Virus record (IMG/VR): IMGVR_UViG_3300009540_000001
Span: 64,001-128,000 of that record
DNA from: a virus
Taxonomy: Duplodnaviria > Caudoviricetes
Direction: 5' to 3' (one strand)
Length of the DNA: 64,000 nucleotides
Of this stretch, positions 1-64,000 are shown one piece after another. A program made the translations under genes and the position numbers. Below the pieces are notes generated by a model. That model saw only the letters and a program-made list of their open reading frames with translations. It searched no databases and was not told the origin of the DNA. Position 1 is the stretch's first letter, and the number at the start of each line of letters is the position of its first letter.

Positions 1-943
1 ACGAGGGCGAGAGGAACATCAGCTGCGCGAACAGCTTGCGCGGATCGTCGCCAGCTGTGCCTGTGAGGCAGATGCGCCGCGAGGCCTTGGCGGAGAGCTC
101 GAGCGCCGACTTCGTCTGCTCCGATTCGAAGTTGCCGAGGTAGTGGCTCTCGTCCGCGACGATCGTGTCGTACGGGAGCTGATAGAGCGGATGGGACGCG
201 GCGTGCCGGAACTCCTCGATGGCCGCCTCCGTCAGCAGCGGCAGCTTGTAACGCTCCCGCTGCGTGGGGCTCAGCTCGAGCTCGAGCGTCGCCTTCTGCG
301 CCCGCTCTCGCTCCATGCGAAGGCGGGTGTAGGAGGCGAGAACGATGTCGGCGTCCTGGGCCAGGGCCTCGGCCTCGCGCGACCCGTCCCACACGACGAC
401 GCTCCATTCCCCTCGCGTGCACCGTTCCGTTTCCTTCTGCCACGCAGCGAGGACGACGGGTGGCGCCAGGACCAGGGCCCGGCGAAACTGCCCCCGCAGG
501 CGCAGCAGGCGAAAGGCGTCGATCGCGGTGCGGGTCTTGCCGGTGCCGGGTTCCCACAACAGGAAGGTGCGCCACCAGTTCACGATCCGGGAGATGCCGA
601 GGCGCTGGTGGCTGTACGGCGTAAAGCCTGGGGTGAAGAAGCCTGCCGGGATGTCGAGGGGGACGTCTGCCTTGGCCTGGTACGCCGCCTCGGCAGCTTG
701 CCAGTCGAGCTCGGCCTCGCGTAGAAGCTTCAGGTGCTCCAAGGCGCTCTCGTCCCACGCTGCGTTCGGGGCGAGCTTGCGAATGTCCTCGAAGGTCCAG
801 CGACCGAACGGAAAGTACGCGGGAAATTGCCAGGCCCCGTCGGCGTAGACGCCGCCCCATGCGCGGGAGACCCCGTGCTCTTTGGGTGCGGGTAGCCGAA
901 AGACAGGCGTAGACTTGCGAAGTAGGTCGCCGCTTACGTGCAT
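1..943 (-). CDS. SNF2-family (SF2) helicase, 3' end runs off the window
   Basis: Manual translation from ATG 943 (AGGAGG upstream): MHVSGDLL...PYSHQRLG (Q motif), WEPGTGKT (Walker A), IVADESH (DExH), CLTGT (motif III). It is absent from the ORF track because there is no stop in the window. Confidence 0.85.
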   Translation of the reverse strand, partial: MHVSGDLLRKSTPVFRLPAPKEHGVSRAWGGVYADGAWQFPAYFPFGRWTFEDIRKLAPNAAWDESALEHLKLLREAELDWQAAEAAYQAKADVPLDIPAGFFTPGFTPYSHQRLGISRIVNWWRTFLLWEPGTGKTRTAIDAFRLLRLRGQFRRALVLAPPVVLAAWQKETERCTRGEWSVVVWDGSREAEALAQDADIVLASYTRLRMERERAQKATLELELSPTQRERYKLPLLTEAAIEEFRHAASHPLYQLPYDTIVADESHYLGNFESEQTKSALELSAKASRRICLTGTAGDDPRKLFAQLMFLSPS

Positions 944-964
944 GGCGCCCTCCTGGGAGTAGAG

Positions 965-2689
965 ATGTTCGACGGTGACTTCAATCCGATGGGAGGACAG
1001 AACGGTCCGGGTGCCTCGCACCCGAACCCGATGTTCGACTACACGACCTCCTTTGTCCCGAGGAAGCTCAAGGACCTCTTCAAGTGGGCAGAGTACCTTG
1101 GGTTCAACTCCGCGCACATTTACGCGGTAGTTCGGAAGTTCGGGGAGTACCCGATCACCCGGTTCATCTACGAGTCGACCTCTGAAGAGGAGAAGGCTCG
1201 GCACAAGAAGCTCTTCGAGGAGGACGTCCACCTCAAGGGGTTCATGACGCTCGCGTCCTACGACGTGTGGCTCTACGGCAACTCCTTCGTCAGCGTGTAC
1301 GAGCCGATCAAGCGGGACCTCATGTGCCCCGAGGAGGGGTGCAAGAGCCGTGAGGACATCACGGCGGCGGTCTACGAGTTCAACCTCGAGCGCCTCGAGT
1401 TCAAGCACGACTGCCGCGAGTGCCAGCGCAAGGGCGTGATCTCCATCGTCAAGGACGTGAAGATCAAAGAGGCCGAGCGCATCCGGCTCATCCGGTGGGA
1501 CCCGAAGCTGATCGACATCGAGCACAACCCGATCACGGGCGAGTCGGTCTACTACTACCAGATCCCGCGCGACATCGTCTCGAAGGTGAGGGGCGGCAAC
1601 AAGACGCTCATCAACCACATGCCGATGGAGATCTTGCGCGCCATGCAGGCGAACAAGACCTTCAAGTTCGGGCCCAACGCGCTGTTCCACCTGAAGATGC
1701 CGGGGCCGGCCGGCGTGCAGTCGCAGTGGGGCTACCCGCCGATCACCTCGGCGATCAAGAACTTCCTGTTCGCCTCCATCCTGCGCAAGGCCAACGAGGC
1801 CATCGCGCTCGAGCACATCACGCCGTTCCGCGTGATCCACCCGCTCTCGGCGAGCGCGCAGGGCGACCCCATCTCGACGATCAACCTCGGCCAGTGGAAG
1901 GACGAGATGGTCCGCAACCTGCGGGAGTTCCGCAAGGACCCGCTGCGCATCCAGTTCTCCCCTGTGCCCATCGGCGTGCAGAACATCGGCGGCGAGGGCC
2001 GCGCGCTCCTGACGCTCGGGGAGCTCCAGGAAGCGGAGAAGGCGATCGTCCTCTCCCTCGGTGTGCCGATGGAGTTCCTCACCGGCGGCCTCGGACAGAC
2101 GCGCGGCGAGATCACGCTGCGGATGATCGAGAACCAGCTACAGACCCACATCGAGAACCTGAACGCCCTGGTGCGCTGGATCGAGCGCAAGGTCGCCGCG
2201 TACATGTCGTGGGACACCATCTCGATGCGGCTCGCCGACTTCAAGATGATCGACGACATGGAGTCGAAGCAACTCAAGCTCCAGCTGTGGCAGTCGCAGC
2301 TCATCTCGAACTCCACGGTCGCGGAGCTCGTAGACGTCGACCTCGATCACGAGCGCAAGCAGCGCCGCGAGGACACGCTCGCCGATACCCGCGCGCAGCA
2401 GAAGACGCAGATCGAGGTGCAGAAGCTCCAGCAGTCGATCTCGCAGCAGGCGCAGCAGCAGGCGATTCAGTCGCAGGGCGGCATGGCCTACGACCAGCAG
2501 CAGATCCGAGCGCAGGCGGACATCAAGGTGCAGGAGCTCGCGCAGCTCGACCCGGGCTCGCGCCGCAGCCGTATGGACGCGCTCAAGGGCGAGGACTACG
2601 TGATGTACTGCGTCGTGCGTGACATGCTCGAGCAAGTGCAGCAAGATCAGATGCAGGCGATGAAGGCTCAAGGGCAGCAGGCGGCGTGA
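965..2689 (+). CDS. Probable portal protein with a Cys-rich insertion
   Basis: Portal-like segments (LIRWDPKLIDI, LFHLK..QWGYPPI, EKAIVLSLGVPMEFL), size about 575 aa, Q-rich coiled-coil C-terminus, first gene of the morphogenesis block. ATG 965 is preferred over GTG 938, which overlaps the helicase start. Confidence 0.65.
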   Translation: MFDGDFNPMGGQNGPGASHPNPMFDYTTSFVPRKLKDLFKWAEYLGFNSAHIYAVVRKFGEYPITRFIYESTSEEEKARHKKLFEEDVHLKGFMTLASYDVWLYGNSFVSVYEPIKRDLMCPEEGCKSREDITAAVYEFNLERLEFKHDCRECQRKGVISIVKDVKIKEAERIRLIRWDPKLIDIEHNPITGESVYYYQIPRDIVSKVRGGNKTLINHMPMEILRAMQANKTFKFGPNALFHLKMPGPAGVQSQWGYPPITSAIKNFLFASILRKANEAIALEHITPFRVIHPLSASAQGDPISTINLGQWKDEMVRNLREFRKDPLRIQFSPVPIGVQNIGGEGRALLTLGELQEAEKAIVLSLGVPMEFLTGGLGQTRGEITLRMIENQLQTHIENLNALVRWIERKVAAYMSWDTISMRLADFKMIDDMESKQLKLQLWQSQLISNSTVAELVDVDLDHERKQRREDTLADTRAQQKTQIEVQKLQQSISQQAQQQAIQSQGGMAYDQQQIRAQADIKVQELAQLDPGSRRSRMDALKGEDYVMYCVVRDMLEQVQQDQMQAMKAQGQQAA

Positions 2690-3111
2690 TGACAGAGCTG
2701 AGCAGAGAAGAAGAGCGGGAGATGATCATGCGCGGACCGCGCAACCCGCTCGAGAAACCCGCGAAGAAGACACCGGCGAAGGTTTGCTACGACGTCTTCA
2801 GTCTGTTCCGCCCGTGGCAGGCGTGCCGGCGGTGTCAGGAAGCCCTGACCTTGGGGGAGGTTCAACCTCCTCCCGAGGCTGGGGACCTCGCGTGCCCGCA
2901 TGTACGGCGTAAAGAGTTCGTCGACCTGTGTAACCGCATCCGCGCCGGAGGCCCGCAGGCCCCGACGCAGCTGCGGCTCGAGATCTGGTCGTCGCAGGCG
3001 ACGGGGGAGCGGTTCGCGGAGGTCCTGTGGGAGGAGCCTGCTCCCCAGGCCCAGGGCGCGCCGAGCGTCGCGGGCGCCGCCAAGCAAAAGAAGGTCGACC
3101 CAGAGCTGTAG
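2686..3111 (+). CDS. Hypothetical protein with CxxC...CPH (possible Zn binding)
   Basis: ATGA-coupled to the portal stop; CRRC and CPH motifs. Confidence 0.65.
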   Translation: MMTELSREEEREMIMRGPRNPLEKPAKKTPAKVCYDVFSLFRPWQACRRCQEALTLGEVQPPPEAGDLACPHVRRKEFVDLCNRIRAGGPQAPTQLRLEIWSSQATGERFAEVLWEEPAPQAQGAPSVAGAAKQKKVDPEL

Positions 3112-3119
3112 CCGCGAAC

Positions 3120-3160
3120 CCGGGGGCGACGTTCAGGTTCACACCCGACGCCGCCCCCGG
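3120..3160. terminator. GC-rich hairpin, possible bidirectional terminator
   Basis: ccgggggcgacgt...acgccgcccccgg inverted repeat just after the stop at 3111. Confidence 0.5.
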
Positions 3161-3185
3161 CCAGTACTCATCACCACTCTGAGCT

Positions 3186-3236
3186 CTACGAGCGCAGAAC
3201 GTGGATGACGAACTTGTAGATCGCGCGAATCAGCAA
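3186..3236 (-). CDS. Putative 16-aa hydrophobic peptide MLIRAIYKFVIHVLRS
   Basis: Very strong Shine-Dalgarno (GAAAGGAGGTG) 6 nt before TTG; TAG stop; downstream hairpin. Confidence 0.45.
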   Translation of the reverse strand: MLIRAIYKFVIHVLRS

Positions 3237-3280
3237 GAGACACACCTCCTTTCCGTACGACCTTCTACCTGTATTTCCGC

Positions 3281-3287
3281 TAGACTT
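3281..3287 (+). promoter_or_regulatory. TAGACTT -10-like box upstream of the RNAP gene
   Basis: The same heptamer occurs at 910 and 11780, upstream of other structural-block genes. Confidence 0.55.
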
Positions 3288-3296
3288 CGCACACCC

Positions 3297-6200
3297 ATGA
3301 GCGAAGTCACTCCCGTCCTCACGGACGCCGCCACGCTGCGCGCCAAGATTCACGAGAAGACGCAAGCCGCGCTGCGGTCGGTGTTCCCGCTCGACTTGAA
3401 GGGCCGCACGCTCGAGCTCCAGGACGTCAAGGTCCACGCGCAGGACTACAGCCCGAGCCAGCAGCGCCGCGCGCTGCTCACCGGCTCGAGTCTGTATGAG
3501 CCGGTGAAGGGCACCCTCGTGCTGAAAGACGGCGCGGGCAAGGTCGTCGACACGGCGAAGAACTTCACGCTCGCGCACGTGCCGTACCTGACGGAGCGGC
3601 ACACGCTCATCTCGGACGGCAACGAGTACCAGATGGCGAACCAGCTTCGCCGCAAGCCGGGCGTGTACACACAGCGCTCGGACAACGGCGAGCTCAAGAA
3701 CGTCTTCAACCTCGGTCGCGGGTCGAACTTCGACCTCGGGATGAACGAGGGCAAGGGGACGTTCCACATGACCTACGGGACGACCAACCTGCCGCTTTAC
3801 GCGGTGCTGCGTGGGATGGGCGCGTCGCACGAGGAGATCGCCGGGAAGTGGGGCGCGGGCGTCGCGAAGGCCAACGAAGCCGCGCACGGGCACCAGATCG
3901 AGAGCACGATCGCGAAGCTGTACGGCAAGCTCGAGCACCCGGCGCTGATCAAGCCCGGGGCGACGCACGAGGAGAAGCTGACGGCGGTCCACAAGCGCTA
4001 CGCGTTGTCGACGCTCGACCCGGAGGTCACGAAGCAGACGCTAGGCCACGGGCACAGCTCGGTCACGCCGACGGCGCTCCTCGACGCCTCGGCGAAGATG
4101 CTCCGCGTTCACAAGGGCGAAGACGTCGTCGACGACACCGACTCGCTCGCCTTCAAGACGTTCCACTCGATGGACGACTTCTTGGCGGAGCGCATTCGGC
4201 TGACGGCGCGCGCATGGGCCCCGAAGGCCCGCATGGCGCTCAACGGCAAGACGGAGATCCGCGAGGCCCTGAAGCCCGGGCCGTTCTCCTCGGCGATTCG
4301 GAAGTTCGTCACGACGTCGAACCTCGCGGCGGTTCCCCCGGGCATCAACCCCATGGAGCTGATCGACCACGCGGTGAAGGTGACGTCGCTCGGCGAAGGC
4401 GGCATCCCCTCGGACCGCGCGATCCCCTTCGACGCGCGCATGATCCACAACACGCACTTCGGGGCGCTCGATCCCGTGCGCACGCCCGAGAGCAATCACT
4501 CGGGCGTGGACATCCGCGCAACGATCGCCGCCCACCGCGACGACGCCGGCAACCTCTACACCGTCTTGCGCAACGTGAAGTCCAACAAGATGGAGTTCGT
4601 CCGCGCGGGCGATCAGCGCAAGTACGTCGTCGCCTTCCCCCACCAGCAGCTGAAGGGCGACGTCGACGCCTTCCGCGACGGCAAGCTCGAGAAGGTCGAC
4701 GCCTCTACGGTCACCCACCAGCTCGACCACATCAAGCACGCGTACTCGCCCGCGACGTCCATGGTGCCGTTCCTGCACTCGATGCAGGGCAACCGCGCCA
4801 TCATGGCCTCGAAGTTCGGGACGCAGGCGCTGCCGCTGCTCGAGCGCGAGGTACCGCTCGTGCAAGTGCGCTCGCACTTGGACAGCGGGGAGTCGTTCGA
4901 ACAGGTCTACGGGCACATGATCAACCCGACGGCGCCTGTGGCGGGGACGGTCAAGAAGGTCGACGGGGACTATGTGTGGATCGAACCGCACCGCGTAAAG
5001 AAGGCGGAGGATCGCCCTGTCCTCTATCAGAAGCGTGTCGGCCCGCACGCCTTCAACATCGAGATCGAGAAGGAGTTCCACGTTCGCGGGAACAAGTTCC
5101 CCTCGTCTTCGGACTACGGGCACCTCCCTGGGTACGTCGGGCCTGACGGCGACAGCCTCGACTTCTTTGTCGGGGATCGCCACGACGGGGTCCTTGCCGT
5201 CTACGACAAGCAAAAGAACTTCGACGGGAAGGGCTGGAAGACGACAGACAAGAAGTTCGTCGTCGGGATGAACCCCACCGAGTACGCGGCGTGGCAGAAG
5301 CACCCGGCGATGACGGCACACCCGCAAATCCGCTTCGCCAACGAGCGTCGCTTCAAAGACTGGGACGACCTGAAGTCGCACATCGACACCCACTACAAGC
5401 GTCCGGAAGGGCACGAGAAGGAAGCCGCCGAGAACCTGGTCAAGGTCCCCTACCAGACCCAGTTCCCCTTCCCCTCGAAGACCTCGCTTCACCACGACGT
5501 CATCGTCAAGCCAGGCGACAAGGTCGAGGCCGGGCAGCAGCTCGGCGAGTCGAACTACACCCGCAAGGGCACGCTCGCGCTCGGGAAGAACCTGCTCGTC
5601 GGCTACATGGCGTACCACGGCGTGAACTCCAACGACGCCATGGTGATCTCGGAGGGCGCGTCGAAGAAGCTCACCAGCGAGCACATGTACCGGGAGATTT
5701 ACCCGGTAAACGCGCGCATCGAGCTCAACACCGCGAAGCACAAGCTGTACTACGGCTCGAAGTACCAGCCGCAGCAGTACGCGCACCTCGACGCGGACGG
5801 CGTGGTCAAGAAGGGTTCGCGGGTCAACCCGAAGGACATCCTCGTCGCCGGATTGACGAAGCAGCAGGTGTCAGGGTCCGACGCCCTCGTGGGCCGCATC
5901 TCCAAGGCGCTGACGAAGCCGTACAAGGAGGTCGTGCTCGAGTGGACGCACGGCGGTCCCGGCGTCGTGGAGGACGTCGTCCGCACCGCGTCGCAGATCA
6001 CGGTGCTGATCAGCACGCAGGAGCGCATGCAGATCGGCGACAAGCTCGCCGGTCGCCACGCGAACAAGGGCGTCGTCTCGCGCATCGTCCCCGACCACGA
6101 GATGATCCGAGACGAGCAGGGCCGCCCCCTCGACGTGCTCATCACGAGCGCTGGCGTCATCAGCCGCGTGAACCCGAGTCAGATCCTCGAGACGTGCGCC

Positions 6201-8183
6201 GGCAAGGTCGCGGAGAAGACCGGCAAGCCGGTGATCTTCGACAACGCCGCCGGCGTCAACGCCGTGAAGTGGGTACGCGGCCTGATGAAGGAGCACGGCG
6301 TAAAGGACAAGGAGGTCGTCTTCGACCCGCTCACGAAGCGCCACATCACGGGCTCGGATGGGAAGGGAGTACTTGTAGGTAGACAGTATATCTACAAGCT
6401 CTTCAAGTCGACGGACACGAACTTCGCCGGGCACGGCGTGGGCCCGTACGACCTGAACGAACAGCCGCTGAAGACCGGCGGCGACGACAGCGCCAAGGGC
6501 CTCGGCAAGATGGAGTTCGACGCGTTGCTCGCGCACAACGCTCGCAACTTCCTCAACGAGGCTGCGACCGTGCGCGGCACCAAGAACGAGGAGTTCTGGA
6601 AGGCCGTGCAGCTGGGCCTGCCCATGCCCGCGCCGAAACCGTCGTTCGCGTTCAATAAGTTCGTCGGAATGCTCGAGGGTGCGGGCGTGCGCATCGACAA
6701 GCGCGGGAGCAAGTTCCACATCCTGCCGCTGACCGACAAGGACGTCACGAAGCGCTCGGCAGGGGCGATCGAGAACAACAAGACGCTCCAGGCGAAGGAC
6801 CTGAAGCCGGAGAAGGGCGGGCTGTTCGATCCCTCGCGCACGGGAGGGCCGCAAGGGACGCTGTACGCACACATCGACTTGCACGAGCCGATTCCCTCGC
6901 CCGTGTTCAAGGAGCCGGTGCGCCGCTTGCTCGGCATGACGGAGAAGCAGTTCGACAACGCGCTCGGCGAGCACGGCGGCGGGTGGTTTAAGACTCAGCT
7001 TGACGCCATCAGCCCCGACGCGAAGCTGAAAGACCTGCGCGCACGGATGACGAAGGCCAACGGCCCCGTCTTGAACGACCTCGTCAAGCAGGTGAAGTAC
7101 CTCGAGGCGCTGAAGACGCACAAGCTCAGCCCGAGCGAGGCGTACATCATCTCGAAGGTACCGGTGATCCCGCCGGTTTTCCGTCCCATTCTCCCAGGAG
7201 TCGCAGACCCCTCGCAGCTGATGGTCGCCGACGCCAACAAGCTGTACGCGCAGCTGATGGACGCAAACCACACGCTGAAGAACACTGCCTTGCCCAGTGA
7301 CTTGGGGAAGCATCGCAACGAAGTCTTCTCGACGGTCGAGGAGCTCTACGGCACGACGTTGCCGCGCGACCCGAAGCTTCAGCAGCAAAAGGTGAAGGGG
7401 TTCCTCTCCACCATCGCGGGCGTCGGCACGCCGAAGGGCGGGTTCTTCCAGCGCAAGCTGATGCGCAAGAACATGGACATCAGCGGGCGCGGCACAGCGG
7501 TGCCGGACTCGAACCTCGGCATGGACGAAGTCGGCATCCCTGAGAAGATGCTCTGGGGCATGCTCGACAAGCTCGTCGTCGCTCGACTCATGCGGAAGGG
7601 CTACCCCGCGCTCGACGCGCGCGAAATGGTCAAGAAGCAGACGGCGGCGGCGCGCGAGGCGCTCATGGAAGAGACGCGCGAGCGCCCCATGCTCATCAAC
7701 CGGGCCCCGACGCTGCACCGCTGGTCGATCGTGGCGGCGTACGCGAAGCCCGTGCAGGGCAAGACGATCCGCGTGAGCTCCTTCACGGAGAAGGGCCTCA
7801 ACCTCGACTACGACGGCGACACCTTGCAGGTGCACGCCCCGCTCACCCCGGGCTCGATCGAGGACGCCAAGAAGATGACGCTCTCGAACATGATCCTGAG
7901 CGATCAGCAGCGGAACAAGCTCCTCGCCTTTCCGCAGCACGAGGCGATCATCGGCTTCACCCTCGCAGCCAAGGGCGGCACAGGCACCGGCCCCGTCAAG
8001 AAATTCGCGACGCGCGACGAAGCCATGGCCGCCTGGCGCCGTGGAGAACTCCAGCTGAACGACGCGATCCAGGTGGCGAACGTGAAGCACGCGTACGAGG
8101 AAGAAGACGACGATTCCATCTCTCCCGACGTCGACGTATCCTTCTACCCGGCCGAACACGTCACCGGCGTGGGCCTGGAGTAA
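3297..8183 (+). CDS. rpoB: Phage multisubunit RNA polymerase: beta fused to the N-terminal part of beta', with an inorganic-pyrophosphatase-like insert
   Basis: Beta motifs: TSLGEGG, HFGALDPVRTPE, PFLHSMQGNRAIM, GTLALGKNLLV, GDKLAGRHANKGVVS, GLGKMEFDAL. Beta' motifs follow in the same frame: KPEKGGLF, VPVIPPVFRP, DISGRG, LINRAPTLHR, catalytic NLDYDGD (7800-7820). ATG 3297 lies downstream of a TAGACTT box. Confidence 0.95.
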   Translation: MSEVTPVLTDAATLRAKIHEKTQAALRSVFPLDLKGRTLELQDVKVHAQDYSPSQQRRALLTGSSLYEPVKGTLVLKDGAGKVVDTAKNFTLAHVPYLTERHTLISDGNEYQMANQLRRKPGVYTQRSDNGELKNVFNLGRGSNFDLGMNEGKGTFHMTYGTTNLPLYAVLRGMGASHEEIAGKWGAGVAKANEAAHGHQIESTIAKLYGKLEHPALIKPGATHEEKLTAVHKRYALSTLDPEVTKQTLGHGHSSVTPTALLDASAKMLRVHKGEDVVDDTDSLAFKTFHSMDDFLAERIRLTARAWAPKARMALNGKTEIREALKPGPFSSAIRKFVTTSNLAAVPPGINPMELIDHAVKVTSLGEGGIPSDRAIPFDARMIHNTHFGALDPVRTPESNHSGVDIRATIAAHRDDAGNLYTVLRNVKSNKMEFVRAGDQRKYVVAFPHQQLKGDVDAFRDGKLEKVDASTVTHQLDHIKHAYSPATSMVPFLHSMQGNRAIMASKFGTQALPLLEREVPLVQVRSHLDSGESFEQVYGHMINPTAPVAGTVKKVDGDYVWIEPHRVKKAEDRPVLYQKRVGPHAFNIEIEKEFHVRGNKFPSSSDYGHLPGYVGPDGDSLDFFVGDRHDGVLAVYDKQKNFDGKGWKTTDKKFVVGMNPTEYAAWQKHPAMTAHPQIRFANERRFKDWDDLKSHIDTHYKRPEGHEKEAAENLVKVPYQTQFPFPSKTSLHHDVIVKPGDKVEAGQQLGESNYTRKGTLALGKNLLVGYMAYHGVNSNDAMVISEGASKKLTSEHMYREIYPVNARIELNTAKHKLYYGSKYQPQQYAHLDADGVVKKGSRVNPKDILVAGLTKQQVSGSDALVGRISKALTKPYKEVVLEWTHGGPGVVEDVVRTASQITVLISTQERMQIGDKLAGRHANKGVVSRIVPDHEMIRDEQGRPLDVLITSAGVISRVNPSQILETCAGKVAEKTGKPVIFDNAAGVNAVKWVRGLMKEHGVKDKEVVFDPLTKRHITGSDGKGVLVGRQYIYKLFKSTDTNFAGHGVGPYDLNEQPLKTGGDDSAKGLGKMEFDALLAHNARNFLNEAATVRGTKNEEFWKAVQLGLPMPAPKPSFAFNKFVGMLEGAGVRIDKRGSKFHILPLTDKDVTKRSAGAIENNKTLQAKDLKPEKGGLFDPSRTGGPQGTLYAHIDLHEPIPSPVFKEPVRRLLGMTEKQFDNALGEHGGGWFKTQLDAISPDAKLKDLRARMTKANGPVLNDLVKQVKYLEALKTHKLSPSEAYIISKVPVIPPVFRPILPGVADPSQLMVADANKLYAQLMDANHTLKNTALPSDLGKHRNEVFSTVEELYGTTLPRDPKLQQQKVKGFLSTIAGVGTPKGGFFQRKLMRKNMDISGRGTAVPDSNLGMDEVGIPEKMLWGMLDKLVVARLMRKGYPALDAREMVKKQTAAAREALMEETRERPMLINRAPTLHRWSIVAAYAKPVQGKTIRVSSFTEKGLNLDYDGDTLQVHAPLTPGSIEDAKKMTLSNMILSDQQRNKLLAFPQHEAIIGFTLAAKGGTGTGPVKKFATRDEAMAAWRRGELQLNDAIQVANVKHAYEEEDDDSISPDVDVSFYPAEHVTGVGLE
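4998..5426 (+). other. Inorganic pyrophosphatase-like domain inserted in RNAP beta
   Basis: DYGHLPGYVGPDGDSLDFFVG resembles the family I PPase YG-x-x-P...DGDxxD signature; the insert is bounded by KKA and KEA. Confidence 0.7.
5698..5710. promoter_or_regulatory. Perfect-armed copy of the dispersed palindrome TTTAC-NNN-GTAAA
   Basis: TTTACCCGGTAAA; perfect-armed copies also at 8278 and 60537, about 40 copies in all. Confidence 0.6.
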
Positions 8184-8189
8184 CCGCCC

Positions 8190-8567
8190 GTGCCGAAGCT
8201 GTCCGACACCGTGAAGGGCGTAACCCAACGACAAGCAGCGTCGCTGCGGGGTTGGTACCGTAAGCCCGCCCCCGGCTTTTACGGGGTAAAGGACGGCTTC
8301 GACGCCGCCGCCAAAGGAGCGCACGTGAAGGTCTCGTCCGACAAGATCGCCGAGGCCCGCATGCGCGGCTACCTGCGCGTCCTCCAGAAGTACGCCCTCC
8401 TCGAGAAGTTCGACGAGCCGATCGAGGCCCTCGCGAAGCGCTTCGCGCAGAGCAACTTCGGCTACGGCGAGGACCCGAAGCCGCAGGCGAAGGGGCGGTT
8501 CCAGGGCTACGCCGGGGACCCGATGATGAGCCCGCCGAGCCCGGGTGCGACGCAGAGGAGCGTTTGA
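8190..8567 (+). CDS. Hypothetical protein (probable virion protein, KIA/KYA motifs)
   Basis: Fills the gap between the RNAP genes; coupled to the next ORF. Confidence 0.65.
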   Translation: MPKLSDTVKGVTQRQAASLRGWYRKPAPGFYGVKDGFDAAAKGAHVKVSSDKIAEARMRGYLRVLQKYALLEKFDEPIEALAKRFAQSNFGYGEDPKPQAKGRFQGYAGDPMMSPPSPGATQRSV

Positions 8568-9232
8568 TGGGACCTGGAGCACAAGTCGCCCTGGCAATGG
8601 GCATTCCCGCCGCCGCCGCGTCGCTCGGGGCCCTCTACCTGATGACGCCGAAATACCTTCGGCGGCAGATCGGCGAAGAGTTCCGCGACCCGCGCCTCTA
8701 CTCGAACCTGCGCGGCGCCGTCTCGCTCGAAGACCGCGACGAACGCGTCCGTGCGCATCGACACCTCGGTAAGGGCGACGGAAGTGTGCTCGGGGCGATG
8801 GCGACGGGGTTCGGAAGGAAAGAGGCAGGCGTCAAGAAAGAAGCCATGATCAAAGTCGCATACTACAACTCCAAGGTCGCATCTCTCGGCGCCATCGCCG
8901 GCGCCGCTGGCCGAACGCTGATGCACAACCCTCGCGCTGCCGCGACCGTTGCAGGCGGTGCCGTCGGCGCGGGCGCTGGCGCCCTCGCAGCGGGGCCGGG
9001 GAACCGCCTCGCGGGAGCCGCAGGCGGCGCAGCGATCGGAGCAGGCGCGGGTAACCTCGCGACGCGCGGCGCTGCTGGGCGGGATGCCGTCGCAGGCGTA
9101 GGCCGTAGGTTGCGCGACGCCGCGCCCGCCAGGGCCATCCCCGCGCTCGGTAAGGCTGTGCCCAACGCGGTCGCTGCACCCGTCGCGGTTGCCGCACCCG
9201 CGTTCATGGGGCCGCCGGGCGCCGCACGCTGA
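8564..9232 (+). CDS. Glycine-zipper membrane-type protein with K-x-A motifs
   Basis: KEA, KEA, KVA, KVA followed by GGAVGAGAGALAAG and GAAGGAAIGAGAG. Confidence 0.7.
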   Translation: MMGPGAQVALAMGIPAAAASLGALYLMTPKYLRRQIGEEFRDPRLYSNLRGAVSLEDRDERVRAHRHLGKGDGSVLGAMATGFGRKEAGVKKEAMIKVAYYNSKVASLGAIAGAAGRTLMHNPRAAATVAGGAVGAGAGALAAGPGNRLAGAAGGAAIGAGAGNLATRGAAGRDAVAGVGRRLRDAAPARAIPALGKAVPNAVAAPVAVAAPAFMGPPGAAR

Positions 9233-9235
9233 CCC

Positions 9236-11035
9236 ATGCAAACCTCCGTCGGCCAGTTCCTGATTAACGACGTCCTCCCCGACGGCTACAAGGTCAACGG
9301 CCCCATCAACAACAAGGGGCTGCACGACCACGTCGTCGGCCTCGCCAAGAGCGACCCGGCGAAGTACGTCCAAACGATCATGGCGCTCAAGCGGCGTGGC
9401 GACGAGATCGCCACGCATGAGGGCATCACCGTGGGGCTCGACGACATCGAGCCGGACTACGAAGCCCGCGACGCGATCATGAAGCCCGCCATCCTGAAGA
9501 TGAAAGGGCTCAAGACCGACAAGGCGAAGGAGACCCACATCCTCGAGACGCAAGCGGCGATGACGGCGCAGACGAAGCTCCACAAGGGCTCGATGACGCA
9601 CATGGCGCTCTCCGGCGCGCGCGGCAACATCGCGCAGCTGATGAAGATCGTCTCGACCCCGCTCGCCACGGTGCATCCGAAGCACGGCGTGTCGCACACG
9701 CTGTTCGATCGCTCGTACGCCGAAGGGCTCACCCCCGCGCAGTACTGGCTCGCAGGGCCTGAGATCCGCGCGAACGAAGTCGCGGCGCGCATCTCCGTGT
9801 CGGAGCCCGGCGAGATGGCGAAGGTCCTCGTCGCGAACACCGTGTCGCAGATCGTGACGCAGTCGGACTGCGGGACGATGAACGGCGTAAAGATGGGGGT
9901 CGACGACTCCCACACGCTGGATCGGCACACGCAGGAGACGCACGGTCTGCACAGGAATACGCTCGTGACGCCGCAACTCCTTCAGAACTTGAAGGCGCGC
10001 GGAGTAGGGGACCTTCTAGTAAGGTCTCCGATGACCTGCATCGCCCCTCGCGGCGTCTGTCAGATGTGCCAAGGCCACAACGAGAAGGGCCACCTGCACC
10101 CGATCGGCATGACCGTCGGCGTGCGCGCCGCGCAGGCCATGGCCGAGCCGCTGACCCAGATGGCGCTCTCGAGCCGCCACGGCACGCTGAGCGTCAAGGG
10201 AACGACGCAAGCCCCCACGGGGCTGAAGGGCGTGCGCCAGCTCTTGGATGTGCCTGCGGCGTTCAAGGGCGAAGCGACGCTCGCCCCCGAAGCGGGTGTC
10301 GTGGCGAAGATCGAGGTTGCGCCGCAAGGCGGGCACTTCATCACCGTGGGCTCGAAGAAGACGTACGCTCGGCCGGACTTCGCGCTGCGCGTGCGTGTCG
10401 GCGACCACGTCGAGTTCGGCGACGTCATGACCGACGGCGTCCCGCACCCCGCGAAGGTCGTAGCCGCCAAGGGCCTCGGCGCAGGGCGCAAGTACTTCGT
10501 CGACGCGATGCACAACCTGTACAAGGACGAAGGCGTCAACCTCGACAAGCGCCACCTGGAGCTCTTGGCGAAGTCGGAGATCAATCACGTCAGGTTGCTC
10601 GAGGCGGACCCGCACCACCCGGAGTTCCTCAAGGGAGACGTCATCAACTACAACTCCTTCCGGGACGCATATCACAAGGACTCGGAGAAGGTCCGCCTCT
10701 CCGACGCCGTAGGGCACCGCCTCGGGCAAGAGGTTCTGCATCACACCGTGGGCACGGTTCTCACGCCGTCCGTCCTCAAGGAGCTCGACAAACACGGGGT
10801 CCGTGAGGTAGCGGTTACCAAGGCCATGCCTCGGCTCGAGTTCGTGATGAAGCCGTTCGCGATGAACCCGCTGCTCGAGCAGGACTGGATGGCGCGCCTC
10901 GCCCACCGGTACCTGAAGTCCACAGTGCAAGAAGCAGCCCACTTCGGCGAAGTCGCAGACGTCCACGGGACCCACCCCGTCCCGGCGTACGCTTACGGTG
11001 CGGAGCTCCATCACGGGCCCGGAGGAATCTTCTGA
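9236..11035 (+). CDS. rpoC: RNA polymerase beta' C-terminal subunit
   Basis: SGARGNIAQL, SYAEGLTPAQY (before the bridge helix), SDCGT, VRSPMTC..GVCQMCQG (Zn site), GVRAAQAMAEPLTQMALSSRH (trigger loop), LDKRHLELL. Confidence 0.93.
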   Translation: MQTSVGQFLINDVLPDGYKVNGPINNKGLHDHVVGLAKSDPAKYVQTIMALKRRGDEIATHEGITVGLDDIEPDYEARDAIMKPAILKMKGLKTDKAKETHILETQAAMTAQTKLHKGSMTHMALSGARGNIAQLMKIVSTPLATVHPKHGVSHTLFDRSYAEGLTPAQYWLAGPEIRANEVAARISVSEPGEMAKVLVANTVSQIVTQSDCGTMNGVKMGVDDSHTLDRHTQETHGLHRNTLVTPQLLQNLKARGVGDLLVRSPMTCIAPRGVCQMCQGHNEKGHLHPIGMTVGVRAAQAMAEPLTQMALSSRHGTLSVKGTTQAPTGLKGVRQLLDVPAAFKGEATLAPEAGVVAKIEVAPQGGHFITVGSKKTYARPDFALRVRVGDHVEFGDVMTDGVPHPAKVVAAKGLGAGRKYFVDAMHNLYKDEGVNLDKRHLELLAKSEINHVRLLEADPHHPEFLKGDVINYNSFRDAYHKDSEKVRLSDAVGHRLGQEVLHHTVGTVLTPSVLKELDKHGVREVAVTKAMPRLEFVMKPFAMNPLLEQDWMARLAHRYLKSTVQEAAHFGEVADVHGTHPVPAYAYGAELHHGPGGIF

Positions 11036-11772
11036 TGCCCCTCGACGAAGAGACGCTGTACGCCGTAAAGATCGCGGCTTGGGATCGCCGTGCGGCGCTT
11101 TACGGCGTAGAGAAGGTCGCCGTCGACTGGCGCGGCCTAGCGACGCGGGCCTTCGGCGAGAACAAAATTGCGCCGTCCAAACCCGGCTTCTGGAACAAAA
11201 CGAAGGCCTTTGGCAAGCACGTCGGCGAGTTCGGCCGCGAGATGATCCTCGGTAGCCCGATCACCGAGTACCAGAAGATGAAGGCCCGCATGGCGAAGCC
11301 CGGCGTCGGCCTCGGCCGAGCCCTCGCGGGCCATGCCAAGGACTTCTACATCACCCCCGACAGCAAGTTCTTCACCGCGCTCAACGTCGGTATGCCCGCG
11401 TTCGATCTCGGAAACACCCTGCTGCGCGGCGACCCCGATACACGTAAGGGCGACATCGCCCACGGCGTCGCGGGCATCGCAGCGGCGCCGTTTACCTCGC
11501 GCTTGGGGATCCCTGGGATGATGATCCAGCAGGCGGTACAGTCGGGGGCACAGTCGCTCGGACATCGGTTCGACAAGGCGAAGGACATGACGCCAACGGG
11601 GGGCCGCTCACAAGGACGGCAGTTGCTCGACCTCAGCGATCGTCCCCCTGTCGTCCCCTACCCCGCCCCGCTCGACCACCCTCTGATCACCGGCGCCCGC
11701 GAAGTCGCCAGGACCGCGCCGGCGCAACACGCCCTCAACGCCTTCAAAGCCTCCCAACCCACCTCGGGCTGA
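11035..11772 (+). CDS. Hypothetical protein (KIA/KVA N-terminus; probable internal head protein)
   Basis: Coupled to the rpoC-C stop; typical codon usage. Confidence 0.7.
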   Translation: MPLDEETLYAVKIAAWDRRAALYGVEKVAVDWRGLATRAFGENKIAPSKPGFWNKTKAFGKHVGEFGREMILGSPITEYQKMKARMAKPGVGLGRALAGHAKDFYITPDSKFFTALNVGMPAFDLGNTLLRGDPDTRKGDIAHGVAGIAAAPFTSRLGIPGMMIQQAVQSGAQSLGHRFDKAKDMTPTGGRSQGRQLLDLSDRPPVVPYPAPLDHPLITGAREVARTAPAQHALNAFKASQPTSG

Positions 11773-11806
11773 GTCCACCTAGACTTAGCCGCGCAAGGAG
11801 CAACAC

Positions 11807-13747
11807 GTGCAGACCAATCTGTTCACTCGTAACTACCTCAAGGGCGTGTCCGACGGTCTGATCGACCAGGGCGCCCTGGCCCCGTGGGGCGACGACAAGA
11901 TCGCGACCGAGGTCTTCGACAAGATCGCCAGCGATCACAACCTGCCCGCGATCCTGTCGGAGCAGCTCCCGGACGACGTGAACATCTCGCTCGGCCGGCA
12001 CCTCCAGCACTGGTCGAAGGTCGCGCACGAGAAGAACCTCGGCGCAGGCCCGACGGCCGTCGTGCAGGCGAAGCACGCCTCGCTCGCGTCGCGCGAGCTG
12101 CGCGCGGCCTCGAGCGCCGCGTACTACATGGACAAGGCCGCCGAAGACGGCGCGCTGAACGGCGTGGGCGAGAACACCCCCGAAGCCGCCACGGCGAACA
12201 ACGCCATCGCGCGCCTCGACCAGGCGAACCGCTCGACGTTCATGTACCTCGTCGGCATGGGCAACACGGACATGCCCGAGGGCGGCGTCGTGGGCCGGCA
12301 GATGGCGCACCCGATGGCGCCGAAGGGCCCGGCGATCAACAACTCGCTGACGGGGCTCGACAAGCAGGCCAGCGAGTCGGACTTCACCAAGGCCGCCAAC
12401 TTCATCGAGGCGCTCATGAAGCGCGGGGCGCAGCCCACGGTGAAGATGGTGCTCGCCGCCGCCAGCATGGCGGAAGGTGAGTACGACGGTCTCGAGCTGA
12501 TGACCGACATCGTTCGGCACGTGAAGACGGCCGAGGAGCTCGACGGCGCGCTCGACGACGTCAACAGCGCGACGGACGAGGCCTCGGCGCCTCCGAACCC
12601 GCAGCTCGTCGAGCTGATCGAGAAGGCGCTCGCGCACTACTTCGAGACGCACCCCGACATGGCCGGCGCGCACGGCGAGCCGGACGGCGACGAAGCTCCG
12701 GCGGACCCGGCGGGCGAAGGCGACGCGCCCCCGGCGCCGATGGAGGGAAAGACGGCGTCCACCATCAGCGGTCCGCGCAACCTGAAGGAAGTGCCCAAGG
12801 CCCTCGCCACGGGCGCGAAGCACATCGCCGGAAAGGCCAAAGACGAGCTCTCTCACGTTCCCAACTTCTTCAAGACGTTGAAGAACCGCAAGGATCTGAC
12901 CTCGGAGTTCGGCAAGGACATGGTCGATCGCACGCTCAAGGAGCACGGCAAGGGCGCGCTCCGCGTGGGTGGGGCGGCGGCGGGCGTTGGCGCGCTCGGC
13001 GCGGGCGCCGCGTATGCGGCGACGCGGGACAAGAAGAAGGAAGCGGCGTGGTACGACCCCGAGGTCCTCGGGACGGAAGCCCTCCACCGTGAAGGCCTCG
13101 CGCCGCTGGAGGTGGGCCCGGCCCTCGAGCACGCCGACGCGATGAAGCGCTACCTGGGCAAGGCCCCGCTGGGTGAGCGCGCGCTCGAAGGCGCCAAAGA
13201 CGTCGGGCACGCAGGCCTCGACAAGGTGAAGGCCCTCGGCGCGCTCATGAACCGCAACCGCCTCGCCACCGCCGGCATCGGCGCGGGCGTCCTCGGCCTC
13301 GGCGCGGGCGGCGCCTACCTTGCCTCGCGCGGCGGCTCGAAGGAAGCCCAGCTCCTCGCCGAGCTCTCCAAGGCCGCCACGGACGGCGCGCTGAACGACC
13401 CGGGGACCAACACCCCCGCCGAGGCCGCCGCCGTCAACGCAAACGCCCGGCTCGACATGCAGAACCGCAGGCCGGAAGAGTACCTGAACGGCGTGGGCGA
13501 CACCGCCATGCCGAACAAGGGCCATCTCGGCGAGAGCATGCCGGCGCCCAAGGGCCCGGCGAAGACCAACCCGCAGACGACGCCCGTGAAGGAAGCGTCG
13601 TTCGAAGCCTCGATCCGCTCGGCCGGCGAGTACTGGGGCCCCAAGCTCCCGGCTTCGATGCCGGTGAGCGAGAAGCGCGCGCACGTGATCGCGCTCGCGG
13701 GGATGCCCGAAGCGTACCGCGCGAACTACGTGCGGAACCTCGGCTAA
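11807..13747 (+). CDS. Large modular protein with K-x-A sites, an internal repeat and two Gly-rich hydrophobic segments
   Basis: AAGGAG RBS and TAGACTT box upstream; duplicated KAAxDGALN...PKGPA unit. Confidence 0.8.
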   Translation: MQTNLFTRNYLKGVSDGLIDQGALAPWGDDKIATEVFDKIASDHNLPAILSEQLPDDVNISLGRHLQHWSKVAHEKNLGAGPTAVVQAKHASLASRELRAASSAAYYMDKAAEDGALNGVGENTPEAATANNAIARLDQANRSTFMYLVGMGNTDMPEGGVVGRQMAHPMAPKGPAINNSLTGLDKQASESDFTKAANFIEALMKRGAQPTVKMVLAAASMAEGEYDGLELMTDIVRHVKTAEELDGALDDVNSATDEASAPPNPQLVELIEKALAHYFETHPDMAGAHGEPDGDEAPADPAGEGDAPPAPMEGKTASTISGPRNLKEVPKALATGAKHIAGKAKDELSHVPNFFKTLKNRKDLTSEFGKDMVDRTLKEHGKGALRVGGAAAGVGALGAGAAYAATRDKKKEAAWYDPEVLGTEALHREGLAPLEVGPALEHADAMKRYLGKAPLGERALEGAKDVGHAGLDKVKALGALMNRNRLATAGIGAGVLGLGAGGAYLASRGGSKEAQLLAELSKAATDGALNDPGTNTPAEAAAVNANARLDMQNRRPEEYLNGVGDTAMPNKGHLGESMPAPKGPAKTNPQTTPVKEASFEASIRSAGEYWGPKLPASMPVSEKRAHVIALAGMPEAYRANYVRNLG

Positions 13748-13768
13748 TCCTGACGGATTCGTAGCGAC

Positions 13769-13808
13769 GAAGGCTCGGAGAGGAAACTCTCCGGGCCTTC
13801 TCTCTTTT
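13769..13808 (+). terminator. Rho-independent terminator
   Basis: gaaggctcggagag-gaaa-ctctccgggccttc stem-loop followed by a pyrimidine/T tract. Confidence 0.75.
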
Positions 13809-13829
13809 ACGCTGTTCCCTTCTTTCGCT

Positions 13830-13836
13830 TACACTT
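13830..13836 (+). promoter_or_regulatory. TACACTT -10-like box, leaderless spacing
   Basis: Follows a terminator; 6 nt before ATG 13842; no SD. Confidence 0.6.
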
Positions 13837-13841
13837 CGTGT

Positions 13842-16049
13842 ATGACCATGGACGGCGGCTTCCCCCTTTCTCAGTCCCCGCGCACGCAGGGCTTTCAGCA
13901 GCCCCCGGCAGGCCCGCAGGACGAGGAGGAGATCTTCTCGACGAGCTTCAGGGACCTCGCGTACCGCGCCTTCCAGAAGACGCAGCCGCAGCTGTTCCCC
14001 CAAGTCGTCACCTTTCGCGTGCTCGCCGTCGACGCCCCCAACGGGGAAGGTGTCGGCGCGTTCATCGTCAAGGCCGAGGGAGAGATCCTCTTCGTGCCGG
14101 TGGTCATCGCGGACAACGCCGTGAAGCCGCTCGACATGTTTTACGCGCGTTCGAAGGACCGGTTCTACCCGCTCACGTCCGAGTGGGTCGACCGCCTTCA
14201 GATGGACTCGGTGACGTCTCTCGGCGACGGCGTGAAGCCCCCGAAGGACCTGAACACCGACGTCGACATCCGCAACGTGATCGTGCCGCCGACGACGGGT
14301 CGGTACAGCTACGCGGAGCTCGAGCAGGAGTGCGTCGCGCCCTTTCGGGCGGCAGCGGCCTACGGTCGCGAGAAGCGCGCGTCCGAGACGCTCGTGTTCC
14401 CTGAGTTGCTCTCTCGCATGCCCGACGGCACGAAGATCGCGGCGGCCGAGTACCTGCGCGCGCACGTCGGCGTCTTCAAGAAGCTGGCCGAGGTGTACGG
14501 CGTAAAGACGCTGGACATGGCCCTGCGCCCCTCGCGTACGAAGGTCGCCCACGACCATCGCCTCGAAGTCCCCATGAAGCACGACATCTTCATGGCGGAC
14601 GCGTCGATGCCCTTCCAAGACGTGAAGAAGAGCCTCAGCAAGGACGAAGTGGGCCCCGCGTACCAGGCCATTCGACTGCACGGCTTCTACGTCAAGGATC
14701 GCCGCAAGAGCGTCCCCAACGACGTCGACGTCGTCGGTGAGTCGACCTTCGCGCTCGAGCGCCCGGAATCCTCGGGGCTTTACCGCGTGTTCCTCACGGA
14801 CGGCACGGTCGAGAAGGCCCTCGTCGTCGTGAACCCCATCGACATGAACGGCGGGGAGATGTCGGACACGTACCAGGCGAACCGACAGTACCGTCCGCGC
14901 ACCGAGTACCAGGTGTTCTTCCAGGACGGGCGAAGCGGCCTCGTCGATACGCTCCTCGCCGAGCCTGTCGCGACGGAAGCCTTCGAGGACATCGAAGAGT
15001 TCCTGAAGGGCTGCACCTCCGAGCGTCCGGGCAACGACGAGCACGGCGCTTTCGTGTGCGTGTGCGGCACGACGCTGCGCGCGACGCACATCTTCAAGGC
15101 GTGCGACGTGTCGAGCCATAACGACCTCGTGACGATGAAGGCGAACTCGGAGTTCGGTCCGCCCGTGATCTTCTCGAAGAAGATGTCGGGCCCGGCCGTC
15201 ATCCGACCCGCTGGCCAGAACACCATGGTCATCCCTGGCTCGTACAAGTGGTTCAAGTCGAAGACGAAGACGCAGCCCGCCGCGCCCTTCCCCGGCGCCA
15301 AGCCGTACGTCAGCGCGGACCTGTTGACGGAGCAGTCGTTCCTCACGAACGCCGACATGATCCACCGCATGGTCGAGCGCGGCGTCGAGAAGACCGCGTC
15401 CGCGAAGATCTACTGCGTGAAGCACGGCTCGGACTTCGTCATCGAACCGGGCGGCTTCCCGCTCAAGGCCGTCGCGGCCACGGTGAAGCTCGCGTCGCGG
15501 TACGGCGTCACCCTCGGTGACGCCTCGCGCGTTGTCGAGGCGACGGCCAACGGCCTGCGCTTTACGGCGTACGCCACGCCGAAGCTGGCCGCTGGCGAAG
15601 CGCCTCCCCAGGCTCCGCAGCCCGACCCGGCCGCTGAAGCCGCAGCACAGGCCGCCATGCCCCCGCCCCCGCCCTCGGGGATGGAGCTCGCCCTCGCCGA
15701 GAAGATGCAGCTGCTTCAGCAGCAGCAAGCGTCCATCGCGCAGATGCAGCAGCTCGTGAGCGAGCTCCAGCAGCGCGCAATGGGCATCGACCAGGGCGGC
15801 GGGGCGATGGCCGCGCCGATGGCCGCCGCAGGGATGCAGGCGGGAGCTCCGGCGGACCCCGGCGCGATGGCGCCGGTGCCGGGCATGCCCGGCGACCCGG
15901 CGATGGCACAAGGCGGAGCGCCGCAGGGTGCGCCCCAAGACCCGAACGCCATGGCGGCGCAGGGCGCGCCCCAAGACCCGAACGCGATGCCGATGGACCC
16001 GAACGCGATGCCTGCGCAAGGGCAGGACCCGTTCATGGGAGGCATGTAG
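13842..16049 (+). CDS. Large hypothetical (probable head) protein with a P/Q/M/A-rich C-terminus
   Basis: 735-aa ORF; EKRAS, TKIAA, TKVAH, EKTAS, VKLAS motifs; PQDPNAM repeats; ends in a TAG in frame with the next ORF. Confidence 0.8.
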   Translation: MTMDGGFPLSQSPRTQGFQQPPAGPQDEEEIFSTSFRDLAYRAFQKTQPQLFPQVVTFRVLAVDAPNGEGVGAFIVKAEGEILFVPVVIADNAVKPLDMFYARSKDRFYPLTSEWVDRLQMDSVTSLGDGVKPPKDLNTDVDIRNVIVPPTTGRYSYAELEQECVAPFRAAAAYGREKRASETLVFPELLSRMPDGTKIAAAEYLRAHVGVFKKLAEVYGVKTLDMALRPSRTKVAHDHRLEVPMKHDIFMADASMPFQDVKKSLSKDEVGPAYQAIRLHGFYVKDRRKSVPNDVDVVGESTFALERPESSGLYRVFLTDGTVEKALVVVNPIDMNGGEMSDTYQANRQYRPRTEYQVFFQDGRSGLVDTLLAEPVATEAFEDIEEFLKGCTSERPGNDEHGAFVCVCGTTLRATHIFKACDVSSHNDLVTMKANSEFGPPVIFSKKMSGPAVIRPAGQNTMVIPGSYKWFKSKTKTQPAAPFPGAKPYVSADLLTEQSFLTNADMIHRMVERGVEKTASAKIYCVKHGSDFVIEPGGFPLKAVAATVKLASRYGVTLGDASRVVEATANGLRFTAYATPKLAAGEAPPQAPQPDPAAEAAAQAAMPPPPPSGMELALAEKMQLLQQQQASIAQMQQLVSELQQRAMGIDQGGGAMAAPMAAAGMQAGAPADPGAMAPVPGMPGDPAMAQGGAPQGAPQDPNAMAAQGAPQDPNAMPMDPNAMPAQGQDPFMGGM

Positions 16050-16073
16050 CCCGAGCAGCCGCCGCCCACGGCC

Positions 16074-16445
16074 ATGATGCCCAAGGCCCCGAACCCCGCG
16101 ATGTTCGAGCAGGATGTCAACCCCGATCACCTGGGCGACGCGCAGGCGCTGAACGACCAGGGCGTCTTCGACGCAGCGGCGGTCGCGTCGCTCGCGAACG
16201 TGCGCAGCGTGAAGGACCTCTTGCAGAACTACACGCCGGTGCTCGACAACGCCCTCGACCGCTTGGGTCGCTCGTTGCTCTTGCTCTACGTGAAGGGTCG
16301 CGAGATCCGCGAGCGCATCGGCGAAGAGGCGTACACGCAGCTCGAGCAGAAGGTGCGCGATACGTTCCGCATGCTCGGTGAGTCCCTCATGTCGATCGAG
16401 CAGTACGGCGATCAGATGTTGCCGCGCGGCGCGAGAACTGCGTAA
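16074..16445 (+). CDS. Hypothetical protein, possibly the read-through C-terminus of 13842..16049
   Basis: Same frame as the upstream ORF, separated by one TAG and 8 sense codons. Confidence 0.65.
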   Translation: MMPKAPNPAMFEQDVNPDHLGDAQALNDQGVFDAAAVASLANVRSVKDLLQNYTPVLDNALDRLGRSLLLLYVKGREIRERIGEEAYTQLEQKVRDTFRMLGESLMSIEQYGDQMLPRGARTA

Positions 16446-16454
16446 GCTTCCTTC

Positions 16455-17159
16455 ATGTCACGCCCGCGCACGCCGTGGGCCGCGTACGACCGGATACGAG
16501 ACGCAGCCTCGGCTCCCGACGACCCCCTCGAACGCGAGCTCTACGCCCTGTTGACCGGCGCCCCGCCGGTCGACGCGGGCCTGCGCGCCACGGTCGAGAC
16601 CGCGTACGACCTACACGAGAGCGAGGCGCGCCACGCGCTCAACGCGCTCGTGATGTGCGACGCAGCGCCGGACGAGGTGAACGCCGCGCTCGAGCTCGCG
16701 GACGGCGTGTACGACGCCTACCAGACGCTGTTCTTCGATCGGGACCACTTCCGCAACGTCTTCGACATCCGCGCGTTCGTGAAGACGCTTCCGGAGGACG
16801 AGGACGTGCAAGAGGTCTATAAGCTCGCGCTCACCGAGGGCGCAGGGCGCCTCCTCGATCGGTACCGCGTAAAGGAGGCCCCCGCCCCTGCCCCCGACAA
16901 GGTCTTGGGGGATATGATGCGCGAGACGCACAGCCGCGCCTTCGAACATCGCGGGCGCTCCATCACGAGCCGGGCCGCACAGGAGTCCTTCAAGTGGGGC
17001 CGCGCCGCCGCACAGAACGCGCTGGCCGCCAAACAGGCGACCACCAGTGACCAAGTCGGCAGCACGCTCCAGGCCTTGAAGTTCGCGCTGCGCACCGAGG
17101 ACCCGACCAAGGACCTTACGGAACTTGGCGTCACGAAAGACGAGATCCTCAGTGGCTGA
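16455..17159 (+). CDS. Hypothetical protein
   Basis: TAAGCT box 6 nt before ATG; typical codon usage. Confidence 0.75.
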   Translation: MSRPRTPWAAYDRIRDAASAPDDPLERELYALLTGAPPVDAGLRATVETAYDLHESEARHALNALVMCDAAPDEVNAALELADGVYDAYQTLFFDRDHFRNVFDIRAFVKTLPEDEDVQEVYKLALTEGAGRLLDRYRVKEAPAPAPDKVLGDMMRETHSRAFEHRGRSITSRAAQESFKWGRAAAQNALAAKQATTSDQVGSTLQALKFALRTEDPTKDLTELGVTKDEILSG

Positions 17160-17182
17160 CCCACCTACCTTTAGGCCGACGC

Positions 17183-17998
17183 ATGCCCACCTGGAATAAC
17201 TCCGATTTCGAGCGCGAGGCGACCGACATCGCTCGTACCTTCTGGGCCGGCAAAGACCAGAATGGGAGCTCGCTCAACGAGCTCACCACGAAGGTTGCGC
17301 GCGACCACAGTCTGAACCCGGAACAGATCCGGAGGCTCTGCCGTGCGGCAAACACGCAGGCCTTCGGACAGAAGCACGCCTCGCTTCAAGGCGAGGACCG
17401 AACGCCGGAGTTCGACCTGTCCGACGCCGAGGCCGTGATCGGCTCGCTGTCGCTGGCGCTCACGGGCGCGACGAAGGTCGCCTCGGCGTTCTACGGCGCG
17501 GTGCCGGACGAGTACGCTCGCCCCGCCCCGCCCATCCCCCAAGCGTCGCTCACGAAGGTGGCGAGCGAGTACGTCGCCCCGCCGCGCGCGCTCGGCATCG
17601 AGCTCGATCGCGCCCTGCGCGAAACGAAAGACCTCGGGTACGAGCGCATCGGCTTGAACGACCTCTGGGAGACGAAGATCGCAGAGCTCAAGAGCCGCGC
17701 GAGACTTCAGACCTGGGAGCACGACGCGTTCGAGAAGAACGCCGTGGCGCTCTACGGCGCGGACGCCCTTCCCGAGCTGAACGCGCTGCGGACGGTCCTC
17801 GGTCGTGACCCGATCGAGACCGGTCCCGCGACGCTCGCGAAGCTCGGCAGCTTGCAGGAGCAGTGGCTCGGCGTCGAAGACGCGCACGCCGTCTTGCTCA
17901 AGCAGGCGATGGACCTACGCGCGCAGTACGCGACGGTAAAGGTGGCGCACGAGAAGGCGGAGGCTCGGATGAAGAGCCTGAGCGCGAGGAAGCTGTGA
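17183..17998 (+). CDS. Hypothetical (probable head) protein with KVA/KHA/KQA motifs
   Basis: Typical codon usage; coupled to the next gene. Confidence 0.75.
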   Translation: MPTWNNSDFEREATDIARTFWAGKDQNGSSLNELTTKVARDHSLNPEQIRRLCRAANTQAFGQKHASLQGEDRTPEFDLSDAEAVIGSLSLALTGATKVASAFYGAVPDEYARPAPPIPQASLTKVASEYVAPPRALGIELDRALRETKDLGYERIGLNDLWETKIAELKSRARLQTWEHDAFEKNAVALYGADALPELNALRTVLGRDPIETGPATLAKLGSLQEQWLGVEDAHAVLLKQAMDLRAQYATVKVAHEKAEARMKSLSARKL

Positions 17999-19704
17999 AC
18001 AGGTATCAACGACGCTACTTGGCGAAGTCTGCTGCCGCTGCCGCCTTTTCTCGGCATCTTGTCGATGCTGCGCGCTCGGCGCAGCACGCGCCCGTGGCGG
18101 TTGCCGGGGTGAACCGGGTTGCCCAAACGGCGCCTCAGAAGGTCGTGAGCGGGGTGAACAGGGCGGCCCAAACGGCGCCTCAGAAGGCCGTGAGCGGCGT
18201 GATGGCGAGCCCCGTCGCACGCCCTCCTGGGACGCCCCCGACGGCGGCCCAAACAGCGGGCCCGGGGCCTGTGATGCAAAGAGACTTGGGGGACTTCTCG
18301 AAGAAGAAGCTGCTCTGGGAGGCCCACGAGCGCGCGGCCCTGCGTCAGGCTGCGCCGAGCGCGCCGGTTCTCCCCGGCGGGAAGATGGCCCCCGGTACCG
18401 CGATCGACCTGACTAAAGCGGGGCACGCGCTCGATTCGCTGTGGGCGAAGTACGCGGCGTGGCAACGGACGGGAAACAACGTCAAGTCGTGGGTTCCTGA
18501 CGCGCCGCAAGCCGCTGCGCCGCAAGCCGCTGCGCCCGTCGCGACGCCCCCGGAAGGTGCCACCGCCGGGGCTCGTCCACACTCGCGCGACCAGATGTTC
18601 CAGAACGTAGGTGGCGTCAGCGCACAGGCGCCGGGGAGCGTTCCGCGTCCCGCTGCGCAACCGCCGCCTGTGCCGATGCAGGCGCACGTTCGAGACTGGC
18701 AGCCCCCGACCATCCAGGCGGGGACCCACGTACCGAACGCGCCCGCCGCGCCGCGCATCGACCCGAGGGTATCCGCGCACGACGCAGCGGAGGCGCAAGG
18801 CACACACAGCGCGAACAACGCCCACCAGATGCAGGCTGCGTCCGCGCAACATGCAGCGGCCGAAGCGCACGGCGCACGGCAGATGGGCAACAGCGCCATG
18901 GCGGCGCATCAGGGTGCCGGCTACCAAAGCATGGGGCATGGCGTTCAAGGCGCGGTGTCGGGCATCGGGCATGCCGACCAAGCCAGGCGCAGCGCGGAGA
19001 TGAACGCCGCGCTCCGCGCTCCGTCGGCTGCGGCAGCGCACTCCGCAGCTGAGCGCGCGGGGCAGGCCGCGCACGCCGTAAAGCCGGGCTTCCTCTCCCG
19101 CAACAAAGGCCGCCTCGGCCTCGCCGCTGGCGGCGCCGCACTCCTCGGCCTCGGGGCCTACGGCGCAAGCCGTGCCGCAGGCGAGCAAGACGTGAGAATC
19201 CGGGACTACATGCAGAACGCACAGCAGAACGCCGGAACGCCGTTGCCGCCGATGGCGGTGCATGCCTCGTACGACGACTTCGCGGAGCGCGCGAAGCTCG
19301 GCGAGTTGCAGCCCATGTACCCCACCGTCCAAGGGGCGCTGGCGAACTCCATGGCGACGCAGCTCGCCACCAAGTTCATCGGCGAGCCGATCGACGCGGC
19401 GCACAAGGCGTTGAAGAAGAAGTTCTACGACGAGCCCAAGCAGCAGCAGGCCTTCGACGAGGCGGTCCAGGGTGACGACATGCTGCGCGAGGCGCACACG
19501 TCGAACCCCGCGCACCTCACCGACGCGTTCTCGACGTTGAAGAAGTTCGCGCCGTCGATGGCGTCTCACCCGCAAGCGACGCGCAGCTTCTTGCGTCAGG
19601 CGCACATGGCGGGTACGCACGGTAGCGGGATGGACTTCGCCACGATCCGCATGCTGGCGGAGACGGAGAAGTTCGTGCAGAACTCGAAAGGCGTCGGACG
19701 ATGA
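17995..19704 (+). CDS. Low-complexity Ala/Pro/Gln/His-rich protein with a Gly-rich TM segment
   Basis: GTG start overlapping the upstream TGA; GLAAGGAALLGLGAYGA. Confidence 0.7.
   Translation: MNRYQRRYLAKSAAAAAFSRHLVDAARSAQHAPVAVAGVNRVAQTAPQKVVSGVNRAAQTAPQKAVSGVMASPVARPPGTPPTAAQTAGPGPVMQRDLGDFSKKKLLWEAHERAALRQAAPSAPVLPGGKMAPGTAIDLTKAGHALDSLWAKYAAWQRTGNNVKSWVPDAPQAAAPQAAAPVATPPEGATAGARPHSRDQMFQNVGGVSAQAPGSVPRPAAQPPPVPMQAHVRDWQPPTIQAGTHVPNAPAAPRIDPRVSAHDAAEAQGTHSANNAHQMQAASAQHAAAEAHGARQMGNSAMAAHQGAGYQSMGHGVQGAVSGIGHADQARRSAEMNAALRAPSAAAAHSAAERAGQAAHAVKPGFLSRNKGRLGLAAGGAALLGLGAYGASRAAGEQDVRIRDYMQNAQQNAGTPLPPMAVHASYDDFAERAKLGELQPMYPTVQGALANSMATQLATKFIGEPIDAAHKALKKKFYDEPKQQQAFDEAVQGDDMLREAHTSNPAHLTDAFSTLKKFAPSMASHPQATRSFLRQAHMAGTHGSGMDFATIRMLAETEKFVQNSKGVGR
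18106..18195 (+). repeat. Tandem 2 x 45-bp intragenic repeat (GVNRxAQTAPQKxVS)
   Basis: ggggtgaac...gcccaaacggcgcctcagaagg.cgtgagc occurs twice. Confidence 0.85.
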
Positions 19705-19937
19705 ACATCCCCTCCTACTCGATCTCCAACAACCTCCGCACCGCCCTGGTCGTGCAAGGTCGCGCGAAGCTCGCGCACCAGGTCTTGTACCTTCAGGGCG
19801 AGTTCCCGCCCGCAGACACCTCGGTGAACGCGGCGGGTCGTGCCTTGTGCATGAAGCTGGCGGTCGACCTCGTGAACCACATCCAGGTGATGGATGGGGT
19901 CGCGGCGTACAAGAGCCTGAAGCGGGAAGGGACCTGA
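19701..19937 (+). CDS. Small hypothetical protein
   Basis: ATGA-coupled; KLA motifs. Confidence 0.65.
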   Translation: MNIPSYSISNNLRTALVVQGRAKLAHQVLYLQGEFPPADTSVNAAGRALCMKLAVDLVNHIQVMDGVAAYKSLKREGT

Positions 19938-19938
19938 G

Positions 19939-20793
19939 ATGCGCCCCCTCGACACCTGGAACGCCGTCAAGCGCGCCGCCGCACAAGACGAAGACCTCGG
20001 CACCGGCCTCGCGAAGATCGCCCTGGCGCTGTGGGCGTCGCACGACGCGCACACGAAGGTCGGCCATGATCAGGCCACCCGCGAAGCGTTCGTCGCGAGC
20101 GTCGTCGGCGCCGCCGTCGTCGACGCGCAGATCGAGAAGCTCGCGCTCGACCGCAGCGACAAAGCGTTCCTGCTGAACTTGAACGCCGTCGCGGCGCTCG
20201 AAGACCTCTCGCAGTTCACGAAGTCCTCCGGCATGCTCGACTTCCTCGCGAAGCACCCTGCCGCCGTCGGAGCCGTGATTGGCGGCGCGGGCGGCGCGGG
20301 CTTCGGGGCGTACGCCGACGACGAGAACCGCCTGAGAGGCGCGGTGCGCTTCGGTGTGCCCGGCGCGATTGGCGGGGCGCTCGTGGGTCACGGCGTGCAC
20401 CAGATGAAGGCGGAGAACGCGGAGAAGGAGCTGATCAAGACGCGCGACGCAGCTAAAGCGACGCGCGACGAAGAAGCGCACGCGCTCGCCAAGGCCCGAG
20501 CAGCACGGGACGGCCAAGCGCACGGGACGCATCAAGCCCACACGCAAGCGCAGACGACGGGGCAAGAAGCGTACACGCGGCGGGAAGAGGAGCTGCACCA
20601 GCTCGAGCTCAAGCGCCGAGAGGCGCAAGTGAAACAAGAGCAGGCTAAGGCTGACGACATCAAGATGCGGGCGGAAGTCTGGCGGACGAACAACCTGAAG
20701 CCGCCCCCGCCCCCGCCACCGCCGCCTCCGCCGGCGGCGCCCACGGCTGGATCGAAACTCCAGTCGCTCCAGGGCGCGCTCTCTACGCCGTAA
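19939..20793 (+). CDS. Glycine-zipper plus coiled-coil protein with a poly-Pro tail
   Basis: AVGAVIGGAGGAGFGA, GVPGAIGGALVG, and a PPPPPPPPPPP run. Confidence 0.75.
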   Translation: MRPLDTWNAVKRAAAQDEDLGTGLAKIALALWASHDAHTKVGHDQATREAFVASVVGAAVVDAQIEKLALDRSDKAFLLNLNAVAALEDLSQFTKSSGMLDFLAKHPAAVGAVIGGAGGAGFGAYADDENRLRGAVRFGVPGAIGGALVGHGVHQMKAENAEKELIKTRDAAKATRDEEAHALAKARAARDGQAHGTHQAHTQAQTTGQEAYTRREEELHQLELKRREAQVKQEQAKADDIKMRAEVWRTNNLKPPPPPPPPPPPAAPTAGSKLQSLQGALSTP

Positions 20794-20826
20794 AGACCCG
20801 CTCACGACTCATAGGTAAGGTTCTAC

Positions 20827-23805
20827 GTGGAGAAGCTCCTCGAACTCGACTCCCACTTCCCCAAGACGGGGGAGCCGACCGTCTCTCTCGTCGCCTGGGG
20901 TGACGGGCGCGGCGGGCTCACGCTCGAGAAGCGTGCGTTCGCGGAGAGCCGCTCTCCGATGTACGACTTCCTGAAGACCGTGCAGCCCGAGGCCGGGTGC
21001 TCGTTCATCCTCGTGAACGCCCTCGGCGCGTACGAGTACTACGACGACAACCGCAACGGCGACGGCTTCCCAGCGCGCCCCTTCAAGGTCGGCGAGCTCG
21101 CGACGTGCGGGCACCCCGAGTGCTCGAAGTCCCTCGACGGGTGGATCTCGGACGAGGAGACGCTCGTGCGTCACTTCAAGACGTTCGAGAAGCACGGGAA
21201 CATCTACCGGAACCACAAGAACTCGGACCCGTCGACGTCGCTCGGCTACATCCAGAAGGCCATCTGGAACGACCGGATGCACCGGGTCGAGCTGCTGCTC
21301 AAAGTCGTGAACGACCGGGCGCCGGACCTCGCGGAGCGTATTGCGTCGCACGACTCGATCCCAGTTTCGATGGGCTGCTTGGGGGTAGGTACCCCCATCA
21401 CGCTGGCTGATGGACGGCGTAAGGTCGTCGAAGATGTTGTCGTGGGCGACCGCGTACGAACACACTTGGGCAACGCGCAACGTGTGTTCGAGTTGCACCG
21501 TCGGACCTACGTCGGCGTGGTGCACACCATCAAGCCCGAGGGCGGGCCTCCGCTCACGGTCACGCACGAGCACCCATTCTTTGTTGCCAAGTTCCACGAC
21601 GTCAAACGGCGCCATGGGAAGAAGGAACGACCGTGGCTGGATGATGCTTGCGTCAACGGCGTATGGAAGTTGGCTAATGAACTCGACGCGGACAGACACC
21701 TACTGCTGCAACCGATCGACCGGACGGTTGAGACACCGGAAGAAATCACGCTGCCTCTCGCGAGGCTCCTCGGCTATTACCTAGCCGAAGGGAGCTTGCT
21801 CCGCGATGAGAACGGCCTGCATCTGGGCATCGACCTCAACTGCCACCAGGACGACGAACTGCTGAAAGAGCTCCCGTCACTGATCGAAGCGTTGCACTTG
21901 CCGGAGCCGTACATCTCCGTGCGTTCGCACAGCGCTTGCGCACGTAGCGTCCGTGTCTACTCGCAACACTTGGCCCTCCTGTGCCGCGACTTGATGGGCG
22001 TCTACTCCAAGAAGAAGTTCCTCGACGCGTCCGTCATGCTGTGGGCACCAGAACTCCAACGTGCGCTCTTCGGCGCCTACGCCAACGGTGACGGCTGCGG
22101 TAACAAGAACGGCAGCCTCCAGATCTCGACGAGCTCGGAAGAGCTGGCGACGCAGCTGCTCTCGTTGCTTCCGCGCTTCGGGGTACTCGCGAGCCATCAA
22201 GTGCTCGAGCACAAGCCCAACAAGCTCGTGAAGATCCCGACGACGGAGCACGTCGTCTACATTGGCAAGCAGTGGGCGCAGGGTCTTCGCGACGTATGCG
22301 CGAAGATCAAGACCTCCGAGGTCAAAGCGAAAAAAGAAGTTCGCAAGATCATCGGGGACTATATTGTCATCCCAATCCGTAACATCGACCGTACGGCCGG
22401 CTCCATGCCGGTCTACAACTTCGAAGTCGAAGAAGACAACAGCTACGTGGCGGGCGGCGTCGCCGTTCACAACTGCCATGTCCGCTGGGACGTCTGCACC
22501 ATCTGCGGCCACCGCGCCCCGACGCGCGCGCAGTACTGCGAGCACGCGCTGCGTTCGCTCCGTCAGGTGCTCCCCGACGGGCGCAAGGTCTCGGTGCTGA
22601 ACCCCTCTCCCAAGTTCTTCGACATCTCCTTCGTCTTCCGCCCGGCGGACCCGACGGGCTGGATGCTGAAGAAGGTGGCGGACGTGTCCCACGGCCGACC
22701 CTCGGCCGAGCTCGGCGAGCGCGTCGCCGCGTATCGCTCCCGGGCCTTGGAACTCCGCACCAACACCCAGAAGGTCGCCTCCGACCTCGCGGGCCCCTAC
22801 GGACGTGTCGCCGCCGACGTCGTCTCCGAATGGCCGGCGCTCGAGGGCCAGGCGCTCGACACGCTCGCGAAGCTCGGCTCGCTCTCCGACACGCTCTCGA
22901 CGCTCACCGCCGTGGGCGTCGTACTGAGCAACGCGGAGGTCACGCAGCTGATGGCGAAGAAGGCGGGGATCCCCTGCCCGCCGTCGGACCTCGACCGCCT
23001 CTCGGCCCTTCAGCCCGCGCTCGAGGAAGTCCTTACCCGCTACCCCTCAGCCGCCGCGAAGCTCGCCGAGCTCGTGGACTTCCGTCTTGACGGCGTAAAG
23101 CCCCAACGTCTCGCCGCCATCACGGACTGGGTCGAGAAGCGCGGCGGCTACGCGGACTACGCCCGCACGGTCGCCTACGCGCCCTCCGACACCTTCCAGC
23201 TGCCCTTCGGACCGGGCGCGTCGTACCGGGCATATCAGCCCGGTCGCACCGAGCTTCTGACGATGACCGACCCGAGCACCGGGCAGCAGTACCAGACGAC
23301 GCGCGGCGCTGCGCAAGACGCAGGGAACGAGAAGAGCCGCAGCCAGCTCGCGGGTACCGCGCTGCTCGGCGCCATGTACGCCGGCGGGCTGCGCGCGGCG
23401 CTCGGGCGTCGCGCGGGCCTGTGGACGATCCCTGTCGGGCTCGCCGCCGGGTGGGCGACGACCAAGGCGATCAAGGACAACTTCCCGGCGTTCCGGCACC
23501 CGACGTACATGACCGACCAGGGGATCCCGGTGTCAGGTGGGACAGAGTTCAACAAGGTCTCTGCGTTCGAGCGCCCCACACCGGCAGACGTCGTGCACAA
23601 GGCGGCACTCGACGAACGCCCCTTGGCGAAAATCGCCTCGCACTCCCCGAACTTCTCGTCGTGGCTCGCTTCGACTTCCCTTTCGGAGAAGGTCGCGGCT
23701 ATCGTTGCGGGTGCCGAGACGGACGCTCACGACGTCGGCGCCCCGCCCGAGCTGGACCTCGCCGTCGTCGTCCACAACGTCTGCCACATCGTGTGGGCCG
23801 ACTAA
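20827..23805 (+). CDS. Probable prohead (maturation) serine protease containing an intein, with a long C-terminal extension
   Basis: IYRNHKN (His) and PVSMG/C (nucleophile-like Ser motif of HK97/assemblin-type proteases); CTICG..YCEH Zn motif; lies upstream of scaffold-like and capsid genes. Confidence 0.65.
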   Translation: MEKLLELDSHFPKTGEPTVSLVAWGDGRGGLTLEKRAFAESRSPMYDFLKTVQPEAGCSFILVNALGAYEYYDDNRNGDGFPARPFKVGELATCGHPECSKSLDGWISDEETLVRHFKTFEKHGNIYRNHKNSDPSTSLGYIQKAIWNDRMHRVELLLKVVNDRAPDLAERIASHDSIPVSMGCLGVGTPITLADGRRKVVEDVVVGDRVRTHLGNAQRVFELHRRTYVGVVHTIKPEGGPPLTVTHEHPFFVAKFHDVKRRHGKKERPWLDDACVNGVWKLANELDADRHLLLQPIDRTVETPEEITLPLARLLGYYLAEGSLLRDENGLHLGIDLNCHQDDELLKELPSLIEALHLPEPYISVRSHSACARSVRVYSQHLALLCRDLMGVYSKKKFLDASVMLWAPELQRALFGAYANGDGCGNKNGSLQISTSSEELATQLLSLLPRFGVLASHQVLEHKPNKLVKIPTTEHVVYIGKQWAQGLRDVCAKIKTSEVKAKKEVRKIIGDYIVIPIRNIDRTAGSMPVYNFEVEEDNSYVAGGVAVHNCHVRWDVCTICGHRAPTRAQYCEHALRSLRQVLPDGRKVSVLNPSPKFFDISFVFRPADPTGWMLKKVADVSHGRPSAELGERVAAYRSRALELRTNTQKVASDLAGPYGRVAADVVSEWPALEGQALDTLAKLGSLSDTLSTLTAVGVVLSNAEVTQLMAKKAGIPCPPSDLDRLSALQPALEEVLTRYPSAAAKLAELVDFRLDGVKPQRLAAITDWVEKRGGYADYARTVAYAPSDTFQLPFGPGASYRAYQPGRTELLTMTDPSTGQQYQTTRGAAQDAGNEKSRSQLAGTALLGAMYAGGLRAALGRRAGLWTIPVGLAAGWATTKAIKDNFPAFRHPTYMTDQGIPVSGGTEFNKVSAFERPTPADVVHKAALDERPLAKIASHSPNFSSWLASTSLSEKVAAIVAGAETDAHDVGAPPELDLAVVVHNVCHIVWAD
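21376..22473 (+). mobile_element. Intein (366 aa) with LAGLIDADG homing endonuclease
   Basis: N-terminal CLGVGTPITLADG, block B VTHEHPF, LLGYYLAEG and LFGAYANGDG, C-terminal VYNFEVEEDNSYVAGGVAVHN followed by Cys+1. Confidence 0.95.
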
Positions 23806-23823
23806 TCTACTCCCAGGAGTCCC

Positions 23824-24372
23824 ATGAACCTCGACAGCGTCCTGAAGAACCTCGACACGACCCTCGCCCCCGCCGCCGAGAAGACGGCCAGCGAGCGAGC
23901 CCCGACCACCCGCGCGAGCTCGCTCGTCGACGACGCCGTGCGCTCGGTGACGACGCGCTCGAAGACCGCCTCGGCTTCGGCCCCGGTCGAAGGCGCGCTC
24001 GACAAGCTCGCCGCGCACATGGCGAGCCAGTCGGCAGACGGCGCGGCGAAGGTCGCGCACACCATCGGGCAGGCCATGGCGGACGGCTTCGTCTCGCAGA
24101 TGTCGGTCTACGAGAACGCGGCCGAGCAGCTCAACGCGAAGACCGCGTCGGAGATCGACCCCGACCTGCTCAAGATCGCTGCCTTCGCGAAAGAAGACCC
24201 GCGCGGCTTCATGGCGTGGGCCTCGAAGCAAGCGGGCTCGGACGACGCGATCGTCAAGCAGGCCGAGATGGAGGCCGCTGAAGAGCTCGAGGCCGCGACC
24301 TTCAAGGGCGCCGCCGCTCACTGGGACGCCGGGTACGAGGTCGGCGCGCTGATGGGCTCGTCCAGGGAATGA
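23824..24372 (+). CDS. Probable scaffold/internal head protein rich in KTAS/KxA
   Basis: AGGAG RBS; EKTAS, SKTAS, DKLAA, AKVAH, AKTAS, LKIAA, SKQA, VKQA. Confidence 0.75.
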   Translation: MNLDSVLKNLDTTLAPAAEKTASERAPTTRASSLVDDAVRSVTTRSKTASASAPVEGALDKLAAHMASQSADGAAKVAHTIGQAMADGFVSQMSVYENAAEQLNAKTASEIDPDLLKIAAFAKEDPRGFMAWASKQAGSDDAIVKQAEMEAAEELEAATFKGAAAHWDAGYEVGALMGSSRE

Positions 24373-24557
24373 ACCGGGCGCGCGAGCACAAGCTGATCGA
24401 GTTGCACGCCGCGATGCGCAAGGTCGCGTTCGCGGCGGTCACTCCCGAGGTCGAGAAGACCTTCGGAGAGCTGCGCGAGCAGCTCGGATCGGCGAAGCAC
24501 GCCTTCGAACTCAGCGCCCTCGACCCAACCTTCCTGCGCCACCTGACGACGGAGTAG
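24369..24557 (+). CDS. Small hypothetical protein
   Basis: ATGA-coupled; RKVA, AKHA. Confidence 0.6.
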   Translation: MNRAREHKLIELHAAMRKVAFAAVTPEVEKTFGELREQLGSAKHAFELSALDPTFLRHLTTE

Positions 24558-24561
24558 AGCA

Positions 24562-24891
24562 ATGCCCAGCTTGGACGACGCGCTCTTCGACCTCTCCCTG
24601 CGCCCGCAAGGTCGCTCGAAGAGCGCCGAGCTGCGCGACCTCGCTGGCGCGCTCAGCCGCGCGCAGCAAGAGCCCGTGACCTTCGAGGACCTGTACGCCG
24701 TAAAGACGGCCGGCGAGGCACCCGAAGCTCCGAGCGGCGACGACGCCCTTCCCGGCGCTCCGCTACGCAAGCTCGCACACGCCGTACGCGTTGCCGAACA
24801 CACCCTCGAGACTGAACGTCTCGAGAAGGTGGCCACCCTCCGACGCGCCGTTCGCGGCCTTACCCTTCTGAACGAGCGAGTGAGCAAGTGA
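24562..24891 (+). CDS. Hypothetical head-associated protein
   Basis: KSA, KTA, KLA, KVA motifs. Confidence 0.7.
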   Translation: MPSLDDALFDLSLRPQGRSKSAELRDLAGALSRAQQEPVTFEDLYAVKTAGEAPEAPSGDDALPGAPLRKLAHAVRVAEHTLETERLEKVATLRRAVRGLTLLNERVSK

Positions 24892-25238
24892 GCAACCCCT
24901 TCTCCAAGATCGCCTCGGCCCTCGAAGCCCTCGCGGACGAGATCGACCACGGTCCGTCCGTGGCGCCCGCGCCGGCGATCGAAGCCCCCAAGGCGTTCGA
25001 CAAGACGGCGGCCCTGAACGTCCTTCAAGACCTCGGGGTCGAAGCAGACTCGCTGCTCGAGCATCCGGCAGCGCTCGCGCTGCTCGAGAAAGTAGCTCGC
25101 TCGCGTGTCGCACCCGAACCGCTCGGTGAGCCGAGCGACTATCGAGGCTCGAGCCCGCCGGCGCCGCGCAACAAGGCGGAAGCCGTCAAGCTCGCCTACG
25201 ACGCGTTCGCAGACGGCATCATGAGCGACGCGGACTGA
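24888..25238 (+). CDS. Hypothetical scaffold-like protein
   Basis: SKIAS, DKTAA, EKVA, VKLA; lies immediately before the capsid operon. Confidence 0.7.
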   Translation: MSNPFSKIASALEALADEIDHGPSVAPAPAIEAPKAFDKTAALNVLQDLGVEADSLLEHPAALALLEKVARSRVAPEPLGEPSDYRGSSPPAPRNKAEAVKLAYDAFADGIMSDAD

Positions 25239-25278
25239 CCGCTCGGCCCCCTACACTAACGATCGAGGAAACTGATCC

Positions 25279-25797
25279 ATGCAGCTCAACAGCAAGTACG
25301 ACCTGATCTCCGCGACCCCGATCGTTGGTGGGCACGCCTGCCTGGCGATCTCCGACGTCCTGGCCCAGGAGGCGTTCGCCGCCTTCGAAGCGGGCTCGGG
25401 CGTGGGCACGCCGGATTCCGAAGGCTCGCCGGTTCCTGGCACACTGCTCCCGGGGCAGGTCGTGACCATGAACACGAGCGGCTACTGGGAGCTGGCGACC
25501 TCGCCGACCCTCGGCACCCCCTCGCTCCCGATCCTCATGGGCGTCATGCACGACGGCGACGAGGACTTCGACGGCGCCGCCACCGGCAAGCCCGTCGTCC
25601 TCATCGGACCGTGCGAGATCCTCACCCCGCACTACACGGGCGGCTCGTTTCCGCCCGGTTCGCAGGTGACCGTCTCCGCCGGTCTCTTCGTCCTGAAGTC
25701 CGTCGCCGCGTCGACCGTTCAGGCCGTCGGCCGCGTGGGCAACCGGGGCCTCAACAGCGCGACGGGCGTCCTGCACGTCATGTTCGGCGTCCCCTGA
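25279..25797 (+). CDS. Probable head decoration/cement protein
   Basis: Beta-rich 172-aa protein directly upstream of the MCP; PGSQVTVSAG, AVGRV pattern. Confidence 0.55.
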   Translation: MQLNSKYDLISATPIVGGHACLAISDVLAQEAFAAFEAGSGVGTPDSEGSPVPGTLLPGQVVTMNTSGYWELATSPTLGTPSLPILMGVMHDGDEDFDGAATGKPVVLIGPCEILTPHYTGGSFPPGSQVTVSAGLFVLKSVAASTVQAVGRVGNRGLNSATGVLHVMFGVP

Positions 25798-25849
25798 ACG
25801 CAACCTGAACGACGCGACCCCCTAGAAACGCTCAAGGAGACCCGACAAG

Positions 25850-26770
25850 ATGTCTTACCAGACGGAAACCACGCAGCAGCAAGCGACGCTGCTGAACCAG
25901 CGCTTCATCAGCATGCTCGAGGCAGGGCAGACGAAGCAGGCCGAAGACCAGGGCACGGCGTTCATTCGCTCGATCGTCCGCCAGGAGTGCGCCGCGCGCC
26001 TGGTGATCGTGCCGCAAGGCCTGACGAACGACGAGCTCGATCGCGACGTGAACAGCGATCTGCCCCGCAAGATCGTCGAGAAGGAGCCCGACTCCTCGGC
26101 GACGTACGTGCAGTTCGACGGCACCCCGCGCGCCCGCTGGTTCCGGGGCAAGCGCTACGTGGTCTACTTCGGTAAGACCCAGAGCGACATGTTCGTCAAG
26201 AGCAAGTTCAAGCTCATGACGTACCAGAACGACATCCGCAAGATCCTCGCTGACAACAGCGTGAAGGACCTCGCGGACCAGGAAGACATCCTCTTCCGCC
26301 GCACATGCCTCACGCTCGTGAACCGCAACGCCGCCGTGCAGCGCACCCAGATGCCGGCCTTCACGAACGCCGCGTTCGTCAAGGCGTTCCAGGCGATGGA
26401 CAAGCGCCGCCGCCCCATCGGCAAGATGCTGATGACCAACGCCCTGTACCGCGAGGCGATGAACCTCCCGGCGACCCAGGTCGGCTCGGACATCGCGAAG
26501 CGCCACTACATGGAGGGCGCCGACAAGGAGTCGATGCTCTGGGGCATCCCCGCCATTCAGACGGCGAAGACCGACATCTACAACCCCGAGGAGTGCTGGG
26601 TGTTCTCGCCGCAGAACTTCCTCGGCAACTTCTTCCTCCTGCAAGACGCCACGCTCTTCATCGAGCAGCGCGCCGACATCATCACGTTCTTCTCGTACGC
26701 CGCGCCGGGCATCGGCATCGGCAACAGCGAGTCGATGCAGCAGCTGGTCTTCGGCTCCGTCCCGACGTGA
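25850..26770 (+). CDS. Major capsid protein (HK97 fold)
   Basis: AAGGAG RBS, strong codon bias, size and position after protease/scaffold/decoration genes; DIRKILADNSVKDLADQEDILF spine-helix-like segment; TKQA near residue 30. Confidence 0.75.
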   Translation: MSYQTETTQQQATLLNQRFISMLEAGQTKQAEDQGTAFIRSIVRQECAARLVIVPQGLTNDELDRDVNSDLPRKIVEKEPDSSATYVQFDGTPRARWFRGKRYVVYFGKTQSDMFVKSKFKLMTYQNDIRKILADNSVKDLADQEDILFRRTCLTLVNRNAAVQRTQMPAFTNAAFVKAFQAMDKRRRPIGKMLMTNALYREAMNLPATQVGSDIAKRHYMEGADKESMLWGIPAIQTAKTDIYNPEECWVFSPQNFLGNFFLLQDATLFIEQRADIITFFSYAAPGIGIGNSESMQQLVFGSVPT

Positions 26771-26812
26771 TCTGACTGACAGACTTAGTGCCGTAGCGTC
26801 TATGCTAGACGC

Positions 26813-27082
26813 ATGCGCTACGCACTGAGCCCGGCGACCCTCCGGGACTACGACGAGGCTCTCTCCCTGCGTAAACACGCAGCGGAGGGCGCCTCGTCGG
26901 CCGTTGTGAGTCCTACGGCTCCGTCCCCGCCCACTCCCACGACGTACAAGGCGCAGAAGCCCCCTCCGCAGCCCGGGGACTACAAGGCGCCCTTCTTGGA
27001 CAACTCGGGCCTCGCGGCCCAAGCGTCGTCCGCGACGCTCTTCCAGGAGGGCAAGGAGAAGTCCATGCCGGTGACGCGGTGA
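26813..27082 (+). CDS. Small Pro-rich hypothetical protein
   Basis: TATGCT box 6 nt before ATG. Confidence 0.6.
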   Translation: MRYALSPATLRDYDEALSLRKHAAEGASSAVVSPTAPSPPTPTTYKAQKPPPQPGDYKAPFLDNSGLAAQASSATLFQEGKEKSMPVTR

Positions 27083-28110
27083 GCGTGTTTACGCAAGGGA
27101 CCGGCACTGCGTACCCGAGTCAGCGCTCGAGCGCAGCCTCACGCAAAGAGCAGACGGCGCTGGATGCGGGCACCGCGTTCAACACCATCGACACGCTGCG
27201 CGCGATCAACCCGGATGCGGACTCGGGGCCGCCTTACGCGGTAAAGGGGGCGGCCCTGCGCACGAAAGTCGCGGTTAGCCCGACCTTCGTCGAGAGGCGC
27301 GTCGCAGCGGCGCGAGCAACGCCAGCCCGTCTTCAGCAGTTTGCGACGAAGATGCGAGGGCGCGCCGAGAACGCGTACGAAAACTCGCGCAGCGCATTCG
27401 GGGCTGCCAACGATTACATGGTCCAGGGCCGCCATAACCCTGAATCCATCCTTCCCGGGCACCAAGAACAAGAAAACTTCTTCGCAGGCCACGCTTGGCG
27501 TGAACGCGAGCTCGGGCATAAGTTCCAAGCAGCGCACGACACCGCGAACGTCCGGCTAGGCCTGCCGGTGGCACCGTTCGACATTGCCGCGCATAACGCC
27601 GCGAGCGACACCCGAGGCAGGTTGGCGCCCGAATTCCGCACTCTCGTGGGCTCGAAGGTCGCCGGCCACCCCCACGACCGCATCGAAGAGCGCACGCCGC
27701 TGCACAAGGGCAACATCGAACCCTTGCAACGCGCCGTGGACTTCCTCGGTCTTTCCCCTGGCTCCTATCACCTCCCTCTACGCGGTAAAGACGGTCAGGT
27801 CCTCGGCTACGCTCAGTTCAAAGGCGTGCCGAACCGCAAGGGGCCCGTGCTCGCGACGGTGCTCGCGCCGCACATGACGCCGGGCGGCGTCAATCTCGAG
27901 ACGTTCACGAAGAAGGCGGAGCTCGCGACGAGCGGCACCCCGCGACAGTCGGGCCTGTTCGACACCGACGACCGCGCGCCGCTCCCTCCCGAAGCGCTCG
28001 GCTGGAACGGAACGCATCAGACGGTGGGACGGCAGGAGTCCACGGGGTACGCGATGCGCCGCGCCTTCGAAGACGTGAACCACGCGGTGCCCGAAGGGGC
28101 CATGGAATGA
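27079..28110 (+). CDS. Modular protein with K-x-A-bounded segments, one resembling a small RNase-toxin fold
   Basis: TKVA, SKVA and KKA boundaries; HPHDRIEER...VLATVL. Confidence 0.65.
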   Translation: MSVFTQGTGTAYPSQRSSAASRKEQTALDAGTAFNTIDTLRAINPDADSGPPYAVKGAALRTKVAVSPTFVERRVAAARATPARLQQFATKMRGRAENAYENSRSAFGAANDYMVQGRHNPESILPGHQEQENFFAGHAWRERELGHKFQAAHDTANVRLGLPVAPFDIAAHNAASDTRGRLAPEFRTLVGSKVAGHPHDRIEERTPLHKGNIEPLQRAVDFLGLSPGSYHLPLRGKDGQVLGYAQFKGVPNRKGPVLATVLAPHMTPGGVNLETFTKKAELATSGTPRQSGLFDTDDRAPLPPEALGWNGTHQTVGRQESTGYAMRRAFEDVNHAVPEGAME

Positions 28111-28946
28111 AGCTCGAGATCACGCGCTTCGCGGCGCTCTTCCCCTACGGCTACTTCGTGCAGTGGTCGATGTCGTCGATTCCTCCCGAGGAGTCCGGCA
28201 CGTTCGCCTTTACGCTCGAGCGTTCGGGTGGGCCCAACGGTCCGTGGACAAAGATCCTCGACGCGAACGACCAGTACGCGTTCTCGGATCGCTTCGACGC
28301 CATCGAGTCCACAGCGGACGAACTTCAGCCGAACTCGCTGCGGCTATACCAAGAGGTCTACTACCGCGTCACCTGCACGACCCCGACGGGCAAGGTCCTG
28401 ACGGACGTGGAGGAGACCGGGTCGCACGCTCCCTCGCGCAAGATGATGCAGTACCTGCGCAAGGGACAGCGCGACTTCAGGCTCACGCTGAAGTACAACG
28501 GGACGCCCGTCGCGCTCCTCAAGAAGCGCCGCTGGGGCGTTCGCTGCCCGAAGTGCTTCGACAAGGGCACGAAGGAAGTGGCCCGCCCGAACTGCCCGGT
28601 GTGCTGGAGCACGGGGTTCGTGGGCGGGTACTGGGAGCCCTTCTACACGAAGGCCCGGCGCAACGTGTCGTCCAACACCTCGACGATCACCCCCGCGCAG
28701 AAGTCCGACGCGAACGACGCGAGCTTCTGGCTCCCCGATTACCCGTCGCTCGAACGGGACGATCTAATCGTGTCGTTTTCCGACCAGCGCCGGTTCCGCG
28801 TGGACGTGTCCATCGAGACGAACATTCAGCTCAACACCGTGCATCAGGAGGTGACGGCGTTGCAGCTGCCGAACGACCATCCGATGCTGCGCTACCCCTT
28901 CAACTTCGATAGCTTCCCGCCTGTGTACGGCGAGGTGCGGCCATGA
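28107..28946 (+). CDS. Probable neck/head-completion protein
   Basis: RCPKC...NCPVCWSTGFVGGY motif; lies between capsid and sheath genes. Confidence 0.55.
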   Translation: MKLEITRFAALFPYGYFVQWSMSSIPPEESGTFAFTLERSGGPNGPWTKILDANDQYAFSDRFDAIESTADELQPNSLRLYQEVYYRVTCTTPTGKVLTDVEETGSHAPSRKMMQYLRKGQRDFRLTLKYNGTPVALLKKRRWGVRCPKCFDKGTKEVARPNCPVCWSTGFVGGYWEPFYTKARRNVSSNTSTITPAQKSDANDASFWLPDYPSLERDDLIVSFSDQRRFRVDVSIETNIQLNTVHQEVTALQLPNDHPMLRYPFNFDSFPPVYGEVRP

Positions 28947-29665
28947 GCGGCTCCATGTTCCACGTTCACGGCGGCGTCACGCGCGTCGAGGGGCAGCAGG
29001 AGGACGTCTTCCCGAGCTCCCCCATGGCGCTCGTCGCGGTGTTCACCGACGTCCTGCGCGCGCGGTTCTCGGGGAACAACGCCTTGGGCGGGCCCTACGT
29101 CTGGTCGCCCGACTCACAGCCGACGGACATCGACCCGGAGGCGACGGAGACGCCGCAGACGAAGCTCTACATCGAGAGCCAGTACACCGAAGAGCCCGAC
29201 GCGCGCGACCGGGCCCCGGGCATCTTCATCGACAAGGGCGCAACCCAGGTCATGAAGGTCGGCCTCGGCCACCGCGTGGACATCGACATCCCGTCGATGA
29301 CCGAAGTGTTCGAGGCCTGGGCCGACGTCCCGATCATGCTCATGTGCGTCGCCCGGGAGCGGGGCACGTCCGCCACCATCGCGGACCACGTGTTCATGTT
29401 CATCCTCGCGTCGAACAACCACATCCGGGAAGCTTTCGGCATCCACGACATCTCGCCGCCCACGCTCGACGCGACGCAGGTGTACCATCAGTCGACCGCA
29501 GCCCCAGAGACGTGGGTCACGAACGTGACGATCATGGTAAAGATCAAGTTCGCGTGGCGCACGCGACCGATCGCACCGATCCTCAAGCAGATCGCGGCCA
29601 ACTACCGTTTCGGCAGCGTGAACGTCGGCGTCGTCTCTACCGAGACGCGACTGCCACCTCGCTGA
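28943..29665 (+). CDS. Probable tail-completion/terminator protein
   Basis: Directly upstream of the sheath gene; size and alpha/beta pattern fit. Confidence 0.5.
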   Translation: MSGSMFHVHGGVTRVEGQQEDVFPSSPMALVAVFTDVLRARFSGNNALGGPYVWSPDSQPTDIDPEATETPQTKLYIESQYTEEPDARDRAPGIFIDKGATQVMKVGLGHRVDIDIPSMTEVFEAWADVPIMLMCVARERGTSATIADHVFMFILASNNHIREAFGIHDISPPTLDATQVYHQSTAAPETWVTNVTIMVKIKFAWRTRPIAPILKQIAANYRFGSVNVGVVSTETRLPPR

Positions 29666-29707
29666 ACCCCCTCGCCCTATCGTTACGCCGGAGCAACGGA
29701 GCAAACA

Positions 29708-32700
29708 GTGGCACGACCCCTCGTTCTCATCTTTCAGGAGCTCGCGCAGCCCACGGTCACGCCGGACACGCCGGACCTGAGCTCGATCATCGTGGGGCCC
29801 GCCTACGACCTCTTCGACTACCCGGAGGACGCGGCGACCATTCTCTTGGCCTCCGAGTACGGGTCGCTCGAGAGTGACGCGACCTACGTGCCGCCGGTCG
29901 CAGGGACCGACGCCGTCACGGTGCCCGACCAGGGCTACCCGGGACAGAGCGCGGGCTCGAAGGTCGACCACCTCTCGGTGCGTCCGTACCTGCGCCTGCC
30001 GCGCGTGGTCCTGGCCTCGACGTACCTCGGCGGCGGCGTCGCCCCGGTGCTCGGCGCGACGCTGACCACGGACGTTCTCGACCGCACGCTGATCGAGATC
30101 ACGGGTGGCATCACGACGTCGTTCGTCGCTGCGGGCGTCAAGCCGGGCGATCGGATCATCCTCACGTCGTCGCTCGGGACGCAGTCGGTCGTTCGCACGG
30201 TTCAGTCCGTCGGCGAGCCGAACCCGGACGGCCTCGTCGAGTCGGGCAACGAGGGCAAGCTGCGCATCACGCAGCAGCTGCCGACCGCCGGCGTCGGGAC
30301 CACCGAGTGGACGTACAACACGACCGCCGAAGGCCGCGTCGAGCGCGCCCTGGTCACCCAGGAGCTCTACAACCCCCTGAACACCCTCGTCACGTTCCCC
30401 GAAGCGGGCACGGACAAGACGGTGATCGGCGGCGGCGCAACGCTCCTCGTCGCGATCACCCCCGTCGCATCCGTCTCGGTGCCCGCGCCGGTCACCACGG
30501 TCGTCGCGCGCACCGTCTTGTATGCCCAGGTGTACATGGCGTACCGCGCGCTGCGCCAAGACCTCCAGGTCGTGACCGGCTTTACGGCGTCAAGTGTCTC
30601 CTCGGTCAACGGGAGCCCGGTCGTCATCGGCCTCGGCAAGATCGACGCGCGCAACCCGCTCGCCGTGGGCGTGTACGTCGCGCTGCTGAACTCGGGCCTG
30701 GTCTCGATCTTCGCGTACGGCGTGAGCACGAACGACGGCGCCGGCCACCTCGAGGCGCGCGGCGCGCTCGAGTCGCGCCGCGACCTGTACTGCTTCGTCC
30801 CGCTCACCGAGGACATCAACATCCACGCTGCGTACAAGACGCAGTTCGATCTGCTCGCGGACCCGACCTCGGCGCTCGCCACGGGCGTCGTGCAGAAGTT
30901 CCGCATCGTCCTCGGCGCGATCCCGATGCCCGTCAACGAGACGGTGTACTCGGGCTCGATCAGCGCAGCGGCGCAGCAGCCCTCGGGCGCATCGACCGGC
31001 AAGTTCCGCACGCTGTCGCTGGCGAACGTCTCGACGGGCGCGATCAACGTGCGCGACGTCCTCCCGGGCGACAGCGTCACCATCGGGCTCACGCCGTCGG
31101 CGACCGACTGGCAGAACCGGCGCGGCACGCACACCGTCGGGCACGTCAACAAGTCGAAGGACTACCCGACGGCGGGCGACACGAGCGAGCTCGAGCTGGT
31201 CCCCGCGTCGACGCGGTGGGACAGCGCTGCCGCTCCCGTATCGGCGGGCGACATCGAGATCGTGATCAAGGCGCCCGACGGCAGCACGAAGGTCGAACTG
31301 CTCGCGGAGGGCACCGTCTCGACGGGCTTGCCGATCTCGACGAGCGGTACCGGCACCGTCAAGTACGTGATGAAGGGCCCGACGACCGTGGGCGGCCCGT
31401 ACACCGTGACCTACGTCGCGGTTCCGGGTCTCGTGGCGGTCACCGTGTCGATCGTGGGCTTCGCGGTCACGGTGCAAGTCAACGGCACCTCGCACGACCA
31501 CGATGACGTCGCTGACGCCATCAACGCGCACGCAACCGTGTCCGCACTGATGACGGCGAGCGTGACCGCTGGCGGCGCGATCGTCGTCCTCCCGGTGACA
31601 CAGACCCGCGTGCATGTCTCGGGGCAGAACGGCGCAGCGGCGAGCATCGTCGCGGGCGCGGGCGCCGGCAACGTGCGCGTAACGGGCGTCACGGGCATGA
31701 CGGCGGCTTCGGTCGGTCGGTACCTGACGATCGAGGACGCGACCACCCTGGCGAACAACGGCATCTTCCTGATCGCGGCGTTCAACTCCGCGACCTCGAT
31801 CGACGTCGTGAACGCCGCTGGCGTCATCGGCGACGCGAACAACGGCTCGATCAACTGGGTCGAGAGCTACGCCGGCATCCAGCCCGTCGTCGGCTCGGCG
31901 ACCGCGTCGATCCTCGTCAACGACCTGATGTTCAACAGGCTCGAGGACGCTTCGGCGACGTTCCTGTCGGTGGGCGTGCAGCCCGGCGACACGATCCAGA
32001 TCCCGCTCGATCCGAACAACTACAACCCCACGGCCTTCGACGGTCGCGTGCTCACCTACAAGGTGGCGTCGGTCCTCAACGAGAACCGCCTGTTGATCGC
32101 CAACGGCGCGGACGACTCGGAGAGCCTGGCCAACGAGCTGCCGCACTACTTCGCGCGCGACCTCGCGGACCGGTTCATCGACAACACCACGCCCAACGCG
32201 CAGAACTACAAGATCGTTCGTGCGCTCTCGAAGGACGAGATCGTCGTCAACCTGACGGCGACGGTGCAGTCGGCGAAGTCCAAGCGCCTCACGGTCATGT
32301 GGCCGGACCGCATGACGGTCTCGGAGCTGCGCGACGGCTCGCTGCCGCGCACGTCGGAGACGGTCATCACCGCCGCCGCCAAGCAGCCCGGCTGGGCCCT
32401 CGGCTGCGCCGTCGCGGGCGTCGTCACCTCGATCCCGCCGCAAGCGGGCTTGACCAACGGCACCTTCATCGGTCTCACGGACCTCGAGCACGCGCAGGGC
32501 TACTTCAGCGAGACGCAACTGGCGCAGCTGTCGGACGGCGGCCTCTTCGTGTGCTTCCAGCGCGTCCCCGGCGCGCTGCCCGAGTGCATGCACCAGCTGA
32601 CGACGGACACGACGGCGCTCGAGACCGGTGAGCTCTCGGTGGTGAAGAACGTGGACTTCGTGTCCAAGTTCTTCCAGACGCTGCTCGAGACCTTCCTCGG

Positions 32701-32926
32701 CCAGTACAACGTGCTGCCGGAGACCCTGAACGAGATCAACCGCGCGGTCACCGACGGCGCGAGCGACCTGAAGTCCCGCAAGATCGCCCGCGTCGGCGCT
32801 CCGCTGCTCGACGGCACGATCACCTCGCTCGCGGTGAGCGAGTTCTCGGCGGATCGCGTCGAGCTCTACTTCCGGGGCAAGATCGCGCGGCCCTTGAACA
32901 CCATCGGGTTCCACCTCGTCGTATGA
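29708..32926 (+). CDS. Contractile tail sheath protein with large inserted domains
   Basis: C-terminal sheath hallmarks: HQLTTD, ELSVVKNVDFVSK, IARPLNTIGFHLVV; followed closely by a tube-like gene. Confidence 0.8.
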   Translation: MARPLVLIFQELAQPTVTPDTPDLSSIIVGPAYDLFDYPEDAATILLASEYGSLESDATYVPPVAGTDAVTVPDQGYPGQSAGSKVDHLSVRPYLRLPRVVLASTYLGGGVAPVLGATLTTDVLDRTLIEITGGITTSFVAAGVKPGDRIILTSSLGTQSVVRTVQSVGEPNPDGLVESGNEGKLRITQQLPTAGVGTTEWTYNTTAEGRVERALVTQELYNPLNTLVTFPEAGTDKTVIGGGATLLVAITPVASVSVPAPVTTVVARTVLYAQVYMAYRALRQDLQVVTGFTASSVSSVNGSPVVIGLGKIDARNPLAVGVYVALLNSGLVSIFAYGVSTNDGAGHLEARGALESRRDLYCFVPLTEDINIHAAYKTQFDLLADPTSALATGVVQKFRIVLGAIPMPVNETVYSGSISAAAQQPSGASTGKFRTLSLANVSTGAINVRDVLPGDSVTIGLTPSATDWQNRRGTHTVGHVNKSKDYPTAGDTSELELVPASTRWDSAAAPVSAGDIEIVIKAPDGSTKVELLAEGTVSTGLPISTSGTGTVKYVMKGPTTVGGPYTVTYVAVPGLVAVTVSIVGFAVTVQVNGTSHDHDDVADAINAHATVSALMTASVTAGGAIVVLPVTQTRVHVSGQNGAAASIVAGAGAGNVRVTGVTGMTAASVGRYLTIEDATTLANNGIFLIAAFNSATSIDVVNAAGVIGDANNGSINWVESYAGIQPVVGSATASILVNDLMFNRLEDASATFLSVGVQPGDTIQIPLDPNNYNPTAFDGRVLTYKVASVLNENRLLIANGADDSESLANELPHYFARDLADRFIDNTTPNAQNYKIVRALSKDEIVVNLTATVQSAKSKRLTVMWPDRMTVSELRDGSLPRTSETVITAAAKQPGWALGCAVAGVVTSIPPQAGLTNGTFIGLTDLEHAQGYFSETQLAQLSDGGLFVCFQRVPGALPECMHQLTTDTTALETGELSVVKNVDFVSKFFQTLLETFLGQYNVLPETLNEINRAVTDGASDLKSRKIARVGAPLLDGTITSLAVSEFSADRVELYFRGKIARPLNTIGFHLVV

Positions 32927-33495
32927 GTACGAAGCAGGCATTCGTCGGCGCCCTCGCCCCCGGGGCTCGGTCCCTGGCGGCGCCGGCCCTCGCAGCGGGC
33001 AAGAAACTCATCGGCCCCACGGCCTCGCGCGTCGTCGGCGGCGCGGTCAACGCCGCCAAGGGCTATACGGGCCTGGGTACGGCGAAAGGCTTCGCCGGCG
33101 CAGCCGGTAACGCCGCGAGCATGGCTCCGCAGATCACCGGCGCCCTCACCAGCGGCAACAAGGGCCCCTCGGTCATGGGCTTCAAGGTCGGCTCGGCCGC
33201 CGACTCCGCCATCCTCAAGCGCGCCGCGCTCCAGCTCGGCGCCCTCGGGCCCTCCGAACTCGCGGACATCGCAAGCTACGGAGCCTTCATCGGCGCCAAG
33301 CTCGTGGACCCCGTGAAGCACCCCGTGTTGCACAACGTGCTCGACGCGGGCGGCCTCCTCGGACTCGCGGGTACCACGGCGTACGGCATGACGCAGAACA
33401 AGGCCGAGCGCATGCCCGGCGCGAAAGACATCCTCGGCCTCGGGCTCATGGGCTCCGCGCTCTACGATCGGGCCACGTCCGGTCACGGCCACTAA
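32923..33495 (+). CDS. Gly/Ala-rich membrane-type protein with K-x-A motifs
   Basis: MSTKQA, LKRAA; GGLLGLAG, ILGLGLMG. Confidence 0.7.
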   Translation: MSTKQAFVGALAPGARSLAAPALAAGKKLIGPTASRVVGGAVNAAKGYTGLGTAKGFAGAAGNAASMAPQITGALTSGNKGPSVMGFKVGSAADSAILKRAALQLGALGPSELADIASYGAFIGAKLVDPVKHPVLHNVLDAGGLLGLAGTTAYGMTQNKAERMPGAKDILGLGLMGSALYDRATSGHGH

Positions 33496-33510
33496 CCTTC
33501 AGAAGAGACC

Positions 33511-34296
33511 ATGGCGAACTACCCGATCGGCGTCACCAAGAGCCTCGCTACCTGGAACGCACAGCGCAACCAGGTCGAGCGCATCACCGACAACAGCTCC
33601 TACGACGCCGCCCATCCGGACGACGCCGTGCTGCTCGCCGGACCCGCGCGTCGCGCCATCGCGCGCTCGGACCGCACGTCCCCGCGCACGCTGCGCGCCC
33701 TCGGCTTGTGCGCCAGCTTCGGCGTGCAGACCTCGGTGCCGCTCACTCCGATGATGGCGCTCGGCTCGGGCCGCAGCTTCTACCTACGCGGTAAAGCGCA
33801 GTCGAGCTGGAACGTGCAAAAGGTGCTCATGAACGGGCTCAACCTGCTGCGCGCGCTCTACCACAACGCGGTGGAAGTGGGCGGGCTCAACCCCGACCAG
33901 TTCGACGACCCCGCCACGTACGAGGGCACGCCGAACTCGAACGTGTTCCTGAACCTCGACTCGGAGCTCTTCTACATCCCGTTCGGCCTCGCCGTGATCA
34001 TGCGTTCGAAGTCCCGCACGATGGTCCTGTCGTGCTACCTCGAGCTCTGCATGATCAACAGCTGGGGCCTCCAGATGGGCGCCGGGCAGGCGATGATCAT
34101 GGAGTCCGTCTCGGGCTTCTGTGACCGCGTCCTCCCCTTCCAGGCCTCGGACGCGATGGAAGTCCCCACCGTCGGCCGCAACCTGATGGACGCCGTGCTC
34201 GGCCTCGCGCCGGACACCTTCCCGGCCCCGAGCTACACCAAGGTCGGCAGCTCGGCCGCCACCGGCCTCGGCGACTCGACCGTAGCCGCGCTGTAA
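33511..34296 (+). CDS. Probable tail tube protein
   Basis: Downstream of the sheath gene; MALGSGRSFYLRG, YLELCMINSWG, MESVSGFCDRV tube-like beta pattern. Confidence 0.6.
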   Translation: MANYPIGVTKSLATWNAQRNQVERITDNSSYDAAHPDDAVLLAGPARRAIARSDRTSPRTLRALGLCASFGVQTSVPLTPMMALGSGRSFYLRGKAQSSWNVQKVLMNGLNLLRALYHNAVEVGGLNPDQFDDPATYEGTPNSNVFLNLDSELFYIPFGLAVIMRSKSRTMVLSCYLELCMINSWGLQMGAGQAMIMESVSGFCDRVLPFQASDAMEVPTVGRNLMDAVLGLAPDTFPAPSYTKVGSSAATGLGDSTVAAL

Positions 34297-34318
34297 GGTT
34301 CACCACCCTTACGCCGTA

Positions 34319-34349
34319 AAGCGGCGCCTGGCTCTGTCAGGCGCCGCTT
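34319..34349 (+). terminator. Stem-loop terminator
   Basis: aagcggcgcctg-gctctgt-caggcgccgctt. Confidence 0.65.
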
Positions 34350-34369
34350 CGCGTTCGGCCCCGTTGGGG

Positions 34370-34376
34370 TAGTCTT
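34370..34376 (+). promoter_or_regulatory. TAGTCTT -10-like box, leaderless spacing
   Basis: Follows a terminator; 6 nt before ATG 34382. Confidence 0.6.
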
Positions 34377-34381
34377 CGAGG

Positions 34382-35803
34382 ATGACTCGACCCCGCCGCC
34401 CCTCCGAGCGCGAGAACTCCACCCCGAACCCGCTGCCCCTTGGGCCCCTCGCAGGCGGCGGCAACGCACCCGACGAGCGCGGCACCATCCTCGCCGTGGA
34501 CGCCCGGCGCCACACCTACCGCGTCGCGACCAACACAGGGCGAGACCTACGCGTCGGGCGGCTCAAAGCGCACCCGAACGACAACGCGCTGTTGCCTGCG
34601 CGGACGCCCGTCATGATCTCCTGGTCTGCTGGCATCCCGTACATCGTCGGGTGCCTTCCGACCGAGGTCGAGACGGTCACGGACGACGAGCCGCACTCGG
34701 TCACGGACGTCGACGGGCACGGGGGCAACGACCCCGTGCTCACGAACTCCATGGGGATCGACGCGCGGGACCCGAGTCAGCCTCGAGACATCCTCCCGGG
34801 CGACAACGTCCTGCTCTCCCCCGACGGAGCTTCCGTCGGAGCGCTTCAGGGCAAGATCGCGCAGCTGCGCGGCGGACCGCTCGCGAAGGTGCAGGCCTTC
34901 GGCGAAGACGACGTCGTCAAGATCATCGCGGGGCTCCTGCACGTCGTGACGTGGATGGGCGAGTCCAAGGTCGTCAACAACGACGGCAAGACGTCGTTCA
35001 TCTGGCGCGGCGGTACCGACCAGCTCACGCAGACCGGTCCAGACGAGCAGAAGCACACGATCCGTCTCGACGTCGGGTACACCGGCGACGTGATTCGGCT
35101 CGAGGTGTGCGACCGCCTCGGGCACGCGCTCTTTCGCTTCCACGTGAGCTCGACGGGCGTGTGCGAGCTGTTCGCCGCTGGAGGGTTGAACCAGCAGAGC
35201 GGCGCGGCCGAGAGCCAGGAGCACCCCGTGCGGTTTCACGGCGCGCGCGTGACGGAGATCGCCGGGGCCGAGCGTTCCCAGGTGTCGGGGGCCGTGGAGC
35301 ACACGTACCAGTCGAGCCGCACGTACGTGGTCGACGGTGACGCCTCGGACACGATCGGAGGAACGGAGAGAAGGGCCATCGGAGGCAACGCCTCGCTCGA
35401 GGTCACCGGGGACTACGCCCAGCGTACAGGGGGGAAGATCACGACAACCACGGTGGGTGCGGTGACTCACTCCTCGAGTGGCGCTTACTCCGTAAAGACC
35501 TTGGGCGCGACGATCACCCTCGACCCAGGGCCCGGGCAGACCGTGATCGCTACGGCGGCGGGGGTCCCAGACCGGATCAAGCTCGGCAGCGGCGCGGTGA
35601 GTCACGCGGTGAAGTTCGAGGAGTTGTCCGCGACGGTGGCTACGCTGGCGGCCCGTCTCACAGTCGTCCACGGACTCGTCGCGGCGCACTTTCACACGGC
35701 CTTCGGCCCGGGCGCCGGTGTCTCGGTCCCGCTCGCACCGCTCACGCAGGCCGTGCTCATCGACATGTCCGCAGCGAAAGCGACGCAGACGCTGGTCGGC
35801 TGA
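34382..35803 (+). CDS. Baseplate central spike/hub (gp5/gpV-like)
   Basis: N-terminal OB-fold-like region, beta-helix repeats (VDGDASDTIGG, VTGDYAQRTGG), C-terminal HFH metal-tip motif. Confidence 0.65.
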   Translation: MTRPRRPSERENSTPNPLPLGPLAGGGNAPDERGTILAVDARRHTYRVATNTGRDLRVGRLKAHPNDNALLPARTPVMISWSAGIPYIVGCLPTEVETVTDDEPHSVTDVDGHGGNDPVLTNSMGIDARDPSQPRDILPGDNVLLSPDGASVGALQGKIAQLRGGPLAKVQAFGEDDVVKIIAGLLHVVTWMGESKVVNNDGKTSFIWRGGTDQLTQTGPDEQKHTIRLDVGYTGDVIRLEVCDRLGHALFRFHVSSTGVCELFAAGGLNQQSGAAESQEHPVRFHGARVTEIAGAERSQVSGAVEHTYQSSRTYVVDGDASDTIGGTERRAIGGNASLEVTGDYAQRTGGKITTTTVGAVTHSSSGAYSVKTLGATITLDPGPGQTVIATAAGVPDRIKLGSGAVSHAVKFEELSATVATLAARLTVVHGLVAAHFHTAFGPGAGVSVPLAPLTQAVLIDMSAAKATQTLVG

Positions 35804-35865
35804 GTTCCGCGCGCCTATCCTTCCCCACGTCGCCAGGGCTATTTACAGCCCGGCCAGGAGCACTC

Positions 35866-37146
35866 ATGTACGCAGAAGTTACCGTCAACGCCCTCTCGCC
35901 CGTGGTCGCCTCGGACATTCTCGGCCTCGAGGCCGGGACCCCCGAAGCCAACTTCACCCGCATGTCGGCCGACGCTGGCCAGACCACGGTGATCCGCTGC
36001 TCGGGCGCGGTCTGGGATCGCATTCGTCCGCAGCTGCGCAAGCTGTCGCAGCGCCGCATTCCGGCGCTCGATGCGCTGGGTGTCGTGATCGCGGGCAAGA
36101 CCGCGCCGATCATGACCTACACCATGGTGTGGGTTCCCGGTGCGCGCCCGAAGATCAACCAGGTCGAGGGCGCCGTGAGCGTCGCGGGCGGCGCCGCGCT
36201 GACCGTGCGCGGTGAGGGCCTGATCCCCGGCCTGAAGTCGGTGCTGCGCGTCTACCGCCAGCGCCAGACCCAGGCCTTCGGCCCGGCCGGCATCACGCAG
36301 CAGTACGTGGCGCAAGAGCTCATCATGACCGTGACGGCGAAGGCCGTCGGCCCGATCGGCGACAAGATCGGCCTGCTGATCCTCGCCGCCTCCGGCGCGG
36401 GCTCGGTCACGACCCAAGAGTACGCGGACGGCAAGGTCCTCATCACGGTGGTCCCCGCCGCCGGTCTGAACACCGTCACCGCCATCAAGGCGCAGATCGA
36501 CGGCGACGCGCTCGCTTCGGTGTGGGTCTCGGTCACGGCCGACGTGGGCGCAGCGCTCGTCGCGGCGACGCAGTCGTCGGGCGAGATCCAGGGCCCGAAC
36601 GTCGCCGCTGGCTCGCTGCCGTTCCAGTACCTCGCGGGCGGCGACGGCTGCGGCCTCGCCTTCGCGGACATCATGGTCTCGGGCGTGGACCCGACCAACC
36701 GCCTGCGCATCACGGCGCAGCGCGCGGGCAACCAGGGCAACCTGGTTTCGCTCACGATCATCTTCGACGCGCTCGCCGTCAACGGCGTGGCCGTGACGGG
36801 CAACGACATCGTCGTGACGCGCACGGCGACCACGGCGATCGGTGCGCTGGTGACGGCGATCAACGCCAACGCCGCAGCGCTCGCCCTGGTGAAGGCCTCG
36901 GCCGTCGGCGCGGGCAACATCCTCTCCGCCACGAAGACCTACCTCGCGGGCGGTGCGGGCGAGCAGCCCACGGCGACCGTCGGTGGCGCACCGGGCGCCA
37001 TCACCGAGCAGAGCGACACGTCGATGCTCGTCGCGGCTTCGGCCGTCGACCTCGGCACCGCTGGCGTCGTGGCGGGCGAAGTCGCCGTGCTCTCGATCAC
37101 GTCGGACTACCAGCGCCTCGCAGCGGACATGGTCGCGGCGGCGTAA
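35866..37146 (+). CDS. Structural protein with repeated sheath-accessory-like beta domains
   Basis: AGGAG RBS; VTAKAVGPIGDKIGL / ITAQRAGNQGNLVSL and YLAGG repeats. Confidence 0.65.
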   Translation: MYAEVTVNALSPVVASDILGLEAGTPEANFTRMSADAGQTTVIRCSGAVWDRIRPQLRKLSQRRIPALDALGVVIAGKTAPIMTYTMVWVPGARPKINQVEGAVSVAGGAALTVRGEGLIPGLKSVLRVYRQRQTQAFGPAGITQQYVAQELIMTVTAKAVGPIGDKIGLLILAASGAGSVTTQEYADGKVLITVVPAAGLNTVTAIKAQIDGDALASVWVSVTADVGAALVAATQSSGEIQGPNVAAGSLPFQYLAGGDGCGLAFADIMVSGVDPTNRLRITAQRAGNQGNLVSLTIIFDALAVNGVAVTGNDIVVTRTATTAIGALVTAINANAAALALVKASAVGAGNILSATKTYLAGGAGEQPTATVGGAPGAITEQSDTSMLVAASAVDLGTAGVVAGEVAVLSITSDYQRLAADMVAAA

Positions 37147-37166
37147 GCAGCCTCGGCAGACGCGCA

Positions 37167-37197
37167 AAGGCCCCGGAGCTTCGTGCTTCGGGGCCTT
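37167..37197. terminator. Bidirectional terminator between convergent genes
   Basis: aaggccccggagc-ttcgt-gcttcggggcctt. Confidence 0.7.
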
Positions 37198-37204
37198 CGT
37201 TCGT

Positions 37205-37906
37205 TCAGCGGTTGCGGCGGTTGCGGCGGTTGCCGCTCGAGCCCTCGGCGGGCGTCGTGGACGTCTCGACAGAGACCTCCTCGGCGACTTCTTCGACGAG
37301 CTCGACCTCGTCCGACACTTCGGCCTCGCCCTTGGGCTTCGCCGCCTCTTTCATCTCGGCGACCTCCTCCGGGCTCATGACGAACTGGTCGACGACGCTC
37401 GGGTCGATCTCGCCGTCCTCGACGCTCGGCAGACCGGGCTTGTCGAAGCTGTCCTTGGGGCGCTTCGCGGCGTCGAGGGCCTTGTGCGTCGCCGCGAGCT
37501 CCGCGTCGGTCATCTGGTAGTTCGGCTTCTCTTCGCCGCGCTCTGCGCGCTCTTCGTCTTCGGCGCGCTTCAGGCGCAGGGCCTCTTTCGCGGCGAGGGT
37601 CTCGTCCTTCGACGCGAGCACGGTCGCGGGGTGCGGCGCGGGCTTGCGCGCCTTCGTCTCGACGCCGTCCCCCATGTCGAAGATCGCCGCGTTCGCGATC
37701 AGACCGAACGCGAGGTCCTCCCCGTTGCCGGGGGCGTCGGGGCGCTGACGCAGCTCGGCTTGCACCGCGTACGTCTTCCCGTTCATCTCAACTTGGACCA
37801 TCTTCTTCATCTGCCCTGGGGCGAAGGTGAGGTTGATGGCCATGCCCGTCGTCGGGTCCCTGACGATGATGGTCGATCCCGACCCTTGGTGATTCGCGCT
37901 GTGCAT
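37205..37906 (-). CDS. Acidic hypothetical protein
   Basis: Strong codon bias; likely ATG at 37906. Confidence 0.7.
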   Translation of the reverse strand: MHSANHQGSGSTIIVRDPTTGMAINLTFAPGQMKKMVQVEMNGKTYAVQAELRQRPDAPGNGEDLAFGLIANAAIFDMGDGVETKARKPAPHPATVLASKDETLAAKEALRLKRAEDEERAERGEEKPNYQMTDAELAATHKALDAAKRPKDSFDKPGLPSVEDGEIDPSVVDQFVMSPEEVAEMKEAAKPKGEAEVSDEVELVEEVAEEVSVETSTTPAEGSSGNRRNRRNR

Positions 37907-38040
37907 CGTGTATGCTTCCGTTGTGAGTTGGACCCGAGCACCACGAGGCTTTCGCGCGCTCGAAGACCTAGCTTCGCTGTTGCTGAAATTACAGCGAATC
38001 GCCATCTATCACAAGATCCTCAAGGTTATGGAGGCGTCGA

Positions 38041-39846
38041 ATGCCTTGGCAAAGTTTGCACCTCAACCTCCCACCGGCGATCACGGCGCTGGGGACGGGG
38101 CTGTCGAGCAGCCTTGACGCCGTAAAGGCGGCGCTCGACGTCGTCCGCATTCAGTCCCGGGCCTTCTCAGCCTTCGTGCGTGCGCAAGAGGGCGTGCCCG
38201 TAAACGCGGGGATCGCGGCGATCTCCGCTGGCGTTACGGCGCTCGAGAGCCTGATCAACGGCTTCTCGGACAGCACGGGCGTCTACGTGCTTCTGATCCC
38301 CATTCCGAAGAAGGGCCTGCTCAGCGTGGTCTCGGAGCCCGACACGCCGTCCGAGCCCGGATCGAACTTCGTCCAGTTCCCGACGACGAGCCTGCTCGCA
38401 CGCCTTCCCGCCGCGCTCGCGGCCAAGCTCCGGGAGAGCCCGTCGTTCTCGGCGCTGTTCTCCGAAGGAAACGTCTCCGTCGGAGGCAATCCTTACGTCG
38501 TAAAGACGGTCGGAGAGTCGCTGCACGACGCCGGGGATCGTAACCGGCCTCGCTTCGCGAGCGACAGCTACTGGGCATACACGGCCCTGCTGACGGGGGC
38601 TTACGACCTCTCGATCATCCTGACCGCCGCCCAGTTCTTCGATCGCATGTTCAACAAGATCCCGGGCGCGATCGGCGCGGCGCGGCAGGTAGCGAACGTC
38701 GTGCCGTCCGGGCTGCGCGTGGGCCCGAGCGGGCGCGGCTACTACCCCATCCTCGAGTGGGACCGCGTACCCGCTTCCGCGATCCTCTCGAGCTTCGCGA
38801 GCGCGCGCGTCACGGCGACGGAATACGCGATCATCGCGTCGACGGACTTCCGCGCGAAGACGGTGTCGACGGTCGACGAGCTGTTCGGGACGACGACCCT
38901 CACCGCAGGCATGACCGGGGTCTACGGGTCGACGGTCGTGGCGGTGACGGCGTACGACGGCGTCGTCTCGAGATACCTCGACGAGCGAACGCTTCCCCTC
39001 GGAAAGACCATCTACTACCACATCGCGTTCAAGACCCGCGTCGAGAACGATCCGATGTTCGATCCGAAGCCCCCGCCCCCGCCTCTGAGCAGGCGCCCCG
39101 GAGTTCCCCGGCCCACGAGCAGCGAGCCCATCGACCTCCCCTACGGCCCGCTCTCCTCGTGCGCCGAGTACCCCGTGCGCGCGCAGGGCGACCCTCGGCT
39201 CTCCAAGGCCCCGGACTGGTTTCGAAGCCCGTCCTTGGTACAGCTCATCCCCGGGGTTGACCGACTCCTCGACCGCGCCTCCTTCTCTCTCGAGGAGCTA
39301 CGAGGCATCCTCGCGCGCGGCACAGAGACGAACAACGCGCTGCTCTCGTTGCTCAACCGCCTCGCCGACAAGCTCGGCGTGGAGACCGACGACATCTCCT
39401 TGTTCTTGCGCAGGCTTCAAAACGCGCTCGGGGCCCCCACAGCGGGGATCTACGCGACGGTGCGCACCGGGCAGGGCAACACCGGCGCGTTCCTCGCGGA
39501 CCTGGTCTCCGCCCTCGACGACGAGACCGACGAGAACCGACCTCCCTTCGACACGGGGGATGAGTTCGTCACGGGCGTGATCCTCCTGAGCGTCGGGCCC
39601 GACCCTTCGGCTATCGCCGCCGCGTTCGCGGCGTTCGGAGCTCTGTTCGGCGCACCCTCGAGCACCGACGCCCTCGCCGGTGTGAACTCGGTGACGGCCT
39701 CGACGCTTGCCTCACTCACAGAGGTCGAGCAAGCTCTACTCGAACAGATCCGAGGCGGCGGGACTTCTACAACCTTGTCCCCCATCGCCTTCGGCACCGA
39801 CATGACGTCTCGCCCCCTTGGAAGCTCCGACGCGAGCTGTGAGTGA
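38041..39846 (+). CDS. Hypothetical protein, probably baseplate-associated
   Basis: GGAGG RBS; 601 aa; FN3-like central region. Confidence 0.65.
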   Translation: MPWQSLHLNLPPAITALGTGLSSSLDAVKAALDVVRIQSRAFSAFVRAQEGVPVNAGIAAISAGVTALESLINGFSDSTGVYVLLIPIPKKGLLSVVSEPDTPSEPGSNFVQFPTTSLLARLPAALAAKLRESPSFSALFSEGNVSVGGNPYVVKTVGESLHDAGDRNRPRFASDSYWAYTALLTGAYDLSIILTAAQFFDRMFNKIPGAIGAARQVANVVPSGLRVGPSGRGYYPILEWDRVPASAILSSFASARVTATEYAIIASTDFRAKTVSTVDELFGTTTLTAGMTGVYGSTVVAVTAYDGVVSRYLDERTLPLGKTIYYHIAFKTRVENDPMFDPKPPPPPLSRRPGVPRPTSSEPIDLPYGPLSSCAEYPVRAQGDPRLSKAPDWFRSPSLVQLIPGVDRLLDRASFSLEELRGILARGTETNNALLSLLNRLADKLGVETDDISLFLRRLQNALGAPTAGIYATVRTGQGNTGAFLADLVSALDDETDENRPPFDTGDEFVTGVILLSVGPDPSAIAAAFAAFGALFGAPSSTDALAGVNSVTASTLASLTEVEQALLEQIRGGGTSTTLSPIAFGTDMTSRPLGSSDASCE

Positions 39847-39852
39847 CGAACG

Positions 39853-40197
39853 ATGCCCACGTACGACTTCGGATGTGAAGACCAGCACGACTTCGAGCAC
39901 TTCTGCTCGATCTCCGCGAAGCCTGATTCTCTGCCTTGCCCCACGTGCGGCAAGCCGGCGAAGCAGATCTTCACCAGCGCGCCGCACCTGTGGAAGGGCC
40001 TCTACATCCTCGACTACCCCGGGTCGAAGGCGCTCAAGGCCGGCTTCGTGCACTCGCACGGCGACCACGGCGTGAAGAAGGTCTCGAGCGGGTACGGCGG
40101 CAGCTTGAACCCGTCAACGCGGGACCTTCACCCGTTGGCCGAGGCGTCGCAGCCCGAGCGCATGGCGCCGGGCTCGCAGCCGCAGTTCGAGGACTAG
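39853..40197 (+). CDS. FmdB-like zinc-ribbon protein
   Basis: MPTYDFGCEDQHDFE...CPTCGK. Confidence 0.8.
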   Translation: MPTYDFGCEDQHDFEHFCSISAKPDSLPCPTCGKPAKQIFTSAPHLWKGLYILDYPGSKALKAGFVHSHGDHGVKKVSSGYGGSLNPSTRDLHPLAEASQPERMAPGSQPQFED

Positions 40198-40598
40198 ACG
40201 TCGCTGGAGGCGGGCGGTGCCTTGATCTCTGCGCCGCTCGCCGTCTGAATGACGTCCATGTTCTCGTCGAGTCCGTGCAGCTTCAGCACGTACGTCAAGA
40301 ATTTCTGCTTGCGTACGTCCCCTTCCGCCTCGGCGGCCTTCGCCGCGTACGCCGTAAAGGCGAGCCATCCGTCGAACAAAGCCCCGGCCCCGAGCGGCGA
40401 AGGTGCCCCTGCGTCGAGCGAGCCGCCGAGGGAGCTCGCGGAGACCTGCATCGTCTCTTCCGTCGCCGCGTAGCGCAGGACGACGAAGCCGTCGCCGGCG
40501 ATCTCGGTGGGGCCGCACTCGGCATCGGTGCGACCGCCTTCATCGCAGACGTCGCTGAGGGTGAGGGAGAGAACCAGGGGGCGTTTCTGAGAGCTCAT
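40194..40598 (-). CDS. Hypothetical protein
   Basis: Coupled to 40595..41062. Confidence 0.6.
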   Translation of the reverse strand: MSSQKRPLVLSLTLSDVCDEGGRTDAECGPTEIAGDGFVVLRYAATEETMQVSASSLGGSLDAGAPSPLGAGALFDGWLAFTAYAAKAAEAEGDVRKQKFLTYVLKLHGLDENMDVIQTASGAEIKAPPASSDV

Positions 40599-41062
40599 CG
40601 GAACAGTCTACCCGAGGCTGCACGGTCCAGTAAGGACAGCAGAGGCCTCCAGTACATCGGCTTGCCCGCGTACCGCTGCTCGATCGCCGCTGCGGCCAGG
40701 CAGGCGTCGTACGCGGCCTTGTACGATCCCTCGAGCGCGAGGTCCGTGGCGGCCCGCCCGTAGCCCTTGGCGCGGTGGGCGTCTTCGCGGACGATGAGCA
40801 ACAGCTGGACCGCCTGCTCCCACAGGTCCACGTAGGGCTCGGAGCGCTCGAGCGAGGGCATCAGCCCCGTAGCGATGGCGCGCGCGGCCTGCGGCGGCGT
40901 CAGGTCGCCCCGTTCGATCGCTTGGACGTACCGGGCGCTCACGCGCGCGACAAGCACGGCCAGGTCCCCTTGGCGGATCTCGGCGTGCCAGTACACCCAG
41001 TTCCAGGCGGCCCCCCGCGCGTACGCTCGTCGTAGGCGCCGCACGAAGTCGTCGCGGTCCAT
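40595..41062 (-). CDS. Hypothetical protein
   Basis: TAGGCT box 6 nt before ATG. Confidence 0.65.
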   Translation of the reverse strand: MDRDDFVRRLRRAYARGAAWNWVYWHAEIRQGDLAVLVARVSARYVQAIERGDLTPPQAARAIATGLMPSLERSEPYVDLWEQAVQLLLIVREDAHRAKGYGRAATDLALEGSYKAAYDACLAAAAIEQRYAGKPMYWRPLLSLLDRAASGRLFR

Positions 41063-41134
41063 GAAGAGAGCCTAGCCGGGCGAGGCTACCGCGTAAACAA
41101 GACCGCGCTCCACGAGCTTATACTTACGCTACCT

Positions 41135-41512
41135 ATGGCCACGATGAAGCTCACCGGGAACCTGCTGCTCCAACTACTCGAGGGCATCCTCCCGTCGACC
41201 GTACCGGTGGGGTTCGAAACGACCTACTCCGAGTCGGCGATGCACAACTTCGTGTACACGACGACGCAGACGAACATCGCCGTGCCGCAAGCGTCGGTCT
41301 CGGCGCCGCGCATCGTGCTCGTCTTCCTCACCGAGGGGTCGATCTCGCTGAGCTGGGACGTCGCCGGCCTCGCACCGACGGTGCTCACGGCGAACCCGCT
41401 GCCCGGCAACAACGACAAGCCGGTGATGGTGCTGTTCCGCTACACGGCGCCGGCGAGCCAGCTGTATCTGAGCTGCGCGGCGGCGAAGGGGTCGATCTGG
41501 GTCTTCGAGTGA
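41135..41512 (+). CDS. Small beta-rich hypothetical (structural?) protein
   Basis: TATACTT box upstream; typical codon usage. Confidence 0.65.
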   Translation: MATMKLTGNLLLQLLEGILPSTVPVGFETTYSESAMHNFVYTTTQTNIAVPQASVSAPRIVLVFLTEGSISLSWDVAGLAPTVLTANPLPGNNDKPVMVLFRYTAPASQLYLSCAAAKGSIWVFE

Positions 41513-41516
41513 GCCG

Positions 41517-42092
41517 CTAGGGCGCCTGGGCGCCCAGTCCCTCGTGCCAACAGGCGGCGCACCGCGCCTCGTAGTGCGCCTGGGCCCCGACGAGCACGAG
41601 GGACGTCTCCCCCGACGTCCGGAACGTGCGCGTGCCCTCCTGGCTCTTGCAGCGCTGGCACACCGCCGTCAGCTTCACGACCTCGTTCGCGTGCGCCATC
41701 AGCGCGGGCATGACCCCGAAGGGCATGCCGTCGAACGTCAGGTCGAGCCCGGCGGCGACGACCGTGATCCCCTGCTGCACCCAGTGCAGCACGTCGGAGA
41801 TCATGCGCGAGGGGAAGAACTGCGCCTCATCGAGCCCGATGAAGCGCACGCCGCTTTTGATGTCGTCGCGGTGCGACTGCTCCCAGTCGGTCGTGATCGT
41901 CTCCGAGTCGATCTGCGTGGCGTCGTGCGTCGTCACGAGGCCCGCGTACCGGGTGTCCGTCTTCGATCGGAAGATGACGGTCTTCAGATTCCCGAGCCGC
42001 GCGCGGCGTTGATGCCGCGCGAGCTCGGTGGTCTTGCCCGCGTACATCGGGCCGCAGACGACGGTGAGGTATCCGACGCGCTTGGGGAGCAT
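41517..42092 (-). CDS. tdk: Thymidine kinase (TK1 type)
   Basis: GPMYAGKTTEL, IGLDEAQFF, AAGLDLTF, LTAVCQRC, YEARCAAC. Confidence 0.97.
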   Translation of the reverse strand: MLPKRVGYLTVVCGPMYAGKTTELARHQRRARLGNLKTVIFRSKTDTRYAGLVTTHDATQIDSETITTDWEQSHRDDIKSGVRFIGLDEAQFFPSRMISDVLHWVQQGITVVAAGLDLTFDGMPFGVMPALMAHANEVVKLTAVCQRCKSQEGTRTFRTSGETSLVLVGAQAHYEARCAACWHEGLGAQAP

Positions 42093-42104
42093 GGGGGAAG
42101 CGTA

Positions 42105-42365
42105 TCACCCCATGTGCCGGTGGATAGTTCCTGGCTCTCCGATGTTCCCGGGCTTCGCCTGATCGAACGTCTCGGTCGCCTTGAAGGCGTCGCCGACGTC
42201 CGACTTCACGCGGATCGGCTCCATCTTCGGGTCCGTCGCGCGTTCCTTCACCGGGATCGTGATGGGCCAGGCGTCGTCAGCGATCTTCCCCAGGCCCAGG
42301 GCCCTCGCCATCTTCATCCTCCCCCTCAAGCGCGCGTTCGAGAGCCTCTCTTGTAGCGTCGTCAT
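42105..42365 (-). CDS. Small hypothetical protein (KMA/KIA motifs)
   Basis: ORF track; typical codon usage. Confidence 0.6.
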   Translation of the reverse strand: MTTLQERLSNARLRGRMKMARALGLGKIADDAWPITIPVKERATDPKMEPIRVKSDVGDAFKATETFDQAKPGNIGEPGTIHRHMG

Positions 42366-42475
42366 CGGGGTCTTCCTGCGAGCACGTCAGGCAGTAGGGA
42401 ACTACGGGCGTAGGAGAGAAGTACAAGACCCAGAGGGTGCCCGGACAGTACGGACAGATCCCGAACCGGATCGGC

Positions 42476-42760
42476 TTATACGGCGTGATGTCGGTGGCGA
42501 CGATGGTGCACCGGGGGGCTCGAGGTGGAACCACTTGACGGCGTAAAGCCGCCCATGGCCATCTCGCGCATCATAGGCTGCGTCATGGTCATGCCGGGGT
42601 ACGCCTCTGCGTCGTGCTGACGCTGGACGGCGTTGTAGGTGTCCATCGCGGCGGAGAGGGCGGGGAAGGCGCTCTCGAGCAGCGCGCCCTTGAAGTACAG
42701 CCGAGCCACCTTCACGGCGGCACGACCCCGCCCGATGGCCTCGAGCTCCGCGCGCGTCAC
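42476..42760 (-). CDS. Small hypothetical protein
   Basis: GTGA-coupled to the upstream gene; VKVA. Confidence 0.55.
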   Translation of the reverse strand: MTRAELEAIGRGRAAVKVARLYFKGALLESAFPALSAAMDTYNAVQRQHDAEAYPGMTMTQPMMREMAMGGFTPSSGSTSSPPVHHRRHRHHAV

Positions 42761-43377
42761 AGCGTCAGCCCGCCCTGACTCGGCAGCGCCTCGCCGCCCT
42801 CCGACCCCTGCGACGCCTTGGAGTCCGCATCGCGGAAGGTACGCATGAGGCGGTCCTCGTCGCTCGCGGCCTCGGCGGGGCCCTGGTTGTCCCCACCCTT
42901 CAGGCCGATGATGTTGCCTCGAATGAGCTTGTCGATGTCGGCGTGCTTCAGGTCGGAGAGCTTGTAGCGGGCGATGACGGTCTTGTAGGCGGCGGTCTTG
43001 GCGTCTTCGAGGAGGCCGCGTGTGGCGAGATGGGAGCCGATCTGGTTACCCGCCATACCACCAGCGAGACCACCCCCAATGCCACCCACGATCATCGAGA
43101 AGGCCCGGTGGTTCAAGGGAGCAAGGCGGCCCAAAGAGCCGCCGACCATCATACCCCCCAAGCTACCAACACTCCCGCCAAAGGTCCCGCCCGCGATCCC
43201 GCGAAGGGCGCCCTCTCCCTGTCGCCCCAAGGGCTTGCCGCGTTGATAGCCTTCCCACGTCGAGCCGAAGGGCAACGCGGTACGGAAGTGGGAGCGGTCT
43301 TCCAACGCCGAAGACCGCTCACCCTCTTGCTGCTCGTCCGCCGTCTTCATGTGCCAACCCTTCTTCATCTCACGCAT
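42757..43377 (-). CDS. Glycine-zipper protein bounded by KTA motifs
   Basis: MKTA...GGTFGGSVGSLGGMMVGG...GGIGGGLAGGMAG...AKTAA. Confidence 0.7.
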   Translation of the reverse strand: MREMKKGWHMKTADEQQEGERSSALEDRSHFRTALPFGSTWEGYQRGKPLGRQGEGALRGIAGGTFGGSVGSLGGMMVGGSLGRLAPLNHRAFSMIVGGIGGGLAGGMAGNQIGSHLATRGLLEDAKTAAYKTVIARYKLSDLKHADIDKLIRGNIIGLKGGDNQGPAEAASDEDRLMRTFRDADSKASQGSEGGEALPSQGGLTL

Positions 43378-43861
43378 GCCGATACCGCCCGACGTTCTTG
43401 TACCCGCTCGCGAACCCGCCGAACGCCTGGTTCATGTTCCACTCGTTCTTCAGGTTCCGCGCCATCTCCATGAACTGCCCGCGCAGGTACTGGGCCCAGT
43501 TCTGATAGAGCGCCTGCTTGTCGTCGATGCCGATGGGCTGGACGTTGCCGTCTTGCACCGTCGCCTGGTTTCTCAGCTGGCGCAGGCCTTCTGAGTTCAT
43601 CAGGTGCGCAACGGCGCCGTAGAGGATCACGATGCGCGGGAGGTACGCGAGGTCGAACGCCGTGCGCGGTGTCATGGCGTTGTAGAAGTCGATGGTGAAG
43701 AGGAGCGCCGCGTCGATGTCCTTGTCCGAGAACTCGACGCCGTCGAGCAGGATGTTCAGCACCCCGGTGTCCTGCACGGGACCGGGGGTGTCGCGCATGA
43801 AGCGGCGCACCTGATCGCGCGTGAGGGTCTCTTCTTCTACCGGGTAGCCGATGACAGGCAT
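43370..43861 (-). CDS. Probable head-tail adaptor-like protein
   Basis: TRDQVRRFMRD...FSDKDIDAAL pattern typical of gp6/gp15-like connectors. Confidence 0.5.
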   Translation of the reverse strand: MPVIGYPVEEETLTRDQVRRFMRDTPGPVQDTGVLNILLDGVEFSDKDIDAALLFTIDFYNAMTPRTAFDLAYLPRIVILYGAVAHLMNSEGLRQLRNQATVQDGNVQPIGIDDKQALYQNWAQYLRGQFMEMARNLKNEWNMNQAFGGFASGYKNVGRYRHA

Positions 43862-43864
43862 GGC

Positions 43865-44326
43865 TCAGCCCCCTTCGAACGACTCGGCGTGATTCGTGTC
43901 CTCGAGCTCAGGGGCCGGCTGCGCCTGCTGCTTCTGCGCCATGTGGTTCGCGATCAGCTTGCCGATGCCGTAGACGCCCGCAGCTCCGGCGGCAGCGCCG
44001 CCACCATAGAGGGCAGCGCGACCTGCGACGGCGTTGCGGGCCTTCGCGTACCGATCCATGTACGCCTGGAGCGCCGCCGGGCTTGGAGCGTGTTCCTTCA
44101 AGTCAGGAATGCCGTTGCGTAGGTCCCGCGCCTTCCGATACAGATCTCCGATCCTCTCGTCGAACAGCGCCTCCTTCGACACAACCGTCGTCGCCGCCGG
44201 TGCGCTCGACGGCGCGAACGACAGCGGCTGCGCCCCCGAGTTCGGGGTCCCGGGCATGCCGGTGGGGGCCTTCGGCTTCGTGCCGATGGGGTGGGTCGTC
44301 GTGTAGCCGCTGCCGATGTCTGCCAT
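43865..44326 (-). CDS. Hypothetical protein with KEA and a Gly-rich TM segment
   Basis: SKEA; ALYGGGAAAGAAGVYGIG. Confidence 0.7.
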   Translation of the reverse strand: MADIGSGYTTTHPIGTKPKAPTGMPGTPNSGAQPLSFAPSSAPAATTVVSKEALFDERIGDLYRKARDLRNGIPDLKEHAPSPAALQAYMDRYAKARNAVAGRAALYGGGAAAGAAGVYGIGKLIANHMAQKQQAQPAPELEDTNHAESFEGG

Positions 44327-44359
44327 GGTGAAGTCCTTTACGGCGTGAAGGGAGAGGGC

Positions 44360-45154
44360 TCAAGCGTACGGGAACTCAGCCGCCCGCTGCACGTCGAATC
44401 CGATGTACCCCGTCGTCGCCGCGCTGATCGTCACGCGCATCGCCTGTCGCGGGTGCACCAGCTGCTTGATGTCGGTGTACGAGATCTTCCCGTCCGTCGG
44501 CGTGAGGCACGGGTACTTGAAGAACGAGTACTCCTCCCCCGCCGGCGTGAAGTCCTCGTTCAGCCGGATCCTCGAGACCTCGACGGTCAGGGGGCCGGCG
44601 AGTAGGACGTTGAAGTTCGCCGAGAACCCGAGCACCCACACGGGGTAGTCCTGCTCGAAGTGGAAGAACCCGCCGTTGCCGTTGACGGGGATATCCCAGA
44701 AGTACTGGGTGACGTCGACCGCCGGGTCCGCGCCGCCGGTGAACGCGAGCGCCGCTGTCGCCGCCACGATCGTGGCCCCGGTGCCCGGGACGTACGCGCG
44801 GATGGCGAAGGAGGGGGAGTTGCGCGACGCGAAGGCGTTGATCGCCGCTGCGACCTCGGTCGCGGTCGCCTGCAACGCGTTGGTCGTTCGGCGCAGGATC
44901 ACGGTGATCGCCGGGCCGATCTGCGTGACGGTCGTCGCGGGGATCGTGAGCCCCGCGCCCGCGTCGACGTACTGAATCGTCAGCGAATTCGCAGACGCGC
45001 CGTAGATGCGCGCGGCGTAGCGGACGATCCCGTCAACTCCGACCCCGGAGTCTACGGTGCGCCGCGCGCGACCGTACTCGGTGCCGTCAAAGGTCCCGGT
45101 GCCGGTGACCTTTTGCTGGACGAAGTACTTCTGGCCTACCGGTGTCGGGTACAT
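44360..45154 (-). CDS. Probable structural protein
   Basis: ATATEVAAAINA and FTGG motifs like the sheath inserts; TATACT box upstream. Confidence 0.7.
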   Translation of the reverse strand: MYPTPVGQKYFVQQKVTGTGTFDGTEYGRARRTVDSGVGVDGIVRYAARIYGASANSLTIQYVDAGAGLTIPATTVTQIGPAITVILRRTTNALQATATEVAAAINAFASRNSPSFAIRAYVPGTGATIVAATAALAFTGGADPAVDVTQYFWDIPVNGNGGFFHFEQDYPVWVLGFSANFNVLLAGPLTVEVSRIRLNEDFTPAGEEYSFFKYPCLTPTDGKISYTDIKQLVHPRQAMRVTISAATTGYIGFDVQRAAEFPYA

Positions 45155-45160
45155 CGAGAG

Positions 45161-45167
45161 AAGTATA
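45161..45167 (-). promoter_or_regulatory. TATACTT -10-like box, leaderless spacing
   Basis: 7 nt before ATG 45154. Confidence 0.6.
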
Positions 45168-45230
45168 CGCGCGCGAGCGTCTGCGCGTAGCTCGGACGCT
45201 CAGGCACGCATCTCTCACGCCGACCAGCCG

Positions 45231-45758
45231 TCAGTGCCCCTTCGTCTCCGGGCCCATGTGCGCCAGTAGCACTTCGATGCCGCCCTCGATCTTGTTGATC
45301 TTCTCGAGGTTCGAGGCTTGCGCGACGCGGTTCTCTGCCCCCTGGTCCGCTACGCTCTTCTGTACCTTGCGGATCTCGTCGCTGATCTTTTCGACCTGCT
45401 GCGCTACGGACGCGGACGCGACTTGAATCTTCGACGCCGTGTCCTTGTAGACGATGCCGTCCGTACGGACGACGGCGTCGTCCAGCACGCCCTCGATGAA
45501 CTTACGGCGCGAGCCGATCTGCTCGGGCGCGTTGTGCCAGTTGTCGACGATCTTCTTGATCTCCTTCTCACGCTCGGCTGCCGCATCCGGCGCCGCGTTG
45601 ATCGCGATGATCGTCTCCTTCACAGCGGGCTTGCCGGTCTTTTCCCAGAAGCCGCGCACGAGGAGCATGAGAAGGCCCCACAGGATGCCAGTTCCGATCA
45701 GGACGCTGGCGAGCCAGCCACCGACGGCTTCCACGGTAACGGCCATAAGGGTCTGCAT
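45231..45758 (-). CDS. Membrane protein with N-terminal TM and coiled coil (lysis-type candidate)
   Basis: WLASVLIGTGILWGLLMLLV followed by a coiled coil. Confidence 0.65.
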   Translation of the reverse strand: MQTLMAVTVEAVGGWLASVLIGTGILWGLLMLLVRGFWEKTGKPAVKETIIAINAAPDAAAEREKEIKKIVDNWHNAPEQIGSRRKFIEGVLDDAVVRTDGIVYKDTASKIQVASASVAQQVEKISDEIRKVQKSVADQGAENRVAQASNLEKINKIEGGIEVLLAHMGPETKGH

Positions 45759-45783
45759 GGACGAAAGTTTACGGCGTAAGGAC

Positions 45784-45969
45784 TCAGCCCAGGAAGTACG
45801 CCGGCAGCGTCCCCGTCGGGGGCTCGCCCTGGCGGTACTCCTGCGTCCCGCCGTTGTTGGCGGTCCATAGGACGCCGAGCTCGACCTCGGAGCGCTGCCC
45901 GCCGTTGTCGATCTGCTCTTGCGCGGTCTGCACGAGGGCCGCGCGGGTGTCGATGCTGAAGGTTGCCAT
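45784..45969 (-). CDS. Small hypothetical protein
   Basis: AGGAG RBS. Confidence 0.6.
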   Translation of the reverse strand: MATFSIDTRAALVQTAQEQIDNGGQRSEVELGVLWTANNGGTQEYRQGEPPTGTLPAYFLG

Positions 45970-45978
45970 GGGTTACTC

Positions 45979-47088
45979 CTACCGAGAGATCTTCACGCCG
46001 CCCGTCCCCGTCACGTCATCGAGGTTGACGCGCACGAGGATGTTGTCGAGCGCGACCCAGCTTACGCCGTCTCGGTCTACGCCCATGCGGCCGAGGTCCC
46101 AGTTCTCCGTGTTCCACCGCCACGCGTTCGAGCGCCCGTAGATGCCGCCGTCTGGCGCGGCCAAGACGTTGCGCCGCACGTACTCCCCAGCGATGCCGCG
46201 TATACGCCCGCCGAGAAGGTCGTGACCGAGGGCGCCAACGAGAGGGTACAGACCGTACCCTGCTTGGTTGTAAGTCGGCACCGTGGGAACCATTCGATGC
46301 GCTCCCGACGATCCCGGTTGCCCCGCGAATGTGTACCCCTCGGCCGGGGTGATGATCTTGTCCTCGTCCGCCAGTTCGGCCAGCGTAAACGAGGACCCTG
46401 CGAACACGACCCCGTTGTTCGGGGTGACGGCGACGCGGTTCCCGAGCATGGAGTCCCACATCAGGGACAAACCCCCTGCGGGCGGGGCGGCACCGGCTGT
46501 CCACAGCTTCATGTACAAGTACGGTGCAGTGGTGTCGCCGTTGACGCCGATGATCAACCGGGAGGACGTCGAGTACAGCGTGGGGACGGCCCAACCGATA
46601 GGGCTCACGTTCGAGCCGCTCCCCAACAGGATGATCTCCGTACTCCCAGGGAGCGGAGCGGGTTGTCTGTTTGCGGTGGCGGTTGTCCCGTCGAAGCCCC
46701 CCGAAGAGTACTTGATACGCAATTCGGGAGAGACGTTCGAGATGATCTGAATCGCGAGCTCTCCCGACAGCCCGCCGGGACGCTTGAGCGTGAAGTGCGG
46801 GCGGGCGTTGTAAAAACTTCGAGGTCTTGCTGGGGTGTTGTTCTGCTGGGGGTCGCCGTACGTCCCGAGAAGCGCGTACAGGCCGTCGAGGGTGTCCAAG
46901 TTGAACACATCCCCGGACGCCAAAACCTGTGCGTCCCCATCGCCACTGCACCCCACGGTGTAACCGTTTGAACATGCGATGCTCTTCAGCGCGAGGATCG
47001 CTTGCGCGACGTTGTACTTGGACCGCAGTACGTTGCCGACAAAGTTCGCCGGGGCTGTAAGCGTGGATCGGTGACTTAGAGCTGCCAT
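45979..47088 (-). CDS. Probable tail/receptor-binding structural protein (paralog of 47096..48280)
   Basis: GAGGAG RBS; LKSIACSNGYTVGCSGDG, LRIKYSSGGF. Confidence 0.65.
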   Translation of the reverse strand: MAALSHRSTLTAPANFVGNVLRSKYNVAQAILALKSIACSNGYTVGCSGDGDAQVLASGDVFNLDTLDGLYALLGTYGDPQQNNTPARPRSFYNARPHFTLKRPGGLSGELAIQIISNVSPELRIKYSSGGFDGTTATANRQPAPLPGSTEIILLGSGSNVSPIGWAVPTLYSTSSRLIIGVNGDTTAPYLYMKLWTAGAAPPAGGLSLMWDSMLGNRVAVTPNNGVVFAGSSFTLAELADEDKIITPAEGYTFAGQPGSSGAHRMVPTVPTYNQAGYGLYPLVGALGHDLLGGRIRGIAGEYVRRNVLAAPDGGIYGRSNAWRWNTENWDLGRMGVDRDGVSWVALDNILVRVNLDDVTGTGGVKISR

Positions 47089-47095
47089 GGTCTCC

Positions 47096-48280
47096 TCAGA
47101 CGATCAGGGCGACGTTGTTGAGGCCAGGGCTTGCGCCGTTGTTTACGGGCACCCAGACGTTGTTGCACAGGGCGTAGGCGACGCCCCCGCCAGGGTCCCC
47201 CATGCTCAAGTGCGCGCGCATCGGCTCGCCCGTCGCCCAGAGGAAGTTCTTCGAACGACCGATGTACCCGGACTTGCGGTCCACCGACGAATTGCCCGGG
47301 ACGCAGTAGTGGATCGGCAGCACGCTCTCCAAGCTGGAGTCGAGCGAGTCGTATCCGAGGCCTCCGACAGCGTTTGTGCGTTCGTAAATCAGAGGGACGT
47401 ACTGGCCCGTCTTGTAGACGCTCGGGATGTACGCGCACACCGCTTGAGCGCCATCTCCACACGAGCCGCCCAGGCCGTGTCCCGTGAACGTGCCCGCATC
47501 AAGTTCGGCAATGTCGTACTTCCCCAGGAACGCGGCGCTGCCGCCATAAAAGGCGCCGTTCGACGTGAAGTGACACACGGCGCCGTTGTCGAGCGGGTTC
47601 CCTGCGGCATCGTAGCCGAGATCATCGAGGGAGTCCCACATGGCGAACATGTCGGGATCTGCAACTCCGTCCTTGTGCCCTTCGAGCCAAAAGAACGGGT
47701 TGTTGGGATCGTCGTTGACGCCCATGTTGAACCGAACCTCAGTCGCGGACGCCAGTTGGTTGACCCATGTGTAGTAGGCGACAGGAGCCGCGTCCGTAGA
47801 CCCGGTATGAACCCCCGCGATCACGCGCTCATCCCCCGCAACCAGGGGTGCGGGGGCTGCCGTTGCGGTACCGTTCGCGAAGCCGCCCTTGCTGAACTTC
47901 ACGCGAAGGAAGATCGAATAGTTGCCATTCGCGTAGGCTTCTACGTGCTGAATGCAGAACTGCCCTTTGAACTTCGCAGGTGTACCTACGGGCGTCTCGA
48001 CGACGTAGTAGGCGTTGTAGTTGTTGATGCTGTTCACGATGTACGAGAGGTTCATCCCAAGTTGGTAAAAGTTGGGAGCGCCTGTGTTGTTGTTGTTCGA
48101 GGCGTTGAGCAGGATGTCGCTGGCGGACCAGAGCGACCCGTCCGCGCTCTGCTTCACGACCCACGAGGCGGTCTTGAGCAACGCCTTGAAACGCCAGATC
48201 ACTTCGCCTGGAGGGATCAGGGAGTTGAAGCACGCGCCTACAAACGTCGAGACGTCGTTCGCTACGTGATAGAGGGTCAT
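47096..48280 (-). CDS. Probable tail/receptor-binding structural protein
   Basis: FKALLKTASWVVKQSADG, LRVKFSKGGF. Confidence 0.65.
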   Translation of the reverse strand: MTLYHVANDVSTFVGACFNSLIPPGEVIWRFKALLKTASWVVKQSADGSLWSASDILLNASNNNNTGAPNFYQLGMNLSYIVNSINNYNAYYVVETPVGTPAKFKGQFCIQHVEAYANGNYSIFLRVKFSKGGFANGTATAAPAPLVAGDERVIAGVHTGSTDAAPVAYYTWVNQLASATEVRFNMGVNDDPNNPFFWLEGHKDGVADPDMFAMWDSLDDLGYDAAGNPLDNGAVCHFTSNGAFYGGSAAFLGKYDIAELDAGTFTGHGLGGSCGDGAQAVCAYIPSVYKTGQYVPLIYERTNAVGGLGYDSLDSSLESVLPIHYCVPGNSSVDRKSGYIGRSKNFLWATGEPMRAHLSMGDPGGGVAYALCNNVWVPVNNGASPGLNNVALIV

Positions 48281-48289
48281 GGGGTCTCT

Positions 48290-51200
48290 TTACGCCGTAA
48301 CGGCGAGGGTGCCACGGTACATGACGGCCTGGGTCGCTGCGTTCGTGGGGGTCACGCGGAGCTGGAGGACGTCGCCATCGGTGAGCTGTCCTGCGATGTC
48401 GTCTGAAGTCTTGTGCTCACCGTTCGCGTCGGTGATCGTCAAGAAGTTATTCACGCCGTTCAAGTTCGTGAACGCCGTCCATACGCCCGCGACGAGCTTG
48501 TAGAGGCGCACTTCCACGGCGTTCGCGCCGTCCGTGCTCGCGCCCGTCACACGGAGCTTGACGGTCGTACCCACGTGGTCCGACGCGTTCCAAGCTCCGC
48601 CGCCGATGACAGCTTCAGAGGTGTCCGCGAGGGTGGTGACCTTGAGACCGTGCAGGAGGGGTGCGTACGTCGGGGCGCCCGCAGTCACCGAGAAGCCGAA
48701 GCCTCCGACGACGAGGTTGTCTTGCACACCGCCGAAGTCGAACGCCTTGAACACGAAGGCATTGTCGGCTTGGAGCGTGAGTCCCGTGAGGGAACCCCTG
48801 ATCCGCTCGCCCGCAAACGGGGCAATGGTGATCGTCTGCTTGAACGAGGGCCCCGCGTGAACGACGGTGACTTTCCGCCCCGTCGTCTCGCTCACCACGC
48901 TCGCGAGCGTGACGGTGAACGAGGCTCCCGAGAGCGGAAGAACGACCGCGAGCGTCGTCTGACGGCTGAGCGTAGCCGCGCCGGTCACGATCTGAATGAC
49001 GTCGTCGTCGCTGACGCCGTAGCCTCCGTAGGCGATCAAGCCGAGGTTCGTACGGTGCCCGTTCGTCAAACCGTCGAGGATCGCCGGGCCAAACAGCATG
49101 ATGCCGCCGCCCGTCGTGGAGTCGAACCCGTACGTGGGCGAGGCGGTCTCAACGGTGTAGCGGCAACCGGGCTTGCGAAGGAACACGCCCAAGTTGGCCG
49201 CGTTCACGAACGCAACGCCGTTGACCGTTTGCTGGTGCCCCATGCTGTGCTCGATGGTCGAGCCCGCACCGTTTACAGTTTGCTTACCGTAGGAGTACCC
49301 GCCTTCAATAACGAGAATGCCCGCATTCTCGACCAGCACTACGTCGCGGTTCTTTGTCGTCGTGGCGCTCCCGAGAACGCAGTCACGCGCAAAGACGATG
49401 CCACTGCCAGCGCTCAACCCCACATACGTCGCCTGCGTGGGTACGAGCACGCACTGTTCCAGGGTCACACCGGCCGCCCCTGTGCCGCTGATCCGCAGGC
49501 AGTCACCCGCCGTCGCGTTGCCCGTGAACTTCACTCGGCGAAGCTGTGCGTTGCGGATGGTGTTCGAGGTGGCGATCGTGAGCCCGCGCGTGTTCGTCAC
49601 GCTCTGGTTGTCGATCGTCAGGTCTTGCCAGACGCACGCGAGGGTTGCATCGGCCGCGTCCATGGCGAGCCCGGTGACGGTCGTGATGATCGTCTCCTCC
49701 GCACGCCCCGCGTACCCCATCACCGTGAGACCCTGCTTGAGCAGGATGTTGTCCCAGGTGTACGCGCCCGGCGCGACCAACATGGCCTTCGGGTTCGAGA
49801 TCGAGATCCCGTCCGTGACCATCTGCGCGTACGCCGCAGCCGGGGTCGCGTACTGCGGGCTCGAGCCCGCAGGGCCCGAAGCTGCGGGGCCTACGAGGTA
49901 CACCGGCAGCGTGTACGAGGCCGGGGCCGCTGCTGTGGTCTTCGACGCGAGAATGATCCACTTGTCGTCGTGAGCTGCGAACTCGTACGCGTCGTTCCAC
50001 TTGAAGACCGTGGAGTTGAGCGTGGCGTCGTAGTCGATACCTGCGCTCGCGTGCGCCGCGAGCGTCAGGTTCTGCGTGTAGGTGCCCCCCGTGTACTTCA
50101 CCCGCAGGCGGCGCTCCTCGCGCCAGCTCGCCGGGTTCGGCATCGTCACCGTGAAGGTGGTGGGCGAAGACGGGACCACCAGCGCCAACGTCGTCGCGTC
50201 TGCGATCGTCGCCGTGCCGGTGATGGTCTGCACGCGCTCGGGGTGCGTGAGGTAGTACCCGTCGTAGGTGATGCCGGCAGCGGTCTGGTACCGGGTCGTA
50301 GCGTCTGCATCGAGGGCGTACGCGCCATGCGTGTACACCGAGCCCGAAGTTCCCGTGCTGAACAGGAAGTTCGAGTTGGCGTCCATTCGGAACTTGTGCC
50401 CGCCTTGCAAGGCGACGGTCGAGCCGTTCTCGATCTCGAACAAGCTCGTCTCGATGAAGACGGGCCCTACGAGGAAGTCGGAATAGCCGAAGACGTTGAC
50501 CCCAACCCCCAAGCTCAGGTTGGACGTGTTGGTCAACGTCATGGAGCCGATGATGTGGTCGGGCGGACCCGACTCAGCGTTTACCTCCGCAGGTACCGTG
50601 ACGACGACATCCACGCTGTCGTCCAGACGCATCGCACGGCCTGTCGAACCGGCGATGTTGCCCCCGGCGCGAACCAGCCCGCTCCACAGAATCTCGACGG
50701 GGCCGGTGGCATTCAGCCCGTCGCCGCTCACGCCGCCCGTTGTCGTGCAGTTTACCGCGTAGATAAAGCTGTCGTTCTGGAGCAGCGAGCCATCCACCGC
50801 GAAGCCGTGCGAGCCTGCGACGTTGCCGCCGTAGAAGTTGCAGTTTGTGAACCGCAGCGAGAAGCCGTCGATCGACTGGTTGTTGAACCCCCCTACGGTC
50901 GCTCCCGGAGGGTACACGCCGCAGTTCGACAAGCCCGCTGTCGTGGAAGTCGTGAGCGTTGTGACCGAACCGATGATCGACTGCGCGCTCGCGCTCGGGT
51001 TCACACCGACCAGAAAACAGCCGTCCAACAGAGTAACGTCTTCGACGAACTCACCGACGAAGAAGCCCACGCGCGGTGCGCCCGAATTCGCGCCGTCCGC
51101 GATCATCGCCGCCTGCATCGCCGTAAGCGTCGCGTACTGCGGGTTGGTGCCTCCCGGACCCATCCCGGCTGCGCCCGCGACGTACAGCGACATTCCGCCG

Positions 51201-52102
51201 TCGGTGATCGGCTTCCACGCCGAACCCGTGTAGTACTCGAAACGGGCCGTGGTGGTGTTGTAGATAAGCAGCGACGTCGCAGGGGCGGCAATCGCGTCGC
51301 GCTGCACCGTGGTCAGGCGGTTGACGAGCACGCCCGTCGTCGTCCCTTGCAGGTCGATCGACGCGCTCGCCGCGCGCGCTGTCGTGCCCTGCGCGAAGCC
51401 GGTGGCCGCGCCGACCTCTCCGTTCGAGCGCGAGACGACCGTCGTGCCGACGTGCAGGCCGCTGGCGAGCGTCATCTTCAGCCCGGTCGGCACGTACCAC
51501 GAGTGCGTCGACGTGGACTGCACATACCGGACGACGGTCCCGGTACGCATCTCCGAGGACGTTGTACCGACGATCATCATCGGAGCGGTGCCGTCGCCGA
51601 ATTCGTGTCCGCTCGAGTACTGGTAGACGTTGATGATCCCGCCGCCCGTGTCGACTTGCAGCGGAATCCCGACGTCCAGGACCGGCGCAGCGCCGAACGT
51701 CTTGATCCCGGTGATCGTCTCAGGACCGGCGATGTGGACGTAGTTCCCGTCCTGCGAGCCCTCGAGCGCCGTGCCCGCGACAATCCCGTAGTCGACGTTG
51801 AAGGTGTCGCCACCCGTGAGCGTGAGGCCCGTGCCAGCGAAGTACGGCGTGCCGCCTGTGGGGGCCGCCCAAGTCGGAATGCCCGCGACCACCGTGAGGA
51901 CGTCGCCGGGGGCCCCAATCGCCCTACGCACCCACCCCGACACGCCTCGGTACGCGAGGTCGCCCAGGGCCTCGCCTACGAACCCCCACGACAACGTGAA
52001 CGTCGTGTTGGTGTCCCCGCCTTGCAGGGGCGCAGTCGTGTTGATGGTGATGTTCGCGCCGCTGCTGCTGCCGGCGCACTTCAGGCGGCTGATCATGCTC
52101 AC
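48290..52102 (-). CDS. Tail fibre/tailspike with two beta-helix-like modules
   Basis: Fibre motifs (AGTGLTLTG, ETITGIKTF, RLTTVQRDAI..PATSLLIYNTT); duplicated PQYAT modules. Confidence 0.8.
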   Translation of the reverse strand: MSMISRLKCAGSSSGANITINTTAPLQGGDTNTTFTLSWGFVGEALGDLAYRGVSGWVRRAIGAPGDVLTVVAGIPTWAAPTGGTPYFAGTGLTLTGGDTFNVDYGIVAGTALEGSQDGNYVHIAGPETITGIKTFGAAPVLDVGIPLQVDTGGGIINVYQYSSGHEFGDGTAPMMIVGTTSSEMRTGTVVRYVQSTSTHSWYVPTGLKMTLASGLHVGTTVVSRSNGEVGAATGFAQGTTARAASASIDLQGTTTGVLVNRLTTVQRDAIAAPATSLLIYNTTTARFEYYTGSAWKPITDGGMSLYVAGAAGMGPGGTNPQYATLTAMQAAMIADGANSGAPRVGFFVGEFVEDVTLLDGCFLVGVNPSASAQSIIGSVTTLTTSTTAGLSNCGVYPPGATVGGFNNQSIDGFSLRFTNCNFYGGNVAGSHGFAVDGSLLQNDSFIYAVNCTTTGGVSGDGLNATGPVEILWSGLVRAGGNIAGSTGRAMRLDDSVDVVVTVPAEVNAESGPPDHIIGSMTLTNTSNLSLGVGVNVFGYSDFLVGPVFIETSLFEIENGSTVALQGGHKFRMDANSNFLFSTGTSGSVYTHGAYALDADATTRYQTAAGITYDGYYLTHPERVQTITGTATIADATTLALVVPSSPTTFTVTMPNPASWREERRLRVKYTGGTYTQNLTLAAHASAGIDYDATLNSTVFKWNDAYEFAAHDDKWIILASKTTAAAPASYTLPVYLVGPAASGPAGSSPQYATPAAAYAQMVTDGISISNPKAMLVAPGAYTWDNILLKQGLTVMGYAGRAEETIITTVTGLAMDAADATLACVWQDLTIDNQSVTNTRGLTIATSNTIRNAQLRRVKFTGNATAGDCLRISGTGAAGVTLEQCVLVPTQATYVGLSAGSGIVFARDCVLGSATTTKNRDVVLVENAGILVIEGGYSYGKQTVNGAGSTIEHSMGHQQTVNGVAFVNAANLGVFLRKPGCRYTVETASPTYGFDSTTGGGIMLFGPAILDGLTNGHRTNLGLIAYGGYGVSDDDVIQIVTGAATLSRQTTLAVVLPLSGASFTVTLASVVSETTGRKVTVVHAGPSFKQTITIAPFAGERIRGSLTGLTLQADNAFVFKAFDFGGVQDNLVVGGFGFSVTAGAPTYAPLLHGLKVTTLADTSEAVIGGGAWNASDHVGTTVKLRVTGASTDGANAVEVRLYKLVAGVWTAFTNLNGVNNFLTITDANGEHKTSDDIAGQLTDGDVLQLRVTPTNAATQAVMYRGTLAVTA

Positions 52103-52123
52103 GGGGGCAAGGGTAGGGGTCGG

Positions 52124-52435
52124 CTACCGGCGTCGGGTCCGCCTACGCTCCTGGCTCTCGAGCGGGGAACACACTCGGGCATGCTCCAGTTCGAGGTGGC
52201 AGTTCGCGCACACGACCTGGCACTTCGCGGCCTCGCGCAGCACGACCGACAAGGGTACGCGCCCGTTGCGGGCGTGGCTGACGTTGAAGTGCTTGCGCTT
52301 GCCGGGCAGGTGATCGAACTGCATCACGTACGGCGGGTACTCGACGCGGCAGCGCGCACAGGGGACGGCCTTCAGGCGATCGAGCGTCTGCCGAATGTGA
52401 AGGCGAACGTGCAGGGGGACGAAGGCGTGGGGCAC
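52124..52435 (-). CDS. HNH endonuclease
   Basis: CARC...MQFDHL...CQVVCANCH. Confidence 0.85.
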   Translation of the reverse strand: MPHAFVPLHVRLHIRQTLDRLKAVPCARCRVEYPPYVMQFDHLPGKRKHFNVSHARNGRVPLSVVLREAAKCQVVCANCHLELEHARVCSPLESQERRRTRRR

Positions 52436-52460
52436 CGAGGCAAGATTACGGGGTAAAGAA

Positions 52461-52491
52461 AACGGGACGGAGCCTCGCAGCCCGTCCCGTT
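52461..52491 (-). terminator. Rho-independent terminator
   Basis: aacgggacgg...ccgtcccgtt stem, followed by a T-rich run on the minus strand. Confidence 0.7.
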
Positions 52492-52502
52492 CCCTTTACG
52501 AC

Positions 52503-52931
52503 TCAGGTGTCGTCGTCGTCCTGCTCGGTCTGCGCGTCGTCGTCCTCGTCGCGCTCCCCAGTCGGAGCCTCGACGAGGATGTTCGTCTGGCCACGCGCCG
52601 CCTGGAGCTCCTTGAGCTGCTCCGACAGGTCGGCGTCGATCGAGGATGGCCACGTGATCGACTTCCACTTGTCGGCGCTCATTGGGAAGCGGAACAGTAT
52701 CTGCTTCTCCTCGAACGCGACGCGCCCGGGGATCAGATCGAGAACGGTGGCCTCGGCAGGCCCTTCCTGGAGCGGACCGATGCCGCGCTCCGTGCCCCAG
52801 CGCTTCGCGACGCAGGGGTTCTCCATCACGCAGACAGTCGGGTCGGGGTCGTGCATCACGGCTCCCATGATGATCCACCCGTGCGTGAGCACGAGCAGGC
52901 GATAGTCGAAGTCCCGTGGGGCCTGGTTCAT
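52503..52931 (-). CDS. DUF6948-like small phage protein, copy 2
   Basis: HGWIIMG...KRWGTERGIG.L.EGP...LD. Confidence 0.7.
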   Translation of the reverse strand: MNQAPRDFDYRLLVLTHGWIIMGAVMHDPDPTVCVMENPCVAKRWGTERGIGPLQEGPAEATVLDLIPGRVAFEEKQILFRFPMSADKWKSITWPSSIDADLSEQLKELQAARGQTNILVEAPTGERDEDDDAQTEQDDDDT

Positions 52932-52933
52932 GG

Positions 52934-53236
52934 CTAGCTAGAACCCTTCTCGATCGGGCCGACGAGGGCCTTGTCGAGCATGGGGTTCCAGACAGCGGCG
53001 TCCCCCTCGAAGGTGAAGAGGATCCCCGCGCGCTCGAAGCGCGCCTCGCCGGGGATGGGGTCGAGAATCGTTTCCGGGTTCGGACCCTTCACGATTTCTC
53101 CGATCCCCCTCTTGGTGCCCCAGCGGCGCACGACGCACGCATCCGCAAGGATCACGGCCTCTTCGGTCTCGTCGACCAACCGGCCGACCATCACCCAGCC
53201 GTGTGCGAGAATCGCGAACTTGATCTTCTGCGCCAT
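52934..53236 (-). CDS. DUF6948-like small phage protein, copy 1
   Basis: HGWVMVG...RRWGTKRGIGEIVKGP...LD; GGAGAG RBS. Confidence 0.75.
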   Translation of the reverse strand: MAQKIKFAILAHGWVMVGRLVDETEEAVILADACVVRRWGTKRGIGEIVKGPNPETILDPIPGEARFERAGILFTFEGDAAVWNPMLDKALVGPIEKGSS

Positions 53237-53363
53237 CTGAACTCTCCGTTTTCAAGGCGTGGTGAGAAACCATCAGGTCGCACGCAACATGCGGGCGCCA
53301 GACGTAGGTGCGCCCCGTCCCTGCGTTGCACAGGCTGACGGGGCGCGAGTCGCTGCGAGCGAC

Positions 53364-53693
53364 TGGTGGAGACGTCGGGAGTCGAACCCGAGTCCAACAG
53401 ATGTTTTCGAGAGAGATACTACGGGGCCTAGTCGTCGTACTTGGGGAACTTCCGAAGCGCCCGACGACGGGCTTCTCGGAAGCGGGTGACAGGTTGCCGG
53501 TCGTTGCGGACTCGGTTTACACCCTCAGCGCCAGTGTCCGCTGGCTAGTGCTGAAGATGGTCACGCAGCTGCGAGCAGCGGCGCGGCGAAGGCGTTGTAG
53601 TTCGCGATTCAGTTCGCCTGAGTTGGAAGGTTCAGGCAACCCTTGCCCCGCACTCTTTCGAGCGCGATCCATTGTCGAAACCGTGTCGTCCCC
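53364..53693 (-). ncRNA. ssrA: tmRNA (330 nt), tag peptide ANYNAFAAPLLAAA
   Basis: 5' GGGGACGACACGGTTTCGAC; 3' GGTTCGACTCCCGACGTCTCCACCA; 7-bp acceptor stem with a G3:U pair; tag reading frame 53605-53561. Confidence 0.95.
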
Positions 53694-53752
53694 ATAAATT
53701 CGGATGCGCAAGCATCCTACATGTCCTCATACCCGAAGTCACGTCAGATTTC

Positions 53753-53986
53753 TCACGCGCTGTACGGCGTCACTTCCAGCGGCAACGCCTTGATCTTCTC
53801 GAGGTAAGACGTGCGCGCGGCCTCGGGCGTCGCCGACAACAGAGACGCCGCAATGCGGCGAGCGCTCGATGTTGCAGCTTGTCCGAGAACGATCAGAGAC
53901 CCGTCGGCGTAGAGCACGCCGTCGAGCTCAACCACCTCGAGCGCGCCGTTGCGCGTCACGCCATCACAGATGTACCGCTTCGTCAT
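53753..53986 (-). CDS. Small hypothetical protein (paralog of 62477..62776)
   Basis: AGGAGG RBS before ATG 53986; KRYICDG. Confidence 0.65.
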   Translation of the reverse strand: MTKRYICDGVTRNGALEVVELDGVLYADGSLIVLGQAATSSARRIAASLLSATPEAARTSYLEKIKALPLEVTPYSA

Positions 53987-54003
53987 CGCCGCCTCCTGGA
54001 ACA

Positions 54004-54048
54004 CACACGGCCTCTGACATCGCACCGTGCGAGGTTAGAGGCCGTGTG
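54004..54048. repeat. 45-nt near-perfect inverted repeat
   Basis: cacacggcctctgacatcgca-ccg-tgcgaggttagaggccgtgtg. Confidence 0.8.
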
Positions 54049-54091
54049 CTCTCGGAACCTTGTACCGCGTAAAGGCGGCGGTTTCGCGAAG

Positions 54092-54292
54092 TCAGCTCGC
54101 GACGGCGGCGGTCATCTTCGCGTAGACCTTCTCGAGCTTCTTCAGCGTCGGGGCGTCTTGCACCTTCGACGCGATGAAGCGGCCGAGCTTCTTGCTCGGG
54201 GTGAGCGCCCAGTAGGTGGGCGTGCCGTTGACGAGAGAGATGGAGAAGTTGGACTTCTCCACCTTGAACTGGACCTTGAGGGAGGTGATCAT
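54092..54292 (-). CDS. Small basic hypothetical protein
   Basis: ATG directly after the HNH stop. Confidence 0.6.
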   Translation of the reverse strand: MITSLKVQFKVEKSNFSISLVNGTPTYWALTPSKKLGRFIASKVQDAPTLKKLEKVYAKMTAAVAS

Positions 54293-54604
54293 CTAGCAAG
54301 ACTCCCCCTCGACACAGGGGATGTCAAGCAGGACATCCTCAAGGAGGGCGGCATCTACGTGATGATCGAGGAGCCTGGCTTGCGTGCGTAGCCTATGGCA
54401 GTTCGCACACACGAGCTCGGTCAGCTCGAGCTCGGCCTCAACCGTCTCCCACGCCTCCCCCACGAGGTCAGAGATGTTCGCGGTCTTTACGCCGCGAACG
54501 TGGTCAAAGTCCATGGCGGCGGGAGGGAAGCACAGGCCGCAGTCCATACAGGGCGCGGACTTCAGCTGCGCGAGGCGCAGACGATGTCGCTCGCGGCGCG
54601 TCAC
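54293..54604 (-). CDS. HNH endonuclease
   Basis: CMDC...MDFDHV...LVCANCHRLRT; GTGA-coupled start at 54604. Confidence 0.85.
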   Translation of the reverse strand: MTRRERHRLRLAQLKSAPCMDCGLCFPPAAMDFDHVRGVKTANISDLVGEAWETVEAELELTELVCANCHRLRTQARLLDHHVDAALLEDVLLDIPCVEGESC

Positions 54605-54903
54605 TTGACCCTTTCGAATCCTACTCCCGCGAGCGCGTCGGGGCCCTTCGCAGGGTGCGCCTGGAACACGACGACGTCGCACACGCCGAACGTCTCGGTG
54701 AACCACTCAGAGGTGGGGGATTCGCTCACGTAGAGCACATGCCATCTACCATGCTCGTAGAACGAACGCGTCGGGCTCGCGCCGTACAGCTCGAAGGCGA
54801 GCTCCTCGATCAGCTCTCGGCGCTCTTCGCTCTCAACGTCCGGTGTGAAGGGGAGAGGTGTGAAGTGCGCAGCGCCGTGGTGCCCGGGGCGGGAAGCAGA
54901 CAT
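54601..54903 (-). CDS. Hypothetical protein
   Basis: TAACCT box 6 nt before ATG. Confidence 0.65.
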   Translation of the reverse strand: MSASRPGHHGAAHFTPLPFTPDVESEERRELIEELAFELYGASPTRSFYEHGRWHVLYVSESPTSEWFTETFGVCDVVVFQAHPAKGPDALAGVGFERVK

Positions 54904-55103
54904 GCACCAAGGTTAGCGGTGACCTCAGCGTGAACACGCAGAGAGGAGCGCATGCCCCAGCAGGAACGAGAAATACAGCAAGGCCATGGGCGCTGTCACT
55001 TGCAGCGTGGCGCGTGTGGTGAACGACATACTTCGTTATCGCACAAAGAGCCTCGGCGAGATACGAGCGGTGCGCGCAAGCCAGAGGTGTCCGGATTCTT
55101 CCG

Positions 55104-55661
55104 TTACACCGTGACAGTGATGGGATCGCTCGAATACGTGCTCGGCTTCACGAAGAGCATCACGTACACAAGGCCGGGCTCGAGAAGTAGGGGGCGATCC
55201 CACCTCCCGTCCGCTCTCGTCTTTACGACGTACAGAGGCGTCTCGCGCGCGCCCTTCTCGTACTCCGACTGGAAGTACACGCGGATCTCAGCGTCCGGGA
55301 TGCCGATGCCCGCCTGGGTCACGAAGCGCAGCGCGTCGGGCTCCCCGAAGTCGTGGTCGACCTTCACGCGCGCGGCAGTGCCCGAGCCGAGGGGGCCGTC
55401 GGGTTTGAAGACGCCGGAGTCAGACAAGCAGACGCCGGAGGCGGCCACCGAGAGCACCTGGTACCAGGTGTCGGAGGTGCCGGTGACGTCGTCGAAGAAG
55501 AACCGCAGCGCCTTGGGCTGGTAGTTCGGCCCCGGGATCGCGTGCGGCACGGTCGCGAGCAGGAGCGGCGGGCCGTCCTTGTTCGTCGCCACGTAGATCT
55601 CGTAGTAGGCGACGTCGTCATCGACGGGGGCTTGCCAGTACAGACGGATGCCGACGCTCAT
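55104..55661 (-). CDS. FN3/Ig-like structural protein
   Basis: LYWQAP...YYEIY...WYQVLSV. Confidence 0.65.
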   Translation of the reverse strand: MSVGIRLYWQAPVDDDVAYYEIYVATNKDGPPLLLATVPHAIPGPNYQPKALRFFFDDVTGTSDTWYQVLSVAASGVCLSDSGVFKPDGPLGSGTAARVKVDHDFGEPDALRFVTQAGIGIPDAEIRVYFQSEYEKGARETPLYVVKTRADGRWDRPLLLEPGLVYVMLFVKPSTYSSDPITVTV

Positions 55662-56482
55662 AGCTTTTCTTTCCGTCCTACGGCGTTCAAGCGCCCGCCT
55701 GCGCCCGTGGCGAGTGGGCCCTTCGTGACCGCGCGCAGCGCTTCACGAAGCTGAATGAGGTCCTCCTCGAGGAAGACGTCCATGGACTGAAGCGCGGCGA
55801 GGAGTTCCTCGAGGTCCACGGTCTCGTTGAGATTTACCCCAAAGAAGAGATCGCTGTCCAAGCTCTCGACGAGGCTTTGACCCTCGGAGAGCGCGACGAT
55901 GACGCGGCGAATCCCGGTGACGCTCTCGGCGAGGGAGACCGTCTCGTCGTTCGCGACGGTGGTCTCTGCGTAGCTCGCGAGCGCCTCGAGCAGCGGCAAC
56001 AAGACCGAGAGGCCGACGATCGAGACCCGCGCGGAGTCCAAGGACTCCGAGAGCGCGGACGACTCGGAGAGGAACACGCTCGGGGCCCGGCGATACGCCT
56101 CCACGGCCTCGAGCAGCGGCAGCAGCTCGTTCAGCGCCGCCGCCATCTCGGCGTACGTGCCGAGGCTGTCGAAGACCAGGATGAGGCCCTCTGCGACGGC
56201 GGCGAAGGCGCGCGCCTGGGCGCTCAAGCTCTCCGCGTACCCCACGCTCTCGTTGAGCGCGGAGGTGAAGCGCAGGAAGCGCGCGACGCTCTCGGTGATC
56301 GAGAGCGACTCCGCGACGAAGGGGCGCGCGCGGTACAACGACACCAAGACGGCGGCCAGCGCCACCGTCTCGGATACGTTCGGTCTCGCATGGTACTGCG
56401 CTGCCGACGCTTCAGAGAGCGCGGTACCGTCCATCACCGCGACGTTGAATCGTCGCGGCTGTACCGCGAGCAGGAGGCTCAC
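55658..56482 (-). CDS. Repetitive fibrous structural protein (xE(S/T)xxLxEsl repeats)
   Basis: About 10 repeats such as LNESVGYAESL, LSESSALSESL, NDETVSLAESV. Confidence 0.7.
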   Translation of the reverse strand: MSLLLAVQPRRFNVAVMDGTALSEASAAQYHARPNVSETVALAAVLVSLYRARPFVAESLSITESVARFLRFTSALNESVGYAESLSAQARAFAAVAEGLILVFDSLGTYAEMAAALNELLPLLEAVEAYRRAPSVFLSESSALSESLDSARVSIVGLSVLLPLLEALASYAETTVANDETVSLAESVTGIRRVIVALSEGQSLVESLDSDLFFGVNLNETVDLEELLAALQSMDVFLEEDLIQLREALRAVTKGPLATGAGGRLNAVGRKEKL

Positions 56483-57915
56483 TCGTAGATGCCCTCGATC
56501 GTGATCAGGTGGCGCACGACGCCCGCGCTCGGGGCCGTTCCGACCTTGCGCTTCACCACCTGAATGAACTCACCCGGGCACACGGCGATGGGGACGTCGA
56601 AGCGCTCGATGATGTCCGACAACACCGTGCCGGCCGCCGCGTTCGCGGCCACCGCCTGGAAGCCCAGGGGCACACGGCGCGACGCCTTCGTCGTGGCGGA
56701 CTCCGCCGTCAAGAGGCTGACCGCCGTGTGGCCGAACGCGCAGCAGAGCTGCGCGACGTAGCCGCCGCCCGTGAGCGTCGTGCTGATCATCGACTTGACG
56801 CGGATCGACCGGACGAGGAGCGTACGCCCTGCGGCAGTACCGCTCCCGGCCGGTACCTGGAAGCTCATCAAGATGCCGTCGGTCTCGGCGACCAGCGTGT
56901 CCGTCTCCGCGAACTGTCCGCCCAGGGAGCTCGCGATGAGCGCGCTGGTCGTGTTCGTCGGGACCGCCGCGACCGGGGCCGTGTTGTTCACGTAGGAGAG
57001 CGCGGTGCCGACCGTCGCCGAGCCGGACTGGAGCAAGAGCGCCGTCCGGCCCATGGCCGCCATCGCGTTTTCGTGCGAGCGCGCGGTCGCGTACTCGCCG
57101 AGGTCGATGCTGGCGCGGGAGATCACGAGCTGCTGCGCCTGCGGCATGTTCGAGCCCGTGACGTACTGGCGGAACGTGATCGGAAGAGCGCCAGACGGGA
57201 CCAGCGTCGGAATCGACACGGGGCAGTCGAAGGCCGCCACCAGGATGTTGTTGATCCAGAACGTGACGCGGTCCTGGTGGATCCCTACGAGAAAGTCGCG
57301 CGCTTCGTTCGTCGGCCAGAGCCCCGGGTCGATGACCGCCGAGCACACGTCGTTGCTGCCGATCGCGACGATGGCCTGGAACGTGCCCGAGGAGGTCACG
57401 CGGAAGAACGCGCCGTCCGTGACGTCCGCCGTCCCAGTCGCGTACATCAACCCGAAGTCCATCACGCAGTTGGACACGAAGTCGGTGCGATGGATCGCCG
57501 CGAAAGAAAACCAGGTCGTGTACGAGCCCCAGATCGGAAAGGCGCGTTGGGACGTGACGCGCGACACACCTGCGGCGGCGACCGAGCCCGCGCTGTTGAG
57601 CGTGAGGAGGTTACCCGCGACGGCCACGGCCTGCGTCGTCACAGGCGCCGTCCACACGGATGAGTTCAACACCGTGCCGAGGAAGGGCTCCTCAAACATG
57701 ATGCTGTCCGTACCCACGCGCGAGCGGTAGTCGTTCGAAACTTCGGGCGACAGGAGGAGGGGCGCCCCCGTCACCTCGCCTGCGTCGAGCTCCGAGAGCG
57801 CGCGAACGTACCCCGACTGGTCCTCGACCTTCGGCAGGTTGACCTTGAGGTTCTTGTCGCTATCGACCTCGGCGACGTTGGCGCTGAGTTCCCCTTGGAT
57901 ACGAATGCCGCTCAT
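56479..57915 (-). CDS. Probable tail-associated protein with a lectin-like beta domain
   Basis: GGGAG RBS; DRVTFWINNILVA jelly-roll-type pattern. Confidence 0.7.
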   Translation of the reverse strand: MSGIRIQGELSANVAEVDSDKNLKVNLPKVEDQSGYVRALSELDAGEVTGAPLLLSPEVSNDYRSRVGTDSIMFEEPFLGTVLNSSVWTAPVTTQAVAVAGNLLTLNSAGSVAAAGVSRVTSQRAFPIWGSYTTWFSFAAIHRTDFVSNCVMDFGLMYATGTADVTDGAFFRVTSSGTFQAIVAIGSNDVCSAVIDPGLWPTNEARDFLVGIHQDRVTFWINNILVAAFDCPVSIPTLVPSGALPITFRQYVTGSNMPQAQQLVISRASIDLGEYATARSHENAMAAMGRTALLLQSGSATVGTALSYVNNTAPVAAVPTNTTSALIASSLGGQFAETDTLVAETDGILMSFQVPAGSGTAAGRTLLVRSIRVKSMISTTLTGGGYVAQLCCAFGHTAVSLLTAESATTKASRRVPLGFQAVAANAAAGTVLSDIIERFDVPIAVCPGEFIQVVKRKVGTAPSAGVVRHLITIEGIYE

Positions 57916-57927
57916 GGTTGCTCCCTA

Positions 57928-58206
57928 TCAGGCCCAGACCCAACGCACTTTGAAGGTGCCGTTGAGGCTCAATTCACTAAGCGCGTGGATCGTGAAGCCG
58001 ACGCCGGGGACGATGTCGCCGCAGGCGAGGCGGATCAAGGACACGAGATGCTCCGCAGCCGTGTGATCCGCCGAGTCTTCGTACATCAGGAACGCTTCGG
58101 CGTTAGACCCCGCGACGATGTCGATCTGGCCCGTGATGACCGTCTCGGTCATCATCGAGCCCGTCGAAGAGGCCCCGAAGTCGAGTGTGTCGAACCCGAC
58201 AGGCAT
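57928..58206 (-). CDS. Small structural-type protein
   Basis: In the same operon; ends GTFKVRWVWA. Confidence 0.65.
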   Translation of the reverse strand: MPVGFDTLDFGASSTGSMMTETVITGQIDIVAGSNAEAFLMYEDSADHTAAEHLVSLIRLACGDIVPGVGFTIHALSELSLNGTFKVRWVWA

Positions 58207-58209
58207 CGC

Positions 58210-58746
58210 TCAGCCCAGCGTGATCGTGTACGTGAGCGTCAGCTTGTCGCCGTTGGCCAACGTGCGCTGCGTGAAGCCCAGCACGTGGTTCATGGTGCCG
58301 CTCGAGATGGCGGTGAAGAGCGCCGCCTTCTGCGCGGACTGCCCGCCGGTCGCGGTGAACTCGTTCAGCACCGTGGTGGTGTTCGTGCCGATGGTGTGTG
58401 CCACCGCGCCCTGAACGCGCCCGAGGCCGTTCGTCGTGATCTCGTTCGAGAGCACGGTCGACGCGCTGGTCTCCGTCACCGTGTCGTTCGACAGGGCGAT
58501 GAAGTTCAGGCCGCAAGCCGACGGTACGCTCGTCCCGTATCCCTGGTAGTGCAGGAAGTCCCGCCCGGCCAGGGTGATCAGGTTCCACACGCGCTCGACG
58601 GGCGCCACGTCTTCGTAGACGTAGAGCTCGCCTTTACGGCGTAGACGACGGTGGACGACGTCCAAAGAGGCCCGCCCGATCGGCACGTGGACCGCCAGGG
58701 CCTTGGACTTCAGGAGTAGGTTGACGAGGGACGCCGCGACGCTCAT
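58210..58746 (-). CDS. Tail-fibre-anchor/baseplate-type protein
   Basis: NLITLAGRD, IALSND...LSNEI, NGDKLTLTYTI; start ATG 58746 chosen from the TATGCT box 7 nt upstream. Confidence 0.65.
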   Translation of the reverse strand: MSVAASLVNLLLKSKALAVHVPIGRASLDVVHRRLRRKGELYVYEDVAPVERVWNLITLAGRDFLHYQGYGTSVPSACGLNFIALSNDTVTETSASTVLSNEITTNGLGRVQGAVAHTIGTNTTTVLNEFTATGGQSAQKAALFTAISSGTMNHVLGFTQRTLANGDKLTLTYTITLG

Positions 58747-58796
58747 GGCCACAAGCATAAGCGAGGGCCAAAAGAAAAGAGCGTATCGTTGGAGGG

Positions 58797-58991
58797 GTGA
58801 GCGCCTCGCAACAACTGCGCGCGAAGGGAGGCCCAATCGGCGTCCTGAACGACGCGATGCAGGGCGTGGAGAAGGTTCTTGCGGAGCACGTCGCGGCCGA
58901 CGGGCAACACGAGGCGCGCGTCGCGCTCCGCAAGATCCTGGTGGACGCCGTGATCGCCGCGTACACCCATGGGCAGGCGAAGGGGGCGTAG
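58797..58991 (+). CDS. Small hypothetical protein
   Basis: GGAGG RBS before GTG. Confidence 0.5.
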   Translation: MSASQQLRAKGGPIGVLNDAMQGVEKVLAEHVAADGQHEARVALRKILVDAVIAAYTHGQAKGA

Positions 58992-59246
58992 TCAGTCGAA
59001 GACGTCGCGGGCGTAGTTGTACCCGTCGATGAAAGCCTCGTTCTCCTCCTCGTAAATCTCCGCGTCGAGATCCCAAGGAACGCCCGGGCCGTCGCCCTTC
59101 CAGTGGCCGTAGCCCCAGCCGTCGGTCAGCAGCTGTGTTCCTCCGCCCCCGCTCGGGCCCTGGCCCTCGTACACGGTCTTCGGGTCGGTGGCATACCCCC
59201 AGGCCCCGGCCCCCGTTCCCCCGCCGCGCTCATCCCACGCGGGCAT
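58992..59246 (-). CDS. Small Gly/Asp/aromatic-rich peptide (GDG family)
   Basis: DGWGYGHWKGDG. Confidence 0.6.
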   Translation of the reverse strand: MPAWDERGGGTGAGAWGYATDPKTVYEGQGPSGGGGTQLLTDGWGYGHWKGDGPGVPWDLDAEIYEEENEAFIDGYNYARDVFD

Positions 59247-60027
59247 ACTTCTCGCGCAACTTCTTTTCCACAGCCTCCTTCTGTACCATCAGCTCGCTCT
59301 TCGCCTCCTCTGCCTGCTCCTTCATCGTCTCGTAGAAGTACGTGTCGTCCCCGTCCGAGTCGATGCCCCAGACGCTCGACTCCCCGCGCACCGTCACGCC
59401 CTCGACGAGCTCGAGCGTCGCGACGACCTCAACCCCGTAGTACCACCAGGACTCCCCGTAGCTCTCGATGCGCGCGACGTCGCGGGCGATGTACTCCCGG
59501 GCCTTCAGGTCAGCGGCGGACTTCGAGTAGCCGCGCTCCCAGAGGCCTCCGAAGTAGTCGGAGAAGTTCTGCTGAAGCTTGACGTACTTGTACTCGTTCC
59601 TCCCAGGGTTGACCCGCTTGATGCACGTGTCCTCTCGGTTCCTCTCGCCCTCCCTACGCTCACGCTCTTGCGTCGCCTTGTCCGCCCAAGGCCGTACCCG
59701 GTACTTCCCGACGTGCATGACGTCCGAGTCGTCGGTCATCACGCCCGGGTAATCCCGGTCCGTGTCGTTGTCGGGCGTCACCCGGATGATGTACTGGATC
59801 TTCGGCTGCTCCCCCGTGTCTCCGAGGTCGGGGGCATCGCCGAGCGGCTCCTCCCACGTCTGGCGCTCATTCTTTGGCTCGAGCCTCCGCGCCTCCGCCC
59901 ACTCCACGGCGGGGCTCTTCTTCAGGACGCTGAAAGCGGCGCGCGCGCCGTACGTCTCGCGCGCGGCCTGGACCTTGCGCAGTCGGCGAATGTCGATCGT
60001 CGGCGCCTTGTAGATGTTTCCTTGCAT
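59230..60027 (-). CDS. Hypothetical protein
   Basis: AAGGAG RBS before ATG 60027; WWYYGVEV...SSVWGIDS. Confidence 0.75.
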   Translation of the reverse strand: MQGNIYKAPTIDIRRLRKVQAARETYGARAAFSVLKKSPAVEWAEARRLEPKNERQTWEEPLGDAPDLGDTGEQPKIQYIIRVTPDNDTDRDYPGVMTDDSDVMHVGKYRVRPWADKATQERERREGERNREDTCIKRVNPGRNEYKYVKLQQNFSDYFGGLWERGYSKSAADLKAREYIARDVARIESYGESWWYYGVEVVATLELVEGVTVRGESSVWGIDSDGDDTYFYETMKEQAEEAKSELMVQKEAVEKKLREKYARVG

Positions 60028-60037
60028 TGCGGTCTCC

Positions 60038-60250
60038 TTAGTACATGTCGTTTCGTAGCCACTTCTCTTCGTACGCGTGGCGCACGGGCGTCCAGCGGTC
60101 GTTGGGACTTCCGCCCCACGCCTCGCCGTACCCTCGGCCATTGCCGTTGCCGTCCCACCCCCGGACGAGAGGCGGCACACCGTCGCCCGAGCCGTTGGGA
60201 AATACGGGGCTTTGCCCAAGGAGGTAGGAGCCTTGGTCGTACTCCGGCAT
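60038..60250 (-). CDS. Small GDG-family peptide
   Basis: GSGDG, DGNGNGRGYG; coupled to the upstream stop. Confidence 0.6.
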   Translation of the reverse strand: MPEYDQGSYLLGQSPVFPNGSGDGVPPLVRGWDGNGNGRGYGEAWGGSPNDRWTPVRHAYEEKWLRNDMY

Positions 60251-60498
60251 CAGTACCTCTCCCAGTCGTACCCCGCCCGATACGCGTACGGCGGCGCCGG
60301 CAGCACGCGCGAACGATCCCAGCCTGCGGAGAAGTCCACGACGCACGCGCCGCCGTCGCCGCGACGGAGCTCGTTGTCGTATGCGAATGGGAGGCCAAGG
60401 CCGTCCCCATCCCCTTTCAAATACCACCCTAGCTGTACATCCCCGTTGCCGTCGGAGTCGTACCCCGGCGGCAACTGGGGTTTATTCTCTCGAGACAT
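60250..60498 (-). CDS. Small GDG-family peptide
   Basis: GGAGGT RBS; DGNGD, GDGDG, GDGG. Confidence 0.65.
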   Translation of the reverse strand: MSRENKPQLPPGYDSDGNGDVQLGWYLKGDGDGLGLPFAYDNELRRGDGGACVVDFSAGWDRSRVLPAPPYAYRAGYDWERY

Positions 60499-60548
60499 GT
60501 GCACCTCCGAGGGCTTGTACCCGGAAGTGCGCGGCGTTTACGGAGTAA

Positions 60549-60568
60549 AGAGAGCCCCCCGGCTCTCT
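60549..60568 (-). terminator. Short stem-loop terminator
   Basis: agagagcc-cccc-ggctctct immediately after the stop at 60575. Confidence 0.5.
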
Positions 60569-60574
60569 CGTCTC

Positions 60575-62203
60575 TTACAGCTTGTAGCTCGGCACGTTCA
60601 CCCGCACCGGGCCGCCCTCGATCTCCGTGCTGTGCGCTCCGTAGCGCACGTCGATCTGTGCAACCTGCATGGGCTGCACGTACTTGTACGACTCCGGAAG
60701 CGCGTTGAAGTCATCCTGCACGAAGCGCAAGAGGACGGCCTCGAGCTCCTTCATGCTCTTGCCCTTCGTGCCCTCGAGCCGCACGTTGACCTCCGCGCGA
60801 TAGGCCTTGGTCACGATGAGCAAGAGCTCGTGCGTGTCCTCTTCCTCGAACGGGCGCGGCATCGGGAAGGCCAGGCCCAGGCACGTCAGCGCGCTCTCGA
60901 ACGCCTCCCCATACCAGAGGGCGTCGAGATGCGCGGCGATCTGCTCGGCGACCTTTGCCGGCAGGGCCGGCGCGCGGACGCGCAGGTCGAAGATCACGCC
61001 CTTGAGGTTGCACAGGGTGTGATCGACCCCGGAGTACCACACGCGGCGTGTGGGCTCCGGCGGGACGGGGACGCCGGCGATGCGCGCGACCGCCGTTTGA
61101 AAGGTCTCGCCGCCCGGGGCGAACGAGACGCCGTCGCCGACGATCGCGTCGCCGCCGGCCTTGAGCGCTGCGGTACGGTGTAGCCCCTGCTTGACGCCCC
61201 CCTCGTCGACGAAGTCCCCCTCCGTCGTCGGGGGCTGCCTCGGCGTGTGGTGGTAGCGCGTCATGGTGTCATCCTCTGCGGCTTTCGCCGCAGCCGTGTC
61301 GGCGTCATTGAATAGGGTGTACCCAGGCTCTGCCTCCTCCACGAGCTCGACGCCTGCTCCCGCCTTCAACTGCTCCGCCCGCGTAGCGCGCTTGAACTTC
61401 ACGGTGTACCCGAGCGCCGCAGCGTGCGCGGCCCACGCGCGCTGGTCGTCGAGCGGAGTCGCAGAGAAACGCGGCAGCGCGTCGAAGCGGTGCGCGATGT
61501 TCTCGCCGGTCGTCTGATTGAACACCTTGCCGTTGGGCGCTCCGTTCTTCTCGAGCTCGATCACGGCCACGCGCGGCTCCTTGGTCGGCAGCGTCGTGTA
61601 CTTCGACCGCTCGATCATGGCCTGGTGCTCGCGCTGCTCCTCGTCCGTGAGCGGCGTCACCGGCACGAGGAAGCGCTCGACGGGGGACGTGGCCGGCATG
61701 CCCACCTCTTGGTTCGCGTTGCCGAGCACGAGGCTGACGGCGCCCTGCGACGTCGGGCTGAACGTCGTCACGCCCGGGCGGTGTACGGCGTTCAGCAGCT
61801 GGTGGTTCGCCCGGACCCAGGTGCGCGTCATGTGCCACTGCGCGTGAGCGAGCTGCGTCAGGTCGTAGAGGACGTTCCGGTGCTGGTCGACGATGCGCCC
61901 GGTCCAGGTGTCCGTAGCTTCGTGGGCGATGCGGTCGGAGCCGCATTCGAAGAACAGCTCGCGCGGCGGGGGCGGCGCGACACCCCCGCCCACGGCGATC
62001 GGCTGCTCGAGGTCGTACTTCGTCGCGTTCACGACGCTCACCTGGTACCCGTCGTTCTGGTACTTCGTCCACCAGTACGCGGTTCCTTTCGACGTGTCGC
62101 AGCGGTCGTACTTGGCGCCGAGGGCTTCGTGGCGCCGTACGACGCCCGTCCAGTCGCCGCTATCGGGGCCATAGAGGAAGTGCGCGGAAGGCTTGATGCT
62201 CAT
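60575..62203 (-). CDS. Large multi-segment hypothetical protein
   Basis: Likely ATG 62203; typical codon usage; no recognised motif. Confidence 0.75.
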   Translation of the reverse strand: MSIKPSAHFLYGPDSGDWTGVVRRHEALGAKYDRCDTSKGTAYWWTKYQNDGYQVSVVNATKYDLEQPIAVGGGVAPPPPRELFFECGSDRIAHEATDTWTGRIVDQHRNVLYDLTQLAHAQWHMTRTWVRANHQLLNAVHRPGVTTFSPTSQGAVSLVLGNANQEVGMPATSPVERFLVPVTPLTDEEQREHQAMIERSKYTTLPTKEPRVAVIELEKNGAPNGKVFNQTTGENIAHRFDALPRFSATPLDDQRAWAAHAAALGYTVKFKRATRAEQLKAGAGVELVEEAEPGYTLFNDADTAAAKAAEDDTMTRYHHTPRQPPTTEGDFVDEGGVKQGLHRTAALKAGGDAIVGDGVSFAPGGETFQTAVARIAGVPVPPEPTRRVWYSGVDHTLCNLKGVIFDLRVRAPALPAKVAEQIAAHLDALWYGEAFESALTCLGLAFPMPRPFEEEDTHELLLIVTKAYRAEVNVRLEGTKGKSMKELEAVLLRFVQDDFNALPESYKYVQPMQVAQIDVRYGAHSTEIEGGPVRVNVPSYKL

Positions 62204-62476
62204 GTGTTTGTCTCTTTCTTTACGGCGTACGCTTGTGTGTGCCGTGGTATGAATGGGCTGCGTCCGCACCAGGCTATCTTGCCTCTGGTAAGGACGTCGA
62301 ACCTGTGGATGTTCTCCACCGCACGGGATGTGCAGTCCTCAAGGGCGGGGAGAAGGCACAGGGCGTGATCCTGCGAGATGGCAGGGCGTGGCGGACGTTG
62401 AAGTACCTGGATGCGACGCGGGTGACGGTCGTGAAGCTTGACGGGACGGAGGTCGAAATGACGCCTTACGAGGCGA

Positions 62477-62776
62477 TCAGCACCTCTCCTTGACCCACAC
62501 CCGCTCGAGCTCCACCAGCGGCGCCTGCGTCTTCGCCGCCTCGTACTTTTCTCGGGCGGTCTTCGCCTTCTGCTCGAGCTCTTGAAGGTTCAGGAGCTCC
62601 TTCTTCAGGAACACGTCTCTGGCGTCCTCTGCGCTGTCCGACAGCGTGCACTCATGGAAGATGCGCCCGTGACTGCTCACGACGAGACGCTCGTCGAGCG
62701 TGTCTCCGGTGTTGAGCTCTTGCACGATGAGCTTGCCGTCATGTGTTGTGCGGCCATCTGTGATGTACTTCTTCAT
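62477..62776 (-). CDS. Small hypothetical protein (paralog of 53753..53986)
   Basis: ATGA-coupled; KKYITDG. Confidence 0.7.
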   Translation of the reverse strand: MKKYITDGRTTHDGKLIVQELNTGDTLDERLVVSSHGRIFHECTLSDSAEDARDVFLKKELLNLQELEQKAKTAREKYEAAKTQAPLVELERVWVKERC

Positions 62777-63027
62777 TCGTCTATCTCCCAGTCGCTTGCC
62801 CAGCTCTCGTACTGCGCGCGGAGCTTGCTGATCTCGTAGTCGTCTTCGTCGAGGGCGAAACGTATCCCGCCGCCCCCGGTCGTGTTCCCGCACTGGATCT
62901 GCGTGTGCGTCGCGGAGCTCGTTCCATCCCCCCAGCCACCCCCATCGGCCGTGTCGTACTGCGCCCCGAAACGCCATATGTACTCGTCGTAGGCGTAGAC
63001 GCTGCGAGGGTTTTCTTCGTAGCTCAC
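62773..63027 (-). CDS. Small GDG-family peptide
   Basis: QYDTADGGGWGDG; overlap-coupled. Confidence 0.65.
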   Translation of the reverse strand: MSYEENPRSVYAYDEYIWRFGAQYDTADGGGWGDGTSSATHTQIQCGNTTGGGGIRFALDEDDYEISKLRAQYESWASDWEIDE

Positions 63028-63227
63028 GGATCTACGCCTTCCTCGTAGCGTTTCTGGACGCGGTATCCGAACGTGAAGTCGCTGCTGCTCCCTCCCTGCG
63101 TGTCACCGTTCTGAACCATGCCCCACCCGTCGCCCCAGCCATCGCCTCCCGACGTGTTGTACTGCGGGCCGACGCATCCCAGCTGGTCAGGGTCTACGCG
63201 GTAAAGGTCGCGCGCGTTGTGCCTCAT
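63024..63227 (-). CDS. Small GDG-family peptide
   Basis: QYNTSGGDGWGDGWG; overlap-coupled. Confidence 0.65.
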   Translation of the reverse strand: MRHNARDLYRVDPDQLGCVGPQYNTSGGDGWGDGWGMVQNGDTQGGSSSDFTFGYRVQKRYEEGVDP

Positions 63228-63448
63228 CCTCTCCTCGGCCCTTCTCGGTATTCGGGATACGGGTCACGAACCTGGCGTCGGTACGCTTCGCCGTTGGCGC
63301 CCATTCCGTCCCCCATGCCGTAGATGTGCCACCCGTCTCCGTACCCGTCTCCGGGAGCTTGGTACGGCGTCGCGTGAACGCCCCCTAGAGCCCCCGCGCT
63401 CCCGCCCCCAAGGGGGTACTCCCGGCCGGCGTCGTGCTCGTAGCTCAT
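63224..63448 (-). CDS. Small GDG-family peptide
   Basis: PGDGYGDGW, GMGDGMG; ATG 63448. Confidence 0.65.
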   Translation of the reverse strand: MSYEHDAGREYPLGGGSAGALGGVHATPYQAPGDGYGDGWHIYGMGDGMGANGEAYRRQVRDPYPEYREGPRRG

Positions 63449-63624
63449 GCGTTGTACTCCCTTGGTTCGTCGTACTCGAACGCGCTCGCGTCGAAGTACC
63501 CGTTGCCGCTCGGAAGGGCGCACCACGGCTGAGCCATGCGACCCTCGTAGAAGTCGTAGCCTTCGTAGGGGCAGACCCCGTGGCCATCGCCGTCGCGTTC
63601 GACCGCGTCGGAGACGCGCTTCAC
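63445..63624 (-). CDS. Small GDG-family peptide
   Basis: DGDGHG, SGNGY; GTG 63624. Confidence 0.6.
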   Translation of the reverse strand: MKRVSDAVERDGDGHGVCPYEGYDFYEGRMAQPWCALPSGNGYFDASAFEYDEPREYNA

Positions 63625-63917
63625 GCCGTCAGCTTCTTGCGGATCTGCACGAGCCCTTGCTCCCCCGGCTCCTCCGGGTGCGGATGCGGGTGCGAGTGCC
63701 CAGGGCTCTTGAGCTTCACGACGACGCCCATCGCCTCGATCTCCGCCATGGGCACGCCCAGCAGCTCCTCGGCCTGCTCGCGCAAGCTCAGGCGATGCTC
63801 GTGCGGCATGTCGTCCTCGGGGACCTCGACGTCGATGGTGATGACGGTGCGCTGCGTCGCCGCGTCGTGCAGGTACGTCAGGGTGGTTTTCTTTAGGTCT
63901 TCTCGTCCTTGTTTCAT
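63621..63917 (-). CDS. Small hypothetical protein
   Basis: GAGGAG RBS; TIDVEVPEDDMPHEH. Confidence 0.7.
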   Translation of the reverse strand: MKQGREDLKKTTLTYLHDAATQRTVITIDVEVPEDDMPHEHRLSLREQAEELLGVPMAEIEAMGVVVKLKSPGHSHPHPHPEEPGEQGLVQIRKKLTA

Positions 63918-64000
63918 CGCGTGATCTCCTCGTAGGCGTTTTGAATCGCGGCGCCTTGATACGGCTGTCCAACCGCGTAGGCGTCATCGTCGTATCCGGC

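Follow-up and report, generated by a model that had tools for sequence, protein, structure and literature searches.

Evenly spaced TTTAC-N3-GTAAA sites across a phage chromosome are candidate sites for the loading of an orphan ParB encoded by the phage

Introduction

What is a 13-bp palindrome, TTTAC-NNN-GTAAA, doing at dozens of positions in a single stretch of phage DNA, and which protein might read it there? The stretch considered here (the window, 64,000 nt) comprises bases 64001-128000 of the 172,374-bp record of a sludge phage with 66% GC, labeled G000 in our comparisons. We follow the motif as the 13-mer consensus, as an asymmetric core (ACGSCGTAAAG), and as a 15-mer form (CTTTACGNCGTAAAG).

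Results

Abundance and form of the motif

All 40 of the 13-mers enumerated in the original prediction are present at their positions (Table 1): 3 match the consensus without mismatch, 23 with one, 9 with two, and 5 with three. Relative to shuffled sequence, the window is enriched for the exact 13-mer (3 observed, 0.01 expected), for the 13-mer with at most 1 mismatch (28 versus 0.08), and for the core (21 versus 0.01). Across the whole genome, the exact core occurs 58 times and its reversed control not once; 90 copies of the 15-mer are present when up to 3 mismatches are allowed, compared with 3-13 in simulations using Markov models of order 1-5. A genome scan with a position weight matrix, which had been proposed as a check, returned 106-129 sites as opposed to 2.5-9.6 in simulations. 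We place the genome total at approximately 105-130 sites; the excess of the motif is real and far beyond chance.

The arms follow the pattern that had been described for them, with one perfect 6-nt arm in 85 of 90 sites, two in none of the 90, and a TAC retained in the other arm, and the 3-bp spacer is mostly GSC, again as predicted. The G000 site is half-palindromic: nearly every TACGSCGTA carries an AAA extension on a single side, and the center, CG-S-CG, is conserved.

Table 1. Motif sites in window coordinates, with strand where given
Position	Strand	Description
613..625	+	Strong arm GTAAAG on + strand, 1 mismatch to 13-mer; position kept in G001 and G002
1119..1131	-	Weak site with 2 mismatches; - strand carries the full arm
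2901..2913	+	Exact 11-nt core
4987..4999	+	Weak site, 3 mismatches, right arm full
5698..5710		Perfect 13-bp palindrome, spacer atypical
6292..6304	+	Exact 11-nt core, degenerate left arm
8278..8290	+	Perfect 13-bp palindrome
9879..9891	+	Exact core within RNAP beta'C gene; position kept in G001 and G002
11057..11069	+	Exact core; position kept in G002; inverted pair with 11099
11099..11111	-	Exact core, 42 bp from site 11057
14494..14506	+	Exact core
14779..14791	-	Weak site, 3 mismatches
15561..15573	-	Exact core
16861..16873	+	Spacer variant
19070..19082	+	Exact core, degenerate left arm
20782..20794	+	Exact core; motif TAA is stop codon of gene 19939-20793
23087..23099	+	Exact core
24692..24704	+	Exact core
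27233..27245	+	Spacer variant
27777..27789	+	Spacer variant
30581..30593	-	Exact core
33783..33795	+	Weaker site, 2 mismatches
34308..34320	+	Exact core, intergenic, GC-rich hairpin after
35484..35496	+	Spacer variant
38114..38126	+	Exact core
38492..38504	+	Spacer variant
40346..40358	+	Exact core
41085..41097	+	Weaker, intergenic; - strand: short hairpin before T-rich arm
42535..42547	+	Exact core
44337..44349	-	Exact core, intergenic
45768..45780		Intergenic, both arms nearly complete
48289..48301	-	Exact core, overlapping stop of gene 48290-52096
50751..50763	-	1 mismatch
52445..52457	+	Site, then A-rich tract and hairpin, then second partial copy (bidirectional terminator-like)
54061..54073	+	Intergenic
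54486..54500	-	Extra 15-mer site absent from the original list, 3 mismatches, center 54492
55222..55234	-	1 mismatch
58633..58645	-	Exact core
60537..60549	+	Perfect 13-bp palindrome, intergenic, adjoining hairpin
62219..62231	-	Exact core, intergenic
63193..63205	+	Spacer variant

A DNA-level signal with even spacing

The claim that the motif acts at the DNA level and imposes rare codons on the genes it occupies is borne out by codon usage: the peptide pattern Y[GA]VK occurs 13 times against 1.1 expected, and its valine is encoded by GTA in 13/13 cases, in a genome where GTA makes up 6% of Val codons. The excess also persists under both codon and synonymous-codon shuffling, with 58 cores observed versus 19.5 (maximum 24) after the latter, most of the 19.5 being intergenic sites that the procedure leaves untouched. 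Inside genes, 38 copies stand against 0.19 expected under the codon model, an approximately 200-fold excess. The shares of the frame and orientation classes (55/13/18% observed) match those expected from codon cost (57/25/18%), and the direction of transcription is thus irrelevant. The signal resides in the DNA, and neither in protein nor in RNA.

Approximately three quarters of the sites are intragenic and 23 of 90 intergenic, the latter a 4-fold enrichment given that intergenic DNA makes up 7% of the genome; these classes are approximate, being based on codon-usage gene calls made in this analysis. The spacing, previously put at about 1.5 kb, is significantly regular, at roughly 1.5-1.9 kb between sites and with a coefficient of variation (CV) of 0.61 versus 0.98 for random placement, a value that none of 5000 random placements matched. 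The motif is selected for even spacing.

Conservation and ancestral form in related phages

Related phages also have TAC-N3-GTAAA. Conservation at the level of individual sites is apparent in G001 and G002, where about half of the alignable sites are kept at the orthologous position, with 12-15 of 15 bases identical compared with approximately 67% identity in the flanks. In G009, G010, G012, and G013, most copies are the perfect 13-bp palindrome TTTAC-N3-GTAAA with a free spacer and a spacing of 3 only, and the palindrome is the ancestral form of the motif. The density in relatives (G009 and G010) is lower, at about 1 site per 6 kb, and the CV of spacing is 0.47 in G009 and 0.51 in G003, again versus ~0.98 for random placement; even spacing is common to every lineage. 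The GC content of the phages that keep the motif ranges from 48% to 66%, and their hosts probably differ.

A phage ParB that tracks the motif

On the minus strand, 2.9-4.0 kb upstream of window base 1, lies a gene for a ParB-family protein (genome positions 60002-61081). It adjoins the gene for a full sigma-70-type factor; the phage also encodes its own RNA polymerase (RNAP). The 359-aa product matches TIGR00180 parB_part (65.9 bits versus a threshold of 58.45) and Pfam HTH_ParB (25.4 versus 22.6), aligns to the structures of M. xanthus ParB, Spo0J, Noc, and KorB, and retains the CTP-binding motifs, namely an arginine patch (AGRRRR) and an ENLQR box. By its sequence, it is a canonical ParB with a helix-turn-helix (HTH). 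Neither a canonical parS, NBS, or OB nor any other recurrent palindrome occurs in the genome. A search for a ParA-type ATPase with the single family AAA_31, of limited sensitivity for ParA and remote homologues, gave no hit; classical segregation is thus unlikely, and this does not appear to be a partition system.

We compared the distribution of motif and protein over 16 genomes or contigs of one phage clade with a common RNAP. Enrichment of the motif is seen in all 11 that encode a ParB with the helix G-x-[VI][ST]Q-x-[LM] (G000-G004 and G009-G014), and in none of the other five: G006, G007, Salmonella phage Arash, and Vibrio phage D69 (without ParB), and G005 (helix WVSYHHK). Among contigs with the same helix, L070 (14.7 kb) has no site and L083 has one. 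The match probably reflects one gain in a single subclade, so that the 16 genomes are not independent. Nine G000 proteins are distributed over the genomes in the same way as the motif. Of these, only ParB has a recognizable sequence-specific DNA-binding domain; the other eight are seven proteins without Pfam match or assignable fold and one SNF2 helicase.

Discussion

We consider the motif to be, with a probability of roughly 0.5, the site at which the orphan phage ParB recognizes the DNA and is loaded onto it, similar in kind to parS or the KorB operator. The earlier suggestion of a site for a dimeric phage protein is strengthened by the palindrome with a free 3-bp spacer in relatives and by a phage-encoded candidate. 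Given the selection for even spacing and a ParB that tracks the motif, the accompanying proposal that the sites organize, segregate, or protect the genome points to the right area; the comparison with matS serves less well, as KorB/OB or ParB/parS is nearer than MatP/matS.

The ParB reading has to be weighed against others. It is possible, though unlikely, that a different dimeric DNA-binding protein (a phage protein without assignable fold, or a host factor) owns the motif while ParB targets something else: a palindromic, evenly spaced site at the DNA level suits any dimeric binder, the majority of the phage proteins have no family match, and eight further proteins share the motif's distribution. 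However, none of those eight shows a DNA-binding domain, ParB requires a specific site and the genome offers it no other candidate, and within the clade it is the ParB helix type that tracks the motif: G005, whose ParB has a different helix, lacks it. The range of GC contents, and probably of hosts, over which the motif persists makes a host factor unlikely. We regard as improbable a word for DNA processing or self-recognition that an enzyme reads, whether for site-specific T5-type nicks, sequence-specific base modification, or Chi- or uptake-like guidance of a nuclease, recombinase, or translocase. Frequent, evenly spaced words within genes in either orientation are a hallmark of Chi and uptake sequences, and the phage encodes two nucleases of the PD-(D/E)XK type and a pair of SNF2 ATPases, one of the SNF2 genes matching the motif's phyletic pattern; yet Chi, uptake, and nick words are asymmetric and read on a single strand, whereas several relatives carry the motif as a perfect palindrome around a free spacer. 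Modification targets, for their part, give no reason for enrichment or even spacing, and the phage encodes no Tet/JBP dioxygenase.

Very little weight falls on a transcription signal of the phage sigma-RNAP system, be it a promoter element, a stoperator-like roadblock, or a pause or termination signal, despite the phage's own polymerase, the sigma factor gene adjoining parB, and the intergenic enrichment. The observation that several sites sit at gene ends or terminators is partly confirmed, in that about 7 sites lend their TAA as a stop codon and 8-9 intergenic sites adjoin GC-rich hairpins, where the CTTTAC arm extends the T-rich tract in the style of an intrinsic terminator. Terminator-like hairpins with the identical A/T tract also exist without the motif, however, and the intragenic three quarters of sites have no adjoining hairpin. 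The intragenic location of most sites, together with an orientation and frame usage that codon cost predicts, also speaks against the roadblock that had been proposed. The putative -10 boxes at 45768 and 52445 were not recovered: a sigma-70 scan of 34-54 kb gave 1 promoter-like site versus 1.8 expected, and none at either position. No second conserved element lies at promoter distance from the motif, and G005 keeps the sigma factor without the motif. Two other promoter-like motifs are better placed than the 13-mer, GGGTATAAG in early regions and CTAGACTT immediately 5' of late genes.

Among known systems, KorB of the IncP plasmid RK2 offers an instructive comparison. The core of its operator OB spans 13 bp, TTTA..S..TAAA (PMC11790492). 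It shares with the phage motif the layout of a palindrome with an odd G/C center and outer TTTA...TAAA, and differs in having the inner dinucleotides swapped (CG versus GC). KorB, too, belongs to the ParB family and has an HTH; it is a CTP-dependent clamp, and its sites are dispersed across the whole replicon and act at a distance through sliding. RK2 carries 12 OB sites on ~60 kb, a density close to that in G009 and G010 (1 per 6 kb). In contrast, OB is symmetric and found mainly near promoters or in intergenic DNA, whereas the G000 sites are asymmetric and evenly spaced, lie mainly within genes, and are about 4-fold denser; KorB has KorA and the ParA-type IncC as partners, and the phage replicon, without detected ParA, is large, with its own RNAP and apparently lytic kin.

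The phage ParB is nearer in sequence to chromosomal ParB and Noc than to KorB, and ParB-parS and Noc-NBS offer the same protein family, the same CTP-binding motifs, and a palindromic cognate site; Noc is moreover an orphan paralogue of ParB, and its sites are dispersed and number in the tens. However, parS and NBS are 16 bp without a spacer, parS sites are few and origin-proximal, and Noc sites occur about once per 60 kb, against 1 per 1.5 kb for the phage motif. MatP-matS of E. coli resembles the motif in its 5+3+5 palindrome and in using many repeats to organize a DNA domain, but the arm sequences differ, MatP belongs to the ribbon-helix-helix proteins, and matS sites occupy a single macrodomain, at ~1 per 35 kb. 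The stoperators of cluster A mycobacteriophages (such as L5) are also tens of 13-bp sites spread genome-wide and bound by one phage protein; they are asymmetric, sit mostly in short intergenic regions oriented with transcription, and serve a lysogeny repressor, unlike a motif of palindromic ancestry. Chi, USS, and DUS share over-representation in coding DNA, preferred frames, use of both strands, and even spacing, but are host-genome words for host machinery, whereas the phage motif, a dyad, is confined to a phage subclade and persists over very different GC contents.

Some features fit the ParB reading poorly. The one-sided AAA extension and the conserved center make the G000 site truly asymmetric, and symmetric ParB dimers on parS show no such one-sided asymmetry. 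Canonical parS sites cluster near an origin, and we know of no ParB precedent for ~100 sites on 172 kb.

We infer binding of the motif by ParB, its action as a CTP clamp, and the role of the resulting coat. A ParB dimer would recognize the dyad TAC-N3-GTA through its HTH domains, with one arm extended to GTAAAG, and binding would trigger CTP-dependent closure into a clamp able to slide off the site, as for chromosomal ParB and plasmid KorB. With evenly spaced sites every ~1.5-2 kb (~6 kb in relatives), ParB would be loaded along the entire phage chromosome, and this coating could organize or compact the chromosome, mark phage DNA, and/or modulate transcription. On this most likely reading, the genome would carry more than 100 evenly spaced ParB-type sites, an arrangement that we found described for no phage; if so, ParB sites would be written into genes with rare codons, chromosome-wide.

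Anatomy and abundance of the motif

The G000 record, the phage genome to which the window belongs, is 172,374 bp long at 66% GC and has 123-bp terminal repeats. All 40 of the 13-mers listed in the original prediction are present in the window: 3 are exact copies of the dyad TTTAC-NNN-GTAAA, 23 carry one mismatch, and 14 carry two or three. Scanning the window gives 3 exact dyads (0.01 expected) and 28 with at most one mismatch (0.08 expected), and an unbiased k-mer count identifies the asymmetric word ACGSCGTAAAG, which occurs 21 times in the window compared with 0.01 expected, as the conserved unit in this genome. Across the whole genome we observed 58 exact copies of this core and none of a reversed control, 36 exact copies of the 12-mer TACGSCGTAAAG (approximately 0.02 expected), and 90 matches to the extended 15-mer at up to 3 mismatches, relative to 3–13 in Markov simulations. 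A weight matrix places the genome total at roughly 105–130 sites, which we state as a range because iteration of the matrix drifted to the common GTG-AAG codon pair.

The arms of the motif are unequal: GTAAAG is complete on one side and TAC is kept on the other, beyond which T/G, T/C, and C/G are weakly preferred in turn, with CG-S-CG at the centre. Exactly one perfect 6-nt arm is found in 85 of the 90 sites and two perfect arms in none, in agreement with the earlier description of one perfect arm facing a partner that keeps AC or TAC, and almost every copy of TACGSCGTA in the genome bears an AAA extension on at least one side; the asymmetry is therefore real and not an effect of sampling. No conserved flank was found outside the 15 bp. 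The only close pair in the window (11057–11111) consists of two inverted copies 42 bp apart, just inside the start of the gene at 11035–11772; the first copy is conserved in the related genome G002.

Sites are maintained at a cost to coding

By codon usage we called 228 genes, which make 93% of the genome coding; 67 of the 90 sites fall within these genes and the other 23 between them. Genes contain 38 cores, compared with 0.19 expected under a codon-frequency model. After shuffling of synonymous codons within genes, a check that the original prediction had named, 19.5 cores are left (maximum 24) compared with the 58 observed, and those that survive are mostly intergenic sites, which the shuffle leaves untouched. 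The peptide Y[GA]VK occurs 13 times (1.1 expected), and GTA, which makes up 6% of valine codons, is used in all 13. A peptide motif as the cause is ruled out, since every Y[GA]VK uses this rare codon and the codon shuffles lose the excess, and the earlier view of the copies as a DNA-level signal that imposes rare codons is borne out.

Relative to the host gene, 41 sites have the same orientation and 24 the opposite. Of the three affordable placements, the model gives 57% to the frame TAC-GSC-GTA-AAG on the same strand and 25% and 18% to the other two; the observed shares are 55%, 13%, and 18%. Because the observed shares follow the codon-cost model, the apparent bias toward gene direction is a coding-cost effect; the site works whatever the direction of transcription, which argues against RNA-level, promoter, and stoperator models. 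The suggestion of a stoperator of the mycobacteriophage L5 type is not supported by these orientation counts and codon-cost shares or by the location of most sites within genes.

Even spacing and intergenic sites

Sites are spread evenly over the 172 kb, at a density of up to one per 1.5 kb. The coefficient of variation of the gaps is 0.61, whereas random placement gives 0.98 ± 0.10 (none of 5000 placements reached so low a value), and only 2 gaps are shorter than 300 bp where 12.9 are expected. In the 7% of the genome that is non-coding, sites are approximately four-fold enriched, and at about 7 sites the TAA of the motif doubles as a stop codon. At 8–9 intergenic sites the strong arm leads into an A-rich tract and then a GC-rich hairpin, so that the other strand reads hairpin, T-rich tract, and CTTTAC, a terminator-like arrangement in which CTTTAC lengthens the T tract; the same hairpin modules are also present without the motif. 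Beside intragenic sites no hairpin was found, the flanks of the 65 oriented intragenic sites folding no better than background. The original remark that several copies sit at gene ends or terminators is thus partly borne out, by these terminator-like intergenic sites and stop codons, and does not extend to the sites within genes. An RNA hairpin as the functional element is ruled out, given a stem of only 3 bp at most sites and intragenic flanks that fold like background. We read the intergenic enrichment as sites settling where sequence is free, rather than as a reflection of their function.

The motif in related phages

The RNAP beta-beta' fusion as query returned 13 related IMG/VR contigs, and a ParB alignment returned 45. 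G001 and G002, the two relatives at approximately 70% RNAP identity, carry the same motif as G000, and at conserved sites 12–15 of the 15 bases are identical, compared with approximately 67% in the flanks. Conservation in relatives, a further check proposed originally, is seen for about half of the alignable sites, which are kept at the orthologous position, but not for the remainder, which have turned over. The same asymmetric motif is found in G014, which has only 49% GC; G003 and G004 have TAC-N3-GTAAA with different spacers; and in G009, G010, G012, and G013 a perfect 13-bp palindrome whose spacer is free accounts for the majority of copies (21 of 32 in G009, where sites occur about every 5.8 kb and their spacing has a coefficient of variation of 0.47). 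The motif is enriched at spacing 3 only. From these relatives, the ancestral element is a classical dyad for a dimeric protein. Even spacing is conserved among the relatives.

No enrichment of the motif was found in G005, G006, G007, Salmonella phage Arash, or Vibrio phage D69 (34–46% RNAP identity), and a search of G005 and G006 for a different genome-wide motif gave nothing convincing. The virions of Arash, a lytic myovirus, contain RNAP beta, beta', and sigma (PMC10585845). No cultured phage was matched in a megablast of 20 kb, and a literature search on the motif strings returned nothing relevant. The only sequencing records that contain G000 are near-identical assembled contigs from activated-sludge metagenomes, with no RNA record among them; four base differences were seen in 10 kb, all outside motif sites, and two of the contigs possibly come from the source samples. 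Separately, the hexamer GCTACG/GGCTAC is hugely over-represented in G001 (loci L022–L026), with 12-mers present 18 times where 0.01 are expected, and probably represents a coding repeat.

A phage ParB as the candidate binder

The phage ParB passes the TIGR00180 parB_part (65.9 bits, cut-off 58.45) and PF17762 HTH_ParB (25.4 bits, cut-off 22.6) profiles and scores slightly below the cut-off of Pfam ParB_N (22–24.7 bits). It aligns to Myxococcus ParB, Spo0J, Noc, and KorB structures, with the helix-turn-helix region included for the ParB, Noc, and KorB chains, and it keeps the arginine patch (AGRRRR) and ENLQR box (ENLQRENMSP) of CTP-binding ParBs. Judged from its sequence, the protein belongs to the family, combining N-terminal CTP-binding fold motifs with a ParB-type helix-turn-helix.

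A search of G000 for a ParA-type ATPase gave no match at E ≤ 1 (AAA_31 being the sole family searched), the ParB N-terminus lacks an LG[KR]G[LFI]-type ParA-binding motif, no 16-mer of the genome comes closer to parS than 3 mismatches, and there is no canonical Noc site or KorB operator. A ParABS partition system therefore does not fit: ParA (AAA_31) and parS were not found, and the sites are even over 172 kb rather than few and near an origin. A ParB-dependent thymine dioxygenase system is ruled out by the lack of a Tet/JBP-type gene (PF12851, no match in G000 at E ≤ 1); the ParBs of that system, 5mYOX, have no obvious DNA-binding domain (PMC13229309), whereas the phage ParB has a helix-turn-helix.

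Among ParB-bearing viral loci, motif enrichment goes together with a recognition helix of the form G-x-[VI][ST]Q-x-[LM]. Within the RNAP clade, all 11 genomes with this helix have the array; G005, whose ParB has the helix WVSYHHK, has none, nor does any of the four genomes without ParB. The nominal probability of so perfect a separation, 11 from 5, is 1 in 4368, but the genomes are related and hence not independent, and the pattern likely reflects a single gain. Nine G000 proteins share the phyletic pattern of the motif (ParB, one SNF2 ATPase, and seven without any match), and a specific DNA-binding domain is recognisable in ParB alone.

The genome also encodes two PD-(D/E)XK nucleases and two SNF2-family ATPases; the 484-aa SNF2 protein is the one that shares the pattern of motif and ParB.

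Transcription machinery and promoter-like words

The sole RNAP of G000 consists of a beta-beta'N fusion and a separate beta'C, encoded downstream of the portal gene. Residues 604–659 of the fusion show a weak inorganic-pyrophosphatase-like match (E 0.005). The sigma factor is full-length, with a Cys-rich insert near its N-terminus, and its gene lies next to parB and converges with it in each of the 15 related loci examined, at identities as low as 23%. In bacteria, sigma-70 domains are found fused to ParB folds (PMC12704722), and together with the invariant neighbourhood such fusions make a link between ParB and the phage transcription machinery worth considering. The predicted complex of ParB with this sigma factor scored 0.00, which carries no weight for or against binding.

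Several other words recur (see table below). One, with reverse complement GGGTATAAG, precedes minus-strand early-looking gene blocks, is over-represented in G003 (7 compared with 0.14 expected), and looks like the genuine −10 region of the early promoter. Another, near CTAGACTT(A/C)G, lies 10–20 nt before the starts of several late or structural genes and may serve the phage sigma-RNAP as a promoter or leader element. In an element of approximately 40 nt, with five intergenic copies in the first 17 kb, a T-rich run precedes an imperfect inverted repeat around CCGGCACGT...ACGCCGG. A 992-aa structural-block protein contains an intein, with Hint/intein-splicing and LAGLIDADG matches at residues ~184–549.

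Genes and sequence elements, in genome (G000) or window coordinates; L numbers denote loci
Feature	Coordinates	Strand	Remarks
Nuclease/SNF2 genes	genome 56895-57797, 61580-62341, 62895-64943 (runs into window 1-943), 158758-160212	all -	
Sigma-70-family factor, regions 1.2, 2 and 4	genome 59191-59976 (L042:19191-19976)	+	tail-to-tail with parB
parB, 359 aa	genome 60002-61081 (L043:5002-6081), 2.9 kb upstream of window	-	profile matches
Portal gene	window 965-2689		synteny with phage Arash
RNAP beta-beta'N fusion	window 3297-8183	+	
RNAP beta'C, separate gene	window 9236-11035	+	
992-aa protein with intein	window 20827-23805	+	structural block
GGGTATAAG word	genome 2-16 kb, 131-148 kb (outside window); window 53237-53752		intergenic
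CTAGACTT(A/C)G word	window 3112-3296, 11773-11806, 26771-26812, other short gaps	+	structural block
~40-nt element	genome 2169-2319, 12447-12595, 14525-14648 (two copies), 16137-16606		loci L040

Interpretation

The reading that we favour, with a probability of about 0.5, is that an orphan ParB clamp of the phage loads at the motif copies, which would be parS- or KorB operator-like sites spaced to cover the whole chromosome. The figure is no higher because binding is predicted and, to our knowledge, the asymmetric and very dense site form of G000 has no ParB precedent. The arms of the motif differ from those of matS, the MatP site. The core of the KorB operator is TTTAGCGGCTAAA (PMC11790492); the motif has the same layout, with the inner dinucleotides exchanged.

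That the dyad is read by another dimeric binder is possible, at clearly lower odds, ParB being the one co-distributed protein with a recognisable specific DNA-binding domain and seven of the others having no match. We consider it quite unlikely that the word is read by an enzyme as a nick, modification, or recombination signal. A role in transcription would account for the terminator-like intergenic sites, but it sits poorly with placement shares that equal those of the codon-cost model whatever the direction of transcription and with intragenic sites that have no hairpin; we regard it as very unlikely. Scans for sigma-70 promoters and simple terminators were both at or below shuffle level. 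A promoter of the phage sigma/RNAP in particular is at odds with the lack of a fixed partner element, with the 7 of 9 sites between minus-strand genes that point away from the genes, and with the existence of other promoter-like motifs.

ParB-type CTP clamps act in chromosome and plasmid segregation, and KorB and VirB in gene regulation. If the copies are ParB loading sites, a ParB coat could organise or compact the phage DNA, mark it as self, or control transcription in the manner of KorB and VirB. A more specific proposal, which we consider unlikely as a whole, is that in this Arash-like subclade the chromosome is a dense, even ParB loading array from which an orphan CTP-switch clamp coats all phage DNA, as a self-mark and mobile platform or as a shield or compactor. 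As a platform, the coat might for example steer the phage sigma-RNAP, in the way that late transcription in T4 is steered by the sliding clamp. In the other case, it might keep phage DNA shielded or compacted during the attack of phage nucleases on host DNA.

The role of orphan phage ParBs is still an open question (PMC12704722), and this lineage offers a readable case, in which a canonical ParB without ParA (AAA_31) is found in a genome that pays a clear coding cost for the motif, and in which a single dyad is kept at regular spacing, in 30 to over 100 copies per genome. Both motif and ParB are short and easy to synthesise, so that the idea is directly testable. Should ParB not be the binder, the conserved, even, codon-overriding site would still be a strong handle on DNA-level function in an uncultured phage clade. 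If motif and ParB do belong together, this would be the densest natural ParB loading-site array known to us, and would show a virus organising or labelling its chromosome by a new means.

What the first reader, a model, noticed from the sequence alone, without database searches (positions are those of the whole stretch)
4998..5426. Inorganic-pyrophosphatase-like domain inserted inside RNA polymerase beta and bracketed by K-x-A sites
Seen: about 143 aa interrupt the beta segment between TAPVAGTVKKVDGDYVWIEP and VKVPYQTQFP...VKPGDKVEAGQQL, which in bacterial RpoB is a short surface loop. The insert contains DYGHLPGYVGPDGDSLDFFVG and is flanked by VKKA and EKEAA. Known: DGDxxD is the metal-binding loop of family I pyrophosphatases, PPi is the inhibitory by-product of RNA synthesis, and PPase-like domains occur in phage polyvalent proteins. 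Inference: either this RNAP carries its own PPi-removing enzyme, or the domain is a passenger cut out by the prohead protease, which would also split beta after translation. I do not know of a described RNAP with such an insert.
Basis: partly seen in the sequence, partly recalled or inferred. Interest (0 to 1): 0.9.

Follow-up and report, generated by a model that had tools for sequence, protein, structure and literature searches.

The report
Pyrophosphatase cargo inside phage RNA polymerase
A 172-kb uncultured phage carries a complete small pyrophosphatase enzyme inside a surface loop of its probably virion-packaged RNA polymerase, and in related phages the same loop holds other enzymes, several enzymes or nothing, each piece bounded by a short Lys-x-Ala motif that looks like a protease cut site.

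Summary
Window 4998-5426 encodes 143 aa inserted in a beta-hairpin loop of a fused RNAP beta + beta'-N-half gene (3297-8183). This gene follows the portal gene in a complete 172-kb phage genome.

The insert is a family-I-type pyrophosphatase of the phage 'InPase' subfamily (Pfam PF18823). Support: Pfam E=2e-4 (below the family cut-off), unbiased homologues that pass that cut-off, profile hits to solved PPases, an AF2 model at pLDDT 89, and only PPases among the top structural matches listed (Z about 8). The metal-binding and catalytic residues are almost invariant in 56 RNAP-embedded copies.

It is not a stable RpoB insertion. Among 118 metagenomic homologues, RNAP backbones 99.1-99.9% identical carry nothing, InPase, GNAT, a P-loop domain, unknown domains or arrays at this loop. 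Junctions carry E-K-x-A-[A/E] (53/56 on each InPase flank). The motif also persists in empty loops, precedes a C-terminal acidic tail, and brackets a module shared with a separate head-region ORF.

Best reading: an exchangeable enzyme-cargo slot in a virion RNAP, probably cut out by the head protease. Cleavage is inferred, not shown. A polymerase-dedicated PPi remover is less likely.

This scan reached the same reading on two other genomes (e1-5352023, e1-5750362). I found no paper describing it.

The parts
3297..8183 (+). Gene for the fused RNAP beta + N-terminal half of beta' (1628 aa from the ATG at 3297; the open frame reaches back to the GTG at 3201)
   Evidence: Pfam Rpb2_3, Rpb2_6, Rpb1_1, Rpb1_2 and the NLDYDGD motif. 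P0003 in the protein database is 100% identical. 34-35% identical to Arash gp206 and the D69 homologue, with the same position after the portal gene.
4971..4988 (+). Outgoing hairpin strand YVWIEP, the last RNAP-body residues before the slot
   Evidence: Conserved in all homologues. Predicted strand E51-56 in model m2bb14850da12.
4995..5009 (+). N-terminal junction motif V-K-K-A-E (P0002 residues 599-603)
   Evidence: K-x-A lies within -12..+6 of the domain start in 53/56 embedded InPase copies. Consensus E-K-[T/K]-A-[A/E]-[D/E]. This segment has pLDDT <50, i.e. a flexible linker.
5007..5399 (+). InPase (family-I-type pyrophosphatase, OB fold) domain
   Evidence: PF18823 E=2e-4, 21.7 bits, below the cut-off of 26.8. 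phmmer against 1.8 billion representatives finds InPase proteins that pass the cut-off. The profile hits a phage portal with an InPase-like C-terminus (9b41_L, 1.3e-5) and then solved PPases. AF2 pLDDT 89.4. Foldseek: all matches listed are PPases, probability 0.94-1.00. VIA-align Z 8.6, rmsd 3.7, 120 residues aligned.
5145..5162 (+). Metal-binding loop D-G-D-S-L-D (insert residues D50, D52, D55)
   Evidence: Aligns with E. coli PPase D65-G-D67-P-V-D70. D50 and D55 are 56/56, and D52 is 48 D + 7 E, among RNAP-embedded copies.
5415..5429 (+). C-terminal junction motif E-K-E-A-A (P0002 residues 739-743)
   Evidence: K-x-A lies within -12..+30 of the domain end in 53/56 copies. It falls in the second pLDDT <50 linker, model residues 197-203.
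5436..5456 (+). Returning hairpin strand LVKVPYQ, where the RNAP body resumes
   Evidence: Conserved in all homologues. Predicted strand E207-210. The sandwich-barrel hybrid region and Rpb2_6 follow.
8085..8180 (+). K-H-A followed by a 29-residue acidic C-terminal tail (...SFYPAEHVTG...)
   Evidence: Many homologues end the RNAP body with E-K-x-A-[E/S/A] followed by an acidic tail carrying a conserved [LF]S[YF][FYW]P[PA]E motif. Others stop just before it. Arash and D69 lack it.
9236..11035 (+). Separate gene for the C-terminal half of beta'
   Evidence: phrog_25354 (same family as the beta' part of the fusion) and RNAP-annotated phrog_3015/2962. PF04998 sits on the syntenic gene in L007.
938..2689 (+). 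Putative portal gene immediately upstream (by synteny only)
   Evidence: Same order as Arash gp204 (portal) - small ORF - gp206, and as D69. No family hit of its own.
27652..27918 (+). Module inside head-region ORF 27079-28110, homologous to a cargo module that sits in the RNAP slot of homologue P0113; bracketed here by KVAG and KKAE
   Evidence: blastp: 59.6% identity over 89 aa, E=6e-29. K-x-A is on both flanks in both host proteins.

Best explanation
The 143-aa insert is a catalytically competent-looking InPase domain. InPase is the phage branch of family I inorganic pyrophosphatases. It occupies an exchangeable 'cargo slot' at the tip of a beta-hairpin in the beta subunit of a virion-packaged multisubunit RNAP.

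Proposed mechanism:
1. The cargo is translated as part of the beta/beta'-N polypeptide and enters the prohead with the polymerase.
2. The head-maturation protease cuts the two flexible E-K-x-A-[A/E] linkers, probably after the Ala. This frees the enzyme and leaves beta in two chains that stay assembled.
3. Enzyme and polymerase are ejected into the host with the DNA.
4. The free enzyme then hydrolyses PPi, or a pyrophosphate-containing nucleotide or signal, during early infection.

Status of each step:
- Shown here: the fold and family of the insert, conservation of its active site, the hypervariability of the slot, and the conservation and portability of the motif.
- Inferred: virion packaging (from synteny and Arash proteomics), cleavage, the protease responsible, and the substrate.

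My sub-confidences: InPase domain 0.95; exchangeable cargo slot rather than a fixed RNAP module 0.85; virion RNAP 0.75; proteolytic release at K-x-A 0.5-0.55.
For: Domain identity
- PF18823 E=2e-4.
- 32 phmmer hits among 1.8 billion representatives; all ten scanned match only InPase-type families, seven of them above the gathering score.
- The profile hits portal 9b41_L and solved family I PPases. hhalign to E. coli Ppa gives E=4e-5 over the Y55/D65/D67/D70 region.
- AF2 pLDDT 89.4. Foldseek and VIA-align list only PPases among their top matches, Z up to 8.6.

Active site kept in 56 embedded copies
- D39 54/56, Y40 55/56, D50 56/56, D52 55/56 as D or E, D55 56/56, D84 56/56 as D or E, K86 56/56, E22 56/56 as E or D.

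Slot variability
- Inter-anchor length ranges from 21 to 546 aa.
- Contents seen: InPase x1 or x2, P-loop AAA_18, GNAT (PF00583, 23 bits > cut-off 20.7), a 'GHSRG' domain, unknown domains, and Gly-zipper-like segments.
- Backbone pairs with different contents: 99.5% (none vs InPase), 99.7%, 99.3%, 99.8% (none vs GNAT), 99.9% (none vs P-loop). The window's nearest backbone (93.3%) carries a different domain.
- Slot InPases fall in at least 3-4 separate places of an InPase tree, which suggests repeated capture.

Motif
- Present on 53/56 flanks each side, between the modules of the arrays inspected, and as 1-2 copies in empty loops.
- Present at the boundary of the C-terminal acidic tail.
- Present on both sides of a module shared between P0113's slot and window ORF 27079-28110.
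- Both motifs fall in pLDDT <50 linkers, the only such segments flanking the domain.
- K-x-A is depleted in the RNAP body, 7/134 K.
- K-x-A is concentrated in three ORFs of this genome, two of them in the head-gene region of this window: 9/11, 12/19 and 15/42 K, p = 2e-7 to 5e-5 against an Ala background of 0.119.

Packaging and precedent
- The gene follows the portal as in Arash, where gp206 is the most abundant protein in virion mass spectrometry (3516 spectra, PMC10585845).
- The vRNAP beta of 201phi2-1 is trimmed by its prohead protease, and vRNAPs must pass a ~30 A tail tube (PMC5694885).
- InPase domains are known from virion-packaged polyvalent proteins and portal fusions (PMC5512222).
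Against: - No direct evidence of cleavage. There is no proteomics for this clade. Arash, the only cultured relative with virion mass spectrometry, lacks both the motif and the insert.
- No recognised prohead protease family was found in the genome (PF03420, PF04586). The candidate protease ORF 20827-23805 is supported only by my reading of motifs.
- K-x-A is not enriched genome-wide (11.8% of K, equal to the Ala frequency).
- The invariant K-x-A near the capsid protein's N-terminus sits in a generally conserved region and proves nothing.
- A conserved charged, Ala-rich linker could also be a structural joint.
- The Pfam score of this particular copy is below the gathering cut-off.
- The top-120 homologue list was ranked on a region that includes the insert, so the share of InPase-bearing RNAPs is inflated.
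- InPase is the commonest cargo and was captured repeatedly. That could instead reflect a functional tie to transcription.
Confidence: 0.55

Rival explanations
1. Uncleaved cargo. The InPase and the other slot domains stay covalently attached to beta as flexible appendages. They travel with the RNAP and act in the host while tethered. In this reading K-x-A is only a conserved linker, or a joint that tolerates cassette exchange.
For: Slot variability and portability fit cargo whether or not it is cut. The linkers are predicted flexible. No protease family was detected.
Against: A specific motif (E-K-x-A-[A/E]) rather than generic Gly/Ser/Pro linkers is kept at the junctions examined, in empty loops and before the C-terminal tail. 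Some arrays contain Gly-zipper, membrane-like segments that are hard to reconcile with a soluble working polymerase. K-x-A clusters in scaffold-like or internal head ORFs.
Confidence: 0.25
2. Polymerase-dedicated PPi remover. The domain stays on the RNAP surface and hydrolyses the PPi released at each nucleotide addition. This pulls transcription forward and suppresses pyrophosphorolysis.
For: The active site is conserved. InPase is the commonest slot content and entered the slot several times. PPi clearance for early transcription was proposed for InPase domains in general (PMC5512222).
Against: RNAPs 99.5-99.7% identical lack it altogether. Others replace it with GNAT, P-loop or unknown domains. 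The same InPase subtype, preceded by K-x-A, also occurs in non-RNAP proteins. I could not compute the distance from the loop to the secondary channel.
Confidence: 0.12
3. An ordinary lineage-specific RpoB insertion with a structural role, catalytically inert.
For: Hairpins of sandwich-barrel hybrid regions in beta are known hot spots for lineage-specific inserts (established knowledge: Iyer, Koonin and Aravind 2004; Lane and Darst 2010; recalled, not tested here).
Against: Presence or absence differs between 99%-identical backbones, so it is not lineage-fixed. Catalytic residues are nearly invariant.
Confidence: 0.03
4. An intein or other selfish insertion.
For: Homologues of this RNAP carry real inteins elsewhere (PF14528, PF05204, PF14890).
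Against: There is no Hint or LAGLIDADG signal in the insert. It is a complete PPase fold. GC3 is 0.86 against 0.93 for the rest of the gene, only a modest difference.
Confidence: 0.01

Closest known systems
InPase domain (Pfam PF18823) of phage polyvalent proteins and portal fusions (Iyer, Burroughs, Anand, de Souza, Aravind 2017, PMC5512222)
   Same: Same fold and the same conserved acidic residues. Shorter than classical PPases in the first-hairpin region. Found in proteins thought to be packaged in virions and delivered to the host. A solved portal (9b41_L) carrying such a domain is the best PDB sequence hit.
   Different: Here the carrier is the beta subunit of a multisubunit RNAP, and the domain is inserted in a loop rather than strung at an end. 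The paper does not mention this architecture. This copy scores below the Pfam cut-off.
Family I soluble inorganic pyrophosphatase (E. coli Ppa, M. tuberculosis Rv3628; Pfam PF00719)
   Same: OB-fold core. Equivalents of Y55, D65, D67, D70, D102 and K104 are present.
   Different: No PF00719 hit. About 30 residues shorter. The DGDSLDF loop departs from the classical signature as I recall it. It is not a free oligomeric housekeeping enzyme.
Polyvalent proteins processed into units (same paper), and T4 / phiKZ-type ejected internal proteins trimmed by the prohead protease
   Same: Several unrelated effector domains sit in one virion-delivered polypeptide. Short motifs lie at module borders. There is precedent for a vRNAP subunit being cut by the head protease (201phi2-1 beta, TFE-275; PMC5694885).
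   Different: The known cleavage motifs end in Glu (L/I-x-E, S/A/G-x-E). Here the candidate is K-x-A, closer to the herpesvirus assemblin V/L-x-A|S (recalled, not tested). No Zn-peptidase (MPTase) domain is present. The carrier is an essential enzyme.
Lineage-specific insertions of bacterial RNAP beta (e.g. E. coli SI1/SI2)
   Same: A domain inserted at a surface hairpin of beta without disrupting the conserved core.
   Different: Those inserts are stable within lineages and are non-enzymatic modules. This slot changes content between 99%-identical polymerases and holds enzymes.
Virion RNAP of Salmonella phage Arash (gp206/gp216) and Vibrio phages D69, D181 and D148
   Same: The same fused beta + beta'-N gene after the portal, and a separate beta'-C gene. 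The Arash proteins are abundant in virions.
   Different: 34-35% identity. They have a plain hairpin with no insert, no K-x-A motif and no C-terminal acidic tail.

Membership tests
InPase (Pfam PF18823) | Scores above the Pfam gathering threshold (26.8 bits) | tested here: not met
   21.7 bits, E=2e-4 for the insert alone. Homologues found without reference to Pfam do pass: P0130 29.2, P0132 53.4, P0135 42.1 bits. Several RNAP homologues carry a precomputed PF18823 hit. Membership therefore rests on transitive and structural evidence.
InPase (Pfam PF18823) | OB-fold catalytic domain of type I pyrophosphatases | tested here: met
   AF2 pLDDT 89.4, pTM 0.84. All Foldseek matches listed are PPases, probability 0.94-1.00, E about 1.5e-3. 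VIA-align Z 8.6 / rmsd 3.7 / 120 aligned, and all 50 listed entries are PPases. Z about 8 alone is only middling by the tool's own note; the exclusivity of the hits and the sequence profile carry the case.
InPase (Pfam PF18823) | Conserved acidic residues that bind the two metals | tested here: met
   D50, D52, D55 and D84, plus E22, Y40 and K86, are present here and 55-56/56 conserved (counting D/E exchanges) in embedded copies.
InPase (Pfam PF18823) | Lacks the extra beta-hairpin between strands 1 and 2 that solved PPases have | tested here: inconclusive
   HMMER alignments to 4ecp and 2uxs need 5- and 7-residue gaps in the profile in that region. The domain is about 30 aa shorter than E. 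coli Ppa. I could not inspect the superposition.
Classical family I PPase (Pfam PF00719) | Match to the PF00719 model | tested here: not met
   No PF00719 hit at E<=1 for the insert or the whole protein. One RNAP homologue (P0009) and P0132 do show PF00719.
Polyvalent proteins (Iyer et al. 2017) | Two to 15 unrelated effector domains in one virion-delivered polypeptide | tested here: inconclusive
   This window's protein has one cargo domain on an RNAP carrier. Homologues carry 2-4 modules in the slot. Packaging is inferred from Arash.
Polyvalent proteins (Iyer et al. 2017) | An in-chain processing peptidase (MPTase) that releases the units | tested here: not met
   No peptidase domain of that kind in the protein; the only peptidase-family hit is a weak sub-threshold Peptidase_M23 match over the barrel-sandwich region.
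Lineage-specific RNAP beta insertion | Stable presence within a lineage of polymerases | tested here: not met
   Content differs between backbones 99.1-99.9% identical.
Substrate of a head-maturation protease | Cleavage at a recurring short motif in proteins that enter the prohead | not testable with these tools
   Only indirect evidence: conservation and portability of the motif, its position in flexible linkers, and K-x-A clustering in three ORFs.
Virion RNAP | Protein present in purified virions | not testable with these tools
   Homologue Arash gp206 has 3516 spectra in virion mass spectrometry (PMC10585845). Synteny with the portal is shared.

The most novel reading that the evidence does not exclude
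A widespread clade of uncultured ~170-190-kb phages uses an essential enzyme, its virion RNA polymerase, as a carrier polyprotein. A single hairpin loop of beta serves as a plug-in slot for exchangeable enzyme cassettes (InPase, GNAT, P-loop, hydrolase-like and unknown domains). A head protease with K-x-A specificity excises them, which also converts beta into two chains after assembly. The same K-x-A 'punctuation' delimits modules in other head proteins, so the phage would have a genome-wide protease-defined modular cargo code.
Probability: 0.45. Interest if true: 0.8.

Novelty: new variant of a known kind. Interest (0 to 1): 0.7.

Why it matters
If the reading holds, it shows a new way for phages to deliver host-takeover or anti-defence enzymes. 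They ride inside a loop of the ejected RNA polymerase, and the cargo can be swapped between near-identical phages.

It gives a natural, tolerated insertion site in a multisubunit RNAP. It suggests a candidate head-protease specificity (Ala at P1, Lys at P3) different from the Glu-type motifs known from T4 and phiKZ. It also supplies a ready catalogue of unknown cargo domains that are probably early-infection effectors.

It makes testable whether post-translational splitting of beta helps a large polymerase pass through the tail. The pyrophosphatase itself bears on the open question of what InPase domains do in virions: PPi clearance or destruction of nucleotide signals.

Tried and rejected
- Arash gp23, annotated 'pyrophosphatase' and detected in virions, looked like a possible free-standing counterpart. 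It has no Pfam hit and hhalign gives 0.04% probability against the InPase profile, so I dropped the lead.
- Known prohead protease families PF03420 and PF04586 in the phage's own genome: no match. The N-extein of ORF 20827-23805 against PDB sequences: no match. So the protease is not identified.
- PHROGs, Pfam and NCBIfam on the neighbouring ORFs gave almost nothing. Exceptions: beta'-C, an intein, a weak HK97-fold capsid hit for 25850-26770, and a weak glycine-zipper hit for 8564-9232.
- K-x-A conservation at the capsid protein N-terminus (K29 119/121, A31 121/121) is real. I rejected it as evidence because the whole N-terminal region is conserved.
- Genome-wide K-x-A enrichment: none (11.8% against an Ala frequency of 11.9%). 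Only specific ORFs are enriched.
- I asked whether the DNA motif ending in GTAAAG at the N junction creates the K-x-A pattern. The logo shows no information downstream of GTAAAG, so it does not.
- Two relatives with the gene apparently split inside the slot (L006: overlapping GTGA after the InPase; L007: a frameshift inside another cargo module). Both are single Logan contigs and could be assembly errors, so I count them only as weak hints that a chain break is tolerated.
- BLAST of all slot modules against all ORFs of this genome found one shared module only. The Gly-zipper ORF 8564-9232 is not detectably homologous to the Gly-rich slot segments.
- Literature searches for a described RNAP with a PPase insert found nothing relevant.
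Full report
**What is there.** The window is bases 64001-128000 of a 172,374-bp IMG/VR phage record with direct terminal repeats, estimated complete, at about 66% GC. Window 4998-5426 translates to 143 aa without stops. It sits inside a 1660-codon frame, 3201-8183. The database form of this protein starts at the ATG at 3297 and is 1628 aa (P0003).

The protein is RNAP beta fused to the N half of beta' (Pfam Rpb2_3, Rpb2_6, Rpb1_1, Rpb1_2; catalytic NLDYDGD). The C half of beta' is a separate gene at 9236-11035. The nearest cultured relatives, at 34-35% identity, are Salmonella phage Arash gp206 and its homologues in Vibrio phages D69, D181 and D148. In those phages the gene likewise follows the portal gene and a small ORF.

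**The insert is real.** Arash and D69 show a clean gap of about 138 columns between the strand ...YVWIEP and the strand LVKVPYQ.... I measured the distance between two conserved anchors in the 120 best of 672 metagenomic homologues. It is 21-52 aa in about 50 proteins, 142-185 aa in about 45, and up to 546 aa in the rest; here it is 161 aa. Counting back from the PDB alignment (query 261-387 on E. coli beta 763-889), the site is the hairpin tip near E. coli beta 737-747. That lies just before the sandwich-barrel hybrid part of Rpb2 domain 6.

**The insert is a pyrophosphatase of the InPase kind.**
- Pfam gives PF18823 at E=2e-4 but below the cut-off, 21.7 against 26.8 bits.
- A filter-free phmmer search of 1.8 billion representatives returned 32 hits. 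All ten I scanned match only InPase-type families, seven of them above the cut-off.
- A profile of these (A2) hits a solved phage portal with an InPase-like C-terminus (9b41_L, 1.3e-5). Next come mycobacterial family I PPases at about 1e-3, and most of the weaker hits are also PPases.
- hhalign to E. coli Ppa aligns the Y55/D65/D67/D70 stretch at E=4e-5.
- The AF2 model is confident, pLDDT 89.4 and pTM 0.84.
- Foldseek lists only PPases, probability 0.94-1.00. VIA-align gives Z 8.6-7.4, rmsd 2.7-3.9 and 107-124 residues aligned, and all 50 listed entries are PPases.
- In 56 RNAP-embedded copies the catalytic set is almost invariant: D39 54, Y40 55, D50 56, D52 48 D + 7 E, D55 56, D84 49 D + 7 E, K86 56, E22 51 E + 5 D.

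Enzymatic activity and substrate remain untested.

**It is not a fixed RNAP module but the content of a hypervariable slot.**
- An HMM of the domain finds it in 53 of the 120 proteins, sometimes twice.
- Other proteins hold a GNAT acetyltransferase (P0034; PF00583, 23 bits > cut-off 20.7). Others hold a P-loop AAA_18-like domain (precomputed PF13238), a small domain with a GHSRG motif, several unknown domains, Gly-rich zipper-like segments, or arrays of 2-4 of these.
- On a tree of the RNAP backbone with the slot removed (1437 columns, 118 sequences; P0062 dropped for gaps), contents change between nearest neighbours.
- Backbone identities for pairs with different contents are 99.5% (P0058 none / P0016 InPase), 99.7% (P0059 / P0006), 99.3% (P0055 other / P0004 InPase), 99.8% (P0037 none / P0034 GNAT), 99.9% (P0081 none / P0074 P-loop) and 99.1% (P0060 / P0020).
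- The window's closest backbone, P0015 at 93.3%, carries the GHSRG domain instead of InPase.
- The slot InPases fall in at least 3-4 separate places of an InPase tree that also contains non-RNAP proteins (midpoint-rooted FastTree, branch support not examined). This suggests repeated capture.

Caveat: the top-120 list was ranked on a region containing the insert, so the proportions are biased.

**The K-x-A brackets are a conserved, portable feature.**
- K-x-A lies at the N flank of 53/56 and at the C flank of 53/56 embedded InPase domains. The exceptions have K-x-S or K-x-G.
- It separates the modules in the arrays I inspected.
- Insert-less loops keep one or two copies, for example H-A-V-K-T-A-A-A-G-D... 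or ...E-K-K-A-E-D-E-K-T-A-A-K-D-D-G....
- The consensus over 295 slot instances is E(-1) K [T/K] A [A/E] [D/E].
- Within the slots 18.9% of lysines are K-x-A, against 7.2% in the rest of the same proteins. In this protein only 7 of 134 lysines are K-x-A. Two bracket the insert and one (K-H-A, residue 1629) precedes a 29-residue acidic tail.
- Many homologues likewise end the body with E-K-x-A followed by an acidic tail with a conserved ...S-[YF]-[FYW]-P-[PA]-E... motif. Others stop right there, and Arash and D69 lack it.
- One slot module of P0113 is 59.6% identical (E=6e-29) to residues 192-280 of a separate ORF of this phage (27079-28110, just after the capsid gene). It is bracketed by K-x-A in both hosts: KHAA/KAAA in the RNAP, KVAG/KKAE in the ORF.
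- In a second AF2 model spanning the hairpin and the insert, the stretches under pLDDT 50 on either side of the domain are V-K-K-A-E and G-H-E-K-E-A-A. These are the two motifs in the linkers between the RNAP strands and the domain.

**Is K-x-A a protease code?** The evidence is indirect.
- Genome-wide, 11.8% of lysines are K-x-A, which equals the Ala frequency.
- Three ORFs stand out after correction for 190 tests: window 23824-24372 (9 of 11 K, p=2e-7), genome 44775-45791 (12 of 19, p=2e-7) and window 11807-13747 (15 of 42, p=5.5e-5). ORF 8564-9232, between the two RNAP genes, has 4 of 8. The lead for this test came from earlier first-reader notes on this genome.
- The capsid protein (25850-26770; weak HK97-fold hit) has an invariant K29-x-A31. 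Its whole N-terminus is conserved, so I give this no weight.
- I could not identify the protease. ORF 20827-23805 contains an intein. By my own reading its exteins have HK97-protease-like motifs, which is an inference only.
- Precedents: Arash gp206 and gp216 are among the most abundant proteins in virion mass spectrometry (PMC10585845). The 201phi2-1 vRNAP beta is trimmed by its prohead protease, and vRNAPs must pass a ~30 A tail tube (PMC5694885). InPase domains were described in virion-delivered polyvalent proteins and portal fusions, with PPi clearance or attack on nucleotide signals proposed as roles (PMC5512222).

**Verdict on mechanism.** Best supported is an exchangeable enzyme-cargo slot in a virion RNAP, with InPase as this phage's cargo.
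- Cargo slot: about 0.85.
- Release by cleavage at the two K-x-A linkers, which would also split beta: about 0.5. This is plausible and not shown.
- Tethered, uncleaved cargo: 0.25.
- Polymerase-dedicated PPi remover: 0.12. It is weakened because near-identical polymerases lack the domain or carry unrelated enzymes.
- An inert lineage insert and an intein are effectively excluded.

**Comparison with what is known, and novelty.** The domain belongs with InPase (PF18823) on transitive, structural and active-site grounds, although this copy misses the Pfam cut-off. The logic resembles polyvalent proteins and T4/phiKZ-type processed ejection proteins. It differs in three ways: the carrier is an essential polymerase subunit, the insertion is in a loop, and the candidate site has Ala rather than Glu. 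I found no paper describing a PPase, or any exchangeable enzyme, inside RNAP beta.

The same scan reached the same reading on two other genomes (e1-5352023, e1-5750362). I saw those notes only after my own analysis, so they are not independent evidence.

I rate this a new variant of a known kind, with interest 0.7.

Noticed in passing
window 4988-4999, and genome-wide: A 12-bp DNA motif close to TACG[C/G]CGTAAAG is strongly over-represented. There are 115 GTAAAG in the 172-kb genome against about 31 expected, and 87-93% of them are preceded by A-C at -5/-4. The full palindrome TTTACNNNGTAAA occurs 3 times in the window against 0.01 expected. A near-consensus copy, CACCGCGTAAAG, encodes H-R-V-K exactly at the N junction of the insert, using the rare Val codon GTA. 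The function is unknown (promoter for the phage RNAP?). It does not generate the K-x-A pattern.
   Followed up: partly
window 20827-23805: A 992-aa ORF with an intein (Hint + LAGLIDADG, about residues 184-550). By my reading the exteins show HK97-type prohead-protease-like motifs (VSMG|C before the intein, FDISFVFRPA after it). A K-x-A-rich 182-aa ORF follows it. It is the candidate head protease but is not confirmed (searches were negative).
   Followed up: partly
window 23824-24372; window 11807-13747; genome 44775-45791 (19 kb upstream of the window): Three ORFs in which K-x-A dominates the lysine contexts: 9/11, 15/42 and 12/19, p = 2e-7 to 5e-5. The 646-aa ORF also has an internal duplication (...DGALN..G.NTPE..A.N..ARLD..NR...). 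They may be scaffold or internal head proteins.
   Followed up: partly
window 27079-28110 (module at 27652-27918): A head-region ORF just after the capsid gene contains a K-x-A-bracketed module that is 60% identical to a cargo module sitting in the RNAP slot of another phage (P0113).
   Followed up: yes
window 8085-8180: An acidic C-terminal tail of the RNAP fusion after K-H-A, carrying the conserved motif ...SFYPAEHVTG.... It is present in many homologues, and absent in some and in Arash/D69. It could be a capsid-targeting or removable peptide.
   Followed up: partly
RNAP homologues P0024, P0028-P0034, P0038-P0042 and others: Many homologues of the fused RNAP carry one or more inteins (PF14528, PF05204, PF14890) elsewhere in the protein, which raises their lengths to 2000-2680 aa.
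   Followed up: no
L006:6001-9077 and L007:3714-9129: In two metagenomic relatives the RNAP gene is called as two ORFs broken inside the slot. In L006 a GTGA stop/start overlap lies right after the InPase. In L007 there is a frameshift inside a neighbouring cargo module, with an ATG just before K-K-A-E. These may be real splits or assembly errors.
   Followed up: partly
window 8564-9232: A 222-aa Ala/Gly-rich ORF between the two RNAP genes, with a weak glycine-zipper 2TM hit (PF05433, E=0.0098) and 4 of 8 lysines as K-x-A. Gly-zipper-like segments also occur as slot modules in P0055, P0011 and P0025, but without detectable homology to this ORF.
   Followed up: partly
window 25850-26770: Probable major capsid protein (weak HK97-fold hit, NF042927, E=1.6e-4). 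It has more than 900 metagenomic homologues, and K29-x-A31 is invariant among the 121 sequences aligned.
   Followed up: partly

Follow-up and report, generated by a model that had tools for sequence, protein, structure and literature searches.

What role is played by a Lys-x-Ala (K-x-A) signal that packs the head-assembly proteins of an uncultured 172-kb phage and all its relatives? Within the window, the 64-kb stretch of this phage's DNA that was analysed (all features below lie on its + strand), the 16 ORFs between the virion RNA polymerase (RNAP) and the capsid gene possessed 81 K-x-A occurrences against 40 expected (pooled, z 7.2-7.4), which confirms the density noticed there in a preliminary description of this DNA. 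Scanning a-x-b patterns with gaps 0-3 revealed K-x-A as rank 1 of 400 in these head-module ORFs, with +2 the only K-to-A spacing enriched: gaps 0, 2 and 3 were at chance, gap 4 was depleted (z -3.1), and neither A-x-K nor R-x-A was enriched in the same ORFs. Taken one by one, ORFs 11807, 13842 (as K-x-A-[S/A]), 17183, 23824, 24562 and 24888 were significant, while the motifs of ORFs 16455 and 18094 revealed no conservation in orthologues. The remaining genome showed no K-x-A excess; sheath, tube and other tail genes were at chance, as the preliminary description had anticipated, and so were the outlying genes it had added to the system (32923, 42105-44326), which held no good-context sites. 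About half of the K-x-A occurrences in the window correspond to chance expectation. As a control for the method, the same statistic was run on the T4 core proteins, where I-x-E (z 4.1) and L-x-E (z 3.7) took ranks 2-3 of 400 with the rest of T4 at chance; the known T4 (L/I)-x-E code was recovered in this way.

Evaluating relatives revealed the same pattern, with K-x-A at z 5-11.5 upstream of the capsid gene in 31 of 31 uncultured relatives and at chance downstream of it. Pooling 12 distant relatives gave 631 observed against 235 expected (z 31), with R-x-A, K-x-S and K-x-G at or below chance in that pool. Salmonella phage Arash carried the motif in gp220 (10 observed vs 3.0 expected), gp223 (8 vs 3.1) and gp225 (7 vs 1.9), and Vibrio phage D69 showed the pattern of the window phage; throughout this very broad lineage, K-x-A keeps to the proteins of the head module. 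It is barely credible that this excess is a by-product of composition, of secondary structure (Ala/Lys-rich helical scaffolds) or of a DNA-level motif. The proteins are indeed Ala-rich, with helices or disorder predicted in several of them, but only the one spacing is enriched and not the reversed A-x-K, z was still about 8 (7.5-8.2) after local-composition block shuffles of 10, 20 and 40 aa, frame 0 had 81 copies of the DNA pattern while the other frames had 10 and 3 and the reverse strand 11, and the signal was stable across relatives with GC of 46-71%. Spacing, shuffles, frame test and GC range all contradict such a by-product; the signal acts on the protein level, not the DNA level.

Orthologue comparison revealed K-x-A sites that stay in register between variable spacers, their K and A being conserved more than other K and A of the same proteins (p = 0.002 and 3e-5, respectively). 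Conserved sites held K 282 times and R twice, and A 300 times against two each of G, S and V. Motif information was confined to positions -2 to +4, with Leu enriched 2.7x at K-2 (L-x-K z 11.6, pooled relatives), bulky beta-branched T, I and V favoured after Lys and Gly excluded there, and S, A, G, E, Q and T accepted after Ala. Written out in full, the motif reads hydrophobic-x-K-[T/I/V/L]-A-[S/A/E], and a flank-only PWM trained on relatives separated head sites from the other K-x-A of the genome (p = 2e-11). Pro was depleted from -3 to +4, most strongly at +1 (0.13x), a depletion that does not pinpoint the scissile bond.

We consider it likely that K-x-A is the recognition and cleavage motif of the phage's own prohead protease, probably cut after Ala. 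The most likely assignment would be P3 Lys, P1 Ala and P1' Ser/Ala, because T4, phiKZ and SPN3US follow a P3-x-P1 logic and herpesvirus assemblin has an Ala|Ser bond. It is unlikely, by our estimate, that the same protease and motif operate in another register, cutting after Lys (hydrophobic-x-Lys|x-Ala) with Ala as a P2' determinant, which would be the counterpart of T4 (L/I)-x-Glu| with the P1 charge reversed. The hydrophobic enrichment at K-2 would then be the P3 of the T4 rule, and the strict need for Lys (R-x-A at chance) and the peak of Pro depletion at +1 agree with it; however, Ala is equally strict (300 against 6 others), as is typical of a small S1 pocket like that of assemblin and unusual for P2', T/I/V without Gly would be odd for P1', and the residues after Ala are typical of P1' and match the Ser preference of SPN3US and herpesviruses. 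No publication describing a Lys-x-Ala code was found in the literature, and such a cutting rule, if true, is one not reported for any studied phage.

The candidate enzyme is encoded by the ORF at 20827..23805, a prohead protease precursor of 992 aa with its intein, identified by fold and profile matches. A gp21/assemblin-fold catalytic domain is N-terminal, followed by a scaffold-like region of ~375 aa. The predicted model, of medium confidence (pLDDT 68), matched T4 gp21 (PDB 5JBL) at Z 8.9, barely over the range regarded as common, with rmsd 2.7 A over 128 aa, and the VZV and HCMV proteases at Z 6.8 and 5.6; the best Foldseek matches were likewise the gp21/assemblin families. At the profile level the ORF matched phrog_18299 'head maturation protease' (E 3.8e-8), a Pfam search returned no protease family, and hhalign placed T4 His85 and Ser140 in register, at a weak E-value of 0.018. 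Their counterparts, His130 (codon 21214-21216) and the putative catalytic Ser181 (21367..21369), were invariant in 24-25 homologues and are the only catalytic residues recognised. On this model, the ORF encodes a serine protease that has gone unannotated and is a divergent member of the T4-gp21/herpes-assemblin fold. Two residues past Ser181 sits an intein of 366 aa (21376..22473; Hint plus LAGLIDADG, with Pfam matches to LAGLIDADG_3, Hint and Intein_splicing), inserted after S181-M-G183 with a +1 Cys and junctions SMG|C...HN|C; in Arash gp222 and in relatives that lack the intein, the two extein matches meet with neither gap nor overlap.

The precursor itself contains several K-x-A sites. K35-R-A37 (EKRA; 20929..20937), a predicted N-terminal autoprocessing site, lies in a low-pLDDT segment ahead of the folded core, and 24 of 25 homologues had K-x-A within residues 31-42. 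Behind the core, again in a low-pLDDT segment, K616-V-A618 (KKVA; 22672..22680, residues 250-252 after splicing) is the predicted release site of the catalytic domain, and a K-V-A closing that domain was found in all 25 homologues checked. A further site, QKVAS, stands at residue 649, all three being present as first described, and K935-I-A-S and K955-V-A-A (23629..23697; flank scores 3.4 and 3.5) lie 37-57 aa before the end, with K-x-A in the last 45 residues of 25/25 homologues. The earlier proposal that the protease recognises K-x-A is thus well supported, indirectly, by the protease fold, a catalytic core bracketed by K-x-A in 24-25 of 25 homologues, the confinement of the motif to the head module and the T4 control.

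Candidate substrates lie between the RNAP and capsid genes. The densest is a scaffold/core-like protein of 182 aa (23824..24372), which had been credited with eight copies; its density held, at 9 rather than eight sites against 2.5 expected (p<0.001). Seven of the nine are kept in 26 orthologues (30-42% identical) with variable spacers between them, its Atlas model is of low confidence, and full cleavage would give computed fragments of 10-30 aa. Three small ORFs at 24369..25238 (62 aa with 2 K-x-A, 109 aa with 4, 116 aa with 4) are predicted core/scaffold peptides with predicted fragments of 9-33 aa. The 271-aa ORF at 17183..17998 (8 sites vs 2.3 expected, p<0.001; good flanks at 6/8) is a homologue of Arash gp220, a protein detected in virions (Arash proteome paper). 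The 735-aa internal head protein at 13842..16049, whose homologue in Arash is the N-terminal part of gp218, had 5 K-x-A-[S/A] against 0.8 expected, with its sites in two clusters (residues 178-234 and 517-583). The preliminary description placed the motifs at segment boundaries, and in the model of this protein K581-L-A583 (nt 15582-15590; K581 and A583 invariant in 12 sequences) does fall exactly at a domain/disorder boundary, the end of a beta-rich domain, with two further sites in linkers, but four of the seven lie inside predicted helices. The 646-aa protein at 11807..13747 had 15 sites against 7.1 expected (p=0.002) and two internal repeat modules, each starting straight after K-A-A (nt 12134-12142 and 13370-13378). 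The 245-aa ORF at 11035..11772 may be a substrate that loses a short propeptide; it has good-context sites at K12 and K27 near its N-terminus (flank scores 3.5 and 2.5), with a K-x-A count that by itself does not reach significance.

The major capsid protein (306 aa; 25850..26770) has a single site, K29-Q-A31 (nt 25934-25942), agreeing with the earlier placement near residue 30. All 80 relatives keep K29 and A31, with variation at x and at the residue that follows, and the corresponding capsid site is LVKEAG in Arash and LTKEAG in D69; an N-terminal propeptide of 31 aa is predicted. The portal protein (938..2689; matched by tblastn to the portals of phages Arash and G) forms the upstream limit of the head module and had no good-context K-x-A, its 3 sites scoring 0.3 or less.

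The RNAP beta + beta'N fusion (3201..8183; Pfam and PHROG RNAP matches) is motif-poor overall (7 K-x-A vs 11.8 expected, and 1 vs 3.9 in beta'C), such that the earlier listing of the RNAP among proteins with the motif does not extend to a general enrichment, with just one conserved site or pair, in one loop. There, junction alignments with relatives delimit a putative InPase (pyrophosphatase-like) module of ~140 aa (4998..5426), with VKKA (nt 4998-5006) at one end and EKEA (nt 5418-5426) at the other, and missing from most relatives. Its match to Pfam PF18823 has E 2e-4 in the window and reaches 30.7 bits, above cutoff, in relative L087. Across relatives this loop holds 0, 1 or 3 modules with K-x-A at the junctions, the modules being InPase, a P-loop AAA_18 (E 3e-6) and one of unassigned type, and relatives without an insert still have K-x-A in the loop. 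RNAP is packaged in virions of Arash, and among the proteins detected there the beta homologue ranks first in abundance (PMC10585845). The preliminary description went further and saw in the head-module ORFs polyproteins of K-x-A-flanked cargo cassettes that maturation would set free for injection into the host, which as a general principle we find possible though rather doubtful. The RNAP loop, where the motif background is low, gives the cassette idea local support, and the same direction is indicated by the L049 orthologue of ORF 17183, in which K-x-A flanks a Nudix-like insert, by the repeat modules of ORF 11807 and by the packaged Arash RNAP. Against it, 4 of 10 non-intein inserts were flanked on both sides, which is not significant at a background of 0.76-0.95; the general test fails in motif-dense proteins because their K-x-A background is too high. 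Moreover, the densest ORFs would yield peptides of 9-55 aa, too small for domains, and domain, profile and model searches found no enzymatic domain in ORFs 11807, 13842, 17183 and 23824. For the small, densest ORFs, degradation of scaffold/core proteins to such peptides fits better than cargo.

Could K-x-A instead be an uncleaved docking or targeting motif, comparable to a repeated capsid-targeting signal, that brings proteins of the head interior to the scaffold, to a protease exosite or to the inside face of the capsid? It does have the behaviour of a short linear motif, since its sites hold their register although the sequence around them varies and is partly disordered; it is restricted to proteins entering the head, and peptide coverage of the Arash homologues is near-complete. 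Homologues of head-module proteins and RNAP were found in Arash virion preparations, with 80-100% sequence coverage (87% for the capsid protein) and no mention of processing (Arash proteome paper), which counts against cleavage; propeptide loss is not shown by that coverage, but the preparation was not stringent (116/272 proteins detected). Docking would leave unexplained why an invariant site falls exactly where the catalytic domain ends and another ahead of that domain, the single capsid site ~30 residues in and K-x-A at every junction of the RNAP-loop modules. A 7-residue footprint with alternating determinants and Pro exclusion is, moreover, what a protease subsite cleft produces, and known cleavage codes give the same statistical signature. 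We thus rate docking as quite improbable and retain cleavage by the prohead protease.

From these observations we infer the following order of events. The protease precursor would splice out its 366-aa intein and, once spliced, co-assemble into the prohead via its C-terminal scaffold-like half, after which the catalytic core would free itself by cuts at K35-R-A37 and at the K-V-A closing the domain. Motif-dense core/scaffold proteins (23824, 24369-25238, 17183) would then be reduced to 9-55 aa peptides able to exit the shell, while larger internal proteins (13842, 11807, 11035) would be trimmed at a few conserved linker sites. The capsid protein would lose ~31 residues, and packaged RNAP beta may be cut at its one surface loop, releasing any inserted enzyme module.

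Several known systems are partial counterparts. The putative InPase module matches the PF18823 family, but in this phage it lies within a loop of the packaged RNAP, between copies of the putative protease motif. The giant-phage prohead proteases phiKZ gp175 and SPN3US gp245 would share with the window protease the processing of a packaged virion RNAP and of numerous head-internal or ejection proteins at a short P3-x-P1 motif, a preference for Ser at P1', long propeptides with several motif copies, and self-cleavage (PMC10052503); for SPN3US gp245 the cut follows A-x-E (PMC10052503). Their motif, however, ends in Glu, their genomes exceed 200 kb with another gene order, and no sequence similarity of the window protease to gp175 or gp245 was detected. 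With the herpesvirus assemblin precursor (pUL26) the window protease shares the fold family, a single polypeptide with the protease domain N-terminal and a scaffold-like part C-terminal, and a conserved self-site exactly at the protease-domain end with a second one close to the C-terminus. A Ser or Thr after Ala also recalls the assemblin R- and M-sites within the protease-scaffold fusion, ...QA|T and ...QA|S (PMC4498786), if the cut here is indeed after Ala. It differs in P3 (Lys here, Val/Leu there), in an extra site ahead of the catalytic core, and in that only His and Ser were recognised as opposed to the assemblin Ser-His-His triad. T4 gp21 differs as well: the window protease is joined to the ~375 aa C-terminal region and carries an intein, has no Pfam-level match, and belongs to a head module that includes a multisubunit RNAP, and where T4 cuts after Glu in (L/I)-x-E, L-x-E is here only 1.28x against the z 31 of K-x-A. 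T4 gp21 is nevertheless the best structural match, with His and Ser in the same register, its gene likewise lying among scaffold/core genes and adjoining the capsid gene; its substrates (gp22, gp67, gp68, gp23 and internal proteins) likewise include core proteins with many motif copies, which are degraded in T4, and its three-residue P3-x-P1 motif leaves the same statistical footprint.

The Lys-x-Ala motif (K-x-A, x being any residue) is real, occurs throughout the lineage to which this phage belongs, and is specific to the head module. The source is a single contig of 172,374 bp from a phage of 66% GC, of which the window holds bases 64001-128000, and gene calling by codon-usage log-odds revealed a head block on the plus strand spanning 938 to ~40,000. 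Within this block, the portal (938-2689) is followed by a fusion of RNAP beta and beta'N (3201/3297-8183), RNAP beta'C (9236-11035), ~16 orphan ORFs, an intein-bearing ORF of 992 aa (20827-23805, hereafter the protease ORF), four small ORFs, the major capsid protein (306 aa; 25850-26770) and, 3' of the capsid gene to ~40,000, the neck, sheath and tube genes, all on the same strand. Among cultured phages, the nearest relatives were Salmonella phage Arash, with 40% identity in the capsid and 32% in the portal, and three Vibrio phages, with 35% in the capsid, and IMG/VR held at least 80 uncultured relatives with capsid identities of 51-82%. Pfam and PHROGs returned no family for ORFs 11035, 11807, 13842, 16455, 17183, 18094, 23824, 25279 and 27079 (named by start position), and nucleotide and protein searches of phage collections with ORF 27079 and the 20-28.2 kb block returned no match. 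A single in-frame TAG (16047-16049), followed by 8 codons, splits ORFs 13842-16049 and 16074-16445, which are a single continuous ORF in relatives as well as in Arash gp218; low-complexity Pro/Met/Ala-rich sequence runs on both sides of this stop, which could represent a nonsense mutation, a sequencing error or readthrough.

Within-protein shuffles of 16 head-module ORFs at 8190-25238, with RNAP beta'C left out, bore out the density of K-x-A that the preliminary description had reported, with 81 occurrences against ~40 expected (z 7.2-7.4). Among all 400 a-x-b patterns K-x-A was the most enriched in these ORFs, K-x-x-S was raised too, and A-x-K and R-x-A showed no enrichment. Only the +2 spacing from Lys to Ala was enriched, with gaps of 0, 2, 3, 5 and 6 at chance and a gap of 4 depleted, and the signal persisted (z 7.5-8.2) after shuffling in blocks of 10, 20 or 40 residues that kept local composition. 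Because the corresponding DNA pattern was found 81 times in frame, with mixed codons, vs 10 and 3 times in the two alternative frames and 11 times on the reverse strand, the signal resides in the protein.

Across the remaining genome K-x-A occurred 197 times against 221 expected, and five of the seven proteins with p < 0.02 genome-wide lie in the head module (ORFs 11807, 17183, 23824, 24562 and 24888), with ORF 13842 also significant when scored as K-x-A-[S/A]. K-x-A in ORFs 16455 and 18094 was not conserved in orthologues and is probably there by chance, judging from these alignments. The sheath, tube and other tail genes, previously described as sparse in the motif, were indeed at chance. 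Two further groups had been described as carrying it and did not follow suit: the genes at 32923 and 42105-44326 were at chance with zero sites in good context, and the RNAP was depleted overall (beta 7 vs 11.8 expected; beta'C 1 vs 3.9). Avoidance of the motif by co-packaged proteins was considered for the window RNAP (8 vs ~16) and dropped because the RNAPs of Arash and Vibrio phage D69 show no depletion.

The same footprint recurred in every one of 31 relatives (GC 46-71%) whose sequence extends 6 kb or more upstream of the capsid gene: K-x-A was 2-3 fold enriched on that side (z 5-11.5), and downstream of the gene it was not (z -1.4 to 2.9). Pooling 12 distant relatives gave 631 occurrences against 235 expected (z 31), with L-x-K next (z 11.6) and R-x-A, K-x-S and K-x-G at or below chance. 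A Glu-ending code of the T4/phiKZ type did not emerge from the pooled relatives, L-x-E standing at 258 vs 202 (1.28x, z 4.1) and I-x-E at z 2.1. Syntenic proteins of the cultured phages were similarly rich, with observed/expected counts of 10/3.0, 7/3.2, 8/3.1 and 7/1.9 for Arash gp220, gp222, gp223 and gp225, and of 11/3.9, 8/3.0, 10/2.8 and 6/1.6 for D69 0268, 0270, 0271 and 0273; the D69 tail genes held zero K-x-A. As a control of the method, the same scan of the T4 prohead-core proteins gp67, gp68, gp21 and gp22 put I-x-E in second and L-x-E in third place among 400 patterns (z 4.1 and 3.7), with other T4 proteins at chance, so the footprint left by an established gp21-type cleavage code is the same, at a comparable 2-2.5x enrichment. 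The RNAP beta subunits of Arash (gp206) and D69 (0261) start M-P-K-[S/K]-A-S, placing a K-x-A-S at residues 3-6, and that of the window lacks this N-terminal motif.

The sites are also defined by their surroundings. Across 1,296 unique sites from relatives, information besides Lys and Ala was limited to positions -2 to +4, with preferences for L/F/M/I at -2, E/V/T at -1, T/I/V/L at +1, S/A/E at +3 and D/V/A at +4. A weight matrix built from these flanks alone and trained on relatives only gave the window's head-module sites a mean score of +1.12 (43% above 2), compared with -1.10 (9%) elsewhere in the genome (p = 2e-11). Across orthologues, motif Lys was more conserved than other Lys of the same proteins (0.41 vs 0.26, p = 0.002), as was motif Ala relative to other Ala (0.50 vs 0.27, p = 3e-5), and 26 orthologues of ORF 23824, although only 30-42% identical, kept 7 of its 9 sites in register across spacers of variable length. 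At conserved sites the Lys position held 282 K vs 2 R, and the Ala position 300 A vs 2 G, 2 S and 2 V.

We favour a cut after Ala, with Lys at P3, Ala at P1 and Ser/Ala at P1', because Ala is strictly required, small or polar residues are permitted at the next position, and bulky beta-branched residues occupy the one after Lys. A cut after Lys (hydrophobic-x-Lys|) also fits the data and would mirror the (L/I)-x-Glu| of T4, yet it has to place those bulky residues directly behind the bond, and we consider it appreciably less probable. Proline was depleted from -3 to +4 and Gly tolerated at +3 only, a depletion that does not pinpoint the scissile bond. The after-Ala register agrees with the P3-x-P1 rule, with Ser at P1', of phage SPN3US (PMC10052503), and its P1/P1' pair would match the Ala|Ser bond of assemblin. 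In that register the motif's strict Ala, with S, A or E next to it, would have its herpesvirus counterpart in Ala at P1 and Ser/Thr at P1', although the bond itself cannot be read from sequence.

The protease ORF is interrupted by an intein at residues 184-549 (nt 21376-22473; 366 aa) with Hint and LAGLIDADG domains in Pfam, and it carries Cys1, a C-terminal His-Asn and a +1 Cys. Its boundaries (SMG|C...HN|C) are confirmed by the contiguous exteins of most relatives and of Arash gp222. The intein sits two residues past the putative catalytic Ser, and an intein at the same site was present in 7 of ~40 related loci and absent from the remainder and from Arash. Alignment of 24-25 intein-less homologues revealed a conserved domain of ~250 residues with invariant H116, H130, N132, D134, S181-M-G and a Cys/His cluster, the window sequence itself reading N129-H130. 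The invariant H130 and S181 thus form a His-then-Ser pair ~50 residues apart, and the alignment alone offers invariant H116, D134 and D189, along with near-invariant H207, as candidates for a third catalytic residue.

An AlphaFold model of an intein-less homologue (core pLDDT 70-89) has a predicted gp21/assemblin fold (MEROPS clan SH). In an exhaustive structural search T4 gp21 was its best match (Z 8.9, rmsd 2.7 A, 128/165 residues), ahead of the VZV protease (Z 6.8), the HCMV protease (5.6) and the best unrelated fold (5.4), and Foldseek placed the same families on top with weak scores (E ~0.2). PHROGs matched residues 116-208 to phrog_18299, "head maturation protease" (E 3.8e-8). A weak hhalign alignment (E 0.018) paired NRNGDGFP with T4 NRNKRLYP, S181 with T4 Ser140, and the conserved His, at an adjacent column, with T4 His85, the two T4 residues being catalytic. 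Pfam gave no protease family at E <= 1, with noise only for four intein-less homologues, and an HMM profile of the family gave only noise against PDB sequences. The structural match, PHROGs and hhalign agree in predicting a divergent gp21/assemblin-type enzyme, whose family comprises at least 1,917 clusters in public data, every one named "hypothetical". From sequence and model together, we think it likely that K-x-A is the cleavage code of this protease.

If all sites were cut, ORFs 23824, 24369, 24562, 24888 and 17183 would yield peptides of 9-55 residues. The T4 scaffold is degraded to peptides at head maturation, and by analogy such products would share that fate rather than that of a cargo domain. 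ORF 13842 would yield pieces of 180, 283 and 152 residues; in its model (pLDDT 61) the invariant K581-L-A583 falls exactly at the end of a beta-rich domain (248-581) with a disordered tail beyond, sites 178 and 234 lie in low-confidence linkers, and 198, 214, 517 and 549 lie in helices. This model had no convincing fold match (Foldseek E >= 0.017, TM < 0.1; VIA Z <= 6.4), and a reading of ORF 13842 as a second protease, suggested by very weak chymotrypsin-fold matches, was rejected because no His, Asp or Ser is invariant in its family. An Atlas search with ORF 23824 gave no usable match. The site proposed near residue 30 of the capsid protein was found as a single K29-Q-A31, whose K and A do not vary across 80 relatives. 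The virion proteome of Arash holds homologues of the head proteins, with both RNAP subunits the most abundant, and reports no processing, its high coverage values neither showing nor excluding cleavage (PMC10585845).

Several other proteins bear on the reach of the motif. The 646-aa protein at 11807-13747 has two copies of a ~35-residue module (…DGALN…NTP…ARLD..NR), each directly after K-A-A, and two Gly/Ala-rich hydrophobic stretches that are membrane- or glycine-zipper-like. A 338-aa orphan encoded 19 kb before the window (G000:C1:44775-45791 in genome coordinates; L084:2376-3389 as a locus), two genes upstream of the large terminase, has 12 K-x-A vs 3.2 expected with mostly positive flank scores, and is probably a further substrate encoded outside the head module. 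A 394-aa protein, also outside that module (47096-48280, minus strand), has a single K-x-A, LLKTASW at residue 36, whose flank score of 5.5 is the genome's best and which may mark a short propeptide on another virion protein. A 1,130-aa protein (genome 49932-53324) with 16 K-x-A was excluded from the substrates because its flanks are poor.

The preliminary description had also proposed that head proteins took up new domains as cassettes flanked by K-x-A, an idea that gained support at one loop of RNAP beta and none from a general test. That test covered six head-module ortholog families (five motif-rich core proteins and the protease) and found 17 insertions, of which 7 were inteins, none with K-x-A on both sides; 4 of the other 10 were so flanked, which is uninformative because the background in such motif-dense proteins is 0.76-0.95. 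RNAP beta is a cleaner case because it holds only ~0.4 K-x-A per 100 residues. Its window copy has an insert of ~140 residues (nt ~5007-5426), absent from most relatives, that resembles InPase (PF18823; E 2e-4 in the window and 30.7 bits, above cutoff, in the relative L087) and is bracketed by VKKA and EKEA, an arrangement shared by relatives L085, L086 and L087. Another relative, L089, has three modules in this loop (an unknown type, InPase and a P-loop AAA_18-like domain, E 3e-6), with K-G-A, K-K-A, K-T-A and K-E-A at the junctions. Of seven uncultured relatives without an insert, six retain a K-x-A at the loop (KAA, KRA, KTA, KHA, KTA, KTA) amid variable neighbouring sequence, and Arash RNAP beta has none there. 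From these comparisons, the loop resembles a conserved cleavage site that has received modules on at least two or three separate occasions. In one relative (G009, behind locus L070) the insert matches part of a separate 264-aa ORF (G009:C1:93257-93463; query residues 166-234, E 2e-10), and the RNAP beta of that genome is without an InPase-like insert. An orthologue of ORF 17183 (L049:1502-2644, from another relative) has a ~105-aa insert that matches NUDIX below threshold (E 1e-3; 19.5 bits vs a cutoff of 21.1), with YVKTAG on one side and FRKEAG on the other.

A wider proposal, which we put forward tentatively and hold to be rather unlikely as a whole, is that K-x-A serves as a lineage-wide plug-in grammar. 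The cleavable RNAP beta loop and head-core linkers would take foreign InPase, P-loop kinase-like and Nudix-like modules, which the head protease would excise inside the capsid for delivery to the host with the RNAP, and that protease would fall between the gp21 type of phages and herpesvirus assemblin, cleaving at Ala|Ser and being made as a precursor with an R-site and an M-site.

The role of gp21/assemblin-type proteases in head maturation is well known, and to our knowledge every studied phage enzyme of clan SH cuts after Glu. A literature search that included K-X-A with prohead found no publication on a K-x-A code, and a strict Lys-x-Ala rule, if true, would be a new specificity common to a very large unannotated lineage. 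For dozens of orphan head proteins it would allow the prediction of substrates, propeptides and mature ends, and it would single out the protease gene and the RNAP beta loop where enzyme modules swap in and out. The rule is directly testable because a cultured member, Arash, has virion mass-spectrometry data.

The protease ORF itself carries K-x-A at residues 31-42 in 24 of 25 homologues, K-V-A at the end of the catalytic domain in all 25, and at least one K-x-A in the last 45 residues, again in all 25. The residue 31-42 site and K-V-A sit in low-confidence segments flanking the folded core of the AlphaFold model, and the conserved sites are candidates for autoprocessing; we infer that the C-terminal half of the ORF is a scaffold. 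In the herpesvirus pUL26 precursor the protease comes first, with a release site where its domain ends, and the scaffold follows; cutting at a maturation site close to the C-terminus detaches this scaffold from the capsid protein, and the sites read ...QA|T and ...QA|S (PMC4498786). The layout of the protease ORF resembles that of pUL26, with the fusion and the two sites both present at the level of sequence, and, if the rule is true, phage and herpesvirus maturation would be closer in P1/P1' chemistry and precursor layout.
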